From Vulcanimicrobiota bacterium (GTDB lineage: Bacteria; Vulcanimicrobiota; Vulcanimicrobiia; Vulcanimicrobiales; Vulcanimicrobiaceae): DNA of 64,000 nucleotides. The notes under the pieces were generated by a model. That model did no database searches, was not told the DNA's origin, and saw only the letters and a list, made by a program, of their open reading frames with translations. Below, one piece after another: positions 1-64,000 of this stretch (its first letter is position 1; the number at the start of each line of letters is the position of its first letter). The translations under genes and the position numbers were made by a program. The stretch lies in assembly GCA_963777315.1 (NCBI GenBank), contig CAVZQC010000001.1, forward strand, positions 288,001 to 352,000, read 5' to 3'.

Positions 1-797
1 GCGTACGGATAGCGCATGCCAAGCCGCTCTTCGAAGACTTCGAGCATCTTGGGCGTCTTTCCAAAGGCGCGTTCGCCGTCGGCTTCCCGGCCGGGCAGCA
101 CGTAATAATACACCGGCAGAGCGTCCTGGTGTTCGCGCGGCACGGAGGCTTGCCGAATCTCTACGAAGGGTCCAACCACCAGCGTCATCAGGTACGTCGA
201 GTGCGGCACGTCCTGCCGGTAACGGTAGATCGTGCGATCGCCCTCGTCGCGCCGTTCGACCAGTGCACCGTTCGAAAGCGCGAACTGCCCGGCCGGAACG
301 ACGATCGTAGCGGACGAGGTCTGCTTCTCGTGCGGGTAGTCCAAGCACGGAAACCAGTACCGCGCGTTCTCGTCTTGGCTTTGCGTCCAGGCATGGCGGA
401 TTTTGTCGGGATAGTCCGCGGTGGATTCGACGAAAAACAACCCATGCCGCGGATGCCTCACGCTGTAGGCGATCGCAAAAGTCGCTTCTTGTTCCGGCGC
501 GATGGGAGGATCGAAAGTTATTTCGACCTTTCGGGCGCGATGCGTGAATTTTTGCGGCTTTCCGTCACGCAGCACCGAAGCGATGCGCAAATCGACTGCG
601 TCCAAAGCAAGCACCGGCACGGCTTGATCCAAAGCGCGAACCGTCGTCGTGCAAACGGCGCCCAGCCGGGCTTTTTGCAAGTCGGGCGTCAAGTGCAGGT
701 CGATATGCGCTACGTCCACGAGTTTGTCGGGGCCGTAACGCAGTGAAGAGCCGGGCAGCGCGAACGCGCGATGCCCTGAGTTGTCATCCCGGTGCAT
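1..797 (-). CDS. M1-family aminopeptidase (aminopeptidase N-like), 5' part; runs off the window edge
   Basis: Manual translation from ATG 797: MHRDDNSGHRAFALPG...AWTQSQDENARYWFPCLDYPHEK...ALSNG...HSTYLM...GKTPKMLEVFEERLGMRYPY. These are typical M1 N-terminal motifs. Not in the ORF track because there is no stop inside the window. Confidence 0.9.
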   Translation of the reverse strand, partial: MHRDDNSGHRAFALPGSSLRYGPDKLVDVAHIDLHLTPDLQKARLGAVCTTTVRALDQAVPVLALDAVDLRIASVLRDGKPQKFTHRARKVEITFDPPIAPEQEATFAIAYSVRHPRHGLFFVESTADYPDKIRHAWTQSQDENARYWFPCLDYPHEKQTSSATIVVPAGQFALSNGALVERRDEGDRTIYRYRQDVPHSTYLMTLVVGPFVEIRQASVPREHQDALPVYYYVLPGREADGERAFGKTPKMLEVFEERLGMRYPY

Positions 798-820
798 GCT
801 GAGACTTCGCGGTTCGCGAA

Positions 821-846
821 GGCGGCGCCGGTTTCCCGGCGCCGCC
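821..846. terminator. GC-rich hairpin downstream of the 872-1924 gene (possible terminator; weak U-tract)
   Basis: GGCGGCGCCGG-TTTC-CCGGCGCCGCC, perfect 11-bp stem. Confidence 0.45.
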
Positions 847-871
847 GTGTCCAGCGAGGTTCGCAGTCCCT

Positions 872-1924
872 TCAGCTGCTGTAGACGATTTGGCGTTCGA
901 TGGCAGCGCCGCTCGGCGAGGTCGAGGTGATGATCACGCGAACCTGTCCGCCGGAAACCGCGTTCAGGCCCACCGACGTCGTGAAATTGCCGTTACCGTC
1001 GGCCGTCACGTCGGTCTGAAACGTTCCCGTGCCGATCTGCAGCAAACCGCCCAGCGTGGTGGCCGTACCCGATGCGACGATGTGCACTTGCGAGCCGGGA
1101 ATCGTGTGGCCGCTTATGGTGAAGTTGCCGCCGACCTTCGCGCCCGGACCCGGCCGCAGGCGGTTGATGTAGTTCGCCGCCGCGCCGGCCGTGGTGTTGA
1201 ACGACCATCCCGTGTTGAAAGACGCCCCGGTCGCGGTCGAGCCGCTGACCGTTACGTGATGCGTGCCTGGTGACAGCTCGAAGTCGGGCGTAGCGTCGAA
1301 GCCGTTCGCATTCGCATACACTTGCTGCGTGACGTCGCGGCCGTCCACGCTGACGCGCAGGGAATCGCGATTGACCGCTTCACTGAACGTCGCGTGCAGC
1401 GCGGGGTGGGTAGTGTTCACGCTGGCGCCGTTGCCGGGACGCTCGTTGTTGAGCGAGAACGACGAATTGTTCGTCGGCGTGTAATTCTGGGAGCCGCCGT
1501 TGGATGCAATGTACACCGTGCTCGTATTGCTGTCCCATCGTACGTTGGCCCCTAGAGCCTGGGCGACGAAACGCAGCGGCACTTCCGTGCGACCTGCGAC
1601 CGAAAAAGGCGCGACGTCCATCGTCATCCGATTTCCGTCGATCGTGGCTTGCGGCGAGCCGATCGTCAGATGCACGGAGCGTCCGCGTCCCTGCGCGTTG
1701 ATGTTGCCGTTCGAATAGACGACCGTCGATCCCAAGCGTTCGAAGATCGCGCGCATCGGCACGAAAACCCGATTATTGCGCATGACCGGCGGTTGGTCGA
1801 ACGAAAGCACCTGGCCGTCCACGACGACGGTGACGTTCTGGGCCAGCACCGGCACGGCCAGAGCGGCCGCGAGCAAGAACGACAGTGCCAGCCCGCAGCT
1901 CGCGAGCCGTTTGAGTAAAAGCAT
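872..1924 (-). CDS. Secreted protein with copper-amine-oxidase N-terminal (stalk) domain and C-terminal Ig-like beta regions
   Basis: Signal peptide (LALSFLLAAALAVPVLAQ), then FDQPPVMRNNRVFVPMRAIFERLG and APFSVAGRTEVPLRFVAQALGANVRWD. ATG at 1924. Confidence 0.8.
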   Translation of the reverse strand: MLLLKRLASCGLALSFLLAAALAVPVLAQNVTVVVDGQVLSFDQPPVMRNNRVFVPMRAIFERLGSTVVYSNGNINAQGRGRSVHLTIGSPQATIDGNRMTMDVAPFSVAGRTEVPLRFVAQALGANVRWDSNTSTVYIASNGGSQNYTPTNNSSFSLNNERPGNGASVNTTHPALHATFSEAVNRDSLRVSVDGRDVTQQVYANANGFDATPDFELSPGTHHVTVSGSTATGASFNTGWSFNTTAGAAANYINRLRPGPGAKVGGNFTISGHTIPGSQVHIVASGTATTLGGLLQIGTGTFQTDVTADGNGNFTTSVGLNAVSGGQVRVIITSTSPSGAAIERQIVYSS

Positions 1925-2030
1925 TGATAAAGTCCTCCGAGTGCGTGACAAACGTATCTCCATGTACGCACCGCTTACCCAGGTGCGTCGCAAGGCTCCG
2001 CACGCCTGTCGGCAGGCCCGGTTATCGTCG

Positions 2031-5000
2031 TTAGGCGAAGGGCGTGGCGACCGGATGCATCTCTTCGCGCACCGCGCGCTTGTCGGCGCGGCGCTCCAGA
2101 TATCCGATCCACGTGTTGTAGATCATCGGGACCAAGAAGAGCGTGAGAATCAGCGAGCTCGAGCAGGCCTCCGATGATCACCGTTCCCATGGCCTGCCGC
2201 CACTCTCCGCCCTCGGCATATCCCAGAGCGAGCGGCAGCATGCCGAAAATCATGGCGGCCGTCGTCATGACGATTGGCCGAAAGCGTGTGGCCGACGCCT
2301 GCAAGACCGCATCGCGAACGCGCATGCCGCGTTTGATGAGCGTGTTGGAGTAGTCCACGAGCAGAATGCCGTTTTTGGAAACCAAGCCGAAGAGCATGAT
2401 GATGCCCAAGATCGAGATGATGTTGAGCGATTGACCTTGCTCGGGCTGAAGCCGGCCCATAATCGCCAGAAAAACCAGCGCGCCGATGATGGCCAAAGGC
2501 ACCGAGAACATAACGATGAGCGGTTCCAGGAACGAACCGTAGAGAACGACCATCAGCATGTAGACCAGCATGAACGACGTCAGCAGCGCGATGCCCATGT
2601 TGACCATCGTCTCGCCGACCCACTGCGAGTTGCCCTGTGCGGTGGGTGCGACGCCGGAGGGCAGGAAACCGGGCTCGCGCATCTTCTTTTCGAGCGGCCC
2701 TTGCACCTGACCGGTGGAGTAGCCCGGCAGCAGATCGGCGGTGACGTTCACCACGCGCTGGCGGTTCAAGCGTTCGATGCGCGTCGGCGCTTTCGTCCAC
2801 GTAAACGATGCCACGTCGCCCAGCGGAATCAGCGTTCCGTCCTCGGCGCGCACGCGTACCGTTTTCAGATCGTCGACCGTATTGCGGTCCGCTTGCGGAA
2901 ATTGCACGCGCACGTCGACCAGCCCGTTCGGGGTTCGCACCTTGGTAGCCACGGCTCCGTCGACCGCGATGCGGGCAACGTTCGCGGCTGCCGAAGGCGC
3001 AACGCCAAGCAGCGCAGCTTTGGCTTGATCGATGTCGACGTTGAGCCGGGGTGCGGCGATCTCTGCGGACGTCTGCACGTTCACCGATCCCGGGATCGTA
3101 CGCAGGAAGCGGGCCACTTTTTCCGCTGCAGGGCCGATCGCGTCCTCGGGGCCGGCCAGCGAATAAAAGATCGCCGAGCCGCCGCCGCCCCCGCCGCTTT
3201 CCTGGTTGACTTGGAAATCACCGCCGGGAACGAGATATCCCATCTTGCGGATCTGCTCGACGACCTGATTGGTTTGCTTGATGTGCGCGTCGTCGACTTG
3301 CGCCGTAAGGCGCGCGAAATTACCGCCCATCGTCATGCCGAAACCCGAAGGCTTCATACCGACCGTCGAGCTGACCGATTTCATCCAGCGAACCTTCATC
3401 AGCGCGTCTTCCAGCCGCGTTACGTATCGATCCGTCGTCGCGATCGGCGTGCCTGGCGGATAACTCACGGCCATGTTGATGACGCCGGTTTGCTGCGCCG
3501 GAAAGAAATCGAAGCTAATGCCGCCCAGGGACCACATGATGACGCCGAGCACGATCGGCATCACGATTGTCGCCGCCGCAACCGGCAAGTGCGTACCCAG
3601 CGATGCGAATCCGCGCACGGGTTTGCGGCGGCTGCGGCCGCGCATGCGCATCACCCACGCGATCGCGTAGAACGCCAGCGTTACGGCGACGATTCCCGCA
3701 TCGAGCGGCAGCGCGTTTGCACCGTTGCCGATGAGCGCCATCGCGTTGACGAGCAACACTGCGCACGTGAAGACCACGAACGTACCGTGCGCGAGCGCAA
3801 ACGGCAGCAGCACATCCTTGTAGAAACGCGTGAACTGCTCGTACCGGTGCACGATGAAGTTCAGGATGAGCAGCGCAACCACGAACACCGCAAACACGTT
3901 GAGCAGGAACCAGCCCGTTGCGCTGCCGGCAACCCACATCACTGCGGCGGCAGCCAGCAATCCGAAATCCAGAAAGCGGTTGTCCAGCGCGCGAACCCAG
4001 GCCGGATCGCCCTCGGAGCGCTTGCGCATGCTCCACCTTGCAGCGAGCAGCGGCGTGAGCGTGAAGGACACGAACAGCGAGAACAGCGTCGCCGTAACGA
4101 CGACGGCGCCGTATTCCTTTAAGTATTCGCCGGTAATGCCGGGCAGAAGCGCAATCGGCAGAAAGACGACCACGTCGACCATCGTGATCGCGACCGCGGC
4201 GCCGCCGATCTCGCTGCGTCCATTTATGGCGGCGTCGATTGGGTTTTGCCCCATATCTCGATGCCGCGTAATGTTTTCCAAAACGACGATCGAGTCGTCG
4301 ACCAAAATACCGATAATCAGGGAAAGCCCCATCATCGAGAGATCGTCGATATGGAAGCCGAAGAGCTTCATCAAAATGAACGTGGAGAGAATCGACGAGG
4401 GGATCGCCACCAAGACGACGACCGCGTTGCGCCAGGCGTGCAGAAAAAGCATCATCACGATGGCGGTCAGGACGATGCCCTCGAGCAGCGACTGCCCAAC
4501 GCCCCAGAGTTCCTTCGCCGTGACGTCGGCCTGCGCGTCTTCCTCGACGAACTGCAGCTGCGGAAAACGCGCTTCGATGATCTTCATCTGCGCCCGCGCG
4601 CCCTTGGTCGCTTTGATTTGATCTGCGTCGAGCGTCGGATTGATCTGAATGTAGACGCGGGGCTGCCCGTTGTAGTGCGACATCGTCCGCATCTCGACAT
4701 GGCTGTCGTAGGCCTTCGCGACGTCGCCGATCTTCAGTTCGCGAGTCGACGAACCGGGTACGGGAAGCGGAATTCCCAGCAAATCGTCGGCTTTGTTGAC
4801 GTACGAATGTATCGCGACGCTCGCCTCCTGCGTCGGTTGCGTCAGGATGCCGCCCGGAACGTTGAGATTATTGTTTGCCACCGCGCCGAAGACGTCGGAA
4901 AGCGTCGCATTTGCGCCGAGCAGCCGCGACGGGCTGGGCTCGACGTGGAATTCGCGGTCGGCTGAGCCGTACACGTTGACCGACTGCACGTCCGGAATCT

Positions 5001-5505
5001 GTTGGATGAGCGGCGTTATCTGATTGTTGACCAAGTCCGCGATCTGTGTTTGAGAAAGCGTTCTCGAACTGACCGCGATGTCCAGCAGGGGCGGCGTATT
5101 GTCGCCCGCGGACTTATCGACCGTCGGAGGATTCAAATCGGTCGGCATGTACACGCGCGCGGTATCCGTGCGGCGCTGCACGTCGACGGCGGCGAGATCG
5201 AGGTTGGTGCCGATGCGGAAAAATACCGCGACGCTGGCTGAGCCTTCCTGGGCGGTTGCCGTGATGTGATCCAGGTTGTCGATGCCGGCCATTTGGTCTT
5301 CGATCGGCTTGATGACCAGCCGTTCCATGTCTTGCGGAGATGCGCCGGGATAGCCGGCCTCGATCAGGACGACGGGAAATACGGTTCCGGGCGGATTGGA
5401 GCTGCGCCCGAGCTGCATGAACGAAACAAAACCGAAAATCGCCAAGGCGATGAACACCATGGCGGTGATGACTGGTCGGCTAATCGCAAATCGGGTCAAC
5501 CACAC
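2031..5505 (-). CDS. RND efflux permease (AcrB/HAE1 family); 1-nt frameshift at about 2160
   Basis: Motifs YPGASPQDME, IGILVDDSIVVLENI, GLVSKNGILLVD, RFRPIVMTT. Removing one base at 2160/2161 restores the canonical last helix IIGGLLSSLILTLFLVPMIY, ending at TAA 2031-2033. Confidence 0.93.
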
Positions 5506-5627
5506 GATAGAAAAATGGCTCCTAGAGCGGTCCGGTCTGTGCTACAGATACGCCGCTAACGCTCTTGGGGTTTCAGCTGTGCCGTTCTGCGGATTATGGC
5601 ACCTTACAGCGGCGCGCAAGCCGTTGG

Positions 5628-5777
5628 TTAGTCACTATGCCGGCCCGCTGCACTGCCGAACGTTGCCCCCAGAACGACACCGAAGCCGATTCCGACGGCG
5701 AGATTGTGCAGAGCAAGCCCAAGACCGGCGCCAAGCGCGATACCGAGGGCCATGTAGGTACGCCGGGAGCGGCTCAT
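5628..5777 (-). CDS. Small glycine-zipper membrane protein (49 aa)
   Basis: MSRSRRTYMALGIALGAGLGLALHNLAVGIGFGVVLGATFG; two GxxxG-rich hydrophobic helices. Confidence 0.6.
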   Translation of the reverse strand: MSRSRRTYMALGIALGAGLGLALHNLAVGIGFGVVLGATFGSAAGRHSD

Positions 5778-5897
5778 GGCGAGCCGACGTTCTCCAAAAA
5801 ACGTTAGACCGCCTCGCAGAGGACCGAAACGCTGCCTTGCAACGGCATGCCACAACGGCAGAAGACCTAGGCGCCGGCCACTTCATGTTATGTTTTC

Positions 5898-5926
5898 TTG
5901 ACATTATGTATTGTTTACATTACACT
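5898..5926 (+). promoter_or_regulatory. Sigma70-type promoter with an inverted repeat (putative operator) in the spacer
   Basis: TTGACA (5898-5903), 17-nt spacer, TACACT (5921-5926). Inverted repeat ATGTA-N5-TACAT at 5906-5920. Confidence 0.75.
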
Positions 5927-5954
5927 TACGCCCACCAGCCGAAGGGAGAAGAAA

Positions 5955-6380
5955 TTGCCGTTCCGCGAGAAAACCGCCTGGCTCACGTTGATCGCCATCG
6001 CCGTCACTTTTGGGCCATATTTTGCGGTCGTCGCCGCACGGGGCCGCGCCGCAAGCGAGGTACCGGGCTTGCACGAGCTTGGCCTGTTTGCCGTCGTCGT
6101 AATCGTGCAGGTGATCGTCGTGGCCGCCGGTCACGCGTTCTTGGCCGCCGTGTCTCCCACAGACGCGCGAATGCCGCCCGACGAGCGCGATCGTGCAATC
6201 ACTAGCAGATCGATCGCCTTCGCGTACTACGTGCTCATCGCGGGCATGATCGTTGTGGGCTGCGTCATGCCGTTCAATTCGAGAGGCTGGACGATCATCA
6301 ACGCAGCGCTTGCGATGATCGTCGCTGCCGAAGTCGTTCACTACGGCGCCATCGTCGTCGGCTATCGCCGGCAAGCATGA
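5955..6380 (+). CDS. Four-helix membrane protein (DUF2178-like)
   Basis: TTG start after GGGAGA; FREKTAWL...PPDERDRAI motif; ATGA overlap with the XRE gene. Confidence 0.7.
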   Translation: MPFREKTAWLTLIAIAVTFGPYFAVVAARGRAASEVPGLHELGLFAVVVIVQVIVVAAGHAFLAAVSPTDARMPPDERDRAITSRSIAFAYYVLIAGMIVVGCVMPFNSRGWTIINAALAMIVAAEVVHYGAIVVGYRRQA

Positions 6381-6601
6381 TCGAAGGATCGATCACCAAT
6401 CGGATCCGTACGCTGCGTTTTCTTAACGGTGAGATTTCCCAAGGCGAGCTGGGTCAACGCATCGGCGTAACGCGCCAGACAATCGCCGCGATCGAGGCGG
6501 GAAAGTATTCGCCCTCACTGGACGCGGCATTTCGAATCGCCCATGTTTTCAACGTGCCGCTGGACGAAGTGTTCCAATGGCGTGGAATCGAGAATACGTG
6601 A
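6377..6601 (+). CDS. XRE-family helix-turn-helix transcriptional regulator
   Basis: SQGELGQRIGVTRQTIAAIEAGKYSPSLDAAFRIAHVF. Confidence 0.92.
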   Translation: MIEGSITNRIRTLRFLNGEISQGELGQRIGVTRQTIAAIEAGKYSPSLDAAFRIAHVFNVPLDEVFQWRGIENT

Positions 6602-6694
6602 CGCACAACGGACTGCGGGCGGCCTTCACCTTAGTCCGGACGAGCGCAATGAACCGTGACGCCGCTGCAATGCGCGGCGGGATTCGTAGGTTCA

Positions 6695-6778
6695 TGCGCG
6701 AGACTGGACTCGAACCAGCACGCCCTTGCGGGCGCTAGCCCCTCAAGCTAGTGCGTCTACCAATTTCGCCACTCGCGC
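6695..6778 (-). tRNA. tRNA-Leu (anticodon GAG), long variable arm, CCA not encoded
   Basis: GCGCGAGTGGCGAAATTGGTAGACGCACTAGCTTGAGGGGCTAGCGCCCGCAAGGGCGTGCTGGTTCGAGTCCAGTCTCGCGCA. Acceptor stem, D-loop TGGTAG, anticodon arm CTAGC-TTGAGGG-GCTAG and T-loop TTCGAG are all present. Confidence 0.97.
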
Positions 6779-6853
6779 ACGGGCCGGTGGGTACGGACAA
6801 CCTGCAAAGTCTATACGCTAGCACATCGAGGGTCAAGCATTCATTCGACGTTC

Positions 6854-7789
6854 TTAGCGCATGTTCGGATCGAGCGCGTCCCGCAGGCCGTCGCCGATAT
6901 AGTTGATGGCGAGCACGGTAACCAAAATGCACAGTCCGGGAAACACTGCCGCCCACCAAGCGACCTCGAGATTACTCTCGGCGTTGGCGAGCATATTGCC
7001 CCACGATGCCGTGGGCGGCTGAATGCCGAAGCCCAGGAACGACAGCGTGGATTCCAGCACGATGACGTTGGCAACGTCGAGCGTCGCTTGCACGATGATG
7101 GGCGCGATCGCGTTCGGCAGTAGATGGCGCAGCATGATGCGCGCGTCGCCGTTGCCTAGGGCGCGGGCAGCCTCCGTGTATTCCCGTTCGCGTAGCGACA
7201 GGTACGAAGCGCGCACCAAGCGCGCGACGCCCGGCCAAGAAAGCGCGCCGATGATGATGACGATAACCCCGAAGCCCAGCGAGGCTTTACTGGAGCTGGC
7301 TGCAACGATTGCGGTGAGCGTGAGCAGCAGGGGCAAGAGCGGAATCGACAAAAAGACGTCCGTGATGCGCATCACCACGTAATCGACCCATCCGCCGTAG
7401 TACCCCGCCACCGCGCCCAGCAGCGTGCCGATGATCAGCTCCATCACCACGGCCGCCACGCCGACGGTGAGAGAAATGCGCGCGCCGAACATCAAGCGCG
7501 AAAGCAGGTCGCGCCCATTTTCGTCGCTTCCAAGCGTGTGAGCGCCGCATTGTGAAGCATCTTGAAAGCACGGAGGAAGCGGATTGCCCTGCCAGTGCAC
7601 GTTGTCGATGGCGTTGGGGTCGTACGGCGCGAACTTGGGCGCGAACACCGCGACCACCACCATGAACAGCAGCACGATCGCGCCGGCCATCGCCAGTTTG
7701 TGTTTGCGAAACCGCGACCATACGGTATTCTTGCTGTACGTGACGGCTTCGGAGGCGAACTGCTGATCGATCGGAGGTGAAAGTGCCAC
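6854..7789 (-). CDS. oppC: Oligopeptide/dipeptide ABC transporter permease (OppC/DppC)
   Basis: HTLGSDENGRDLLSRLMFGARISL; EYTEAARALG; RHLLPNA; SFLGFGIQPPTASWG. Confidence 0.92.
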   Translation of the reverse strand: MALSPPIDQQFASEAVTYSKNTVWSRFRKHKLAMAGAIVLLFMVVVAVFAPKFAPYDPNAIDNVHWQGNPLPPCFQDASQCGAHTLGSDENGRDLLSRLMFGARISLTVGVAAVVMELIIGTLLGAVAGYYGGWVDYVVMRITDVFLSIPLLPLLLTLTAIVAASSSKASLGFGVIVIIIGALSWPGVARLVRASYLSLREREYTEAARALGNGDARIMLRHLLPNAIAPIIVQATLDVANVIVLESTLSFLGFGIQPPTASWGNMLANAESNLEVAWWAAVFPGLCILVTVLAINYIGDGLRDALDPNMR

Positions 7790-7798
7790 TGCGGCTCC

Positions 7799-8773
7799 TC
7801 AGTCGTACTTCACGCGCGGATCGAGCCACGCGTACGCAACGTCGGCAAAAAGATTGAAAAAAACGACCAAGAACGCGTTGAACACCAAGTAGCCCATCAT
7901 CAGCGCGATGTCTTGCTGGCCCAAAGCGTTGAAGAACAGGCGCCCTTCGCCCGGCCACGCGAAGATCGTTTCGGTCACGATGGCGCCGCCGAACAGGCCG
8001 GGCAGCGTGAGCGCCGTCACCGTGACCAGCGGGATGAGCGCGTTCTTGAGCCCGTGCTTGAACAGCACGGTGCGGAAGTTGAGACCTTTGGCCCAGGCCG
8101 TGCGCATGTAATCCGTCTTGATCACTTCGAGCATCGAACTGCGCATGAAGCGGCTGTACAAGGCGACCTGCAACAGCGCCAGAACGATCGCCGGCAAGAT
8201 GAGATGCGTCACGCGATCGCCGAAATCGAACGTGTCGCTGCTGGACAGCCCCGCGGACGGCAACTGAATCAGATATCCGCCCGGGAGCGGTATGCCGTGC
8301 ACCGCAAACGCCAGCTGCATCATGAGCGCGAACCAGAACACCGGCATCGACTGGCCGAAAAAGGCAAACGTCGTGATGAAGTAGTCCCAAATCGAGTACG
8401 GCTTGACCGCCGCAAACAGGCCTGCCGACACGCCGATAATAAATGCGATCACGAACGAGGAGACCATCAGCTCGAAGGTGGCGGGAAGCCGCTCGAGGAT
8501 CGCGTTGAAGACCGGTTCGGAGTTGCTGGTGGAGTATCCGAAATCGCCGACGATGACGTGCCCGAGCCACAGCACATACTGCACGACGATTGGACGGTCG
8601 TAGCCGAGGTTATGTTTCAAGCGCGCGATGTCGGCCTGCGTGATGTGCGGGTTCTGCAGATACGGGCCCAGGCCGCCGCCCGGCGCGTTGTGCAGAATCA
8701 CGAACAGGATCAGAGAGATCAGAATCAGCAGCGGAATCGCTTGAAGCGTCCGCCGGATGACGTAGGTGAACAG
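7799..8773 (-). CDS. oppB: Oligopeptide/dipeptide ABC transporter permease (OppB/DppB); apparent CTG start
   Basis: ILERLPATFEL, DYMRTAWAKGL, GGAIVTETIFAWPG, LDPRVKY. The N-terminus (M)FTYVIRRTLQAIPLL begins at CTG 8773, 6 nt after SD GGAGGAG. Confidence 0.92.
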   Translation of the reverse strand: MFTYVIRRTLQAIPLLILISLILFVILHNAPGGGLGPYLQNPHITQADIARLKHNLGYDRPIVVQYVLWLGHVIVGDFGYSTSNSEPVFNAILERLPATFELMVSSFVIAFIIGVSAGLFAAVKPYSIWDYFITTFAFFGQSMPVFWFALMMQLAFAVHGIPLPGGYLIQLPSAGLSSSDTFDFGDRVTHLILPAIVLALLQVALYSRFMRSSMLEVIKTDYMRTAWAKGLNFRTVLFKHGLKNALIPLVTVTALTLPGLFGGAIVTETIFAWPGEGRLFFNALGQQDIALMMGYLVFNAFLVVFFNLFADVAYAWLDPRVKYD

Positions 8774-8790
8774 GCGCTACTCCTCCGTTT

Positions 8791-9657
8791 TCACCACTGC
8801 GCGCCGCCCATGGACGCCGCCATAGTTGCGCTCGGATGCGCGGCTTTCCTGGAAAGGCCGAGGATCTCGCGTGCCTGGTCGGGGGTGGCGACCGGCCGTC
8901 CGAGTTCGTTCGCCAGCCGGACGACGCGCGCGACCAGCTCTTCGTTGGTCGCCAAACGTCCTTTCGAATAGTAGATATTGTCTTCCAGACCCACGCGAAC
9001 GTGGCCGCCCATGGCGAGCGCTGCCATCGCCATCGGCAGCTGCATGCGCCCGATGCCCGCAACCGACCACGTGCAGCCGGCAGGCAGGGAGTCGACCAGG
9101 TCGCACAGATTCTGCACGCTCGCGTCCAAGCCGCCCGGAACGCCCAGCACGAAATCGACGTGCTGAGGGAATTCCAACAACCCCTCCTTGTGCAGCCGCC
9201 GTGCGTTCGAAAGATGCCCCTTGTCGAAAATCTCCAGCTCCGGCCGAACGCCGAACTCATGCATTTTTTGCAGGATGGCGCGCATGATGGGAAAGCTGTT
9301 TTCAAAAACCTCGTCACCGAAGTTGACCGTTCCGCACGTGAGGGTGGCCATCTCCGGACGCAATTGCAGAACCGACGCGCGCTCGATGGGCGTCATGCCG
9401 ATGGCGCCCCCGGTGGAGAACTGCACGATCACGTCGCTTTGCGCGCGAATTGCTTCATACGCTTGCCGAAAACGCGCGACGTCGTGCGTGTTGCTTGCGT
9501 CGTCGTTTCGGCAGTGCACGTGCAGAATCGACGCTCCGGCCTCCCGCACCTTGCGCGCCACGTCGGCCAGCTGCCGGGGAGTAACGGCCAAATGCGGCGT
9601 CTGCTCGGGCGTGAGCTCCGCGCCCACCGGCGCCACGGTAACGATCAGCGGATCCAT
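8791..9657 (-). CDS. kce: 3-keto-5-aminohexanoate cleavage enzyme (BKACE/Kce family)
   Basis: LIVTVAPVGAE, GASILHVHCR (HxH), QFSTGG, PELEIFD, GGHVRVGLEDNIY. Confidence 0.9.
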   Translation of the reverse strand: MDPLIVTVAPVGAELTPEQTPHLAVTPRQLADVARKVREAGASILHVHCRNDDASNTHDVARFRQAYEAIRAQSDVIVQFSTGGAIGMTPIERASVLQLRPEMATLTCGTVNFGDEVFENSFPIMRAILQKMHEFGVRPELEIFDKGHLSNARRLHKEGLLEFPQHVDFVLGVPGGLDASVQNLCDLVDSLPAGCTWSVAGIGRMQLPMAMAALAMGGHVRVGLEDNIYYSKGRLATNEELVARVVRLANELGRPVATPDQAREILGLSRKAAHPSATMAASMGGAQW

Positions 9658-11231
9658 GGCTGCTCGGTTTCGGCGCGCATGAGCCTCGCGGCCTCCGCGA
9701 CCACCTCGCCGTTCAGGCCCAGCAGCCGCGCCAGCGCGAGAGCGCCGGCTTCGCGCTGCTCGTCGCCGCGAACCTCGACAATCGAATAGTCCATCGATTT
9801 CGCCAGCGCCGCCAACGCCGCTGGAAGATCGGTCGCGGGCTGTTCGCCGGAAACGTCGCGCAATCCGCGAACGGCGAAATGACGCGCCTGCGCGTCGCGG
9901 GCAATTCCGGCGAGGTGCGTTACCGCAAACGCCGTGCTGCCCCGGCTGCGCAGCATCTTCAACAGCGCGACGAGCAGGGCTTTGCCTTCGTGCGGCGTGG
10001 TCGTGCGCGCGAACTCATCGACGAGCAGCAGCGAATGGGATGCCGGCCGGGACAAAATTTCCTGAAGGCGCACCACTTCGGCCGCAAACGAGGAGAGCAG
10101 TTCTTCCGACTGGGGCTCCGAGCCGATTCCAAGCCACGCAATGTCGTCGAACAGCGCGCATTGCGCCGATTTTGCGGGCACCGGAATGCCGAAAGCGGTC
10201 AGCAGCGCGATAAACCCGCACGTGCGCAGCGCCACAGTCTTGCCCGCCATATTCGGTCCGGTGAGCACGGCGACTTCGTGCAATGCAATCGAGATGGGCT
10301 CGTAGGAGCGCCCTTGTGCTTGCAGCTCTTCGCGCATCGGAAGGTAGGATGCGTCTTCGAAAACGACGGCCGGCAGCTCGAGCACCTGCGGCGGCACGCA
10401 CGCGTAGTCACGCGCGAAGCAAGCTTGGGCGACGCGAACGTCGAGATCCGCCAGCGCAGCGAGCAGCCGTTCCAGTTCTGAAACGCATCGGCGTACGCTG
10501 CGGGAGATATGCGCGCGCACGCTGCGTTCTGCATGCGCTGCCGCCTCTTCAGCTTCGTCGCGCTTCCGCAGCGCGTTCAGCGCCGCTTCGTCCATCTCCA
10601 ATTCACACAAAAAATACGTCGGCGCTTCCCGCACGATTCGCATCCCGGCCGGCAGACGCTCTACCGAGTCGCGCATGACGATGAACTCCCCGCAAGGCAA
10701 TTGTCCTCGCCCCAGCGCAGCGGCCGCCGCTCGTGCGAGGCGTTCGCGTGCCGCCTCGTATTCGGTCTGCGCGCGCTCGGCGGCGGTGCGGGCCTTTGCC
10801 AAAACCGGGTCGAACTTTTCGGAAAGATAGAAGCCCGTCTTGCCGGCGCGGCCCGACTCCAACAAAGCTGCAAGATCGGTTAACGCCGAACTCGCCCGCG
10901 ACGGATCCACGCGGTGCGCCGCATCCAGAAAACGCAGCAACTCGAGCAGGTGCGCATCCTCGAGATCGTTTCCCATTGCGGCAGCCGAAATTGCCGGCAG
11001 CGGATCCGGTGCGCACGCCAGCGTTTCGCGTATCGCGTCGATGTCGCCGGCAGACAAATCGGCAATTTCGCACGCGCGCTGCCGAGCTTGCATTTCCTGG
11101 CCGGGGCGGTATGGCCGTAACTGCGCGTATGCGCGCCGGCCGAATTCGCTGACCGGCTCCAACGCTGCATGCAGCCACGCCGTCTGCAGTGCCGAGGCGG
11201 TCTTGGCGTCGACGATATCGGCGTACTTCAC
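9645..11231 (-). CDS. Short MutS-like ATPase (KamC-like; candidate lysine 5,6-aminomutase reactivase ATPase)
   Basis: GTG start overlapping the upstream TGA. Walker A LTGPNMAGKT, LSSFAAEV, LLLVDEFARTT, VTHL. No mismatch-binding N-terminus; sits between a KamB-like gene and kce. Confidence 0.75.
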   Translation of the reverse strand: MKYADIVDAKTASALQTAWLHAALEPVSEFGRRAYAQLRPYRPGQEMQARQRACEIADLSAGDIDAIRETLACAPDPLPAISAAAMGNDLEDAHLLELLRFLDAAHRVDPSRASSALTDLAALLESGRAGKTGFYLSEKFDPVLAKARTAAERAQTEYEAARERLARAAAAALGRGQLPCGEFIVMRDSVERLPAGMRIVREAPTYFLCELEMDEAALNALRKRDEAEEAAAHAERSVRAHISRSVRRCVSELERLLAALADLDVRVAQACFARDYACVPPQVLELPAVVFEDASYLPMREELQAQGRSYEPISIALHEVAVLTGPNMAGKTVALRTCGFIALLTAFGIPVPAKSAQCALFDDIAWLGIGSEPQSEELLSSFAAEVVRLQEILSRPASHSLLLVDEFARTTTPHEGKALLVALLKMLRSRGSTAFAVTHLAGIARDAQARHFAVRGLRDVSGEQPATDLPAALAALAKSMDYSIVEVRGDEQREAGALALARLLGLNGEVVAEAARLMRAETEQPWIR

Positions 11232-12127
11232 GCCGCGCCCACCATCGTATCGGCGTACACGTCGAACGTAGGCAGCCCCGTGGCCCGCGCTACGGCGCGC
11301 GCAAAAGCGCGAGGTTCGAAGTACCGCTCGCGGCCGATGGAAGCCACCGTCGCGGCAACCACGTGCAGCGGACGTTCGCAGCGCACGTTCAGCTCGTGCA
11401 GCAGTTCGGGCAGCGCTTTGCCGCCCGCGGCAACTTGCGTAGGGTCGCGAACGACGATCTGCCGGCCGGCGGCCTCGCGCGAGACTTGGGATGCGCGTGC
11501 CGGCGTGAGTGCGCCGTCCAGACGCAGCAGCGGTTTGTCCGGATCGTATGCCGGGATGCGCAAGCGCGCGCAAAGTGCGCGCACGTCGTCCACCGCTTGT
11601 TCCATCGTAGCCGCACCGGCTGCACCCACGGAAACGATCACCGCGTCGCCGCCTCCTGCGAGCGCCGCCACCCGATCCACCGCTCCGTCGACGATGATTT
11701 GTTCGCAGTCCAGCGCCGCAAGTCGCTGCACGCACGCGCGAATGCCGGCGGCCGCCGAAGGGCCGGCCAATTCGAAGTGGCCGGCGCGGCGCACTCGCGC
11801 AAGCACGATGGTTCCGGCCGCACTGTTCCAAGGACTCAGATCCAGGATTTCGCTTGCGGGGTGCCGTGGAAGCAGCGTCCGAGCCGTCGCAACGATCGTG
11901 CCTTCGCTCAAAAACAACCGCGGTTTCGCCAGTGAATCCACGGCATCGACCGCTTCCCCGTCGCGGCCCGTTGAAGTCATCCCCAGGCGTAGCCCGCGGG
12001 ATTGGGCCGCACGCGCGATCGCGCGCATCGCGACGGTTTTACCCGCGTTCTTTGCCGTCCCTACAATGAAGACCGAGCGCCGGACCGAGGCTCGCGCCAG
12101 ATCGAGTAAAGCGTCGCCCGCGAACAT
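11228..12127 (-). CDS. KamB-like P-loop protein
   Basis: FIVGTAKNAGKT, GMTSTGRDGE..D, KPRL, ELAGPS, IIVDGAVDR; translationally coupled to the MutS-like gene. Confidence 0.7.
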   Translation of the reverse strand: MFAGDALLDLARASVRRSVFIVGTAKNAGKTVAMRAIARAAQSRGLRLGMTSTGRDGEAVDAVDSLAKPRLFLSEGTIVATARTLLPRHPASEILDLSPWNSAAGTIVLARVRRAGHFELAGPSAAAGIRACVQRLAALDCEQIIVDGAVDRVAALAGGGDAVIVSVGAAGAATMEQAVDDVRALCARLRIPAYDPDKPLLRLDGALTPARASQVSREAAGRQIVVRDPTQVAAGGKALPELLHELNVRCERPLHVVAATVASIGRERYFEPRAFARAVARATGLPTFDVYADTMVGAA

Positions 12128-12165
12128 GCATGCTAATTCCGATGCGCGCTCAAAAGCTCCCCGCT

Positions 12166-12727
12166 TTAGCCGATGTGAAAGACCTTTGCCAGGATGAATG
12201 CGACTCCGGTGAGCATCAGAATGATGCCGGAAAACAACTCCGCGCCTTCTTCCACCCGCCGTCCCAGCACCCGTCCGAGCGTGAGCCCGGCGAACGTTGC
12301 CAGAATCGAAACCGCAAAGATGATACCAAGCGCGAGCCAAAGCGAGACGCCGATGTACAGAATCGAAAAGCCGATGCCGAGCGAATCCAAGCTGACGGAA
12401 AGCGCCGCGATGAACAGTCCCCATCCGCGCGACATGTCCAGCGGGACCTTTTCCTCGGCCTCGCGCAAGGCTTCGAAAATCATGTATCCGCCCACGGCAA
12501 CCAATGCTGCAAAGCCGATATAGCCCGCGACGCTGCCCAACAGACTGTCCGGCGACGTGGCCTAAGCCTACGCCGATGAGATTCATGATGACTTCGGCAG
12601 CCGCAAACGCAAGTCCGATGCGGATCCGCAGCGCGATCGGGGTGTCGCGCATGCCGACGCCGATGCCGACGGCAAATACGTCGAGCCCGAGCGAGAACGC
12701 CACGACGAGGATCTTTACGAGATGCAT
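12166..12727 (-). CDS. mntP: Manganese efflux pump MntP family; 1-nt frameshift at 12544
   Basis: LGLDVFAVGIG and LSVSLDSLGIG motifs lie in two frames. Deleting A12544 joins them (HVAGQLLGSVAGYIG). Confidence 0.82.
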
Positions 12728-12737
12728 CGGAGCGCCG

Positions 12738-13166
12738 TCAGCTTACGGCGGAATTTTCCAGCGGATCGACTTTCGGCTGCGCGAGCAAGCTGTTGACCGC
12801 GGCGCGCAGTTGCGAGATGGTGAACGGCTTGTTCAAAAAGAGGTTGGCGCCGGCATTTTTTGCGCGGCCGTCCATGGCATAATTCGTGTGACCGGACACC
12901 ATGAGGATCGGAAGCGACCGCGTGCGTTCGTTTGCCCGCAAGCGTTCGATTAAGTCGATGCCCGATATTCCCGGCAGCATGAAATCGCAGATCACGATGT
13001 CGAAATGCGGCTCACGATCCAGCGCGACGAGCGCGCTTTCACCGTCGTTTCGCACCGCGATCTCGTACGGTCCTTTGCGCAGCACCGTTTCGATCAGCGT
13101 GCAAATCGCCGGATCGTCGTCCGCTATGAGAACCCGCCACGTGCGCTGCATCATGTTGCCCGCCAC
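12738..13166 (-). CDS. Single-domain response regulator (CheY-like receiver)
   Basis: VLIADDD, VICDFMLPGISG, FLNKPF. Confidence 0.92.
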   Translation of the reverse strand: MAGNMMQRTWRVLIADDDPAICTLIETVLRKGPYEIAVRNDGESALVALDREPHFDIVICDFMLPGISGIDLIERLRANERTRSLPILMVSGHTNYAMDGRAKNAGANLFLNKPFTISQLRAAVNSLLAQPKVDPLENSAVS

Positions 13167-13223
13167 CTTCCCCTCATCGGCAGTCCGCGCCTCGCACGCA
13201 ATATATGGTTTGGTAAAGTTTGT

Positions 13224-13997
13224 ATGAGGGCCGAAGGCGGAACGACGATCTTCTATCTTGCCGCCGCCGTGCTGGTCCTCATCATGCTTGGTCCGGTCGT
13301 TGCAATGCTCGCGGCAGTCCCGCCTTCTGCAGCGGTTGCCGCCTTTGCATTTCCGGCGGCGAGAGACGCCGTGCGCGTTTCACTCGCCGCCTCGACGATC
13401 GCCGTCGCAGTTGCATCGCTGCTGGGCATACCCGCGGGTTACGCGCTCGCGCACGCGCCCCGAGCCGTGCGCGCGACCGCGCTGTCGCTGCTGGCGCTTC
13501 CGCTGGCCTTTCCGCCGGTGGCCTCAGGCATCATGTTGTTGCAGACGGTGGGCACGCGTACTGCGCTGGGGTCCGCGCTTGCAGCGCACGGCATCGTTTT
13601 CGTCGACTCATTGTGGGGTGTTGCGCTCGCGGAGTTTTTCGTCGCCGGATCGTTCGTGGCGATCACCGCCGCCGCCGCGTTCGGTTCGCTCAACCCGGCG
13701 TACGAAGAATCGGCTCGCACGTTGGGCGCGGGGTCCGCAACCCTCTTCTTTCGCATCGCCTTGCCGCTGGCGGCGCCTAACGTTTTGGCGGGAATGGTCT
13801 TGGCTTGGATGCGCGCGATCGGCGAATACGGCGCCACTTCGATTCTGGCATATCATCCCACGTCGCTCCCGGTGCAGCTCTACGTGGCGCTGTCTTCACG
13901 CGGGGTCGGCACTTCGTTGGCACTGAGTTACGGTTTCGTGGTGCTTGCCGCACTCGTACTGAGCATACAATGGGCGTTGCGGCGCCGCGTCGTATAG
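13224..13997 (+). CDS. Molybdate/tungstate-type ABC transporter permease (ModB-like)
   Basis: LPLAFPPVASG, YEESARTLGA, WMRAIGEYGAT, SLPVQLY. Confidence 0.85.
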   Translation: MRAEGGTTIFYLAAAVLVLIMLGPVVAMLAAVPPSAAVAAFAFPAARDAVRVSLAASTIAVAVASLLGIPAGYALAHAPRAVRATALSLLALPLAFPPVASGIMLLQTVGTRTALGSALAAHGIVFVDSLWGVALAEFFVAGSFVAITAAAAFGSLNPAYEESARTLGAGSATLFFRIALPLAAPNVLAGMVLAWMRAIGEYGATSILAYHPTSLPVQLYVALSSRGVGTSLALSYGFVVLAALVLSIQWALRRRVV

Positions 13998-14006
13998 ACG
14001 CACGCA

Positions 14007-14904
14007 ATGGCCGTGATCGATAGTTGGTTCGCGCCCGATTCATTTTTTTCCAAGCGCTTTTTTTTCTTGGCAAGGCGCTTCGTCGCAGGCGAAACGATCG
14101 AGTCGGCCATTGCCGCCGTGCGCGTGCTCAACGCGGCCGGCATGACCGCAACCCTGGACTTTCTTGGGGAAGACGTTCTCGAACGGCAAGCGGCGCTGCA
14201 GACGCGCGACGCTTACATGCGAGCGCTGGACGCCATTGCCGCCGCGGGCGCGCAAAGCAACGTGTCGGTAAAACTCACGGCAATGGGATTGCTGCTGGGC
14301 CAAGACGTCAGCTCTCGAAAACTTGACCGCAATACTCGAGCATGCCCAAACCCGCAACGCCGACCCGTTCGTGCGCATCGACATGGAGGGCTCGAGCGTA
14401 ACGCAATCCACTCTCGAGGTTTTCGAACGGGCTTTTGCCGCGCACCCGAATGTGGGGCCGGTCTTGCAGGCCTATCTCAAACGCACGAAAGGCGACGTGC
14501 AGCGAGCGATCGGCATGGGCGCCCGCGTGCGGTTGTGCAAAGGTGCGTACAGCGAGCCGCCGGAGATTGCGTACCGCAACATGGCGCAGATTCGCCGTTC
14601 GTACCTGGAATGCGCGCAAGACTTGCTCGTCCGCGGCAACTATCCCGGTATTGCTACGCACGATCCGGCGATCATTGAAGCGATCAAGCAATTCGCGCGC
14701 GACCGGGGCGTCAAACCCGAGCAGTTCGAATTCCAAATGCTGTACGGGGTGCGGCCTTCGCTGCAGCGGCAACTGGTGCGCGAGGGATACCGCTTGCGGG
14801 TGTACGTTCCGTTCGGAACGCACTGGGCCGGGTATTTTTACCGGCGAGTCGCCGAGCGCCGGGAAAACGCGCTCTTCGCTCTGTCGTCGATCTTCACGAA
14901 ATAA
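14007..14904 (+). CDS. Monofunctional proline dehydrogenase; 1-nt frameshift at about 14309
   Basis: RRFVAGET, LDFLGE and SVKLTAMG in one frame; VRIDMEGS, VRLCKGAY, IATHD, EFQMLYG, RVYVPFG and RRVAER in the next. Confidence 0.92.
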
Positions 14905-14908
14905 GCGC

Positions 14909-15358
14909 ATGCGAGCGGTGGTGCAGCGCGTTTGCCGGGCGCAAGTGCGGGTGGGCGACGAGATTGCGGGCAGCATCGGCGCCGGTTTAGCCGTGCTGGT
15001 CGGGGTCGGCGCGGACGATGCGGATGCCGACGCGCAACAACTCGCGGAAAAAATCGCGACGCTTCGCATCCTGGCCGACGACGCCGGTTTGATGAACCGC
15101 AGCCTGCGAGACTGCGGGGGCTCCGTGCTGCTCGTTTCGCAGTTCACGCTTCACGGCGATGCACGAAAAGGACGGCGGCCGTCGTTCGTAGCCGCTGCTC
15201 GCGAGGAGATCGCGCGACCGCTGTACGAACGCGTGGGCGCGCTGCTCGAGCGTCAAGGCGTCCCGGTAGCTTACGGAATCTTCGGCGCGCGGATGCAGCT
15301 CGAGCTCCTCAACGACGGCCCGGTGACCATACTGCTCGATACGAAAAAGACGTTTTAG
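14909..15358 (+). CDS. dtd: D-aminoacyl-tRNA deacylase
   Basis: MRAVVQRV, SQFTL, KGRRPSF, NDGPVT. Confidence 0.96.
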   Translation: MRAVVQRVCRAQVRVGDEIAGSIGAGLAVLVGVGADDADADAQQLAEKIATLRILADDAGLMNRSLRDCGGSVLLVSQFTLHGDARKGRRPSFVAAAREEIARPLYERVGALLERQGVPVAYGIFGARMQLELLNDGPVTILLDTKKTF

Positions 15359-15362
15359 CCGG

Positions 15363-15755
15363 CTACGGCTCCGGGGGTGCGTCGGCAGACGTTCCGTCCA
15401 GATAACCGATATGCGTGATGAAGCAGCGAATCGCTTCTCCTTGCGGCACAGGCTGACCGGACGCGGTTACCACGAATTCAACGGTTCGCTTTTGCCCCGG
15501 ATCGAGCTCGCGATCCAACTGCGTGAACGCCGCAAAACGCGCGTAGCGGAAATCGCGGTAAAATGCGGTTGCCAGATTCAACTGCGAGATGGGGCGATCC
15601 GATTCGTTCTGCACCGTCGCTTCAATGCGTAAACCGTGTCCCGTGCGAACCGCGTTGCAGATGGATACGCCGACCGGCAGGCGCTGAGGGTTGCCCGCGC
15701 ATGCCGCCATCGCAAATGCCAGCGCGGCCGGAGCCACGGCTGCGGACGCTTTCAC
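15363..15755 (-). CDS. Putative lipoprotein with a small Ig-like beta domain
   Basis: GTG start overlapping the upstream TGA; lipobox-like AMAAC; ATVQNESDRPIS...LDPGQKRTVEF. Confidence 0.6.
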   Translation of the reverse strand: MKASAAVAPAALAFAMAACAGNPQRLPVGVSICNAVRTGHGLRIEATVQNESDRPISQLNLATAFYRDFRYARFAAFTQLDRELDPGQKRTVEFVVTASGQPVPQGEAIRCFITHIGYLDGTSADAPPEP

Positions 15756-17233
15756 CGCACGCTGTCGGGCAGCCGTTCGACGCGCACGATTTTGTCGGAT
15801 TCGACCAAACGGCCCAAAACGTCGAATCCGGCAATGACTCGCCCGAAGACCGTAAACTCGCGATTCAAATGCAACTGCGGGGAAAGCGTGATGTAGAACT
15901 GCGTTCCGGCAGAATCGCGGATTGCGTGGGCGTTGGGTGGGTTGGTGTAATTCAGGCCCATGGAAATCACGTAACCGTCCTGTTCGATGGGGTTTTCTTC
16001 CGCGCCGATCGTGTAGCCGGCGTCGCCGTTGCCGTTGCCGTTGGGATCGCCCGTCTGCACCACGAAATCCGGTACGATGCGAAACCACGGGTTGTTGTCG
16101 TAATATCCGCGCCGGGAGAGATTGAGGAAGTTCTCCACCGTCAACGGCGCCCATTCGGGATACAGTTCCACGTACACGTTGCCTTGCGTGGTCACGATCC
16201 GGACGCGCGGATGGGGACCCTTCGCAGGGCCGGTGAACAGCGCGGCCGTTCGCGGATCGAGTTTGGGCCACAGCGCAATCGCATCGGGTGAAGGTCGCTG
16301 CGGCTTGGCGCCCTCGGCGGTACGCCCGAGCGCAGGCACGTTCGCCAAAGGATCGGGTACGGGCGGCGGAGTGCGTACGTCTGCCGGAATTTTGTTCAAA
16401 TGTTCGGTCGGCTTGCCGCCCTGGAGCACGCGGATAGACTCGAGCGTTTGTTCTTGGACGCGCCAAGAGCCGTCGCGCAGCAGCGGCTGCAGCAACGCCA
16501 CGGCGCTTGCATCACCGCGACGGCCAAAGGCGCGCACGGCTTGGATTCGCACGACTTCGTTTGGATCGCGCAACGCTTTTGCGAACAGGGAGGGCGCGGC
16601 GGACTTGGAGTAGCCGCGGTACAGCGACCACACGATATGCCAGCGCACGTACGAATCGCGTGCTCGCGAATACCCGGCTTCGAGAGCGCGCAGCGCAAAG
16701 CGTTCTCGCGGGCCTTGCGAAAAGCTTTCCAAAGCCGTCGCCGCGCGCGCCCGCACGATAGGTGTACCGCCGCCAAGCAAATTCGCCGCCCGCGTCTGCG
16801 CCTGCGTCTGCTGGAGTCGCGTTAAAGCATGCGAGGTTTCGAGCCGGCCGGTCGCATCCAACGCGGCAACGCGCACGACGTCGGCGGGATCGTTCAAGGC
16901 GCGGACGATCCGCGGCGCGGCGGCCGGCGCATCGATCAGGCCCATGGCGTACGTTACCATCGCGCGCATGGCGTCGTCTCGGTCGTTTGCATGGCGCTCG
17001 AGCGCGGGAAGGCCGGCGGCTTGCTTGGTGCGGCCGATAGCCAGGGCTGCCCGCAGGGCGACGAAGCGGTCTTTCGAACCTAAAAACGACGCCAAGCGCC
17101 CGTTCCCGAGCGAACGCATTTGCTCGAGCCGCTCGATTTGCACGTACGCCCTCGCATCGGGGGCCGCTGCGCCTGTCCGCACGGCAAGCAGTGTCAGCAC
17201 CACATAAAACAAGCAAGCGGCGCTCTTAAACAA
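15752..17233 (-). CDS. Secreted HEAT-repeat plus cyclophilin-type peptidyl-prolyl isomerase
   Basis: Signal peptide; HEAT repeats (LNDPADVVRVAA, LRDPNEVVRIQA); APLTVENF, FRIVPDFVVQTGDP, SAGTQFYIT, FTVFGRV. Confidence 0.9.
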   Translation of the reverse strand: MFKSAACLFYVVLTLLAVRTGAAAPDARAYVQIERLEQMRSLGNGRLASFLGSKDRFVALRAALAIGRTKQAAGLPALERHANDRDDAMRAMVTYAMGLIDAPAAAPRIVRALNDPADVVRVAALDATGRLETSHALTRLQQTQAQTRAANLLGGGTPIVRARAATALESFSQGPRERFALRALEAGYSRARDSYVRWHIVWSLYRGYSKSAAPSLFAKALRDPNEVVRIQAVRAFGRRGDASAVALLQPLLRDGSWRVQEQTLESIRVLQGGKPTEHLNKIPADVRTPPPVPDPLANVPALGRTAEGAKPQRPSPDAIALWPKLDPRTAALFTGPAKGPHPRVRIVTTQGNVYVELYPEWAPLTVENFLNLSRRGYYDNNPWFRIVPDFVVQTGDPNGNGNGDAGYTIGAEENPIEQDGYVISMGLNYTNPPNAHAIRDSAGTQFYITLSPQLHLNREFTVFGRVIAGFDVLGRLVESDKIVRVERLPDSVR

Positions 17234-17334
17234 ATCTATACCAACTTTCTGGACCGAACTTGCGTTCTAGTATATGGAGCATGAGATTGCCGTCCTTCTG
17301 GGGCGGCACAAAGAACCGAGGTTTAGAACAGTCC

Positions 17335-17682
17335 ATGAATACACCCACCGGCCCGGCCCCCAAGAAAGCGGGCGGCATGACGGTCCGCGAAGCGGGCCAA
17401 AAGGGCGGCGAAACGGTCAAAAAAAAGTACGGTCCCGAATTCTACGAGCAGATCGGCCGCAAGGGCGGGCAAGCCACGAAAAATGCGCACGGCCACGCGT
17501 TCTACGAGCAGATCGGTAAAAAGGGCGGCAAAAAAGGCGGCGAGGCGACTCGCGATCGGTACGGCCCCAACTTCTACGAGCAGATTGGACAAAAAGGTGG
17601 CCAAAAGGTCAAACAACTCATCGAAGAAGGTAAACGCGCTGCAGCCGCAGCTCAACTCGATCGGGAGAAAAAAGCCAGCTAG
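17335..17682 (+). CDS. KGG-repeat general stress protein (GsiB/YciG-like)
   Basis: MTVREAGQKGG plus three FYEQIGxKGG repeats. Confidence 0.88.
   Translation: MNTPTGPAPKKAGGMTVREAGQKGGETVKKKYGPEFYEQIGRKGGQATKNAHGHAFYEQIGKKGGKKGGEATRDRYGPNFYEQIGQKGGQKVKQLIEEGKRAAAAAQLDREKKAS
17440..17600 (+). repeat. Three imperfect intragenic repeats encoding KGG motifs
   Basis: TTCTACGAGCAGAT(C/T)GG...AA(G/A)GG(C/T)GG starting at 17440, 17500 and 17572. Confidence 0.8.
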
Positions 17683-18430
17683 TTTTGCCCGCGCAGGTAT
17701 CGCACTGCTGGCGGCGGCATCTATCGCCGCCGCCGGCGCGCGCCCGCAAGCTGCACGCGCCATCGTTCTGCCCACTCCTCCGCCGCCGCCGCGCGTTGAA
17801 CCGACGGCAACGCCGACCGGAACGCCCAACTCGACGATTCTGCCTCTGGGCTCGAGTTTATTTTTCGTTCTCGACGACACGATCGGTTCGCGATCTAAAG
17901 CGGGAACGGTCGCGCGCGCGCACTTGCGCGATGCAATCGTGCTGGACGGCGCGACCGTCGCGGCAGCGGGAACGCCGGTGAACATCGTCGTAGCGCAAAC
18001 CTCCGGTGCGCAAATCGGCAACGTCGACGGCTCCTTGGAGATGTATTTCGAAGCGCTTCGGCTCGCGTCGGGAAAGTTGCTTGCCCTCACGACGCCGACC
18101 GCGCACGTCGACCCGCACATGAGCTCGGGACAGCAATCCACCCGCTCCGTCACCGACACGGTCGGCGACATCTTCATCCCCGGTCACTACATCTATCACA
18201 TTTTACGCAAGGGCGCGGACGTCGTGCTGCGCCCCGGTACCGTCATACGCGCGCGAACCGCGGCTACGGTTCGTCTGGCGAACGGTGCGGTCGCCATAAG
18301 CACGCCGGCGCCGTTTGCATCGACCCTGGACACGCCTCATCCGGACTTCGTGCCTGCTCCGCTGGCAACGCCCGCGGAATCCCACGGTTCTGCACCGAAA
18401 CCGACCCCGCAACCGACTAAAACGCCGTAA
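17660..18430 (+). CDS. Hypothetical secreted protein with Pro/Thr-rich linkers; start uncertain
   Basis: Signal-like GRKKPASFARAGIALLAAASIAAAG, PTPPPPP, beta-rich core, KGADVVLRPGT. No canonical in-frame start near the signal peptide. Confidence 0.65.
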   Translation: MGRKKPASFARAGIALLAAASIAAAGARPQAARAIVLPTPPPPPRVEPTATPTGTPNSTILPLGSSLFFVLDDTIGSRSKAGTVARAHLRDAIVLDGATVAAAGTPVNIVVAQTSGAQIGNVDGSLEMYFEALRLASGKLLALTTPTAHVDPHMSSGQQSTRSVTDTVGDIFIPGHYIYHILRKGADVVLRPGTVIRARTAATVRLANGAVAISTPAPFASTLDTPHPDFVPAPLATPAESHGSAPKPTPQPTKTP

Positions 18431-18445
18431 CGACGGAGGAATTTC

Positions 18446-19148
18446 ATGAAACGAGCGTTTGCTGGCGCTCACGCTGTTGGCGTTTAGCGTACCGGCCTTC
18501 GGCAACGGCGGCGCGTTCGCCGCCGCCATGACTCAAGCCAAGCTGCCGGACAAACCAATGGCGGGCGAGACGGCCTTCGTTCAGAAGGTCACCGCGGATC
18601 TGAATGCGCGCTTTGCCACACCGGCGGACGCGGAAAAAGCCGGCTACTTCCGGTACAACAATGAGGATGATACCGGCGCCATCAGCTATGCCAATCTGGC
18701 GTGGAACAGCGCGGCCGATCCGGATGCGCCCGCGCCGAGCCAGCTGTGGTACGACGTGAACGGCCGGCTGCTGGGGGCAGACTTTTCGGTTCCGCTCAAG
18801 GACAGCGCAACGGTGCCGCACCTGTGGGGTTTGGATCCGCGCCGGTGGGACAAATTCGGCCGGGACCACGTGCACTACATCGTAAAAAGCGCCGACGGAA
18901 CAATGAGCTACGGCCACGCGGTGAGCGGCAAAGCATTTGCGGCCGCGGGCGGCAATTTTGCCGATCCGCAAGCGGCGACGCTGGTAAAACTCGGCAAGGT
19001 CAAAAGCGTGGACGAGGTGAGCAAAATCTTCACGTTTCCCGCGCAGTGGGACGTGGAAGTGTGGCTGACCCCTAATCCGTTGGGCGCGTTCGCCGAAAAG
19101 AACCCGTTGGTGCACCCCAGCAAAAACGCGGCCAAGCCGGAGGAGTAG
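18446..19148 (+). CDS. Hypothetical secreted protein; 1-nt frameshift at about 18457
   Basis: SD GGAGGA plus ATG 18446. Removing one base gives signal peptide MKRALLALTLLAFSVPAFG in frame with ORF 18459-19148 (FATPADAEKAGY, QLWYDVNGRLLGADF). Confidence 0.75.
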
Positions 19149-19154
19149 GGTCCT

Positions 19155-19798
19155 TTACTTCTGCGTCGAGCAGCGGGTCGAAACGAGCTCGATCGCCGCG
19201 TCCGCTGCGGCATTTTCAGCCCGATCGATAACGTCGCGCTGACCGTCGAACCGTAAGTAGCTCTTGACGTCTCGCATGTCTTTGGGGACGGTCTGGTCGG
19301 ACAGTTCCATTTGGGTTACGTCGAGATCCGCCGGCGGCTGATAGCTCATCATCGTCTGCACGACGCCGCCGACGTCGATTGAGAGTTGCATCTGCTTGTT
19401 GTACGCCAGTGCAGCTTTTCGGCGATCTGGTGCAGCTGCTGCGCCTCTTGCGCATCCTGCGTGAGTTTTTCGCCCTGCCTTAGGCGATCGATCTGATCTT
19501 GCATCCCGGGCAAGCTCGAGCGAATTCGCCCCAGGTATTTCATCAGCTGGACGCGCACGCCGGCATATCGGATCTGGTAATCCGCGTGATGAAAGACGTC
19601 GTTGAGGTCGGTGAGTTGCGAATCGATGCCTTCAAAGTCCCGATCGTTGGCCAGCATCGGCAGCACCGCGGCGTTGAAGTGCTGCGCGATGGAGCTGCAG
19701 AAGGGCGTGGAACGCACCGTTACGATCGTCTTGAGTCTGGGCGGGTTCGCGGCCGCCATGAGCAGCAGCGCAAAAAACGCGCCGTAGGCGCGCTGCAT
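19155..19798 (-). CDS. Hypothetical secreted helical protein; 1-nt deletion at about 19410
   Basis: ORFs 19349-19798 and 19155-19391 join as AEKLQLAYNKQMQLSID when a base is restored in CAG[C]TG. Signal peptide and LKTIVTVRSTPFC motif. Confidence 0.7.
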
Positions 19799-20997
19799 TA
19801 CTCGTTGCTCCAGTAGTCTTTGAGCGCTTTGCCTCGAGAGGGATGGCGCAGTTTGCGCAGTGCCTTGGCTTCGATCTGACGGATTCGCTCGCGCGTGACG
19901 CCGAACTCCTGGCCGACTTCTTCGAGCGTGCGCTGATGGCCGTCCTCGAGCCCGAAGCGCAGCACGAGCACTTTGCGCTCGCGCTCGGTCAGATTTTGCA
20001 GCACGTCCTGCATCTTCTCTTTGAGCAGCATCACCGACGCGGCTTCAGCGGGCGCGACGGCTTCCTGGTCTTCGATAAAGTCGCCTAGATGGGAATCCTC
20101 TTCTTCGCCGATGGGCGTCTCGAGCGAGATCGGCTCTTGGCTGATCTTGATGACTTCGCGAACCTTTTCCGGCGTCAGGCCCATCTCGGCGGCGATCTCT
20201 TCGACGGACGGATCGCGCCCGAGCTCTTGCAGCAGCTGCCGCGAGATTTTGATCAAGCGATTGATCGTTTCGACCATGTGCACGGGGATGCGAATCGTAC
20301 GCGCTTGATCGGCTAATGCTCGGGTAATTGCCTGCCGTATCCACCATGTGGCATACGTCGAGAATTTGTATCCCTTGCGATAGTCGAACTTCTCGACCGC
20401 GCGAATCAAACCCAGATTGCCTTCCTGGATCAGATCCAGAAACAGCATGCCGCGGCCGACGTATTTCTTGGCTATCGAGACCACGAGCCGCAGATTCGCT
20501 TCCGTCAGTTGCCGTTTGGCTTCTTCCCCTTGAACGACCACGATCTGATCGGCCGAGCCGTTTGCGCTGAGTTCTTGCTCGCCCGCCTCGATTTTCATGG
20601 CCAAATTTTTCTCGTCGTCCATGGAAAGCAGCGGTACGCGGCCGATCTCTTTGAGATACATCCGAACCGGATCGTCCAACGCCAGCCCCGCGGAGATCTG
20701 CTCGGGCTCGGCCTCGGCATCGGGTTTGTCTTCTTCGGCTTCTTCGACCACCTCGACCGACGCCGCATTGAGCTCGGTCATCAAATCATCGAAGACCTCG
20801 GCCTCATTGAGATCCTCGCGCGTTTCGGCCAGTCGGCCGACTTCGAGGTTGATCTCTTCCAGCGTAATCGACCCGCGCTTTTTGGCGCGTTCTAAAATCT
20901 TCTTCTTGAGCTCTTCGACCGTAGTCGGCGGCGCTTCCGCAGTTGCAGTGGCCCCGTTGCTCGATGCAGCCTTTTTGCGTGCCATTTTTTCGTTCAC
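19798..20997 (-). CDS. rpoD: RNA polymerase primary sigma factor
   Basis: [49 protein letters not shown]. Alternative start ATG 20985. Confidence 0.98.
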
Positions 20998-21007
20998 CCC
21001 CTTTCGG

Positions 21008-22798
21008 TCATCTCTTCAACTTGGCAACCAGCGCATCGTATTCGCCGCGCAAATCGCTGCCCACGTTTTTACCCGCCGTCACCAATTCATCAATGCGCCG
21101 GGACAACTCCTGATAACGCCCGCGCTCGTCGTCGAGTTGCAGCCGCTCGACCACTCGCTCCAAATGGGCCCGGCGCTGGTCGGAGTCCTCGTAGCGAACC
21201 GTCGAACTGCGGTCGCGGTTTGCCAGCGATGCCAGAACCCCCATACTTTGGTTATCGTCCGCAAACAACCCGAACACGTCGGGCGTCTTGGCGATGGCTT
21301 GGGCGTTTTCGACCAACCTCGCGTAGATGCCGGCGTAGGTCCCGCTGCGAAAGCGCTCGACCGGTATCCGTTCTGCGAATTCGCGCACGAGGACCGGCTC
21401 TTCGACCATGATCGCCAGGGCTTCCCATTCGAACGAGGAGGGCTGTACATTGGCCGCGGCATAACGGGTTGCGGGTGCGGCTGCGCCCGAACGCGGCGCA
21501 AAATTTGCCGTATTCGCAAGGAAGCGGCTATTCCGGAGCTCGTTCACGTTGACCTTTAGCCGTTTGGCGATCCACACGCGCCAGCGATCCCATTCCATCG
21601 CCGGGGTCATGCGTCGTATGAGTGCTTCGGCCTGTACGGCAATCTCGGCAGGCGAATCAAAGCCGCGCTCCAAGCGCTCGGCCTCGCGCTCGAGCCGGTA
21701 TTCGATTGCGGGCGCGGCGGCGCCGAGCAACTGCGCGAACGCAGCCGGCCCGTGTTCGCGCACGAAACTATCCGGATCGGTCCCCGGCGGCAGGTGCACT
21801 ATCCGAACGCCCGAGCCCGCGTGTTCGATCACGCGCACGGCGATTTCGATTGCTTTGGCCGCGGCAGCGTTGCCGGCAGCATCGGAGTCGAAGCATAAAA
21901 AGATGCCGTCCGCGTACTTACGCAGTTCTTTCGCCTGTTCTTCGGTAAAGGACGTTCCCAGGGAAGCCACCGCGTTTTCGAATCCGGCTTGGTGAAGCGC
22001 GATGCAATCCAAATACCCTTCGACGACGATCAGGGTTCCGTCGCGCGACGCTGCACGGCGCGCGAGATTGAGCGCAAACAGTTGCCGGCCTTTTACGTAT
22101 ACAGGCGTCGTCGACGTGTTCAAGTATTTGGGTTCCGCGTCGCCCAGCGCCCGGCCGCCGAAGGCGATCACTTCTCCGGTGGTCGCATAGGTGGGTACCA
22201 TGAGACGGTCGCGATAAAAATCGTAAAACCCGCGCTCGCCGCGTTTGAGCAGCCCGGCTTTGGCCGCGGTTTCGGCGTCGACGCCGTTGCGCCGCAGATC
22301 GTCGGTCAGCGCGTTCCAGTCGTCGGGTGCGTAGCCGACGTGGAACTTGCGCAGCGTTGCGGCAGCAAGTCCGCGGCGCTCGCAATAGGCCCGCGCTGCG
22401 CAGCCCGGCTCATCGTGCAGCATGCGTTCAAAAAATCCGGCTGCGACGCGATTGGCTTCGTAAATCGCTTCGCGCTCGTTTCGCGCGCGCGCAGCTTGCG
22501 GGTTTTCGGCTTCCAGTTCCACTCCCGCGCGGCTAGCCAGGACGCGCACTGCGTCGGGAAACGCTAAATTGTCCAGTTTGGAGATGAACGCAATGACGTC
22601 GCCGCCTGCTCCGCAGCCGAAACATTTGAAAAACCCTTTGTCGGGATGCACGTGAAACGAGGCCGTTTTCTCGCTATGGAACGGACAAAGACCCACCAAG
22701 TCGTTTCCGCGCTTGGTGAGCGGCACGTACGAACCGATGAAGCTCGCGATGTCGATGCGAGCGTGAATTTCGCGAAGAGTCGCTTGGTCAAACTTCAT
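21008..22798 (-). CDS. dnaG: DNA primase
   Basis: CPFHSEKT...CFGC zinc finger, PKYLNT, VVEGYLD, FDSDAAG, DPDS. Confidence 0.98.
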
Positions 22799-22875
22799 TG
22801 CGCTGGGGCTTCCTTCGCCGCCGGCCGCGCCGTTCCCAACGGAATCGCGGCGAGGACGCCCGAAGAACGCGCCCG

Positions 22876-24135
22876 ATGAAACGGATTTACGATCCGGTCC
22901 ACCGCTTCATCGAGCTGTCGCCTGCCGAAGCCGAGCTGTTGGACTGCGCCGTCCTTCAGCGTCTGCGCCGCTTGCGCCAGTTAGGCCTGGCTTACCTGGC
23001 ATTTCCATCGGCCGAACATTCGCGTTTCACGCACGCGTTGGGCGCGCTGGCAATGGGGACGCGGGCCTTCGACGCGCTCGTCCGTCACGGTCGCGAGTTT
23101 TTCGAAGGCGACGCGGACGCCGCCTATCAGCGCAGGCTCGTGCGCGCTGCCCTAATCTTGCACGACGTCGGGCACGGACCGTTCAGTCATGCCTGCGAGG
23201 CCGTGCTGGGTAGACCGCATGAAGATCGAACGCGCGAAATTCTGGGCTTGGCGGAAATGCAGACTGCGCTGGGCGCGCTGCAAGTCGATCCGGAGCACGC
23301 ACTCGATCTGATTCTGCATTCGCCCCACGCACGATATCCCGTCTTGTCCGAGATCGTCAGCGGACCGAATTTGGATGCGGACCGGATGGATTATTTGCTG
23401 CGGGATGCCTACTTCACCGGCGTGTCGGGCGGCCGCTACGATGCCGACCAGCTCGTGGACTCGCTGCGAATCCTGCAAGTGAACGGGCGCGCCGTCATGG
23501 GCATCGACCGGCGGGGCGTCGTAGCGCTGGAGTCGTTCGTGCTGGCGCGATACATGATGTTCGCCTCGGTGTATTTTCACCACACGACCCGGATGTTCGA
23601 ACGCATACTGCAGGCTGCGCTGCGCGAACTCTGGCCTCAGCCGCGCGCGCTGGATCCGATTGACGAATTCTTGCGCTGGGACGATTTTCGGGTTCTGAAC
23701 GAACTGCGGGAGGCGCCGTCCGAGGCGGCGCGAGCACTGCGCGAACGCATACGGCTCTACGCCGTCGCAGCCGAGTTCAACGCCGAGCGGGATTTGAGCG
23801 TATACGAGCGCTGCGATGCTGCGTTGCGGGAACGTTACGGCGATGAGGCCGTTTGGAGCGACGAGCAATCGCAATTGATCCACCGTCTGCCGCTGCAGGC
23901 GGGCGGCGGCAACTCGACGGTGTGGGTGGGCGCGGCGTCCGGCGAGATCGTCGACGCACGGCAAGCTTCGGACCTGATTGCGAAACTTTCAGGCAAGGCC
24001 TACTGGCGCAAACTCTTCGTGCGGCCCGACCGCGTCGACGTCGCGCAAGCCCGGCGGCTGTGTCGTGAAATCGGGAGCGCCCGGTTTTCCGAGCAGCTCC
24101 CGATTGCGGGTAGAGAGGTTAGCGGCGATGCGTAG
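22876..24135 (+). CDS. HD-domain phosphohydrolase (SAMHD1/YwfO-like dNTP triphosphohydrolase family)
   Basis: IYDPVH, QRLRRLRQLG, HSRFTHALG, LHDVGHGPFSH, LDADRMDYLLRD, VYFHHT. Confidence 0.92.
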   Translation: MKRIYDPVHRFIELSPAEAELLDCAVLQRLRRLRQLGLAYLAFPSAEHSRFTHALGALAMGTRAFDALVRHGREFFEGDADAAYQRRLVRAALILHDVGHGPFSHACEAVLGRPHEDRTREILGLAEMQTALGALQVDPEHALDLILHSPHARYPVLSEIVSGPNLDADRMDYLLRDAYFTGVSGGRYDADQLVDSLRILQVNGRAVMGIDRRGVVALESFVLARYMMFASVYFHHTTRMFERILQAALRELWPQPRALDPIDEFLRWDDFRVLNELREAPSEAARALRERIRLYAVAAEFNAERDLSVYERCDAALRERYGDEAVWSDEQSQLIHRLPLQAGGGNSTVWVGAASGEIVDARQASDLIAKLSGKAYWRKLFVRPDRVDVAQARRLCREIGSARFSEQLPIAGREVSGDA

Positions 24136-24415
24136 CGTCGTAGTCGATTGCAGCCTGCAGTTGGCCGCGGGCTTGCTGCATGTCGGCAATTGCGGCCACG
24201 CGATGTCCCCCGTAATCGCGCTGGTCGCGCTGCAGCTGGTCGATGATCGCTTCCAAGCGGGTCTTGGCGCGCATGATGTTGCGCGCGCTGCCGTACTCGC
24301 CGCGTAATGCGGGAGCGGATTGCGCGTGTGCCGTCGACGTAAAGACGGCTCCGGCTCCGAACATCGAAGCGGAGAGGATCAATGAGGCCAGGGCGGCTTT
24401 CCAGTTCTTGACCAT
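24119..24415 (-). CDS. Small secreted helical protein
   Basis: SD AAGGAG; signal peptide ending AHA; DYGGHRVAAI motif. Confidence 0.7.
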   Translation of the reverse strand: MVKNWKAALASLILSASMFGAGAVFTSTAHAQSAPALRGEYGSARNIMRAKTRLEAIIDQLQRDQRDYGGHRVAAIADMQQARGQLQAAIDYDATHRR

Positions 24416-24538
24416 GATGAAGCTCCTTGTAAGACAGGTCGAGAGTATCTGTCTACAGGAAACGCCGCCGGCGCAAAACGCCGTTCCTTGGAAACCGCGC
24501 TTTTAATTCCGCATTAACGGAGCGGATGCGGCGCGTCG

Positions 24539-27232
24539 CTACGTTAGCGTACCCTGCGCGGCCTGAGCCGCCGCCAAACGCGCGATCGGGACGCGGTACG
24601 GAGAACATGAGACGTAGTCCAAACCCAGACCGTGGCAGAACGCCACGCTCGACGGCTCGCCGCCGTGTTCGCCGCAAATACCGATTTTCAAGGTCGGGTT
24701 TGCGGTGCGTCCCAGCCTTATTGCATCCTGCATCAGCGTGCCCACACCGCGACGGTCCAGCACTTGGAACGGATCGTCCTTGAGGATTTTCTGCTCGAGA
24801 TACCGCGGAATGAACGTAGCCTCCGCGTCGTCCCGGCTGTAGCCGAACGTCGTCTGGGTGAGGTCGTTCGTGCCGAACGAAAAGAACTGCGCGCCGGCCT
24901 GCGCGATTTCGTCGGCGACCACGCACGCACGCGGCAGCTCGATCATCGTACCGATGCGGTAGGCGACGGGAACGCCGGTTTGGGCGATGACGCCGTCGGC
25001 AACTTCGCGCGCGGCTTGCGCGGTAAATCGCATTTCTTCTTTTGTGCCGACGCCCGGAATCATGACGTCGGGTCTGACGTCGACTCCGCGGCGCTTGAGT
25101 TCACACGCCGCCTGAAAGATCGCTCGCACCTGCATAGCGTAAATTTCCGGGTACACGATTCCCAGCCGGCATACGCGTAGTCCGAGCATGGGGTTTTGTT
25201 CGTGCATCTGGGCAACGCGTTTGAGCACCCGCGCTCGCGCTTGGTATTGCGCCGATTGCTCGCCATGCGCAATCCGCAGTTCGGTCGTTTCGACCAGCAG
25301 CGATTCCAATGAAGGCAAGAATTCGTGCAGCGGAGGGTCCAACAAGCGAATCGTTACCGGACATCCCTGCATCGCTTCCAAAATTCCGGCAAAATCCTCG
25401 CGCTGGAACGGCAAGAGTTTGGCCAGCGCCTGCGCGCGCGCTTGCGGAGTATCGGACAGGATCATGTCCTGTACCACCGGCAGGCGATCCTGCTGCATGA
25501 ACATGTGCTCGGTGCGGCACAGTCCGATGCCCTGCGCGCCGAGTTCGCGGGCTTTGCGCGCATCCTGCGGCGTGTCAGCGTTCGCCCAGACCTGCAAGCT
25601 GCGTGCCTCATCGGCCCAACTCAAAAACGTTTCGAGCCACGCCGGCAGCTTCGACGGAGGATCGATGAGCGGCAGTTGTCCGAAAATGACGTCGCCCGTC
25701 GTTCCGTCGATCGTTATCCAGTCGCCCTCGGACAGCGGCGTCTGCCCGATATGCGCCAGACGGCTGGCTCTGTCGATTTGCAGCGCCTCGCAGCCCGCGA
25801 CGCACGGTTTTCCCATGCCGCGTGCGACCACCGCTGCATGCGACGTTGCTCCGCCCTTTGCGGTCAGAATGCCGCGCGCAGCGATCATTCCGTGAACGTC
25901 GTCGGGCGTGGTTTCCGTGCGCACGAGCACGACCGCTTTGCCGGCGTTGCCCAGCGTCCGGGCGGTATCTGCGTCGAAAACGACTTGTCCGCTTGCGGCG
26001 CCGGGCGAGGCGTTGAGACCTTTGCAGGCGGGTTGGTAGTGCTCGGCGGGATCGATGCGCGCGTGGAAAAGTTGATCCAGCGAAGATGCGTTCACCCGCG
26101 CGAGCGCTTCGCTCTTGGAGATCAACCCTTCGTTCACCATGCCGAGCGCGATCTTGACGGCCGCCTGCGCGCTGCGTTTGGCCGTGCGGGTCTGAAGCAT
26201 GAACAGTTTGCCGCGCTCGACCGTGAATTCCAGGTCCTGCATGTCGCGGTAATGCTGTTCGAGGGTGCGCGCAATCTCGACGAATTGCCGGTATACCAGC
26301 GGCTGCGAGCGCTCCAGGTCCGAGATCTTCTCAGGGGTACGAATCCCCGCAACGACGTCTTCCCCCTGCGCGTTGCGAAGATACTCACCGAACAGCGCGT
26401 TCTCTCCGGTGTTCGGGTTGCGCGTAAAGGCCACGCCGGTACCCGAGTCGTCGCCCATGTTGCCGAAGACCATTGAAACGACGCTGACCGCCGTTCCCCA
26501 ATCGTCGGAAATCTTGTTGTAGCGGCGATACTCGATGGCTCGCTTGGAATTCCACGAGTCGAACACCGCGCGGATGGCAAGGTCGAGCTGCTCTTTGGCA
26601 TCTTGGGGAAAGCTGCGCCCGGTGTGCTCGCGCACGATCTCTTTGAACCCGGCGATCAAATCGCGCCAAGCCGCTGCGTTTATTTCGGGATCGCCGCTTA
26701 CGCCCAGGCGCTTCTTTTCGAGCTCGATTCGCTCTTCAAAGCGGTCCTTTTCCACGCCGAGCACGACGCCGGAGAACATGCATATGAACCGCCGGTATGC
26801 ATCCCATGCGAACCGCTCGTTGCCCGTGAGTTCGGCCAAACCCAAAACGGTGTCGTCGTTCAGGCCCAAGTTCAGTATGGTGTCCATCATGCCGGGCATG
26901 GAAACTCGCGCTCCGCTTCGCACGGACACCAAAAGCGGATTGGCCGGATCGCCGAACCGCTTTGCGGTGCGCCGCTCGAGCTGCGCCATGGCGGCGCCGA
27001 CTGCATCGCTGAATCCGGGCGGGTTGCGGCGCCCGAGGCGATAGTATTCCAGGCAGGTTTGCGTCGTAATCGTAAAACCGGGCGGCACCGGAAGGCCCGC
27101 GCGCGTCATCTCGGCCAGACCGGCGCCTTTTCCGCCGAGCAGATCCTTCATCTGGGCGCTGCCCTCTTCGAAAAACCAAATAGGCTTCTCGAGCGAAGCC
27201 TTCGGTTTCGGCGACGCGAGCATCTCGGACAT
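24539..27232 (-). CDS. ppdK: Pyruvate, phosphate dikinase
   Basis: LGGKGAGL, SVRSGARVSMPGMMDT, GGATSHAAVVARG, GLCRTEHMF, SFGTNDLTQ, GICGEHGG. Confidence 0.98.
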   Translation of the reverse strand: MSEMLASPKPKASLEKPIWFFEEGSAQMKDLLGGKGAGLAEMTRAGLPVPPGFTITTQTCLEYYRLGRRNPPGFSDAVGAAMAQLERRTAKRFGDPANPLLVSVRSGARVSMPGMMDTILNLGLNDDTVLGLAELTGNERFAWDAYRRFICMFSGVVLGVEKDRFEERIELEKKRLGVSGDPEINAAAWRDLIAGFKEIVREHTGRSFPQDAKEQLDLAIRAVFDSWNSKRAIEYRRYNKISDDWGTAVSVVSMVFGNMGDDSGTGVAFTRNPNTGENALFGEYLRNAQGEDVVAGIRTPEKISDLERSQPLVYRQFVEIARTLEQHYRDMQDLEFTVERGKLFMLQTRTAKRSAQAAVKIALGMVNEGLISKSEALARVNASSLDQLFHARIDPAEHYQPACKGLNASPGAASGQVVFDADTARTLGNAGKAVVLVRTETTPDDVHGMIAARGILTAKGGATSHAAVVARGMGKPCVAGCEALQIDRASRLAHIGQTPLSEGDWITIDGTTGDVIFGQLPLIDPPSKLPAWLETFLSWADEARSLQVWANADTPQDARKARELGAQGIGLCRTEHMFMQQDRLPVVQDMILSDTPQARAQALAKLLPFQREDFAGILEAMQGCPVTIRLLDPPLHEFLPSLESLLVETTELRIAHGEQSAQYQARARVLKRVAQMHEQNPMLGLRVCRLGIVYPEIYAMQVRAIFQAACELKRRGVDVRPDVMIPGVGTKEEMRFTAQAAREVADGVIAQTGVPVAYRIGTMIELPRACVVADEIAQAGAQFFSFGTNDLTQTTFGYSRDDAEATFIPRYLEQKILKDDPFQVLDRRGVGTLMQDAIRLGRTANPTLKIGICGEHGGEPSSVAFCHGLGLDYVSCSPYRVPIARLAAAQAAQGTLT

Positions 27233-27325
27233 CGTGACTCCCCGTGCGATTGAGCGGCGTTTTCTCGCTTGTACCCAGCCTTCGAGCCAACCGAGCGTCC
27301 GCCCCTATGGGATGTATCCCGCCCT

Positions 27326-28681
27326 TCAGGCCGCTCCGTCGACCCGGTCGCGCAGGTACGCCGCAAGCGCCGCCACGGCGATGCGCTCCTGGCGCATCGA
27401 GTCGCGCTCGCGCACCGTCACCGCGCGGTCGGTGAGGGTCTCATAGTCGACCGTCAGGCAAAACGGGGTGCCGATCTCGTCCTGGCGCCGATAGAGCTGG
27501 CCGATGTTGCCTTCATCGTATTGCGTGCGAAAGTGCGCGCGCAACGTACGTTCGATCGTACTGGCCTGCTCGACGAGTTCGGGCTTGTTGCGGGCCAAAG
27601 AGAACACCGCAACCTGTATGGGTGCGATTTTGGGATGAAAATGCAAAACGACGCGTTCGGTTTGCTTTCCATTGGGATCGAGGCTGCTCTGCTTCTCGTA
27701 TGCGTCTATGAGAAAGGTGAGAGTGGTGCGATCCATGCCGGCCGAGCTTTCGATGAGCAGCGGCGTGTATTTTCTTTTACCGCCCTCGTCGAAGAATTGC
27801 AAATCCTTGCCGGACAGCCGCATGTGCGCGTCGAGATCGTACGTGCCGCGGTGCGCGATCGATTCCAGCTCGCCCCAGCCCCAGGGAAACAGATACTCGA
27901 CGTCGATGCCCGCTTTGGCGTAGTGCGGACGCTCTTGCGGGGTCAATTCGTAAAAGCGCAGCTTCTCCGAATGGATGCCGTACGCAGAATACCACTCTTT
28001 GCGCCGTTCGACCCATTCCTTGAACCATTCGATGTCGTTTCCGTCATCGGGCACGAAAAACTCGAGCTCGGCCTGCTCGAATTCCCGAACGCGAAAGATA
28101 AAGTTTCCCGGCGTAATTTCGTTGCGGAAGGATTTGCCGATTTGCGCAACGCCGAACGGCGGCTTCTTGCGAGCGGTCTGATAGATGTTTTTGAAGTTCA
28201 CGAAAATGCCCTGGGCCGTTTCAGGACGCAGGTACGCGCTCGAGGCCGTATCTTCCATCGGGCCGACGAACGTGCGCATCATCAAATTGAAGTTGCGAGG
28301 CTCGGTCAGGCTGTTTTTGCTGCCGCAATCCGGGCACTGCTCGGACAAAGGCAGGTGATCGGCGCGAAAGCGATGTTTGCAGACCTTGCAGTCGACCATG
28401 CGATCGTGAAATTCGTTCAGGTGGCCCGAAGCCTGCCACGTGAGCGGGTGCATGACGATCGACGAATCGAAGCCCACTACGTCGTCGCGCGTCTCCACCG
28501 TGTCCCGCCACCATGCTTGCTTGACGTTGCGTTTGAGGATCGCACCGAGCGGGCCGTAGTCGTAGAAGCCGCCGATGCCGCCGTAGATCTCACTGGACTG
28601 AAAGATAAAGCCGCGGCGCTTTGCCAGGGCCGTGATTTCGTCGAGCGTTACGTTGGGTTCGGCGCCCTGACCGGTTTCCAT
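27326..28681 (-). CDS. glyQS: Glycine--tRNA ligase, alpha2 type
   Basis: YDYGPLG, LRPETAQGIF, GKSFRNEITP, FRVREFEQAELEFF, YRRQDEIGTP. Confidence 0.97.
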   Translation of the reverse strand: METGQGAEPNVTLDEITALAKRRGFIFQSSEIYGGIGGFYDYGPLGAILKRNVKQAWWRDTVETRDDVVGFDSSIVMHPLTWQASGHLNEFHDRMVDCKVCKHRFRADHLPLSEQCPDCGSKNSLTEPRNFNLMMRTFVGPMEDTASSAYLRPETAQGIFVNFKNIYQTARKKPPFGVAQIGKSFRNEITPGNFIFRVREFEQAELEFFVPDDGNDIEWFKEWVERRKEWYSAYGIHSEKLRFYELTPQERPHYAKAGIDVEYLFPWGWGELESIAHRGTYDLDAHMRLSGKDLQFFDEGGKRKYTPLLIESSAGMDRTTLTFLIDAYEKQSSLDPNGKQTERVVLHFHPKIAPIQVAVFSLARNKPELVEQASTIERTLRAHFRTQYDEGNIGQLYRRQDEIGTPFCLTVDYETLTDRAVTVRERDSMRQERIAVAALAAYLRDRVDGAA

Positions 28682-28764
28682 AAAGGCCCTTCGGTTTGGG
28701 CAGGTCGGCGCCGGGTCCTGCGCCGCGTGCGGCGTTTAAGGAATACGGGAGCGGTTGAGCGTCG

Positions 28765-29115
28765 TCATGAGTGCGCCAGAACGTTTACGAGCTTGCCGAA
28801 CGGATCGCGTACGTAAAAGCGCCGAACGCCCCAGGGTTCTTCTACCGGCCCATATTCAACCTGCAACCCGGCGCTCTTGACGCGCTGAAGAACGGCATCC
28901 ACGTCGTCCACCTCAATCGATAAATCTGGAGTGGCCGTGTCGGAACCGCCTTGGTTCGCAAAGCTGATTTGAACGCTCATCTGCTCTGCGCACCCGTATG
29001 TAACGATCCAGCCATGGTCCATCAGGACGTCTAATCCCAAGATATCGTGATAGAACGACCCAGCCGCTGAAACGTTCTGCGTGTCGATGTTCGCTACGAT
29101 GCGCCTTACCGTCAC
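28765..29115 (-). CDS. VOC/glyoxalase family protein
   Basis: VRRIVANI, FYHDILGL, LSIEVDDVD, EPWGVRRFYVRDPFGKLVN. Confidence 0.9.
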   Translation of the reverse strand: MTVRRIVANIDTQNVSAAGSFYHDILGLDVLMDHGWIVTYGCAEQMSVQISFANQGGSDTATPDLSIEVDDVDAVLQRVKSAGLQVEYGPVEEPWGVRRFYVRDPFGKLVNVLAHS

Positions 29116-29179
29116 GTTCGCATCATACCAGCGTGGCGACTCATACGCCATATCGACGTGAGTAAGGACCGCCCGCGAG

Positions 29180-29917
29180 TCATTCATCCCGCAGTAACCT
29201 ATCGACCAACCGCCGATAGTCGTTTAAGAACCGTTTCGTAACCGCGAAGTGCTCGGTATCTTCGTATTGGACTTCCCGCACGCCGTCAGCGCCGAATTGC
29301 ACGATTTTGCTGTTCGGGTACGCCAGCAAAATGGGCGAATGCGTCGCAATGATGAATTGCGAGCGTGCCCGAACCAAACGGTGAATCGACGCGAGAGCGC
29401 TCATTTGTCGCGTCGGCGACAGCGCCGCTTCCGGTTCATCGAATACATAGAATCCGTCGCCGCGCAGTTTGCGATTGAGCAGCACGAGAAATGCTTCGCC
29501 ATGGGAACGCCGATGAAGCGGTATGTTGTCGTAGCCTCCCAGGTACCCGACTTCGTCCGTGTACGTCGCAACATTGTAAAAGCTCTCTGCGCGCAGAAAA
29601 TACCCGTCGTTTGGTCTGCGGAAACTGCGATTGATGCGAAGATACTCGTGCAGCGTCGACACCGTGTCCGCCGTATTGAACAGCATGTTGCGCGTGCCGC
29701 CTTCCGGCCCGAATCCCATTGCCAGAGCGACGGCTTCCAAGATCGTTGATTTGCCCGTGCCGTTCTCGCCGACGAAAAACGTAACGTCCGGATGAAATCG
29801 CAGTACGCCCAGCTTGGCCACTGCGGGTATGTCGAACGGATATTCGTTGGATCGCGCCGTCCGTTCGGGTTCGATCGATATCTCTTTAAGATATGGTTTT
29901 GGTTCCAGCGCGGGCAC
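29180..29917 (-). CDS. Stand-alone ABC/AAA-type ATPase (COG3910-like)
   Basis: FVGENGTGKST, FLRAESF, SHGEAF, DEPEAALSP, IATHSPILL. Confidence 0.9.
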   Translation of the reverse strand: MPALEPKPYLKEISIEPERTARSNEYPFDIPAVAKLGVLRFHPDVTFFVGENGTGKSTILEAVALAMGFGPEGGTRNMLFNTADTVSTLHEYLRINRSFRRPNDGYFLRAESFYNVATYTDEVGYLGGYDNIPLHRRSHGEAFLVLLNRKLRGDGFYVFDEPEAALSPTRQMSALASIHRLVRARSQFIIATHSPILLAYPNSKIVQFGADGVREVQYEDTEHFAVTKRFLNDYRRLVDRLLRDE

Positions 29918-29928
29918 GGTACGCCGCC

Positions 29929-30264
29929 CTAAAAGATGCGGGCGCCGTTTGGAACCGCTCTTTGCGGAGCCAAGAGGACCACGCGCCCTTGCTCGTCCGG
30001 CGCCCCAAGCACGAGCACCTCACTGACGAAGCCGCCGATGCGTTTTGGCGCCAGATTCACGACGGCTACGACCTGCTTGTCGATCAGATCTTCGACTGAG
30101 TATAACTGCGTAATTTGCGCGCTCGAACGCTTGTGTCCGAGCTCCATTCCTAGGTCCAGCGTCAGCTTATAGGCGGGCTTACGCGCCTGCGGGAAGAGCT
30201 CCACCGCAATGACCGTGCCCACTCGTATGTCCGCTTGCGCCTGCACCGACCATTGCCGCTTCAT
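29929..30264 (-). CDS. csaA: CsaA/Trbp111-like tRNA-binding chaperone
   Basis: DIRVGTV, ARKPAYKL, SSAQIT, VVNLAPKRIGGFVSEVLVLG. Confidence 0.88.
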   Translation of the reverse strand: MKRQWSVQAQADIRVGTVIAVELFPQARKPAYKLTLDLGMELGHKRSSAQITQLYSVEDLIDKQVVAVVNLAPKRIGGFVSEVLVLGAPDEQGRVVLLAPQRAVPNGARIF

Positions 30265-30629
30265 CTGAGCTGTTCTTCAATACTGCGCGTCCGGTCGGTG
30301 ATCACGTCTCCGGTATGCTGGGTGTGGACCGGTTCGATCAAAGCGACCCAACACTCCTCGTCGGCTACCGGATTGTGCCGAACGTCACGGGGAACCACAT
30401 AGAACTGTCCCGGGCCGATTGCTATTTCCTCGCCGCCATCGAGCTCGATTCGTAGTCGGCCTCGAAGCACCAGGAACAACTCGTCCTGACCGGCGTGCTT
30501 GTGCCACGCAAGGCTTCCCAGCAGCTTAGCGACCTTGACGTAGTGATCGTTGACTTGTCCGACGATCCGAGGCGACCAATAATCCGTCACCTGCGCGAAG
30601 GCGCCCTCAAAGTCTGTCGCGTTCAGCAT
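30261..30629 (-). CDS. Cupin-domain protein
   Basis: WSPRIVG, WHKHAGQDELFLV, VVPRDVRHNP. Confidence 0.9.
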   Translation of the reverse strand: MLNATDFEGAFAQVTDYWSPRIVGQVNDHYVKVAKLLGSLAWHKHAGQDELFLVLRGRLRIELDGGEEIAIGPGQFYVVPRDVRHNPVADEECWVALIEPVHTQHTGDVITDRTRSIEEQLR

Positions 30630-30814
30630 CGTTCGTTACTCGTACGGAACATAAAAATCATACGACATGCGGCAGTGCTTTCGGCGCTTGCGTGGCCCTC
30701 GCATGCGTCCACCGCGGAAAACTGCAGTCGCTTGCGGTGCAAGGACTACGGCAATTCGCAGCCGTAAGCCTCGCTTTTCGGTGGGATGGATACCGGCTAT
30801 GAAGGGAGCGTCTC

Positions 30815-31591
30815 ATGAGCGGCACCGTTCTAGATCATAATCAGCGCTCTGCATCGGTATGGAGCTCCGGCGGAGACGACTACGACGAGATCAGCCGTCA
30901 AATCTCCAGCGCCTTGGAGCATTGCGTTTGCCGGCTGGACCCGAAGCCGGATGAACGCGTCCTGGATATCGCTACCGGTACGGGTTGGACGTCCCGCCTC
31001 ATCGCGCGGCGCGGAGCAAACGTCGTCGGCGTAGACATCGCCCAAGAATTGCTGGCAGCAGCGAAGGAACGCGCTTTTCGTGAAGGTCTGCGCATTGAAT
31101 ACGTAATGGGCGATGCCGAGAAGCTGCCGTTCGACGATGCGGCATTTGACGCCGTCGTGTCGACTTTCGGCGTGATGTTCGTAAGCCGTCCGGAGGAGGC
31201 CGCGAACGAAATCGCCCGCATCTGCCGCAAAGGCGGACGCATCGCGCTCGCGACGTGGCCGCCCGACGGCGCCGTGTTTAAAATGTTTTCCGTTATGCGA
31301 GCCTACATGCCGACCGCGACGCCCGCTCCGCCTTCCCCATTCGCGTGGGGTCGCCCGGAGCGCCTCCGCGAATTGTTCGAACGGAACTTCGAGCTCAAGT
31401 TTGAGCAAGGCGTAACGAACTATTACGACCGTAGCGGCGCCGCGGCATGGAACGCATTCGTCACCGGCTATGGGCCGACCAAAGCATTGGCGTCGAGTTT
31501 GGACCAGGAACGGCGTACCGCGCTCGCACGGGACTTCACCGCCTTTCACGATGGCTTTCCGACCGAACTGGGCATTTGCGTACCGCGCTAG
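30815..31591 (+). CDS. Class I SAM-dependent methyltransferase; possibly truncated by an amber codon (see findings)
   Basis: VLDIATGTG, GDAEKLPFDDAAFDAVVSTFGVMF, PFAWG. Confidence 0.9.
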   Translation: MSGTVLDHNQRSASVWSSGGDDYDEISRQISSALEHCVCRLDPKPDERVLDIATGTGWTSRLIARRGANVVGVDIAQELLAAAKERAFREGLRIEYVMGDAEKLPFDDAAFDAVVSTFGVMFVSRPEEAANEIARICRKGGRIALATWPPDGAVFKMFSVMRAYMPTATPAPPSPFAWGRPERLRELFERNFELKFEQGVTNYYDRSGAAAWNAFVTGYGPTKALASSLDQERRTALARDFTAFHDGFPTELGICVPR

Positions 31592-31763
31592 TACCTTCTG
31601 ACGGTCGGGATACGAAAATAGAAAGCGGCTATACCGTCAGCGGCGAGGATAATCGGCCAACCTTGACCGGCATCGACCGCGCGGCCTTCGCTTTTGGCCG
31701 CATCTGCTTGTCACATCGCGACCAACACAGGGTACTGCCGCGTATTCAGCGTAGTGCCTGAAG

Positions 31764-32144
31764 ATGGAGCCATGCATTCCGAAGGGCTGGCACAGCATCA
31801 CCACGCGCTTGGTGGTCCACGATCCCAAAGCAATGATCCGTTTTCTCACGCAGGCGTTTTGCGCAAGCGGTGACTTCAATCCGAACGCGCCGTCCATCAT
31901 GTCGATCGGAGATTCCAAAGTCATGGTCAGCGCCGTAGGACCACGCGAACCTACTGCGGCCTTTCTCTACCTTTACGTCGACGACGCGGATGCAACGTAC
32001 AGGCGTGCCATGCAAGCCGGTGCCGTCAGCATAGAGGAGCCGGTAAACACGCCGTACGGCGACCGTCGCGCCATGGTGAAAGATCCCTTTGGTAACGACT
32101 GGCAAGTCGCAACGTATGAAGGAAGCTCGATCGGCGATTCCTAG
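31764..32144 (+). CDS. VOC family protein (PhnB-like)
   Basis: IPKGWHSIT, LYLYVDDADATYRRA, PYGDRRAMVKDPFGNDW. Confidence 0.88.
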   Translation: MEPCIPKGWHSITTRLVVHDPKAMIRFLTQAFCASGDFNPNAPSIMSIGDSKVMVSAVGPREPTAAFLYLYVDDADATYRRAMQAGAVSIEEPVNTPYGDRRAMVKDPFGNDWQVATYEGSSIGDS

Positions 32145-32219
32145 CGGCCGTCGCGTCGGCGCAACTAGCCGGACATCCAGCGGAAGGGGCCTGTCGTCTT
32201 GCCGTTGGAGAGCCGCTCA

Positions 32220-32893
32220 ATGGGCCGGCAACTTCACGTTCACTCACATCCGTCGCGCGTAGAGCATTGGCGCCATCTTATTGAAATCGTCGCCGTCGTA
32301 AGCTGCGGACTATCTGGGCGCTTTATGTTTTCGTTTATCAGGAACGCATAAAACCGGCGAACGAACCGCCGGAATTTCAGCCGGCGTTCTCGGTCGAGCA
32401 TACGCTCTTGCCGAGCGGCAAGGAGTTCGTCAAGGTGCACGTCGATGCGAAAAACGCCGGCCAATCGACGATTTTCATCGGTGGAATCGCGGTGAACGTC
32501 TACGGTATTCGGTTCAACGACAGGATCCGCACGCGAACTATAACGTCATCTACCGACGATCTGTTTAACCGGACCCTCCTGCCGGAACGTCCGACGCTGC
32601 TGTATTCAACCGGCGCATCGATGCAGCCCTTCGGAAACCCCAATAGTTTCGTCAACCTGCAGCCCGGCACGAGCTACGCGGGGTCGTTCGCGTTCGTCAT
32701 TCCACCGCATAAGCTCGATTCGGTGCGGATCCAGTGGCAGATCTGTTTTTCAAAACTTGCGAACAAGACGTGGCATATGCCCCTAAACCGGCGGCCCGAC
32801 GGCTCAAACTGGTTCAACGACAAGTACAACCAGGCTAACGCGGGTACGGGGCTCATCTGCTACGACGACCCCGGTGCATACTATCCGCTTTAG
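32220..32893 (+). CDS. Hypothetical membrane-anchored protein; frameshift at about 32300-32310
   Basis: ATG 32220 frame gives EHWRHLIEIVAVV. The downstream frame gives IWALYVFVYQERIKP, continuous with ORF 32408-32893. Together they form one transmembrane helix. Confidence 0.65.
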
Positions 32894-33026
32894 GAGCGCA
32901 GAGCGCAAAGCCGTCTCGCACGTCGAAAACCAGGTAGGTCGACTGCCCATCAGCTGATTACTGCGGCGGTAAAGGCCATGGATTCTGAATCCGGAGATGC
33001 CGTGCGCGCGTTGGGCTGCGTCGGAA

Positions 33027-33149
33027 CTATTCCTGATAAAAATACGGATCGAGCACGGAAACCGGCGTAACCGAGGCGACCGGCAGGCCATTCTGCTGCG
33101 CGGCTGTGCGAATGGCCTCCACGCTGGGTCCATCGTAGACGCAGGGCAA
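33027..33149 (-). pseudogene. 3' remnant of a DUF4242-like gene
   Basis: CVYDGPSVEAIRTAAQQNGLPVASVTPVSVLDPYFYQE* resembles the DUF4242 C-terminus. An in-frame stop lies just upstream and the N-terminal half is absent. Confidence 0.6.
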
Positions 33150-33199
33150 TTTCTTGTTTTATCTACGCAGGGCGGACAGAGAGCTCACGCGTTGCTGGT

Positions 33200-33553
33200 T
33201 CAGCGTTGCCTTCGTTGGTGCAGCGCGAAGCCGTTGCCGTCGGGATCTTTTGCGAAGCACGCGGAGCAGGCGGGAAAATCGTAGACCGGCGTGACGGTCA
33301 CCCCGTTTTCCACAAGCCGCTCGCGAGCGGCGCACACGTCCTCCACCTCAAACGCAACGCCATTGCAGATTCCGGGTTCGTATCCCGCCGGCTCACCGTC
33401 GACCGCGAATGCCGACGAACCGGCGTTGAACTCGACAAACCGTTCGTTGAACGCCTCCCCCGGCTCCAGTCCTACCACGTCACGGTAAAACGCGGCTGCG
33501 CGTGCAACATCGCGGACCGCATAAGCGATAAACGCAACACCCTTAATCATCAA
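33200..33553 (-). CDS. VOC family protein
   Basis: VRDVARAAAFYRDVVGL, VAFEVED, FAKDPDGNGFALH. Confidence 0.88.
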   Translation of the reverse strand: MMIKGVAFIAYAVRDVARAAAFYRDVVGLEPGEAFNERFVEFNAGSSAFAVDGEPAGYEPGICNGVAFEVEDVCAARERLVENGVTVTPVYDFPACSACFAKDPDGNGFALHQRRQR

Positions 33554-33653
33554 CCCTCATCTCGAATGACGGCACGGCTCCCGTTCGCGGCCGAAATACC
33601 GTATACACTCGCAAGCCCTCACGGTCCTTCGGTACCACCGGACAATTCGTGGG

Positions 33654-33749
33654 CTAACTTTCCTTTCGGCTATTCACCCATTTCTGGGCGATCCATCGAA
33701 CAACAAAAAATGCAACGATCACCCCCGCAACCTCCGCTGCAACGTTCAT
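33654..33749 (-). CDS. 31-aa single-pass membrane peptide
   Basis: SD AAGGAGG 5 nt before ATG; MNVAAEVAGVIVAFFVVRWIAQKWVNSRKES*. Confidence 0.6.
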   Translation of the reverse strand: MNVAAEVAGVIVAFFVVRWIAQKWVNSRKES

Positions 33750-33898
33750 CGGAGCCTCCTTCGATTTTCAAGCAGGCACTTATACATCCCGGCACTTGCC
33801 CCGATACGTCGGGATAACAAGGCGGCGTGCGCCTTGGGCGCGTTTCCGCCCTTAACTGCGCAAAGGTCACCGGGCAAAGCGGACGCGAATTGCGCTTG

Positions 33899-34387
33899 AT
33901 GACCGAGTCGCGCCGCCCGCTGTTTGCAATGCTCTCGCAACTGCTGATCGCATACACCTACGAATTTGATGCCGCACTCGCGCACGAACTTGGCAGACGC
34001 GGCTCGGGGGACCTCCCATCGCTTGCAATGTTCGCTAACGTGTTGCAGTTCGTCGGCGATGGAGCGATCGGAGAGGAGCAGTTACAGTCGCTCTGCGGCA
34101 TTGCGCCGCCGACGCTGAAAACAATGCTCCGTTGTCTCGAGCGCCACGGATGGATCTCCATGGCCGCCGACGGTGCGGTTCAGTTGTCGCCGGCTGGCTC
34201 AGACGCGGCGCGCGCCTTTCCCAAAGCGAATGAAGCGGTCGAACGGCGGTGGGAAGCACAATGCGGAGCCGATGCCATTACGACGCTGCGGCGCGCGCTG
34301 GAAAAAACATGCGCACGGCTTCCGCGAGGTTTTCCGCAGTACCCCATGACGGCGGCACATCGAGGCGCGTTTCCCAGAGGCGAATAG
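33899..34387 (+). CDS. MarR-like winged-helix protein
   Basis: LSQLLIAYTYEF, TLKTMLRCLERHGWI, VQLSPAG, VERRWEAQCG. Confidence 0.6.
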   Translation: MTESRRPLFAMLSQLLIAYTYEFDAALAHELGRRGSGDLPSLAMFANVLQFVGDGAIGEEQLQSLCGIAPPTLKTMLRCLERHGWISMAADGAVQLSPAGSDAARAFPKANEAVERRWEAQCGADAITTLRRALEKTCARLPRGFPQYPMTAAHRGAFPRGE

Positions 34388-34507
34388 AACCGCTCAGCCC
34401 GCTCGCAGTTTACCCGCAACGAAGGTGCAAGAGTTCCACCGGCTCCGGCAAATCTTCTTTGCGAAGGTCAAAGGCGCAGCGAGTACTTTCCGATTTGACG
34501 CTGTGTG

Positions 34508-35599
34508 CTAAACGACGGCTTTATGCGCTTTCGGCTGCGTCTCCGCCCTCAGTTGGCCGCAAGCCGCGGCAATGTCGCGGCCCATGTTTTGGCGCACCGT
34601 CGTAGGAATACCGGCCTGGTCCAAAATAGCCGCGAACCTGCGAATGTCGTCGCTTTCGGTGCCGGTGAACGGTCCGTCGGGCGTCGCGTTGTATGGTATC
34701 AGGTTGACGTGATACAAGCGCCCCTTCATGCGGTGCGCTAATTCTCGGGCGTCCTCTTCACTGTCGTTGACGCCGCGCAGCATCACGTATTCGAAGAACA
34801 CCTTGCGGCTCGTTTTTGCGATGTAGCGATTGCAAGCGGCAAGCAGCTCGTCCATGGGGTACCGGCGATTCACCGGCATGATTTTGCCCCTCACCCGATC
34901 GCTTGCGGCGTGCAGCGAGATGGCCAGATTCACCTGAATGCCTTCGTCGGCGAAAGCGTCGATTTTATCCACCAAGCCGACGGTAGAGATCGTGATGTGG
35001 CGGTGACCCAAGCCAAAGCCTTGCGAATCGTGCAGCAAAGCCACCGCGTTCATAACCGCTTCGTAGTTGTGAAACGGCTCGCCCATGCCCATGAAGACGA
35101 CGTTGGTCAAGCGTTTGCCCTTGGCCGCCAGCTCGCGAGCGAAGTAGACCGCCTGATCGAATATCTCGCATGCTTCCAGCTGGCGGGTGAAGCCGGCTTG
35201 GCCCGTGGAACAGAACGCGCACGCGAACGCGCAGCCGGCCTGCGAACTGATGCACACCGTAGTACGGTTACCGTAGTGCTCCATCAGCACGGCTTCGACT
35301 TCGCTGCCATCGGCCAGCCGGAACAGGCCTTTGCGCGTCTGACCGTCGGCGGAGTTCTGCACGATCACCGGCGTCACGGAACTCAAAGAAAAACCCGCAG
35401 CGGTCAACTCCGCACGTAATTCTTTGGGCAGCGTCGTAACGTGGGCGACGTCATCGACAAATTCTTTAGCGGCAGCGCGATAGATCTGCTGCAATCGATA
35501 CGGCTTGATCCCGAAGCGTGCGCAAAACGCATCGGCGTCGCCAAAGCCGGCACGGCGAATTTTTTCGGCAAGCCAAATGGCGGCGGGATCGCGGCGCAT
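34508..35599 (-). CDS. rlmN: 23S rRNA (adenine-C2) methyltransferase RlmN (radical SAM)
   Basis: CISSQAGCAFACAFC, FMGMGEP, ISLHA, NLIPYN, DIAAACGQL. Confidence 0.96.
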   Translation of the reverse strand: MRRDPAAIWLAEKIRRAGFGDADAFCARFGIKPYRLQQIYRAAAKEFVDDVAHVTTLPKELRAELTAAGFSLSSVTPVIVQNSADGQTRKGLFRLADGSEVEAVLMEHYGNRTTVCISSQAGCAFACAFCSTGQAGFTRQLEACEIFDQAVYFARELAAKGKRLTNVVFMGMGEPFHNYEAVMNAVALLHDSQGFGLGHRHITISTVGLVDKIDAFADEGIQVNLAISLHAASDRVRGKIMPVNRRYPMDELLAACNRYIAKTSRKVFFEYVMLRGVNDSEEDARELAHRMKGRLYHVNLIPYNATPDGPFTGTESDDIRRFAAILDQAGIPTTVRQNMGRDIAAACGQLRAETQPKAHKAVV

Positions 35600-35600
35600 T

Positions 35601-36290
35601 TTAGTACTCAAAGAGCGTGAGCGGCTCGGCTGCCGGCGCGCTCGGAGTTTGGACCTGGGCCGACGCAAGCGCCTCGAGCTCGTCGAGTTTGGCACGTACC
35701 TGCTTGAGATCCGACCAAACCATGCGCTTGGTGTCGGAAAGCGCCATACCGCCCTGGCGCAGCAGGTACGCCGGATGGAACGTTACCATCAGCGGAATGC
35801 CGCGCGGTCCTTCATACCAACGGCCCCGCCCCGCGGTGATGCCGAACGACGGTCCGAGAAATGATTTAGCCGCAGGTGCACCGAGCGCAAGAACGACTCG
35901 CGGAGCGATTATCTCAATCTGTTCGTCCAAGTATGGACGGCAGTTTTCCATCTCGACGGGCGCAGGCGCTCGATTTCGTAAGGCCTCGCCCTCGCGCAGC
36001 GTCGGACGGCATTTTACGGTGTTGCAAATATAGACGTCTTCCCGCGGCAAGCCGATTGCCGCCAACATCCGGTCGAGCAGTTCGCCGGCGCGGCCCACGA
36101 ACGGCCGCCCGAGCAAATCTTCAGTCTCGCCCGGCCCCTCGCCTACGACAAGCAGTGAAGCGCACGCGTCGCCTTCGCCGTAAACGTTGTTGCGCCGTTC
36201 GAACCCGATGGCGCACTTGCGGCACGAGGCCGCAACCGCAGCAGCCCGCTCCAACAGGCGTTCTCTGCGCGCGCGTTCGTGCAGAGTCAT
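35601..36290 (-). CDS. Uracil-DNA glycosylase family 4 (Fe-S)
   Basis: CRKC, VGEGPG, PFVGRAG, NTVKCRP, TFHPAYLLR. Confidence 0.93.
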   Translation of the reverse strand: MTLHERARRERLLERAAAVAASCRKCAIGFERRNNVYGEGDACASLLVVGEGPGETEDLLGRPFVGRAGELLDRMLAAIGLPREDVYICNTVKCRPTLREGEALRNRAPAPVEMENCRPYLDEQIEIIAPRVVLALGAPAAKSFLGPSFGITAGRGRWYEGPRGIPLMVTFHPAYLLRQGGMALSDTKRMVWSDLKQVRAKLDELEALASAQVQTPSAPAAEPLTLFEY

Positions 36291-36300
36291 CGGCAACGGT

Positions 36301-36645
36301 TCATGCGGCGTAATTGTGCGGCGCCAGGCGTACCGCCTCACCATACGCCACGACCTGCGTCGATCCGTCGCGCTGCTCGATCGCCTCGAAGCGCACTTTG
36401 ATGACCGCATCGGCGCCCAAACGCGTCGCATGCTCGCGAAGTTGTTCGAGCGCTTCCTCCCGAGCGCGTTCCGCATCCGTCAGGTATTCTACGGGCGCCA
36501 AACCGATGAAAGCGCCGATTGTCCGGAAGGTTGCGCGCAGCATGTTGTGCTGCCGCGTGGCGGCTCCGCCGACCGTACCCAGCGAACGAGCGATGCGAAA
36601 GCCGTCGGCCACGTCGAGGGTTACGAGGTTCTCTTTTGCAATCAT
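36301..36645 (-). CDS. YbjQ/UPF0145-like protein
   Basis: AREEALEQLREHATRLGADAVIKVRF...VVAYGEAV. Confidence 0.85.
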   Translation of the reverse strand: MIAKENLVTLDVADGFRIARSLGTVGGAATRQHNMLRATFRTIGAFIGLAPVEYLTDAERAREEALEQLREHATRLGADAVIKVRFEAIEQRDGSTQVVAYGEAVRLAPHNYAA

Positions 36646-36651
36646 GCTTCA

Positions 36652-37608
36652 GTGAGTATTTCCCGTTCGGCGCTCATCGTCCGCTTGGATGCCATAGGAG
36701 ACGCACTGACCACCGTGCCGCTCATCGAGGCGCTTCGCCGGTATGGAATGAGCGTGGGGGCGGTGCTGCAGGCCGCCAACGCCGGCATCTTTTCCACGCG
36801 GTGCTTGGATGGCGTGCATATCTGCGGCTCGGACGATCTCGTCGACCAGATTCGCGCACGGCGATACGATTACGCGCTGATCGCAACGGAAAAGCCCCTG
36901 GGCTACCGCATCGCTCGATCCGCCCGCATCCCGGTGCGAATCGGCTTCCAAAACGGCCCGCGCAAGCCGTTCAAGTCGCTGTGGATACGTTCGATGTGCA
37001 CGCACGCGGTCTTTCGAGCAGCCGGCCGGGATTCACGAAACGAACACGAATGCGAAACGATCTTCCGATTGGTTTCACCGTTGTTGCCGTACGCATTGCC
37101 CAGCCGCGACGCGTGCGCGCTGCGTCCGCTCGTGCTCAACGAGATGCCACCGCGCGAGGAGCGCGTGGTACTGCAATTGACGGACAAGTGGGAACGTTTG
37201 GGCGCGCGCAGCGAGCATGTCGCCGAGCTCGTTGCGCGCGTGGCGGCGCGCCGCAGCATTCGGCTGGTAGGCAGCGAGCGCGAACGCGCCTACTGCGAGC
37301 GCATCGCCGCCGCGTCCGATCTTCCCGTCGACGTATTCCAACGGCTGGAGGATTGGAAGAACGGCATCGCTGCAGCGTCCGCGGTCGTTGCGCCGGATTC
37401 CGGCGCAATTCACGTCGCCGGGACGGTGGGCACTCCCGTCGTCGCCTGCTTTGCAGATAACGGGTTCGCGCAGCAGAGCGTGCGATGGGCTCCGTGGGCT
37501 TCGCCGTATCGCCCCGTGCAAATACAAGGCAGGCACTGGCCGCTGGTGGCCGCCGACGCTCTCGAGCTGCTGCTCACCGGCAACCCACGCTCCGCTTATA
37601 AAGGCTGA
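36652..37608 (+). CDS. Glycosyltransferase family 9 (heptosyltransferase-like)
   Basis: LIVRLDAIGDALTTVPLIEALR; APDSGAIHVAGTVGTPVVACF. Confidence 0.85.
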   Translation: MSISRSALIVRLDAIGDALTTVPLIEALRRYGMSVGAVLQAANAGIFSTRCLDGVHICGSDDLVDQIRARRYDYALIATEKPLGYRIARSARIPVRIGFQNGPRKPFKSLWIRSMCTHAVFRAAGRDSRNEHECETIFRLVSPLLPYALPSRDACALRPLVLNEMPPREERVVLQLTDKWERLGARSEHVAELVARVAARRSIRLVGSERERAYCERIAAASDLPVDVFQRLEDWKNGIAAASAVVAPDSGAIHVAGTVGTPVVACFADNGFAQQSVRWAPWASPYRPVQIQGRHWPLVAADALELLLTGNPRSAYKG

Positions 37609-38969
37609 TCGTTCCGGAGTTGCGTTCGATCCGATAGACCCCTTGAGCGATCAGTCGTCGCACGGCCGCCTGCGATTCGACCAGTCGCGCCGACTGAGGA
37701 AATGCGCGGTCGATCAGAACGTAACATGCATCTACCGGCAGGTTCGCCGTTTCCGGCAGCACCGCGGCGTTGGGGTCGCGCGCGGCCAAATGCGTATACG
37801 CTTCCTCTTGCGTTGCCACCGAAACGTTACTGGAAAGCGTGCTCAAAAAACGATCTAACGCATCGTCGGCGGGCGTGCGCGAATGCAGAAAGTATCCCGG
37901 ATGCAACGGATTGGCGGCCGCGAATTCAGACTACGCAAAGCCCTACGCACCAGTACAGCGCAATTCGAGCACGCGCGGGCGAACGCGCCCACAGCGCGGC
38001 GATTCCCGCGCAAAATGCGTACAGCACCCAGCCCGTCCAGGCGCCCGCATAGTGTGAACCCATCGTGTACGTCGTCGGCATACGGGATGCGAGCACTTCC
38101 GCCAGCGGGACGATCGCAACGAGCATCGCCGGCGTTCGGAACGGTACGAACAGCAGCGGCACGAAGGCCAGCAGCAAAAAACCGATGCGCGCGAGCACGC
38201 CGTCCGGAAACAAAGCGCGCACATCGGAAGCGGTCCAGGCGTAAAAACGCGAGCCCGACCAATTAGCGTGGCCTTCAAGCGCGCCGGCATGCGGGGCGAT
38301 TGCCGCGAAATACACGATGAAAACGACGATCCCCAACGCACTCGCTGCGCACGCGAGGCGCAAACGCAGCGGATCGCTCCGATACGCCGCCGCTCCTATC
38401 GCCCCGGCAACGAAAACGAAGAGCGCCTGATCTTCCTTGACGCTCAGCGCGAGCAACGTCAAAGCAATCGTCCAACCCGCCAAGCCGCCGTCGAACGCCC
38501 ACAGCAGCCACGCAACCGCCGCGGGCGCCAGACCGTTCTCGTGGAAATCGTTGAAAATAACGCCCGCAAGCGGTGGGTAGAGCAGCACGATGAGCGCGCC
38601 TAGGCGCGCGATGCCGCGCTCCGTGCGCCGCGCCAGCAAGCCGTACACCGGCGGAGCCGTCAAGGCGCCGGCTATCGCCTGAATCGCGACGAGCGCAAGC
38701 GCAGAATCCCAAACGCGCATGACGGCGCCGGCGGCATACAGCACGGGCGAGAAATGAAACGCCCAATGACTGCCCTCGACCGTATTGCAAAAGCAGCCGA
38801 ATGCCGATGCCGCCGTTTGCGCGAAAATACCCATGTCGACGAAATTGCGGTGACCCGCATACCGGACCGCTCCCAGAAAAAAATACAGCGCCGCGTATGC
38901 CCCGACGCCGATCCACAGCAGCCAGTCGGAAAACACGGCGGCCCGAGCGTCGGCCCGGGAACGCTTCAC
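37574..38969 (-). CDS. DUF2079-like multi-pass membrane protein (GT-C-like); 1-nt frameshift at 37930
   Basis: DMGIFAQ, HWAFHFSP, DFHE, SVKED, HYAG. Deleting A37930 joins the ORF to 37574-37906 (GLCVAEFAAANPLHPG). Confidence 0.8.
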
Positions 38970-40064
38970 GTTCGGCGCTGCTGCAGGTACGGCCAAATGA
39001 ACGCGTCGATTTCGCCGTCGAGAACCGCTTGCGTGTTGCCCGTTTCCACGTTGGTGCGATGATCTTTGACGAGCTGATAGGGATTGAGCACGTAAGAACG
39101 GATTTGCGAGCCCCACTCGTTGGCGCTGCGCTCTCCGCGCAACTCGGCCAGCCTGCGGTCGCGGCTTTCCAACTCGCGCTGCACGAGCTTGGCGCGCAGA
39201 ATGCTCATGGCAACGTCGCGGTTCTGCGCTTGCGAACGCTCCTGCTGCGAGGCAACGATGACGCCCGACGGCTCGTGTATGATCCGCACGGCCGATTCGG
39301 TCTTGTTGACGTACTGACCGCCGGCTCCGCCGGACTTGAACGTTTCGATTCGCAAGTCTTCAGCATTGATCTCGACTTGCACGTTCTCGCCCTCCTCTAT
39401 CTCGGGAATGACGTCGACGGCGCTGAATGACGTGTGCCTGCGATGTGCCGCATCGAATGGCGAAATGCGCACCAGTCGATGCACGCCGCGCTCGCTTTCG
39501 AGCATGCCGTACGCGTTTTGTCCCCGGATGAAAAACGTTACGGATTTCAAGCCCGCTTCTTCGGCCGGCGACTCATCGACGACATGGGTGAGGTAACCTT
39601 GGAGATCGGCCCAACGCAGGTACATGCGCGTGAGCATTTGCGTCCAGTCCGCGGCGTCCACGCCGCCGGCTCCGGCATAAATGCTCACTATTGCATTGTG
39701 CGCATCGAACTCGCCGTCGAAGTTGGCGGCCATTTCCAGTCGATCGAGCCGCTCTTCGGCATTCTGAATGCCGGCATCGATCTCTTCGGCGGCGGCTGCA
39801 TCGTCGGGAAAAAGCGATAGCATTTCCCGAGCCTCGTTGAGGGCTCGAGCGACTGCGTCCATTGCGTCCTGGTCGGCGCGCAGCTCGGCGAGCTGCTTCA
39901 TGACGCGCTGCGCCGAATCGGGCTCGTTCCAGAACGTGTCCGTGCGCGATCGGCTGTCGAGTTCGCCGATCAGCCGGCTTTTGCCGGCGTAGTCAAAGAC
40001 GCTCCTTGAGCGCGATCAAACGCTCGGACAGGCGCGCTAAACGGGTCAACTGCGAGTCGCTCAT
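38966..40064 (-). CDS. prfB: Peptide chain release factor 2, with programmed +1 frameshift
   Basis: SPF and GGQ motifs, WGSQIRSY. Upstream frame MSDSQLTRLARLSERLIALKERL ends at CTT-TGA-C. Confidence 0.97.
39992..40007 (-). promoter_or_regulatory. prfB programmed +1 ribosomal frameshift site
   Basis: AAGGAG-CGT-CTT-TGA-C: internal SD followed by the slippery CUU UGA C. Confidence 0.95.
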
Positions 40065-40150
40065 CGGCCATCGACATTCGGTCGCGCATCGCGCTGCCCT
40101 TTCGACGCTAACCGTAGGGCGTGAACGTGTCCGCAGAAATGGAGGCACCA

Positions 40151-40933
40151 ATGAACAGCGTACAGGAACTTTTTCCCGGCGGCCCCGGTACCGCGCTCGC
40201 AACGCAGACGGGCGACCTTCCGAGCGCGGGCAATATTGCCGCGGGCCCGTTATCCGGCGCGATCGGAACCGACAGCATCAGCCGGCTGCTACCGAGTTTA
40301 CGTCAAACGCCTTCGGAGAATGTTTGCAGCGGCGCAGCTTGCGGCCCGGCAGGCGGTCTGATGCAAATCATCGCGCAGCTGTCTTCATTACTGCAACAGC
40401 TGATGTCGATGGCCGGCTTGGGTCAGGCATCCAACCAGACGTATTTCAAAAACGCAACCGCCTCGTCGACGGGAGATCCGCACCTGGCGTTCAGCGGCAC
40501 GGACGCCTCCGGCACGCTGCGCCAAGCACGCTTTGACAGCATGGATTCGCACTCGGACCTGTTGGATTCCAATTCGTTCGGCGGCGGCTACCGCATCGCC
40601 ACCACCGCAACCGCGCCGGACGCTCGAGGCATCACGTACAATCGGCAAGCGACGGTTTCAACCGATTATGGAGCGACGCAGGTCAGCCTGGATTCCGGCG
40701 GCAGCGCGCTCGTGAGCGAAAACGGCTATCAGATCGATCTCAAGCCGGGTCAATTGTACTCGCTGAGCAACTCCGAAACGGTCTCGCGCACGGCCGACGG
40801 CTCGGTGGTCGTTCAAGACAGAAACGCAGCCGGCGGCAACATCACCACGACGTTGCGCCGCAGCGGACAAGGCGTAGACGTCAGCGCGACGGCGCGTGAC
40901 GTGAACTTAGGCGGAGACCTTCGGCCGGGGTAA
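40151..40933 (+). CDS. Hypothetical protein with low-complexity N-terminus, GDPH motif and beta-rich C-terminal domain
   Basis: SD GGAGG plus ATG 40151; QIIAQLSSLLQQLMSM; SSTGDPHL with GDPH at 40472-40483. Confidence 0.7.
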   Translation: MNSVQELFPGGPGTALATQTGDLPSAGNIAAGPLSGAIGTDSISRLLPSLRQTPSENVCSGAACGPAGGLMQIIAQLSSLLQQLMSMAGLGQASNQTYFKNATASSTGDPHLAFSGTDASGTLRQARFDSMDSHSDLLDSNSFGGGYRIATTATAPDARGITYNRQATVSTDYGATQVSLDSGGSALVSENGYQIDLKPGQLYSLSNSETVSRTADGSVVVQDRNAAGGNITTTLRRSGQGVDVSATARDVNLGGDLRPG

Positions 40934-40936
40934 ACG

Positions 40937-43559
40937 TTACACAGTAGCCGCGCCGTGGCACTTCTTGTATTTTTTGCCGCTGCCGCACGGGCAGGTCTCG
41001 TTGCGTCCGACTTTGGGCTGATCGCGGTGTGCGGGTTTGGCCGGTTCTTCGCCGTCGCGATTCGTATGCACGTTGCGCGCACGCGTGGGCGCGGCTTGCG
41101 GCAAGAGCTGCCCGCTGGGGATCGGCTCGAATGCCGGCGGTCCGGCCGGAACGGGCACAGGCGGCATGGGCTGCATCGATCCTTGGCCGTCTTCGCCCGG
41201 GGGCGGACCCTGCTCGATCACCACGCGGAAGACGCCTTTGATGGCCTCGTCGGCGATGTTGTTCTTGAGATCTTCAAAGATCTCGTACGCTTCTTTCTCG
41301 TACTCGACGCGCGGATCGATCTGTCCGTAGCCGCGAAGACCGATGCCGGTCTTGAGATGGTCCATTACGTACAGGTGGTCCACCCACATCCTATCGATGA
41401 TCGGCAAAAGCAGATAGCGCTGCTCGACGATGCGAAGAATTTCCGGTGAAACCTCCTGCTCCTTACGTTCGTACGCTTCGCGCGCGGCGCCCTGAAGCAT
41501 CCGGCGGATCTCTTCCCGATCTTTTTTCTCGAACGTCGAAACGTCCATGGTGGCGCGAATCGGAAAGATCAGCTCGAGCTCGGCAAGCATCTCCTCGAAA
41601 TCCCACTCGCTGGGATGAGCGTTCTCCGGCGCATTCTGCTGGACTGCGCTGTCCACTTTGGCCTGCAGCGTCTGCAGCATGAACTCGCGCGAATCGAACT
41701 GGCCGCCGAGGATCGCGCGCCGGTCCCCATAGATCACCTCGCGCTGTTTGTTCATGACGTCATCGTACTCGAGGACGTGTTTGCGAATCTCGTAGTTGTG
41801 CGCTTCAACCTTGCTCTGCGCGCGCTCGAGCGATTTGGTGACCAGCGGCGATTCAATGGGAGCCTCGTCGGTGAAGCCTACGCGCTCCATGATGTTGTTC
41901 ATGCGCTCGCCGCCGAACAGGCGCATCACCTCGTCTTCGAGCGAAACGTAAAACCGCGTCGACCCCGGGTCCCCTTGACGCCCGGCGCGACCGCGCAACT
42001 GATTGTCGATGCGGCGCGATTCGTGGCGTTCGGTGCCGATGATGTGCAGGCCGCCCTGGCCCGCAACGCCGTTGCCGAGCTTGATGTCCGTGCCGCGCCC
42101 GGCCATGTTGGTTGCGATCGTCACCTGTGCGGGCTGCCCTGCGTCTTTGATGATCTCGGCCTCCTGCGCGTGATACTTGGCATTGAGCACGTTGCACTCG
42201 ACACCTTGGCGGCGCAGGATGGCGGCGAGCATTTCGGATTTTTCAATCGATCGCGTACCGACCAAAACGGGGCGGCCCTTCCGGTGCTCGGCCAGAATGT
42301 CTTGAACGACCGAGTCGAACTTGGCTTTTTCCGATTTGTAGACGATGTCGGAAGCGTCTTTGCGCACCATCGGCATGTTCGTCGGGATCACGACCACGTC
42401 CAGGCCGTAGATGTCGCGAAATTCGCGTTCTTCGGTTTTGGCCGTACCCGTCATACCGGCGAGCCTATCGTACAAACGGAAGTAATTTTGAAACGTGATC
42501 GTGGCCAGCGTCTGGTCTTCGCTGCGCACTTTGATGCCTTCCTTGGCTTCAATGGCCTGATGGATGCCGTCGGAGTAACGCCGGCCGTACATCAACCGCC
42601 CGGTGAACTCGTCGACGATCACCACTTCGCCTTCCTTGATGATGTACTGCTGGTCGCGGTGGAACAGATTCCACGCTTTGAGCGCGGCGTTGAGCTGGTG
42701 CGTCGAGCTCGATATTGCGCTGCTCGTACAAGTTCTGGATGCCGAGCATCTTCTCGACCTTGGCCACGCCGGCTTCCGTAATCGGAACCGCATGCGCTTT
42801 CTCGTCGACGGTGTAGTCGTCGTCTTTTTTCAGACGTGGAATAATCTGCGCAAACTTCTCGTAAAGCTCGGTCGGCTCGGTGCCTTGGCCGCTGATGATG
42901 AGAGGCGTGCGCGCTTCGTCGATGAGGATGGAGTCGACTTCGTCGACGAGCGCGAAATAGAGATCGCGCTGCACCATGTCTTCGACTTGCCAGGCCATGT
43001 TGTCGCGCAGGTAGTCGAATCCGACTTCGTTGTTGGTTACGTAGGTAACGTCGCAATTGTACGCGGCGCGCCGCTGCGCGGGCTCGAGATCGTGCTGAAT
43101 GACGCCGACCGTCAGACCAAGGGCCGTGTAGATGGGCGACATCCATTCGGCGTCGCGGCGCGCGAGATAGTCATTGACCGTGACGACGTGCACGCCCCGG
43201 CTTTCAAGGGCGCGAGCGTATACGGGCAGCGTAGCCACCAGCGTCTTACCTTCGCCGGTCTTCATCTCGGCGATGCGGCCTTCGTACAATACCTGACCGC
43301 CCATGATCTGCACGTCGAAGTGACGCATGCCCAAAGTGCGCACGCCGGCCTCGCGCACCACCGCGAATACTTCGGGCAGCATCGCATCGATGTCTTCGCC
43401 GGCTGCGAGCCGTTGGCGAAACTCCGCCGTTTTGGCGGCAAGCTGTTCGTCGTCGAGAGCGTGGATTTGCGTTTCGAGCGCGTTGACTTTCTCAACGGTG
43501 CGCCGCAGTCGGGCGATTTCTCGCTCGTTGCCGTCGAAAAGCGTTTTCAGGAATGCCAT
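40937..43559 (-). CDS. secA: Preprotein translocase subunit SecA; 1-nt frameshift at about 42705
   Basis: [54 protein letters not shown]-terminal [14 protein letters not shown]. Frames join as [15 protein letters not shown]. Confidence 0.97.
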
Positions 43560-43595
43560 ATCTTGCTACATACCGTTCGTCGGGACAGACAGTTG

Positions 43596-45767
43596 CTACT
43601 TCGCAGACAGGGGAAGCGTAACCGTGAAGGTGCTCCCTTCCCCCTCTTGCGACTGCACGGCGATGCTGCCGCCGTGCACTTCGACGATCTTGCGGCTCAC
43701 GTACAAGCCGACGCCCGAGCCCGAGATGCCCTTGCGCCGCGCGTTGCTGGCCCGTCCGAATCGCGCGAAAACCGCGCCCAGTTCCGGCTGCGGAATGCCG
43801 ATTCCCCGGTCCTGAATTGCAATGGCGGCATTCGCGCCGCCGGAGCTGAGATTCACGAGGACTTCATCCTGCGAATATTTGAGCGCATTCATCAGCAGAT
43901 TGTCGAGCACGTGATTAAACCGCGCGGCATCGAGCCACAGGAAGATCGGTTCTGCCGGGACCGTAAGCCGAATGCGCTCCTCGCCCCGGTTGTGGGCTTT
44001 GACGCTCTGCGCGACGATCTCTCGCAAATCCAGCAGCGCGCGATCAAGCGAAAACCCGCCGGCCTGCGTTTGCGCCAGCGCGACGGCGTCTTCGGAAAGC
44101 CGAACGAGCCGTTTGGTTTGGGAGTAGATCGTTTCGAGCTCTTCGCGAACCTGCGCCGGCGCGCTTTCCAGCAGCAATTCGCAATATCCCAAAATGACCG
44201 TCAGCGGTCCCTTGAAATCGTGCGCGAGCATCGCGAGCAGATCGTCCTTGAATTCGTTGCTTTCCGAGAGCGCGCGCGCCAATTGCTGGATCCGCTCGAA
44301 ACCCAGCGCTCCGGCCAGGGCGAGTTCCAAGTGCGAAGCGAGCATGTGGAAGTACAGCCGCCGCTCGGAATCGGTCCAATCGTACGTGCCGGCCGGCGCA
44401 ACGAAGGCGAGGAACCCCCACAGATTTCCATCGATCCGCAGCGACGCGAGCAACCCTTCGTTCGGCCCGAAAACCGGCTCGCGCACCGAGCGGTCCAGTG
44501 CCGAACTGGGCGTGACGTCGCCGCGTTCGAGCAAGGGAGAGATGCGGGCGGCTTCCACGCGCTCGGGCACGCCGTCGCGCGCGGATTCGACCGTGCGCAC
44601 GGCGCGCCGCATGGCCCAGCCGCCTTCGAGTTCGTACGCCGCGCACGTGAGTTTGACTTCGTGCGATACGGTAACGGCGAACACGAGCAGCACTTCTTCG
44701 ATCGTTTGCGTGTCGCGCAGCATGCGAACGACTCGTTCGAGCGACTCCGCGCGCGCGCGCCGCAGGCGCTCCACGTCGTACAGCTGCACGTTTGCCAGCG
44801 CGAGGCCCACGTGCGAGCCGACCGAACGCAGCATGACCATGTCGATTTCGTCAAATGCCTCGGGCAGGGCAAAATGCAGCGCGATCGCATGCTCTACGCG
44901 CCCGTCAATAAAAAGCGGCACTATCAGCGCGGACGCCGCTTCCGTCGCGCGCAGAAATGCGTCGCGCGGATCGTCCTGCGTGGTGCGCTCGCGGCTTACG
45001 ACCGAGCCCGCGAACGCGCGCTCGAGCCACGTTTGCGAAAGTTTCACCGAAGGCGGTAGGGGCTTTTTGACCTGAGCGGACTCCGCAACGGCAAGCACGC
45101 GCGCCAGATCCGCGCCGGCAGGATCGCGCCCGAAGACTACGCAGCGCGCCGCTGCAAACGAACGCCGCACGTCCTCGACGACCGACTCGAGGATGCTCTG
45201 GCGGTCGAGCGACTTGCGCGCCTGCTCGTTGATCTGCGCGAGCAGAGCGCTTTGTTTGGCTTCGCGCTCCGCGGCGGTGACTTCGCGTTCGTGCGCTATC
45301 ATCCAAGCGGCGATATCGCCGAAGGTGCGCAGCTCGCGAAGCGCGCGGTCTTCGAGTTGACCCGCCGTGTCGAACACCAAAGCGCCCACGGGACCGTCGA
45401 TCGTTTCCAGCGGAACGATCAGCACGTCGGCGTCGGTGTGATACTGGGCTACCGGAGCCAGCGCGCGCTGCGACGCATGCGGCACGTAATAGCATCCGCA
45501 CGCGGCGAATTTCGTGAGCGTGGGAAAAAACAACCGCCGCAGTCCGCGAGTGTCCTCGCGCAGTGCGAAACCCGGACCGGGCGGCACGACGGCATAGCGG
45601 CAGCGGTCGTCCCCGAACACCATCACCGTCACGCGCGTGCAGCCCACCGTGGCGTAAGCGGCTTGCGCCAGCGCGCGGCACTTGTCTTCAAGACAAGAGA
45701 GCGCCGGCAGCCGCGCGAGCAGCGCGAACCGGTCCGGCGTCGTTTGCGGCGGCCGCTCTACGGCGAT
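43596..45767 (-). CDS. GAF-domain sensor histidine kinase (first canonical start GTG 45647; probable start ATC 45767)
   Basis: GAF-like segments; H-box AHDFKGPLT; N-box NLLMNALKYS; DRGIGI; GSGVGL. Confidence 0.9.
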   Translation of the reverse strand: MAVERPPQTTPDRFALLARLPALSCLEDKCRALAQAAYATVGCTRVTVMVFGDDRCRYAVVPPGPGFALREDTRGLRRLFFPTLTKFAACGCYYVPHASQRALAPVAQYHTDADVLIVPLETIDGPVGALVFDTAGQLEDRALRELRTFGDIAAWMIAHEREVTAAEREAKQSALLAQINEQARKSLDRQSILESVVEDVRRSFAAARCVVFGRDPAGADLARVLAVAESAQVKKPLPPSVKLSQTWLERAFAGSVVSRERTTQDDPRDAFLRATEAASALIVPLFIDGRVEHAIALHFALPEAFDEIDMVMLRSVGSHVGLALANVQLYDVERLRRARAESLERVVRMLRDTQTIEEVLLVFAVTVSHEVKLTCAAYELEGGWAMRRAVRTVESARDGVPERVEAARISPLLERGDVTPSSALDRSVREPVFGPNEGLLASLRIDGNLWGFLAFVAPAGTYDWTDSERRLYFHMLASHLELALAGALGFERIQQLARALSESNEFKDDLLAMLAHDFKGPLTVILGYCELLLESAPAQVREELETIYSQTKRLVRLSEDAVALAQTQAGGFSLDRALLDLREIVAQSVKAHNRGEERIRLTVPAEPIFLWLDAARFNHVLDNLLMNALKYSQDEVLVNLSSGGANAAIAIQDRGIGIPQPELGAVFARFGRASNARRKGISGSGVGLYVSRKIVEVHGGSIAVQSQEGEGSTFTVTLPLSAK

Positions 45768-46876
45768 AGCGCCAACCCCATCGCGCTTCCAGGCGGCAGC
45801 ACCAGCACTGTGGTGGGCGCTACCGTGCCGTACGCACCCGCGTGAAAGATCATGAGCTTACTGTTGGAATTGGGGCCCAGTCCCGCATCCACGACGTACA
45901 CGTTTCCCGCCGTATCGACCTTGACGTCGGTGGGATCGACGAACGCCGGATTTTGGCTGACGATCGTGTGGGAGGGAGCGATGTTTTGCAAACCGGCACC
46001 CAGCGGTGCGTCAAAAATCAAAACCTTCGGTGCTGCACCTGCCGCCGCGCTTCCGGCATCGGCGACGTAGAGGTTGCCCGAACCGTCGAGCGCGATGCCC
46101 AGCGGGGCAACGAGCTGCGTTGCGGGACCTGCAATCGTGGTGGACGGCGCAAGGTTCGTGGCCGGCGCGGGAGTGGGCGATGGCGAGATGCTCGGGGAAA
46201 CGGTCGGAGACGGCGTGGGCGAGGGTGAAGGCGAGGTGGACGGCGTGGCCGACGGCAACGCATACACCGTCAGCGACGCGCCGGCGTTGTTGGCAACGTA
46301 CACTTTGTTCTTTGAATCGATGGCCAGACCCGTCGGTACGTTCAGGCCCGTGTTGCTGCCCGCGATGGTCGAGTTCAGCCCCACCGTCGAATACACCGAA
46401 AGAAAATTGGCGTAAAAGCCGCCGGACTGCGTTGCGGCGACGGCGTAGCCCGAGCCGTCCGGGAAAGCCGCTATACCGCGCGCGTGTACCGTACCGGTGA
46501 GAGGTATGGAGTCGTACGGCAGCACGTTCCCCGTCGCAAACGTCTGAAATTCCAAGATCGACGACGTCCCGGCGGCCGGATTGTAATTGGTAACGAACAA
46601 ATGCTTTTGGTTGTCGAAAGCTGGGTACTGCGGCCCGCTGATCGTCGTGTTCGAGCCGCCGATCACGTATTGCGGTGTTGCGCTCGGTCCCGGTGAGGGC
46701 GTGAAAATCTCCACGACCTGCTGCGTCGTGTTCGTCACGTAAATCGTATTGGTGACGAAGTTCGGCCCTTGGCCCGGAATGCCGCCGCTCGAGGGAGTGG
46801 CCGACGAGGAGCTGCAGGCCGCAACCGCGGCGGTGCAGGCAAGCAGAAAGAATCCGAGGGTCAGGCGACGCAGCAT
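45758..46876 (-). CDS. NHL-repeat/beta-propeller lipoprotein with Pro/Ser linker
   Basis: SD AAGGAG plus ATG 46876; lipobox VAAC; PTGLAIDSKNKVYVAN, PLGIALDGSGNLYVAD, PTDVKVDTAGNVYVVD. Confidence 0.85.
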   Translation of the reverse strand: MLRRLTLGFFLLACTAAVAACSSSSATPSSGGIPGQGPNFVTNTIYVTNTTQQVVEIFTPSPGPSATPQYVIGGSNTTISGPQYPAFDNQKHLFVTNYNPAAGTSSILEFQTFATGNVLPYDSIPLTGTVHARGIAAFPDGSGYAVAATQSGGFYANFLSVYSTVGLNSTIAGSNTGLNVPTGLAIDSKNKVYVANNAGASLTVYALPSATPSTSPSPSPTPSPTVSPSISPSPTPAPATNLAPSTTIAGPATQLVAPLGIALDGSGNLYVADAGSAAAGAAPKVLIFDAPLGAGLQNIAPSHTIVSQNPAFVDPTDVKVDTAGNVYVVDAGLGPNSNSKLMIFHAGAYGTVAPTTVLVLPPGSAMGLALSP

Positions 46877-46953
46877 GGGTACTCCTTGGGGATGCTCCGG
46901 CGGTGGAGGCGCCGTGGAAGAAAGCTCGGTTGCCAGGATACACGCACGGCGGA

Positions 46954-47109
46954 TCACTTTCCTGGGACGCCGCGCGCGAGGTGCCCCCAGCCCGCAAACG
47001 CAGCGATGAGCAGTATCGCGACCACGATTGCGATCAGCACGGTGATAATCACGATTCGCCGGACGTATCGCGGGCGGCTCGACTGCGTGTCGATAATCTG
47101 CCTGGGCAT
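46954..47109 (-). CDS. Small single-pass membrane protein (51 aa)
   Basis: SD AAGGAG; MPRQIIDTQSSRPRYVRRIVIITVLIAIVVAILLIAAFAGWGH. Confidence 0.7.
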   Translation of the reverse strand: MPRQIIDTQSSRPRYVRRIVIITVLIAIVVAILLIAAFAGWGHLARGVPGK

Positions 47110-47129
47110 TGCGACCAGATTCTCCTTTT

Positions 47130-47951
47130 TTAAACGGCGTGCTTTGCCGGATGGTTCAATTCGGCCGGCCTGACTTGGGCGAGCAGTTGCCCGACGGTCA
47201 CGAAACGGTAGCCGTGGGCGCGGAATTTCGAGACGACGCCGGCCAGCATTTGAATAGTGGCCAGTTTCCCGCTGTGAAGGAGCACGATCTCGGGTGCGGT
47301 CGCGTGCCGTTCCAAATGGTCGGCCAAGCTCTGCGGGGTAACCGTGCGCCAGTCGCCGGCGTCGTCCGTCCACAGCACCGTCTTGTACCCCAAGGATTGC
47401 GCGATCTCGACGGTCTGGACGGTGTAACGCCCATGGGGCGGCCGAAAGAGATCCAGCACCGACGGATCGTGAACCAGATCGTACAGCGCCCGCCGGCCGC
47501 GCAAAATCTCCGAGCGCACCTGCGCCGGGCTTTCACGATCCAGGTCCGGATGCGTGTAGGTGTGATCGGCCACTTCGTTGCCGCCCAGTTCGATGCGTTG
47601 CGCGAGTTCGGGCCATTGCTGCGCGTCGCGGCCGATCAAAAAGAAGGTCGCATGCACGTTCAGGCGCGCGAGTTCGGCGAGCAAAAGCGGCGTGAAGACC
47701 GGATACGGTCCGTCGTCGAACGTGAGCGCGATCAGCTTGGGACGGTCCGAGCGGTCCCCGTACGTCACGCGTTCCTTGAACATGCGCTTGATGTGGCCGC
47801 CCACGGAGGGCGAGATCGCCTGCTGCGCATCCATCCTGGGCGTAACGATTGCGGGCTGAATGCGGCTCTCGTGCGCAAAGCCGCGATAGCCCAGATACGC
47901 GAGCACCGCGCATGCCGCGCACGCGACGAGGATGCGTCGATTGGGGTTCAC
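47130..47951 (-). CDS. Polysaccharide deacetylase (CE4/NodB family)
   Basis: ALTFDDGP, HTYTHP, FRPPHG, IVLLHS. Confidence 0.93.
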   Translation of the reverse strand: MNPNRRILVACAACAVLAYLGYRGFAHESRIQPAIVTPRMDAQQAISPSVGGHIKRMFKERVTYGDRSDRPKLIALTFDDGPYPVFTPLLLAELARLNVHATFFLIGRDAQQWPELAQRIELGGNEVADHTYTHPDLDRESPAQVRSEILRGRRALYDLVHDPSVLDLFRPPHGRYTVQTVEIAQSLGYKTVLWTDDAGDWRTVTPQSLADHLERHATAPEIVLLHSGKLATIQMLAGVVSKFRAHGYRFVTVGQLLAQVRPAELNHPAKHAV

Positions 47952-49291
47952 GGCGCCGAAGCTTGCGTGGTCAACGCAGCGGCGACGTCTTGCCCGACCA
48001 CGACCGTTACGTCGCTCGCCGCCGAGCCCGCGGGTGAAGGCGAGGGCGTCTGGGAATCGTCGATCACGCGCGCCGATTGCGCCGCCTTTCCGAGCGCCTC
48101 ACGGACTCTGACGCCCGCGTACGCGATGCTCGAGTGCTCGTGCAGTTCCGTCGTTGCGACGTCGGAGCTTTGCGCGTTGCTCACGCTGCCGATCGTGAAT
48201 CCCTGCTTACGCAGCATGGATGCGACGCGGCGCGCGAGACCGGGAATCGCCGTCCCGTTCTCGACGTCCACCCGCACGGAGTTGGGCGCGATGGCAGCCA
48301 CTGCGCTCGCATCCGGCGCGGGCGTAGGCACGGGCGGATCGATCAGCATGTTTTCGACGAGCTGCGCTTTCTTGGCTTCGTCCGGAATGAGCACTTCACC
48401 GCCGTCGGCGGCGATTTTGGTGTCGACGTACGGTATTTTGTCGGTATGCAGTCCGTTTTTGGGCATGCGTGCAAACTCGGTCGCCAAGCTGATTTCTTCC
48501 TGACGAGTGAAATTCGTCTGCACGTCTCGCGAAAACACGGCGATGAGATCGTTGAGATGCACCAGCGTGTTGAATTTATCGCTGCGGATCTTGTTGAGCG
48601 CGGCCTGCATGACTTGATCCTGGCGCATGATGCGGCACGGATCGCTGCACCAATCGTGGCGGAACCGGGCATAGCTGACGGCCTGGTCGCCGTTCATGTG
48701 CTGCATGCCGGGTTTGAAGTGAATGTGCAGATGTCCCCATGTGTCGTCGTAGTCGATGGGGCCGTTGGGCCCCGTGTGCATCAACGCATCGGAGTTCTTG
48801 GGATCGATCTCTATGCCGCCGATGGCGTTGATGAGGTCTTTCGTGGTGTTGATGCGGAGCAGCACGTACCTGTCGAAGCCCGAGATGCCCAGCCATTTTG
48901 CGATGACGGCCTGGGCTTCGCGAACGCCGCCTTCGGCCTGCGCCTGATTGATCTTCGTTTCTTCGCCGTTGGGCAGCACCGCGTCCATGTCGCGCGGAAC
49001 CGACAGCACGTATACGTTGTCGGTGCGAAAGTCCAACGTTATGGCCTTGATGACGTCGCTGCGCGACTTGGTCGAATATTCTTCGTCCTTGTCCGTGTAG
49101 TCGTAATCCAAACCTTCGGCCAAAACCAGAATGCGGTTTTTGCGGAAGAGTTCTTGCGGCGCGGGCGTGAGACGCCCGGCCATGATGTCCAATGGCGAGC
49201 GCTTGAGCGCAACGGAGAAGCCCGCGACGACGGCTAGGAAACCGACGACTACCAGACCCAAAACGATCAGCGCAATGCCACGCCTATCCAA
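47948..49291 (-). CDS. LCP (LytR-CpsA-Psr) family protein with LytR_C domain
   Basis: SRSDVI, LSVPRD, YARFRH, RIMRQDQV; VDVENGTAIPGLA...DVTVVVGQD. Confidence 0.92.
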   Translation of the reverse strand: MDRRGIALIVLGLVVVGFLAVVAGFSVALKRSPLDIMAGRLTPAPQELFRKNRILVLAEGLDYDYTDKDEEYSTKSRSDVIKAITLDFRTDNVYVLSVPRDMDAVLPNGEETKINQAQAEGGVREAQAVIAKWLGISGFDRYVLLRINTTKDLINAIGGIEIDPKNSDALMHTGPNGPIDYDDTWGHLHIHFKPGMQHMNGDQAVSYARFRHDWCSDPCRIMRQDQVMQAALNKIRSDKFNTLVHLNDLIAVFSRDVQTNFTRQEEISLATEFARMPKNGLHTDKIPYVDTKIAADGGEVLIPDEAKKAQLVENMLIDPPVPTPAPDASAVAAIAPNSVRVDVENGTAIPGLARRVASMLRKQGFTIGSVSNAQSSDVATTELHEHSSIAYAGVRVREALGKAAQSARVIDDSQTPSPSPAGSAASDVTVVVGQDVAAALTTQASAP

Positions 49292-50663
49292 CGGCAGCGT
49301 CCTTTGCCGGCGCCGTGCCGTAAAAATCGAAGGGACCGCTGCCCTCGAGCGTTACCGTCGCAAACTCTCCGGAGCAAGCGTCGCCCGTGAAATAGATCCC
49401 GCCGTCGACGCCGGGCGCTTCTCCCATCGAACGCCCGAACCAGGGACGGGAGGTCCCGAGCGCGGTGCGGATACGGTCGTCGCGGCGTAAGGTTCGGCGG
49501 TCTTCGACCAGTACGCGGACGCTTGCGCCCACGCGTGCGGCACGCCCGTGCTCAGCCGCCTTGCGCTGTGCTTCGCGCAAGCGAATCAGCCGACGGCGCT
49601 TTTGCGCCGCAGCGACTTGCCCGCTCAGCTCCGCACCAGGCGTATCTTCTTCGCGGCTATATGCAAAAAAACCGACGCGGTCGAGCTGTGCGCGCGCGAG
49701 CCATTCCTCTAAGTACTCAACGTGTTCTGAGGTCTCGCCGGGAAAGCCGACGATGAACGTCGAGCGCATCGTAATGCCGGGAATACGCCGGCGGAAGTCC
49801 TGCAATATCTCCAGGTACCGCTCGCCGTTGCCGGGACGGCGCATCGCCCGCAGAACTTGCGGATGCGCGTGCTGGAGCGGCATGTCCATGTACTTGCACA
49901 CTTTAGGCAACTGCGCCATCGCGTCGATCAGATGCCGGTCCACCGTTGCCGGATACAGGTACAGCAGGCGAATCCACTCGACGGTTTCGATCTCCGAAAT
50001 CCGCTCGAGCAGATGCGCCAAACCGCCTTGCCGAACGCCGCGGTCCCGGGCCCACATCGAGGTATCCTGTGCGATGAGAATCAGCTCTTTCGCGCCGCCC
50101 TGCGCCAAAGCGCGCGCTTCCTTTAAAATCGATTCTTCACTGCGGCTGCGAAAAGCGCCGCGCAGTTGCGGAATGATGCAAAACGTGCACGGATGATCGC
50201 AGCCCTCGGCGATCTTCAAATACGCGCTTGCACGCGGAGTCGTTACCAAACGCGGCAAAAAGTCGTGTTCGGGTTCGCGGTCCAAGTGCAGGCGGACCGG
50301 GTGATGTCCCGCGCGTGCATCCTCGAGCAATTCCGCGATGCCGGCATACGCGCCGGTACCGACGACTCCGTCGATTTCCGGAATCAGGGCCTGCAGTTGC
50401 TCGCCGTAACGCTGGGCCAGGCAACCGGCTACGATCAGCAGCTGGCCGGGTCGTTTGCGCGCGGCCTGCTCCATAATCGCATCGGTTGACTCGGCCTTGG
50501 CCGGGTCGATGAACGCGCAGGTGTTCACGACGACGGCGTCCGCATCGCCGGCATCGCCCGTCAGCTCCCATCCGCGCGCGCCGAGCTGCGCGATCATCAC
50601 CTCGGTGTCGACCAAATTCTTCGCACATCCCAGCGAAACGAACGAGACTTTCGCGCGCAACAC
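49284..50663 (-). CDS. rimO: Ribosomal protein uS12 methylthiotransferase RimO
   Basis: SLGCAKNLVDTE, NTCAFI, KIAEGCDHPCTFCIIP, APGVDG. Confidence 0.95.
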   Translation of the reverse strand: MLRAKVSFVSLGCAKNLVDTEVMIAQLGARGWELTGDAGDADAVVVNTCAFIDPAKAESTDAIMEQAARKRPGQLLIVAGCLAQRYGEQLQALIPEIDGVVGTGAYAGIAELLEDARAGHHPVRLHLDREPEHDFLPRLVTTPRASAYLKIAEGCDHPCTFCIIPQLRGAFRSRSEESILKEARALAQGGAKELILIAQDTSMWARDRGVRQGGLAHLLERISEIETVEWIRLLYLYPATVDRHLIDAMAQLPKVCKYMDMPLQHAHPQVLRAMRRPGNGERYLEILQDFRRRIPGITMRSTFIVGFPGETSEHVEYLEEWLARAQLDRVGFFAYSREEDTPGAELSGQVAAAQKRRRLIRLREAQRKAAEHGRAARVGASVRVLVEDRRTLRRDDRIRTALGTSRPWFGRSMGEAPGVDGGIYFTGDACSGEFATVTLEGSGPFDFYGTAPAKDAAVG

Positions 50664-51157
50664 TAGCGGTAGTTCACGAACTGCAGGGGAAGTTCGTATT
50701 CCATCGCTTTGAGATGAGCGATCACTTTCTGCAGATCGTCGCGGCTCTTGCCCGAGACGCGGATTTGTTCGTCCTGGTACTGCGCGTTGACTTTGAGCTT
50801 CAGGCCCTTGACCGCCTCGATCAGCGGCTTGCTCTTGTCTTTTGGGATGCCGCTTCGCACTTCGATCGTTTGCCGGACGCAATCGCCTGCGGCGGGCTCA
50901 ACCTTGCCGAAGTCGAAAGCTTTGACGTCGATTCCGCGTTTGACGGCTCTGGACGTAACGATGTCCATGACGTTCTTGAGCTTGAGCTCGTCGTCGGAAA
51001 GCACCACGATCTTCCCCTTGCCGTCGTAATCTATTTCGGTCTTGCTGTGTTTGAAGTCGAAGCGGCCCCCAATCTCTTTGCGCGCCTGGTTGAGCGCGTT
51101 GTCGAGTTCCTGCTGATCCACTTTGGACACAACGTCAAAGGACGCATCGCTGGGCAC
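50663..51157 (-). CDS. yajQ: YajQ family nucleotide-binding protein
   Basis: SFDVVSKVD, RFDFK, RVSGKSRDDLQ, LQFVNYR. Confidence 0.96.
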   Translation of the reverse strand: MPSDASFDVVSKVDQQELDNALNQARKEIGGRFDFKHSKTEIDYDGKGKIVVLSDDELKLKNVMDIVTSRAVKRGIDVKAFDFGKVEPAAGDCVRQTIEVRSGIPKDKSKPLIEAVKGLKLKVNAQYQDEQIRVSGKSRDDLQKVIAHLKAMEYELPLQFVNYR

Positions 51158-51166
51158 GGGCCGCTC

Positions 51167-51875
51167 CTACAATGAAAACGATTTCTCGACGACGTCACCG
51201 GCGGCGCCGAGCTTGCCGACAGTTTTTCCATCGACCGCAATCTGCACTCCGCCGGCATTTCCAACGCGGATCAGCGCGGATTTGCCGTGGAACGTTTTGG
51301 TCGTCCCGGCCGGAAACGTACCCTCAATACTAACATTGCCGTCAACGGTGACCCTGAGCCAAGACGGCGCGGTCAGATGAACGACAAGCGTGCGCCTTTG
51401 CGGGCGGGCGGTCGGAATGACGCTGGGCGACACAGCCGCTTGCCGGGACGCAAGCGCCGAGGCCGTTGGAACGCCCCCTGCCAAGGGGCTGGTCTTCGGC
51501 GGCGACACGTACAGATAAATTACGAACCCGATGAGCGCCAAGGCCACGGCTCCGGCAATCCACAGCAGCGGCGCCAAGCTGCGCGGTTCGCGATAAGGTT
51601 GACCGACGGGCGTTCCCGGCGAGGACGCAGTCACAGACTGAGCGCTGCCCGAGGCCGTATTGTACTCGGCAACCGCCTGCTCGGGATCGACGCCCAAAAA
51701 ACGGGCGTAGGTTCGCAAAAAGCCCCGCGTGTAGACGGGTGCTCCAATCGCCTTCCAGTTTTCGTCCTCTATCGCCGCCAAGTACACCGAGCGGATTCGC
51801 AGTCTGCTCGGAGACTTCGGAAAGCGTCAGCCCGCGCTCTTCTCTCGCGGCCCGAAAACGTTCTCCCAGCGACAT
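51167..51875 (-). CDS. rodZ: RodZ-like HTH/transmembrane/DUF4115 protein; 1-nt frameshift at 51803
   Basis: [18 protein letters not shown] joined to [20 protein letters not shown], transmembrane helix, [16 protein letters not shown]. Confidence 0.88.
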
Positions 51876-51924
51876 TGGGGCTTGGTGTTTGCGCCGCTCT
51901 GCTGTTATCCTGTCCAACGGAGCA

Positions 51925-52998
51925 ATGGCGAAAACGCGCGTAATTGCTGCAATGAGCGGGGGCGTCGATTCCGCTGTTGCAGCGGGCCTGTTGGCCGAAG
52001 CGGGATACGACGTGATCGGCGTGACGATGAAGATGTACGCGTCGACGCGGCCCGCACATGCCAAGAGTTGCTGCGGCGTCGAAGATTTCGACGACGCGCG
52101 CCGCAGCGCCGGCGCGCTCGGCATTCCGCACTACGTGCTGAATTTTGAGCAAGCGTTTCGCCGCAGCGTCATCGAGCGCTTCGTCGACGACTACTCGCGA
52201 GGCCGCACTCCGAACCCGTGCGTTTCCTGCAATAACTTCGTGAAGCTGGGCACCCTGCGCGCGTACGCCGATTCGATCGGCGCGCAGTTCGTCGCCACGG
52301 GTCACTACGCGCGGCTGGAACACCGCCGGGATGGTCCGCATTTGTTTCGCGGCGCACGCCAAAAAGATCAGGCGTATGCGCTCGCTCAGCTCCAGAGCGC
52401 ACAGCTGTCCCGGCTGCTGCTGCCGTTGGGCGATTTGGATAAAGACTCTACCCGTGCGCATGCCCGTCGTTTGAGGCTTCCGGTGCACGACAAAGCCGAG
52501 TCGCAAGACATCTGCTTCGTCGAGGGCGGCGACTATCGGGACGTCCTCGCGCGCGACAAGCCCGACGTCTTTCGTGAGGGGAAAATCGTGACCCAAACGG
52601 GTGACGTTTTGGGCGCGCACCAAGGGGTGGCAAACTTCACCGTCGGACAGCGCCGCGGTTTGCCCTCCGGCCAAGCCGCGCGCTACGTTACACGCATCGA
52701 TGCAGCGACAAATACCGTGGTCGTGGGGCGCGAAGACGAACTGGATGCGGACGCTCTGATCGCCGACGCCGTGAACCTGATTCGTCCCGAGCGGTTCGCA
52801 AGCCCTCGCGCGCCGGTATTGGCGATGGTGCGCTATCGAACTACGCCGGCGCCGGCATACGCAACCATGAACGGTACGGTGCTCGAACTAGAATTCGAGC
52901 GCCCCGCCAAAGCCGTTTCTCCGGGGCAGCTCGTCGCGCTATTCGATCGCGATGGCGAAGAAGTGCTCGGCGGCGCTACGATCGCACGCGTGCAGTAG
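51925..52998 (+). CDS. mnmA: tRNA 2-thiouridylase MnmA
   Basis: [46 protein letters not shown]. Confidence 0.97.
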
Positions 52999-53006
52999 CG
53001 GCAACT

Positions 53007-53586
53007 TCAGCATAGGTAGATCCCGGCTGCGCGGTTTTTCAGCATCTCGTTGAGCATCTCTATCAGGACGCTGCGCTTTTCGGCGTCCGGCGCGCCGGCG
53101 TAACTCGTATACCGCTGCTCGAGCAAGCTCTGCAGGCCCTCGCTGACGAGCTGGCGCGAATCTTCGGAGCCCGGAGCAGCACCGACCGGATTGAGCTGCC
53201 CATCGATTTTGTTGGTTTCCAGCAACCGCAAAATCGTATATTCGCACGCCGCGCGGCGGTAGATGTTGCGGCGCGAGCGCGATTCGGGCAGCGTCTGGCG
53301 CGAACGCATAAAGAATCCATGCTCTTCCAGCACGGCGATAGACTCGAAAACCATCGTGGTGCTCAGAAGGCCGAGATCTTTGCGAATCTGCTCTATCGTC
53401 GGATGGCAAACGCCCCGGTCGTCCGCGAGCATCGTCAAGTACACGTACATGCTCAGTCTGACGCGGGTTGAGGACATGGAAAAGAAACCCGCTCCACCAG
53501 GTCGGCAATTGCACCGCGGGTGCGCACTCGCTGGGCGCCTCCCTTTCGGGGGGAACGGCGTCGTGGACGACGTTTAAATCATCCAA
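53007..53586 (-). CDS. Winged helix-turn-helix protein (HTH_36-like); 1-nt frameshift at 53457
   Basis: TTG start after GAGGTG; LNPRQLSMYVYLTMLADDRGVCHPTIEQIRKDLGL...LEEHGF...NIY. Confidence 0.65.
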
Positions 53587-53736
53587 ATACAGGCACCTCG
53601 CGACCGGAAAACCGAGCGATATGGACCCGCATTTCAAAAAGCGAGCCCTTCGCGCCTTCGTAAAGGACCGTACAATAAATTGAATACGTTGCAGCCCGCA
53701 GCCGGCTTGCCGTTGCGCCGGGCAGCGTAAGCGGCT

Positions 53737-54819
53737 TTACGCCGTGGCCAGCTCCACGTCCGCGCGCACGTTCCAGTACGTGTCGCGAATGACCGGCTCG
53801 AATCCCGCCGTCCTTACTATCTGCTCGACGTCGCGGCGCGAGGCCTCGTTCGTCGAGCCGGCGTCATGCACGACTTGCTCCTCGATGATCGTGCCGCCCA
53901 TGTCGTCGCAGCCGTAAAACAGCGCGAGCTGACCCAATTTCAAGCCCGGCGTGAGCCAGGAGGCCTGCAGATGCGCGACGTTGTCCAAATATAAGCGCGA
54001 TACCGCCAGTACGCGCAAGTACTCCAGACCCGTAGCCTCCTTGCCGCGCAGCGGGGTCTTCCATGGAACGTAGTACCACGGGATGAACGCGGTAAAGCCG
54101 TTGGTCTCGTCCTGCAGGCTGCGGATTGCGTCCAAATGCGCGATCCGTTCGGCGCGCGTTTCGATCGACCCGAACATCATCGTGGCCGTGGTCGGCATGC
54201 CGAGCGACTGGGCTTCGCGCATCACGCCGATCCAATCGTCGGGTTTGACCTTGCGCGCGCTGATGCGTTTGCGCACGCGCTCGACCAAAATCTCCGCGCC
54301 CGCACCGGGCAGCGATTTCATGCCGGCATTTTTGAGGCGCAGCAGCACTTCGCGGCACGACAGGTTTTCGATTTTCGCCAGCCCCGCGACTTCCGATACC
54401 GAGAGCGAATGGATGTCGACGCCTGGATATTCGGCTGCCACCCTGCGGAAAAGCCGTTCGAACCATTCCAGGCGCAGTTCCGGGTTCACCCCGCCTTGGA
54501 TCATGATTTGCGTCGCGCCTTGATCGGCGGCGTGTTTAACGCGCGCCAGCACCTCGTCGTGCGACATCGTGTAGCCCTCTTTGTGTTTTTCCGGCCGGAA
54601 AAACGCGCAAAAGGTACAGTGCACGTTGCACACGTTCGTGTAATTGATCGTCGTGTCGATTACGTACGTCACGGTGTTCGTCGGGTAGAGCTGCATGCGC
54701 CGCGCGTGAGCCGCAGCGCCGAGATCGTGAATGTCGGCCTCCTGATAGACGCGCACGCCTTCTTCGTAACTCAGGCGCCGGCCGTCGGCGGCTTTTTCCA
54801 GCAGACTAAGAAGCGACAC
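53737..54819 (-). CDS. mqnC: Cyclic dehypoxanthine futalosine synthase
   Basis: INYTNVCNVHCTFCAF, IQGG, PGAGAEIL, TATMMFG, FTAFIPW, LQASW. Confidence 0.9.
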   Translation of the reverse strand: MSLLSLLEKAADGRRLSYEEGVRVYQEADIHDLGAAAHARRMQLYPTNTVTYVIDTTINYTNVCNVHCTFCAFFRPEKHKEGYTMSHDEVLARVKHAADQGATQIMIQGGVNPELRLEWFERLFRRVAAEYPGVDIHSLSVSEVAGLAKIENLSCREVLLRLKNAGMKSLPGAGAEILVERVRKRISARKVKPDDWIGVMREAQSLGMPTTATMMFGSIETRAERIAHLDAIRSLQDETNGFTAFIPWYYVPWKTPLRGKEATGLEYLRVLAVSRLYLDNVAHLQASWLTPGLKLGQLALFYGCDDMGGTIIEEQVVHDAGSTNEASRRDVEQIVRTAGFEPVIRDTYWNVRADVELATA

Positions 54820-55636
54820 CGACGACCTCCGGAACGACTCTGGGAATGCGATCGATCGCACCGATGGCCGCCAGCTCGCGGCAGTACGCCGCCAGTCCGC
54901 GCTGCGCTGCGGAATGAAACGTAAAATTCAGCTTGCCGTAATAGATTTCGTAAAAGCCGGCAGGACGCGGTTTGAGGCTTTGCGCTTGCGCTATCACGCG
55001 ATCCCGGTTCGCACGTCCCCAAGAGTATGCGTCGGTAAGCGCGTGAAGGCAGGCGCGAACCTCTTCCAGGCGCCGTTCGAATATCTCACGCCTTGCCACC
55101 CACACTGCCGTCACCGACTGCTCACCGGTCCAATCGCGCCAGAGGGAGCCGAGATCGTAGACCTGTTCGGACGCAAACTCGAACGCCGCATCGATCGCGC
55201 AATCCCCGATGACCATTGCGGGCTCGCCGGCCCGAGCGTGCTCGAGCGGATCGTCGGTCTGCACGAACTGCGCGCGCACGCCGTATCGCCGTTCGAGCAG
55301 AATCGCAAGCAGACTGCGCCCGCTGGCCGATTCGCCGGTGGTGGCGATCTTCGCTCCGTCCAAAAGCGCCGGCGGCATGCCGGAGATCAGCAGCACGGAA
55401 ACGATTTCGTCGCGCGCGCCGATGCACAGGTCGGGCAACAGTGCGTAGCGCTGCGCGCCGGCCGCGTACTCGAATGCGCTCACGGGGCCCATGTCCAGTT
55501 CCCCGGAGCGCATCATCGCGTTCAGCCGCGCGGGAACGTCGGCCACCAGCGTACCGGGATACTCGACCACGCCTGCGTCGACCCCGCCGTAAATCGGCAG
55601 GTCGTTGACGTATTGCATGCGGCTGCAGCGCAGCAT
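54806..55636 (-). CDS. mqnA: Chorismate dehydratase (MqnA/MqnD family)
   Basis: YVNDLP, VPARLN, SVLL, SASG, VIGDCA, DLGSLW; lies between mqnE and mqnC. Confidence 0.85.
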   Translation of the reverse strand: MLRCSRMQYVNDLPIYGGVDAGVVEYPGTLVADVPARLNAMMRSGELDMGPVSAFEYAAGAQRYALLPDLCIGARDEIVSVLLISGMPPALLDGAKIATTGESASGRSLLAILLERRYGVRAQFVQTDDPLEHARAGEPAMVIGDCAIDAAFEFASEQVYDLGSLWRDWTGEQSVTAVWVARREIFERRLEEVRACLHALTDAYSWGRANRDRVIAQAQSLKPRPAGFYEIYYGKLNFTFHSAAQRGLAAYCRELAAIGAIDRIPRVVPEVVGVAS

Positions 55637-56779
55637 CAAACCATGGCCTCTTCGCGCTCGAGCGGCGGAGCCCAATCATAGTCGAACTCTTCGTAAGTCG
55701 AATTGCGGCGCACCGGAACGTATCCCGCCTCTTCGATCAGCCGGCGGAATTCGCGGTCGTCGACATACTGACCCGAACGCGTTCCGGCGCTGTGGTAGAT
55801 CAGCTCTTCGTCGGTGCTGCCATGCGTGCCGTCCATGTCGTCGGCACCGAACGCCAGCGCAACCTGGCAGACTTTGAGTCCTTGAATCATCCAGTACGCT
55901 TTGACGTGATCGAAGTTGGACAGCATCAGCCGGGAAACCACAAACATGCGAATGTCGTCCAAGCCGGTGGTCCAACCGCAGTCGTTCAGTTCGTTGCCGT
56001 CCGGATGAAACGCCAGCGGAATGAACGCATTGTAGCCCGGCGAGCGATCCTGGGATCCGCGCAGCCGCACGAGATGGTCCAACCGGTCCTCGAGCGATTC
56101 GATGTGGCCGTACAGCATCGTCGCGTTCGAGGCTACGCCTTGGCGATGCAGCTCTTCATGGATCTCGAGCCATTTTTCCGAGCCGACTTTGCCCGGACAA
56201 ATTTTTTTGCGCGTCTCCTCGGCGAATATCTCCGCGCCGCCGCCGTTGACGTTGTCCAAGCCGGCTTCTTTGAGCAGGGCAATCATTGCGGCAAAACTCA
56301 TGCGGTGACGCTTGCACATGTACTCGATTTCCGCAGCGGTGAACAGCGACAGACTGCACGTGCGGAAGCCGCGCTTTGAAGCGGCGCATCAGCGGCAGCC
56401 AATAATCCAGCGACAGCTGGCGCGGGTCGTGGCCCCCGACGATGTGGATCTGGTTGAAGTTGGTGCCGGTTTCGAGCGCTTTACTCATCACGGCGTCTGC
56501 CGTCATGCGCATCGCACGCTGCGGTTCTTTGAACTCGTCGGCCGCAAACGAACAGAACTTGCAGCCCGCGTAACACACGTTGGTGGAATTGATGTAGCGG
56601 TTGAGGACGTAAAAGACTTTCTTGCCGCTCTTGCGTTCCTTTGCTGCGCGGGCAAGTCGTCCCAACGAGTGAATGTCCGGCGTGCGGAAAAGCACCAGGC
56701 CGTCGTCGATGGACAGAGGGACGCTTTGGTTTATCTTATGCTCGATCGGCTCGAGCGCGGGGTCCATCGGCAATGCCAC
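55636..56779 (-). CDS. mqnE: Aminofutalosine synthase; 1-nt frameshift at 56353
   Basis: INSTNVCYAGCKFCSF, IHIVGG, GGGAEIF, NATMLYGHIE, FIPLAFHP, HVKAYW, EELIYHSAG. Confidence 0.9.
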
Positions 56780-56788
56780 GGGAGATCC

Positions 56789-57496
56789 TTATCGACTGCG
56801 GAGCGAACGCATTGTGCTTCGTACTGTACGGCGCGCGCCCTGGCGGCGCAAAGGACTTTTACCGCCCGCAAGTTCGACGAAGGCTGCGCCCAAAAGCGCG
56901 AGTATGCCGCCCAAGCATACTCCGCCCACGATGTCGGTCGGGTAGTGGGCGGCAAGCGCCAGGCGGGACCAAATGATCCCCAGCCACATCGCCGCAAGCA
57001 GTACGAACGACGGCCATCGAATCCATGCGGACAACTCGCTCATCACGAGCACTACGCCGGCCAGCAGGTAAAACGCCGTCGAGATGGCGGCATGCGAGCT
57101 CGGATACGAAAACGCATGCTCGTGGCGAATGAGCCAGTCCAATCGCCGCGGCCGCGCGAACAGGCGCTGGAAACCCGCAGCGCTTCCCCATGCCGCCAAG
57201 GCGACCGCGACGACGTAGAACGCCCGCACGCGCAGGCGGCGAACGAAAATGCCGGCTGCAATGCAAATCAAATACAGCGGACCGAGCACTTGGGCCCAAC
57301 CGGCGTTCGTGAACGCCCACGCAACCCATATGGCGTGGCCGCGCACCATTTTCGCAAAGGCCCAGAGCAGCGGCGGTTCTCCGTGCGCGTCGACGTACAG
57401 ACCGAGCCACCAAAACCCGGCGAACAGCACCAGTGCAGGAAAGACGAGCGCGGCAACTTTTCGGCCGCGGCCGTCAACCGCCGGTTGCGAAGAGAT
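56789..57496 (-). CDS. PAP2-family phosphatase (probable ATC start at 57496; first canonical start GTG 57430)
   Basis: RLFARPR, SYPSSHA, SRLALAAHYPTDIVGG. Confidence 0.88.
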   Translation of the reverse strand: MSSQPAVDGRGRKVAALVFPALVLFAGFWWLGLYVDAHGEPPLLWAFAKMVRGHAIWVAWAFTNAGWAQVLGPLYLICIAAGIFVRRLRVRAFYVVAVALAAWGSAAGFQRLFARPRRLDWLIRHEHAFSYPSSHAAISTAFYLLAGVVLVMSELSAWIRWPSFVLLAAMWLGIIWSRLALAAHYPTDIVGGVCLGGILALLGAAFVELAGGKSPLRRQGARRTVRSTMRSLRSR

Positions 57497-59621
57497 CCGG
57501 CTGTCCCCCTTGGATGCGGCCCAAGCGCGGCGCGATCTGTTCCAGCTCGCCCAAACCTATCAGAATGCGCCTGGGCTTGGTGCCTTCATGCGGGCCTACG
57601 ATTTTGAAATCTTCGAGTTGGCGCATGACGCGAACCGCGCGCGGATGTCCGACCGAGAACTGCGACTGCAACGCCGCCGTCGACGCGTAGTTGGTTTCGA
57701 TGATGAACTTGGCGGCATCGTAGCACAGCGGGTCGACGTCTTTTCGAGCTTCGTCGTCGTCGGAAATGGGCACGACTTCGACGTCGAGCAAATTCTGGGG
57801 ACGGCTTTGTCCGGCCCAGTAGCCGACCAAACGGTGCACCTCGCTGCCGGTGATCAGCGCTCCTTGCGAACGCACCGGTTTGGGCGCGTCGATCGGCAGG
57901 TACAGCATGTCGCCGCGCCCGAGCAGCCGTTCGGCGCCCGCCATGTCCAAGATCGTGCGGGAGTCGACTTGCGAGCTGACGGCGAACGCGATGCGCGAAG
58001 GGATGTTCGCCTTTATCAGCCCCGTTATAACGTCCACCGACGGCCGCTGCGTTGCAACGATCAGATGGATGCCCGTCGCGCGCGCCAGCTGCGCCAGGCG
58101 CATGATCGTGGTCTCGACCTTCGCCGGCGCGACCAGCATCAAATCGGCCAGTTCGTCGATGACGATCACCACATAGGGCAGTTTGTCGCCGGGAAACTTC
58201 GCGTTGTATTCCTGAATCTTGCGCACGCCGGCCTTGGCGAAGCGTTCGTAGCGCGCATCCATTTCCTTGGTCATCTCGAACAGCGCCCCGGCCGCCAAGC
58301 GCGCGTCGGTGATCACTTCTTTGATTAAATGCGGAATGCCGTTGTAAACGGTCAGCTCGACGCGCTTGGGATCGATCATGAGCATCTGCACTTGATCGGG
58401 AGTCGCACTCACGAGCAGCGAGGCGATGATCGTGTTCAAGCAAACGGATTTCCCTGAACCGGTTGCCCCTGCAACCAGCAGATGCGGCATGTTGTCCAAA
58501 TCGCCGAACACCGGACGTCCGGTGATGTCTTTGCCAAGCGCCATCCATAGCGGCGGCACCTGGCCGCGTTGCGGAAGCGCATCGAGAATCTCGCGGATCG
58601 AGACGACCGATACGGTTTTGTTCGGAACTTCGATTCCGACTGCCGATTTGCCCGGGATGGGCGCTTCGATGCGCACGCTCGTCGCCGCCAGCGCCAGCGC
58701 GATGTCGTCGGACAGCGCGGCGATGCGCGAAATCTTCACGCCGCGTTCGGGTTTGAGCTCGTAGCGCGTGATCGACGGGCCGCGCTCGATGTGCACGACC
58801 TTGGCGCCCACGCCGAACGACGCGAGCGTGTCTTCGAGCACATGCGATCGGGTGGAATCGTCCGCCGCCTGGGTTTGAGGCGGGTCGAACAGCGACAGGT
58901 CCGGCAGCCGGTATGCCGCACCCGGCTGCGGCCGGCGCGCCGGTCGCCCTGGTCCGGAATCGTTCTCGATGCTCTGATACGGCTGCGGCATGGCGATTGG
59001 CGCGGGAGCGGGGGCGTGCAACGGTTCGGGCGGTGATTGGAACGGTGCGATCGGCGCCGGCGCTCGGAAAGCATCTTTTCCGGCGGCTGAATCTTTCGGC
59101 AAGGCGAACGCGTTGCTCGGCAATCGCATCTGCGGCACGCGCATTTTCGAACACGCAAGCACCAGCCAGCCCAAAACTTTCTTGACCGAAACGTTGCTGA
59201 TCCACACCGCCAGCAAAAGCGCGGCAAGGCCGATGACGATGCGCGCTCCGGCAACGCCGATCAGCGCACGCAGCTCGTCCCAAATGTTGGAACCTACGAT
59301 GCCGCCGCGGCGCCCGAGCGCGGCATCGACGATGAGGAAGTAGCCCAACGCGGCAAATCCCAGCGTGCCGATCATTCGCGGAACGTTGATCTCCAAAAAG
59401 ACGATTGCACCCAGCAGCGCGACGAGCACGGGGAAGAGCGGCGCCGCCGCCCCAAACAGGACGTAGAGGACGTGAGCCGCTGCGCCGCCGGCAATGCCGG
59501 CGCGTGCAGGCGGCAAGGCCAGCGCGATTCCCAAGAGGACGGCGAGACCGATCGCGGCAATCCCCGCGATCTCAAAGTTCATCCGGTTTTTTGCGGTCGC
59601 CTTGCGGCGTACGCGGGCCAT
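57474..59621 (-). CDS. ftsK: DNA translocase FtsK/SpoIIIE
   Basis: N-terminal transmembrane helices; RIEAPIPGK, PHLLVAGATGSGKS, IDELADLM, ATQRPSVD, GAERLLGRGDML; gamma domain. Confidence 0.97.
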   Translation of the reverse strand: MARVRRKATAKNRMNFEIAGIAAIGLAVLLGIALALPPARAGIAGGAAAHVLYVLFGAAAPLFPVLVALLGAIVFLEINVPRMIGTLGFAALGYFLIVDAALGRRGGIVGSNIWDELRALIGVAGARIVIGLAALLLAVWISNVSVKKVLGWLVLACSKMRVPQMRLPSNAFALPKDSAAGKDAFRAPAPIAPFQSPPEPLHAPAPAPIAMPQPYQSIENDSGPGRPARRPQPGAAYRLPDLSLFDPPQTQAADDSTRSHVLEDTLASFGVGAKVVHIERGPSITRYELKPERGVKISRIAALSDDIALALAATSVRIEAPIPGKSAVGIEVPNKTVSVVSIREILDALPQRGQVPPLWMALGKDITGRPVFGDLDNMPHLLVAGATGSGKSVCLNTIIASLLVSATPDQVQMLMIDPKRVELTVYNGIPHLIKEVITDARLAAGALFEMTKEMDARYERFAKAGVRKIQEYNAKFPGDKLPYVVIVIDELADLMLVAPAKVETTIMRLAQLARATGIHLIVATQRPSVDVITGLIKANIPSRIAFAVSSQVDSRTILDMAGAERLLGRGDMLYLPIDAPKPVRSQGALITGSEVHRLVGYWAGQSRPQNLLDVEVVPISDDDEARKDVDPLCYDAAKFIIETNYASTAALQSQFSVGHPRAVRVMRQLEDFKIVGPHEGTKPRRILIGLGELEQIAPRLGRIQGGQPDLFATGG

Positions 59622-59657
59622 GGACTACGAACGTTCGTCACATGCCGGGGAGTTCAT

Positions 59658-60758
59658 TTGCCGACCCAAACCATCGTGATACTCGAAGGCGACCAAACCG
59701 GACAGGAATTGCTGCTCGAAGCGCTGCGCGTCATGGATCGTTCCGTTATCGGCATCGACCTCGATTTCGAACGCTACGATCTTTCGCTGGAGAATCGCCG
59801 CAAAACGGACAACGGCGTCGTCCGGCAAGCTGCAGTGGCGATGAAGCGCGCGCGGTTCGGGCTCAAGGCCGCCACCATTACGCCCGAGACTGCGGGCGAC
59901 GTCGGCTCGCCCAACGCGCTGCTGCGCAAAGCAATCGACGGCAAAGTGATCGTGCGCACCGGCCGGCGTCTGCCCGGCGTGCGGCCCGTCGCCGGCATCC
60001 ACGCGCCGATCTCGGTCGTTCGCATGGCCGTCGGCGATGCGTACGGAGCCAAGGAGTGGCGCGAGGGTGAAGGCGACGGCGAAGTTGCGTACCGCACCGA
60101 AGCGATCGAACGCAGCGTGTGCCGTTTCGTAGCCGAGTACGCATTTCGGCACGCCGAACGCATGAACGCCAAAGTGTTCGGCGGCCCCAAGTATACGGTC
60201 AGCCCGGTGTACGAAGGAATGCTCAAAGAGGAAATGGACGCCGCCGCCGCACGGCATCCGAACGTCACGTACGAACCGCAATTGATAGATGCGACGTATG
60301 CGCTGCTGCTGAGCACGGACGGCGAACGCGCGATGGTCATCCCTTCGCTCAATCGCGACGGCGACTGCCTTTCCGATTTGGTCATGCAGCTCTTCGGCTC
60401 AATTGCCGGTTCCGAATCCGTCCTGCTTTCGTTCGAATCGTCGCCCGCGGCGCACGGCTCGGCGGATTTCACGCCCACCGTCGTCATGGCAGAAGCGCCG
60501 CACGGCACCGCTCCGCGCCTGTTCGGCAAAAACGTGGCGAACCCGATGGCGATGATCCTGGCCGCCGCGGCGGTGCTGTCGCACGTGCGCGACAAGCGCG
60601 CGCAAGACGCTTCGCGAGCGATGTACGAATCGACGCTCGAGGCGGTGCACGAAGGTTTGGCGACCAGCGATTTGGGCGGTCACGCGTCGACGAGCGACTT
60701 CACCGACGGCGTCGTCGAACGCGTCAAACGCAAACTGGAGGTCTGGTCGACTTTATAG
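59658..60758 (+). CDS. Isocitrate/isopropylmalate dehydrogenase family protein
   Basis: TTG start after GGGGAG; LEGDQTGQE, LKAATITP, SPNALLRK, DGDCLSD, EAPHGTAP, ANPMAMI, TSDLGG. Confidence 0.9.
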   Translation: MPTQTIVILEGDQTGQELLLEALRVMDRSVIGIDLDFERYDLSLENRRKTDNGVVRQAAVAMKRARFGLKAATITPETAGDVGSPNALLRKAIDGKVIVRTGRRLPGVRPVAGIHAPISVVRMAVGDAYGAKEWREGEGDGEVAYRTEAIERSVCRFVAEYAFRHAERMNAKVFGGPKYTVSPVYEGMLKEEMDAAAARHPNVTYEPQLIDATYALLLSTDGERAMVIPSLNRDGDCLSDLVMQLFGSIAGSESVLLSFESSPAAHGSADFTPTVVMAEAPHGTAPRLFGKNVANPMAMILAAAAVLSHVRDKRAQDASRAMYESTLEAVHEGLATSDLGGHASTSDFTDGVVERVKRKLEVWSTL

Positions 60759-62147
60759 CCGCGGATGCTCCAGGTGAAACCCCGTGCGCGCTTGATACCC
60801 CTTTGCAATCTGCGTGAGCGTGAATTCACCCCACGGCTTGCCCATCAGCGCAAGGCCGGTGGGCAGATGATTTTCGCCTAGTCCGTTGGGAACGCTGACG
60901 GCGGGCAAGCCCGCGAGATTTCCCGGACTGCCCATTTCGACGCTGCCCGAATACTTGTCGGGATACGCTTTGTCGAACGGAATCCCAACCGGATAGGCGA
61001 CGGTCGGCAAAGTCGGATACGCGAGCGCGTCATAGGACGCCAGTGCGCGCAGCAGCTCTTCGTTCAAAATCGCCCGGCGCCGCAGTCCGTCGACGTAATC
61101 CACCGCCAGCGAACCGTAGACTTCGTACCCGCCGATCCGATCGTCGACCGATTGGAGTTCGCGCGAACGCCCGCTCTCGATCAATTCGCGAAACGCCGAC
61201 GCGCACTCGCCGTTGAAGATTTCGCCGAATACCTCGCCGTACGGGCCCGGCGGCAAAGCAACGTCGGGAACCAGCTCGCAAAACTCGCCCAGCACCGCCA
61301 GCGCCGCGTTGAAGTTGCGCGCAACCTGCGGCTGCGTCTTGGAGACTGCATGCTTGACTATCGCGATCTTCGGGCGGCGCCCGCGGACGGTCGGATACGG
61401 TCGATCGAGCGATGTTTTATCGTTGGGATCGTGGCCGCCGATCGCCGCAAGCACGGCTTGCGCGTCGCGCGCGGAGCGGCACATCGGTCCCAGTTTGTCC
61501 GAGGTCCACATCAGCGCCATCGCGCCGTGCCGGCTCACTCGCCCGTACGTCGGGCGCAGCCCCGACACGCCGCAGAACGCGGAGGGCACCATGATCGAGC
61601 CGTTCGTTTCCGACCCTATGGCGAAGCCGACCAAACCGGCGGCCACCGCCGCGCCCGGCCCGCTCGACGATCCGCCGCTCCAAAAATTGCGATTCCACGG
61701 CGTTCGTCCGGGACCGGTGAACGAAGCATTTGCGTCGTTGTAGCCGAATCCGCCGGCCAGTTCCACCATCGCGAGCTTTGCGCACAGCACGGTGCCGGCG
61801 CTTGCGAGCTTGCGCACTACTGCAGCGTCGTAGTCGAACACTTGCGAGCGGTACGGAGCCGCACCCCAAGTCGTTGGCGCGCCGGTTGCGGCCAGCAAAT
61901 CCTTCGCGCCGTAAGGAACGCCGTGCAGCGGACCTCTCGCACGCCCCGCGGCCAGCTCTTTATCGGCCGAGCGCGCTTCACGCAACGCGCGATCGTGCAT
62001 GATCGTAACGACCGCGCCGTAGCTCTTGCCGTACTTGACCAAACGCGCGAGATAAATGCCGGTCAGTTCCACCGATGAAATTTTGCGCTTGGCGATCAGC
62101 GTGCCCAGCGCGAGCGCATCGGAAAACGCGAGCTGCTCTTGGGTCAT
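60753..62147 (-). CDS. Amidase-signature family enzyme
   Basis: GPLHGVPYGAKDL, GGSSSG, IGSETNGS, GLRPTYGRVSRHG. Confidence 0.92.
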   Translation of the reverse strand: MTQEQLAFSDALALGTLIAKRKISSVELTGIYLARLVKYGKSYGAVVTIMHDRALREARSADKELAAGRARGPLHGVPYGAKDLLAATGAPTTWGAAPYRSQVFDYDAAVVRKLASAGTVLCAKLAMVELAGGFGYNDANASFTGPGRTPWNRNFWSGGSSSGPGAAVAAGLVGFAIGSETNGSIMVPSAFCGVSGLRPTYGRVSRHGAMALMWTSDKLGPMCRSARDAQAVLAAIGGHDPNDKTSLDRPYPTVRGRRPKIAIVKHAVSKTQPQVARNFNAALAVLGEFCELVPDVALPPGPYGEVFGEIFNGECASAFRELIESGRSRELQSVDDRIGGYEVYGSLAVDYVDGLRRRAILNEELLRALASYDALAYPTLPTVAYPVGIPFDKAYPDKYSGSVEMGSPGNLAGLPAVSVPNGLGENHLPTGLALMGKPWGEFTLTQIAKGYQARTGFHLEHPRL

Positions 62148-62443
62148 TCCGGCACTTGGAACGTCGTGACCGGCTCGTCCCAGTTCTTTAGAGCGCGCCC
62201 CTTGGGGTTCGCCCTCTCTCCGGCACCGACGTTGTCGTCGATTCCGCGGGCAATATCGTGCAGCTGCCCCGGCGTCAAACGCGGATCGAACGCGCGCATG
62301 CGCTCGGCAAAGGCGCGGGCAAAGTCGGAAACCTTGCGTTTTTGGGCCGGTGAAGCGGTGGCGGAAGGCATGGGCGAGGGCGGAGCGGCAGCGATCAGCG
62401 GGACCGAGGCGATCGCGGTAATGAAGTGCTTTCGCGTCGACAT
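62144..62443 (-). CDS. Small protein with Tat-like leader, coupled to the amidase
   Basis: MSTRKHFITAIASVPLIAAA; C-terminal LKNWDEPVTTF; ATGA overlap with the amidase. Confidence 0.65.
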   Translation of the reverse strand: MSTRKHFITAIASVPLIAAAPPSPMPSATASPAQKRKVSDFARAFAERMRAFDPRLTPGQLHDIARGIDDNVGAGERANPKGRALKNWDEPVTTFQVPE

Positions 62444-62469
62444 GGAACGCTCTTCGCGGCGCTGCTGCG

Positions 62470-64000
62470 CTATACTTCCATCACCACCGGTACGATGACG
62501 GGGCGGCGTTTGTAGCGCGCGTGGATCGCTTTGGCAAGTCCGGTGCGAATGTGTTCCTTGACCGTGTTGGCGTCTCGAATGCCTTCCACAGGAACTTCTT
62601 CTATCAGCGTCACGAGCTGCGCACGCAGTTCCTCCATCACGCCGTCGGCTTCGGGCACGTAAAAAACGCCCCGCGAAACCAGATCGGGCCCCGCGATGAC
62701 GCGCGCCTCTTCGCTGTCGATTGTGACGACAACCATCATGAACCCGTCGGCCGCGAGCAGCCGCCTATCGCGCAACACCGCTTCGCCCACGTCGCCGACG
62801 CTCGAGCCGTCCACCAGCACGTGGCCGCCGTACGTCTTTCCAATCTTGTCGCCGTAGTCGTGGGTGAATTCGAGCACGTCGCCGTTTTCTACGACGAAGA
62901 CGTTGCGGGCATCCACCCCCGTGCGTTCCGCGAGTTTTCCATGCTGGACGAGCATGCGGTATTCGCCGTGCACGGGGACGAAAAATTCCGGTCTGACGAG
63001 ATTGAGCATCAGCAGAAGCTCTTCTTGCGAAGCGTGACCCGAGACGTGCGATCGTCCGTCGGTTCCGTGCACGACGTTGGCTCCCAGCCGGCACAGGTTG
63101 TTGATCGTTTTGTAAACGCCTTTCTCGTTGCCGGGGATCGGAGTCGCGCTGATCACCACGGTGTCGCCGGGAACGATCTTGAACTTGCCGTGGTCTCGAA
63201 CGGACATGCGCGTGAGCGCGCTCATCGGCTCGCCCTGCGAACCGGTCGTCATGACGACGACTTTTTCGGGCGGAAATTCGTCCGTCTGCTCGATCCTGAT
63301 CGTCCGATCGGCCGGTACGCGCAAATAGCCCAGTTCGCCGGCGAAATGCACCACGTTGGTGAGCGAGCGTCCTAAAAATGCAATCTTGCGGTCGAACAGC
63401 ACCGCATGGTCGATGACTTGCTGGATGCGCGGAACGTTGGAGGCGAAAGAGGCGACGATGATGCGGCCTTTGGCATGCGAAAAAACGTTGGTGAAGGCTT
63501 CGCCGACGATCCGTTCCGACTGCGTGTGTCCGGGACGTTCGGCATTCGTACTGTCCGAAAGCATGCACAGGACGCCTTGGTCTCCCACGCGCGCGATCGC
63601 CGCAAAGTCGGCCGGTTTGCCGTCGATGGGCGTTTGATCGAATTTGAAATCGCCGGTGTGAAAGATCGTTCCCAGCGGCGTTCGCAATGCCAGCGCGCAC
63701 GCGCCGGAGACCGAGTGATTGATGTGGATGAACTCGGCCTCAATCTCGCCGTACGCGATGCGGTCGCCCGGCGCAACGGTGACGAACTGCGCTTCCCCCA
63801 TCATTTTATGATCCCGCGACTTTGCTTTGATCAGCGCATTGGTCAGCGGCGTGCCGACCACCGGGACGTTGAACTCGCGCAGCAGGTAGGGAATGCCGCC
63901 GATGTGATCCTCGTGACCGTGGGTTACCAAAACCGCGCGGAACTTTTCGCGGCGTTCGCGGATGTACGTGAAGTCGTTGATCACGATGTCAACGCCGTAC
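62470..64000 (-). CDS. rnj: Ribonuclease J, 3' part; start lies beyond the window
   Basis: THGHEDHIG, HTGDFK, SDSTNA, FASNVPR, TGSQGEP, HVSGH, PVHGE. Confidence 0.96.
   Translation of the reverse strand, partial: YGVDIVINDFTYIRERREKFRAVLVTHGHEDHIGGIPYLLREFNVPVVGTPLTNALIKAKSRDHKMMGEAQFVTVAPGDRIAYGEIEAEFIHINHSVSGACALALRTPLGTIFHTGDFKFDQTPIDGKPADFAAIARVGDQGVLCMLSDSTNAERPGHTQSERIVGEAFTNVFSHAKGRIIVASFASNVPRIQQVIDHAVLFDRKIAFLGRSLTNVVHFAGELGYLRVPADRTIRIEQTDEFPPEKVVVMTTGSQGEPMSALTRMSVRDHGKFKIVPGDTVVISATPIPGNEKGVYKTINNLCRLGANVVHGTDGRSHVSGHASQEELLLMLNLVRPEFFVPVHGEYRMLVQHGKLAERTGVDARNVFVVENGDVLEFTHDYGDKIGKTYGGHVLVDGSSVGDVGEAVLRDRRLLAADGFMMVVVTIDSEEARVIAGPDLVSRGVFYVPEADGVMEELRAQLVTLIEEVPVEGIRDANTVKEHIRTGLAKAIHARYKRRPVIVPVVMEV

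Follow-up and report, generated by a model that had tools for sequence, protein, structure and literature searches.

Modification-driven consensus errors in nanopore assemblies have been described at the Dcm site CCWGG (PMC6591954), at GCWGC/GCTGG in Listeria (PMC10687267) and at RACG in Klebsiella (PMC11610573). The frame breaks analyzed here resemble those cases in that a single short motif is involved and only part of its sites are affected, and the errors may likewise track a methyltransferase of the lineage; they differ in that the motif is AGCT and the pattern was inferred from assemblies alone. Reports on R10 chemistry, in their accessible portions, stress substitutions, whereas the errors here are frame-breaking indels, mostly +1, in a comparison that covered indels only. 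Methylation of AGCT is itself known from archaea. According to the available text of PMC10609329, group HG16 consists of persistent orphan m4C methyltransferases of Methanomicrobiales directed at AGCT, and related AGCT m4C marks occur in Thaumarchaeota (PMC6329791, PMC8919816). The candidate enzyme considered below, P0001, is like HG16 a beta-class orphan that co-occurs with a Dam-like enzyme, and the error motif is AGCT; unlike HG16, its host is a bacterium and its specificity is predicted only. A further difference is that the Dam-like proteins of the bacteria and the archaea share just 36-41% identity. M.AluI produces AG5mCT, and M.PvuII, a beta-class m4C enzyme, produces CAG4mCTG. Both targets contain AGCT, and PvuII shares the beta class and the m4C product with the group of P0001. 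The present case differs, however, in that the affected genomes share no C5 enzyme, the errors exceed CAGCTG and no partner nuclease was found adjoining P0001. Neither an AGCT nanopore error nor an Eremiobacterota methylome was found in the literature searched, which was mostly open access.

The window, a stretch of 64,000 nucleotides from the Eremiobacterota assembly G000, matched all eleven break contexts listed by a sequence-only reading letter for letter, and the frame breaks are real at all 11 sites (Table 1). That reading had placed every break at AGCT. The central AG[N]CT insertions at 12544, 37930, 51803, 53457 and 56353, the extra base flanking AGCT at 2160, 14309 and 42705, and the deletion within AGCT at about 19410 were all borne out: these nine were independently recovered as one-base frame breaks relative to an intact ortholog in the same-genus genome G001, and blastn against one to six relatives showed a one-base gap at each. 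At 32301, the two pieces are joined in seven full-length homologs of 210-223 aa, whose lengths imply a putative net +2 across 11 bases beginning with AGCT, the exact bases being unplaceable. The +1 at 18457 is also real, but the fourth-codon G is retained in G007 and G011 and the gap falls in or after the T run, so placement at AGCT is not supported there; the T-run slip that had already been flagged as an alternative to AGC[G]T fits at least as well. Thus, 10 of the 11 breaks lie in or beside AGCT. For a placement that spans 1-6 nt, the chance of a repair to AGCT is 1.3-6.6% per site. The alignable part of the window, 44.5 kb under strict and 48.4 kb under relaxed settings, yielded no additional break with good support; the relaxed pass added only 24937, a mirror of an error in G001 itself, and a weak call at 1932. 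The window also holds a prfB slip site, CTTTGA, at 39998.

Table 1. Frame breaks in the window (positions counted from its first letter)
Feature	Position	Strand	Evidence
RND efflux permease, +1 beside AGCT	2156..2160	-	one-base gap in 6 relatives
mntP-like gene, AG[A]CT +1	12542..12546	-	blastn gap; reference-free scan
Proline dehydrogenase, +1 beside AGCT	14309..14313	+	G001 ortholog; blastn gap
Signal-peptide-like gene, +1 near start	18454..18461	+	G007 and G011 alignments
One-base deletion inside AGCT	19408..19411	-	gap in 4 relatives
~222-aa membrane-anchored hypothetical protein, break starting at AGCT	32301..32311	+	homolog length
DUF2079 gene, AG[A]CT +1	37928..37932	-	blastn gap; lost in polarising filter
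Only secA found, +1 beside AGCT	42705..42709	-	blastn gap; base absent in relative's X1 contig
rodZ-like gene, AG[T]CT +1	51801..51805	-	blastn gap; 51803 absent in near-identical X1 contig
Unnamed conserved gene, AG[T]CT +1	53455..53459	-	G001 ortholog; blastn gap
mqnE, AG[A]CT +1	56351..56355	-	G001 ortholog; blastn gap

The same preference was found across the whole assembly (six contigs of up to 936 kb, 89.9% complete), for which a genome-wide indel test had been proposed. Breaks were called by codon-aware dynamic programming (DP) against G001, which replaced a tblastn pipeline that was noisy from shadow ORFs; the G001 DP covered 628 of 1025 ORFs. Among the raw breaks, 45 of 60 repaired to AGCT, when 3.3 were expected and the maximum in 1000 permutations was 11. 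A polarising filter dropped 18 of the 60 calls, among them mirrors of G001 errors but also true breaks such as 37930, and for this reason both raw and filtered counts are reported. After filtering, 36 of 42 frameshifts in 701 kb of aligned sequence repaired to AGCT versus 2.1 expected, indicating that the errors are motif-specific; the break at 12544 was counted among the six non-AGCT residuals because the best repair fell 2 nt off. About 2% of AGCT sites were affected. Of the 51 raw breaks that lie beyond the window, 37 repaired to AGCT, so the pattern is not due to the choice of window. None of the other palindromes tested was enriched (GATC, 3 versus 4.0 expected). A whole-genome reference-free scan, which recovered 2 of the 60 known breaks at its first thresholds and 36-41 after retuning, found AG[A/T]CT in 56 of 162 +1 candidates versus 2.3 expected, on both strands and in five of the six contigs. 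Most errors added a single base, and an A or T inserted between the G and the C was the most frequent form. AGCT avoidance did not separate genomes carrying a P0001 ortholog (observed/expected 0.64-0.94) from the non-carrier G005 (0.86), and no AGCT or GATC cluster stood out at dnaA. A test for C-to-T miscalls (TTG versus CTG after AG) was uninformative, since the same excess appeared in G005 and in the fragmented G007.

Relatives with a P0001 ortholog had AGCT breaks of their own. G001 was broken at other genes, with 69 of 114 breaks at AGCT versus 6.1 expected; the proportions were 6 of 12 in G006 (0.3 expected) and 2 of 3 in G023 (0.2 expected). Each of these three assemblies consists of 1-3 contigs. 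In G011, a carrier with a noisy assembly, 8 of 68 breaks were at AGCT versus 3.7 expected, a count reached in 9 of 500 permutations. The one fragmented carrier compared, G007 in 170 contigs, had no AGCT break by alignment where 3.8 were expected (P 0.02).

A modifier encoded outside the window had been proposed, and a search of the genome for C5 and N4 methyltransferases returned one C5 enzyme and one PF01555 match above cut-off. The latter, P0001, is an orphan beta-class methyltransferase gene at G000:C4:926000-926980, flanked by genes for an M48 peptidase and a hydrolase. Its catalytic motif DPPY is intact, lies near the N-terminus and is invariant in 118 aligned proteins, and the protein matches the PADLOC MTase_II model PDLC03296 with E 8e-129. 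The neighbors of P0001-type genes, 30 at 13 loci, yielded no nuclease family; 10 of these neighbors matched no Pfam entry. P0001 is 62-63% identical to Methanoculleus bourgensis enzymes, and across proteins from Methanoculleus and Methanoregula the identity is 59-63%. Of 41 Methanoregula-family genomes, 39 had a relative of P0001: 22 have a long form (56-68% identity), and the other 17 have just a shorter one (45-51%), which may represent another group. In the accessible part of PMC10609329, the beta-type groups of M. bourgensis are HG10 (GTAC) and HG16 (AGCT, m4C), and HG16 occurs without HG10 in six Methanoregula/Methanospirillum/Methanosphaerula rows; the supplement gives cluster numbers rather than gene ids, and by elimination P0001 would belong to HG16. 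These homologies make P0001 the best candidate for the writer of an AGCT mark.

An enzyme of the P0001 type occurred in 8 of the 80 genomes in the host's family, including 4 of 4 in genus g50, and in none of 70 other phylum members sampled, so it is persistent only in some genera. In a tree of 21 methyltransferases, four methanogen rows of ~330 aa grouped together (93/91) next to the Eremiobacterota rows; the outgroups were saturated, and the direction of transfer is therefore unreadable. A Dam-like gene (C2:531708-532580) accompanies the beta-class enzyme in 13 of 16 carriers. It is present in G001, G006 and G023 as well as in G000, and gene presence alone consequently does not single out P0001.

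The breaks could instead be real, as pseudogenes or because AGCT is a hotspot of mutation or of programmed shifting: they are in the deposited sequence, and a near-identical independent record covers one site only. Against this, essential genes are among those broken: in secA, cysS, guaA and aspartate kinase the two halves are 69-91% identical to G001, neither of them decayed, and no second copy of any of the four was found in G000. Pseudogene hallmarks such as further decay or a spare copy were looked for and did not appear, and the 233,613 aligned codons contained only two in-frame stops. At the G000 break sites the genes of relatives are intact, whereas the breaks of the relatives fall elsewhere. 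In addition, a 151-nt contig of the public run X1 matches 51730-51881 except for a single differing letter and the absence of exactly base 51803, at a depth of 2.1, at one site, possibly from another strain and from a library not on record. X1 is the only public run holding part of the stretch (6% of words), and it was compared over 37000-56999, which leaves out 32301 and the five sites below 20000. Because this contig lacks the extra base and single-copy genes are split, the breaks are most likely systematic long-read consensus errors and not dead genes, as the sequence-only reading had maintained, and we regard real breaks as extremely unlikely. Poor handling of AGCT by the basecaller or polisher, with no modification involved, would account for the preference for a 5′ C, seen in 18 of 22 central-insertion contexts versus a 41% background. 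It is nevertheless very improbable: error rates at AGCT differ about eightfold among carriers (0.6-5%), no general AGCT weakness was found in the literature searched, and in G005, a single contig with neither an ortholog nor a PF01555 match, none of the 256 AGCT sites in the alignment was broken, where 4.7 breaks were expected (P 0.01). G005 is the one long-contig non-carrier tested (G009, G021 and G032 were left out), and the reference-free scan did not give a clean outcome for it, with AGCT or AGNCT in 5 of 8 +1 candidates versus 0.9 expected; three of the five resemble ordinary gene ends and two are without a homolog.

The remaining alternatives concern the type of modification. The AluI-type 5-methylcytosine and PvuII-type 4-methylcytosine suggested earlier both fared poorly: CAGCTG is too narrow because 9 of the 22 central-insertion contexts are not CAGCTG, and the single C5 methyltransferase of G000, a possible source of 5mC that lies next to a Vsr gene, is without a close relative in G001, G006 and G023. 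PF00145 had no match in G001 (93% complete), G023 (92%) or G011 (72%), which disfavors 5mC since the signal is nonetheless strongest in G001. Phosphorothioation, a backbone change that would likewise be central if placed between G and C, or a 7-deazaguanine-type base would have similar consequences. However, the search for dnd/ssp genes with PF14072, TIGR03183, TIGR03185, PF01507 and PF07510 gave no match in the 89.9% complete G000, that is, no DndB, DndC, DndD, PAPS-reductase-family or GmrSD_C protein; SspD and SspE presumably fall in PF01507 and PF07510. We consider 5mC, phosphorothioation and a 7-deazaguanine-type base at AGCT, taken together, highly unlikely. It is less far-fetched, though still improbable, that AGCT is modified but not with m4C from P0001. 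Beta-class DPPY enzymes can write m6A, the best solved relative of P0001 is CcrM, the Dam-like gene shared by the four affected genomes offers a second source of m6A, and a modifier could sit in the ~10% of the G000 genome that is missing. The closest solved relatives of the Dam-like protein are, however, DpnM and E. coli Dam, which are GATC-specific and have the stretch GFNGL.R.N...FNVP.GRY in common with it. Errors are most frequent at the junction of G and C, adjoining C on both strands, and the AGCT marks published in the archaeal methylome papers are m4C; both points argue against m6A.

The reading that we prefer, at a probability of about 0.78, is that the AGCT frame breaks are long-read consensus errors, likely caused by m4C written by P0001. 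Homology and elimination predict that P0001 would place m4C on both strands of AGCT. The six long contigs and the type of error suggest nanopore sequencing of native DNA, in which a modification poorly covered in basecaller training would shift the signal and presumably leave a wrong consensus at ~2% of sites. The extra base would be missing from the DNA itself, as the X1 contig indicates for one site and as we infer for the others. In the living cell the genes would be intact, and P0001 would have no restriction partner and would set an epigenetic mark that is stable in the lineage.

This class of artefact is already published, and no new kind of system is revealed. A modest novelty is that a lineage of bacteria (Eremiobacterota) has a P0001-type enzyme, mostly alongside a Dam-like gene. 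For genome annotation, an estimated 129-161 genes of G000, including secA, cysS and guaA, would be miscalled as pseudogenes; false pseudogenes can lower completeness and mislead metabolic reconstruction, and G001 and G006 are likewise affected. The error footprint provides indirect evidence for AGCT methylation in uncultured Eremiobacterota and points to a testable enzyme, and the co-occurrence with Dam echoes an archaeal pairing whose function stays open in the available text of PMC10609329. Tentatively, and with considerable doubt, a soil subgroup of Eremiobacterota may keep the orphan AGCT m4C methyltransferase lineage of methanogens, exchanged across domains, together with the Dam-like enzyme. 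If this is true, frameshift footprints in public long-read genomes would suffice to assign methyltransferase targets in uncultured lineages, and the pairing of GATC with AGCT, known so far from Methanomicrobiales and Nitrososphaerota, would represent one epigenetic module common to these archaea and bacteria.

Intact ORFs of the same-genus reference genome G001, which is syntenic with the source genome G000 and ~75% identical to it, were aligned to G000 by frameshift-aware DP. The coding DNA that could be aligned came to 702 kb and held 60 frame breaks, of which 45 repair to AGCT (3.3 expected; permutation maximum 11, n = 1000); outside the window the fraction was 37/51. A mirror-call filter, meant to remove G001's own errors appearing in G000, took out 18 of the 60 breaks and left 36/42 at AGCT against 2.1 expected; two of the other six had AGCT or AGNCT no more than 7 nt away. 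The breaks are motif-specific on AGCT, and the genome-wide enrichment anticipated by the sequence-only reading was borne out. GATC, GTAC and 11 other palindromes showed no excess among the G000 breaks. Scanned without a reference, the six contigs gave 162 +1 candidates, 56 of them with AG[A/T]CT (extra base in brackets; 2.3 expected) and 109 with AGNCT or AGCT (22.1 expected). About 1.8% of AGCT sites were broken, with 1945 intact in the same aligned space, and extrapolation gave 129–161 broken genes in G000. The 42 filtered breaks comprised 20 AG[A/T]CT, 1 AG[C/G]CT, 8 with C or G flanking the motif, 2 ambiguous insertions, 5 deletions and 6 unrelated events. Because CAGCTG made up only 13/22 central-insertion contexts, the proposed PvuII-type target is favoured, not required.

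Within the window (G000:C1:288001-352000), the sequence contexts of all 11 claimed breaks were present, and 188 intact AGCT copies matched the description of many unaffected sites. Nine breaks were recovered with G001 ORFs, each as a one-base gap relative to relatives. The break at 32301 is real: seven homologs (210–223 aa) run across it and imply a net +2 within 11 bases beginning at AGCT. The break at 18457 is also real, but relatives G007 and G011 favour a T run there over AGC[G]T, so that 10 rather than all 11 breaks touch AGCT. The chance of AGCT placement was 1.3–6.6% per site.

The source assembly (2.83 Mb, 6 contigs, 62% GC, 89.9% complete) has contigs up to 936 kb despite being an incomplete bin, which together with the error type suggests long-read sequencing. 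Its proteins' named homologs indicate Ca. Baltobacteraceae / Vulcanimicrobiaceae, within Eremiobacterota. A scan of 35 G001 orthologs put secA, cysS, guaA, aspartate kinase, ychF, scpA and nfo among the broken genes. If they were pseudogenes, spare copies or decay might be expected; no second copy of secA, cysS, guaA or aspartate kinase was found in G000, both halves of these four are still conserved, and only 2 in-frame stops occurred in 233,613 aligned codons, and we reject this reading, as the earlier one had. The public sequencing run X1 contains short pieces identical to the window. Its 151-nt record covering 51730–51881, a single contig of depth 2.1 whose library is not on record, lacks precisely base 51803 and otherwise differs by a single letter; a more distant X1 record lacks base 42705. 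The extra base thus appears to be absent from the actual DNA at one site, and probably at the others.

Relatives were searched with G000 ORFs as query (200–1191 kb each). Among carriers, genomes with an ortholog of the beta-class methyltransferase P0001, AGCT accounted for 69/114 breaks in G001 (3 contigs; 6.1 expected), in genes different from those of G000, for 6/12 in G006 (1 contig; 0.3 expected) and for 2/3 in G023 (1 contig). The excess was weak in G011 (20 contigs; 8/68, 3.7 expected), a carrier with many random insertions whose own methyltransferase gene is frameshifted. In stretches L158–L167 of G011, random one-base insertions recur roughly every 1.5 kb (64 of the 68 breaks in 102 kb are insertions); this is a poor-quality assembly, and its genes should not be taken as pseudogenes. 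The methyltransferase gene has a +1 break in both L100 (G001) and L106 (G011), neither placeable on AGCT. No AGCT break was seen in 117 kb of the carrier G007 (170 contigs; 3.8 expected) or in 98 kb of the non-carrier G005 (1 contig; 4.7 expected), each the sole control of its kind. Counting against a carrier-linked reading, the reference-free scan of G005 found AGCT or AGNCT in 5/8 +1 candidates (0.9 expected); three of these resemble gene ends and two have no homolog.

Candidate writers and other features
Feature	Location	Remark
P0001, PF01555 beta-class methyltransferase	G000:C4:926000-926980	only one in G000
C5 methyltransferase	L056:604-2529, G000:C2	best PADLOC model DruM2; divergent Vsr gene alongside; not common to close relatives
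Dam-like D12 methyltransferase, orphan	G000:C2:531708-532580 (L190:1414-2289)	between genes whose translations read as glyA and upp
Type I M subunit	G000	
Weak N6_Mtase match in 1354-aa frame	G000	
Split PF01555 methyltransferase adjoining Dam-like gene	G006:C1:1465515-1467915	
prfB CTTTGA programmed frameshift site	window 39993-39998 (-)	ordinary
KamC-like ATPase and KamB-like reactivase genes	window 9645-12727 (-)	adjoin broken mntP-like gene; both matches below cut-off

The modifier gene had been predicted to lie outside the window, and by sequence P0001, on another contig, is a fitting candidate. An AluI-type 5mC cause is disfavoured: no C5 methyltransferase match was found in G001, G023 or G011, which makes the G000 enzyme an unlikely common writer. 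Nor did the suggested phosphorothioation search succeed, the DndB, DndC, DndD, PAPS-reductase-family and GmrSD_C profiles giving no match in the 89.9% complete G000. A PAPS-reductase-family gene was present in 14/14 control genomes vs none in G000, and may be missing from the bin; G000 has tRNA-SeC and two tRNA-Ser(GCT) genes. The nearest solved structures to the Dam-like protein are DpnM and E. coli Dam, both GATC-specific. The G006 gene pair recalls a DpnII-type cassette.

P0001 is an orphan, 62–63% identical to M. bourgensis proteins. A conserved C-terminal extension covers residues ~262–327, with W275, G294, R310 and G311 invariant across 118 sequences; the ~250-aa archaeal form lacks it. 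This extension had no match in a Pfam search and looks like a putative small helical DNA-binding domain. P0001 has a relative in 39/41 genomes of the Methanoregula family; 22 of these carry the long form, and the other 17 have the shorter form only. According to PMC10609329, HG11, HG16 and HG19 are orphan, persistent m4C enzymes for AGCT, and AGCT marks accompany GATC marks in Methanomicrobiales and Nitrososphaerota; its supplement lists HG3, HG10 (GTAC) and HG16 for M. bourgensis, and HG16, HG18 and HG20 without HG10 in six Methanoregula/Methanospirillum/Methanosphaerula rows. Because HG16 is the beta-type group that M. bourgensis shares with these rows, P0001 would by elimination belong to HG16. 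SMRT measurements on a thaumarchaeote gave AGCT m4C together with GATC m6A (PMC6329791, PMC8919816).

P0001 orthologs were found in 9/36 family relatives and, in an even phylum sample, in 8/80 family members and 0/70 others. A Dam-like gene accompanied 13/16 distinct carriers; among 37 family genomes, whose kin are not independent, 8 had both genes, 2 the beta gene only, 2 Dam only and 25 neither. These counts rest partly on unpublished genomes (G027, carrier; G008, non-carrier, tallies only), and no direction of transfer was readable from the methyltransferase tree. Separately, TGTCA/TGACA is the most depleted 5-mer in G000 (observed/expected 0.36; 0.16 per kb coding vs 0.86 non-coding) and is also low in G005, G006, G007, G011 and G023 (0.42–0.57), but not in G001 (0.94); because fragmented G007 shows it too, real avoidance or a binding site is likely.

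Modifications outside the training set are miscalled by basecallers, and the errors vanish on amplification, as described in PMC6591954, PMC10687267, PMC11610573 and PMC11610603. If m4C lay on both strands of the palindrome, it would account for insertions falling symmetrically between G and C, and a GATC mark that the basecaller already handles would leave no errors. This artefact class is already published; we found neither a report of nanopore errors at AGCT nor a methylome study of Eremiobacterota. AGCT frame breaks in such assemblies call for caution in curation. What is new is that an orphan-methyltransferase type already known has a putative bacterial member.
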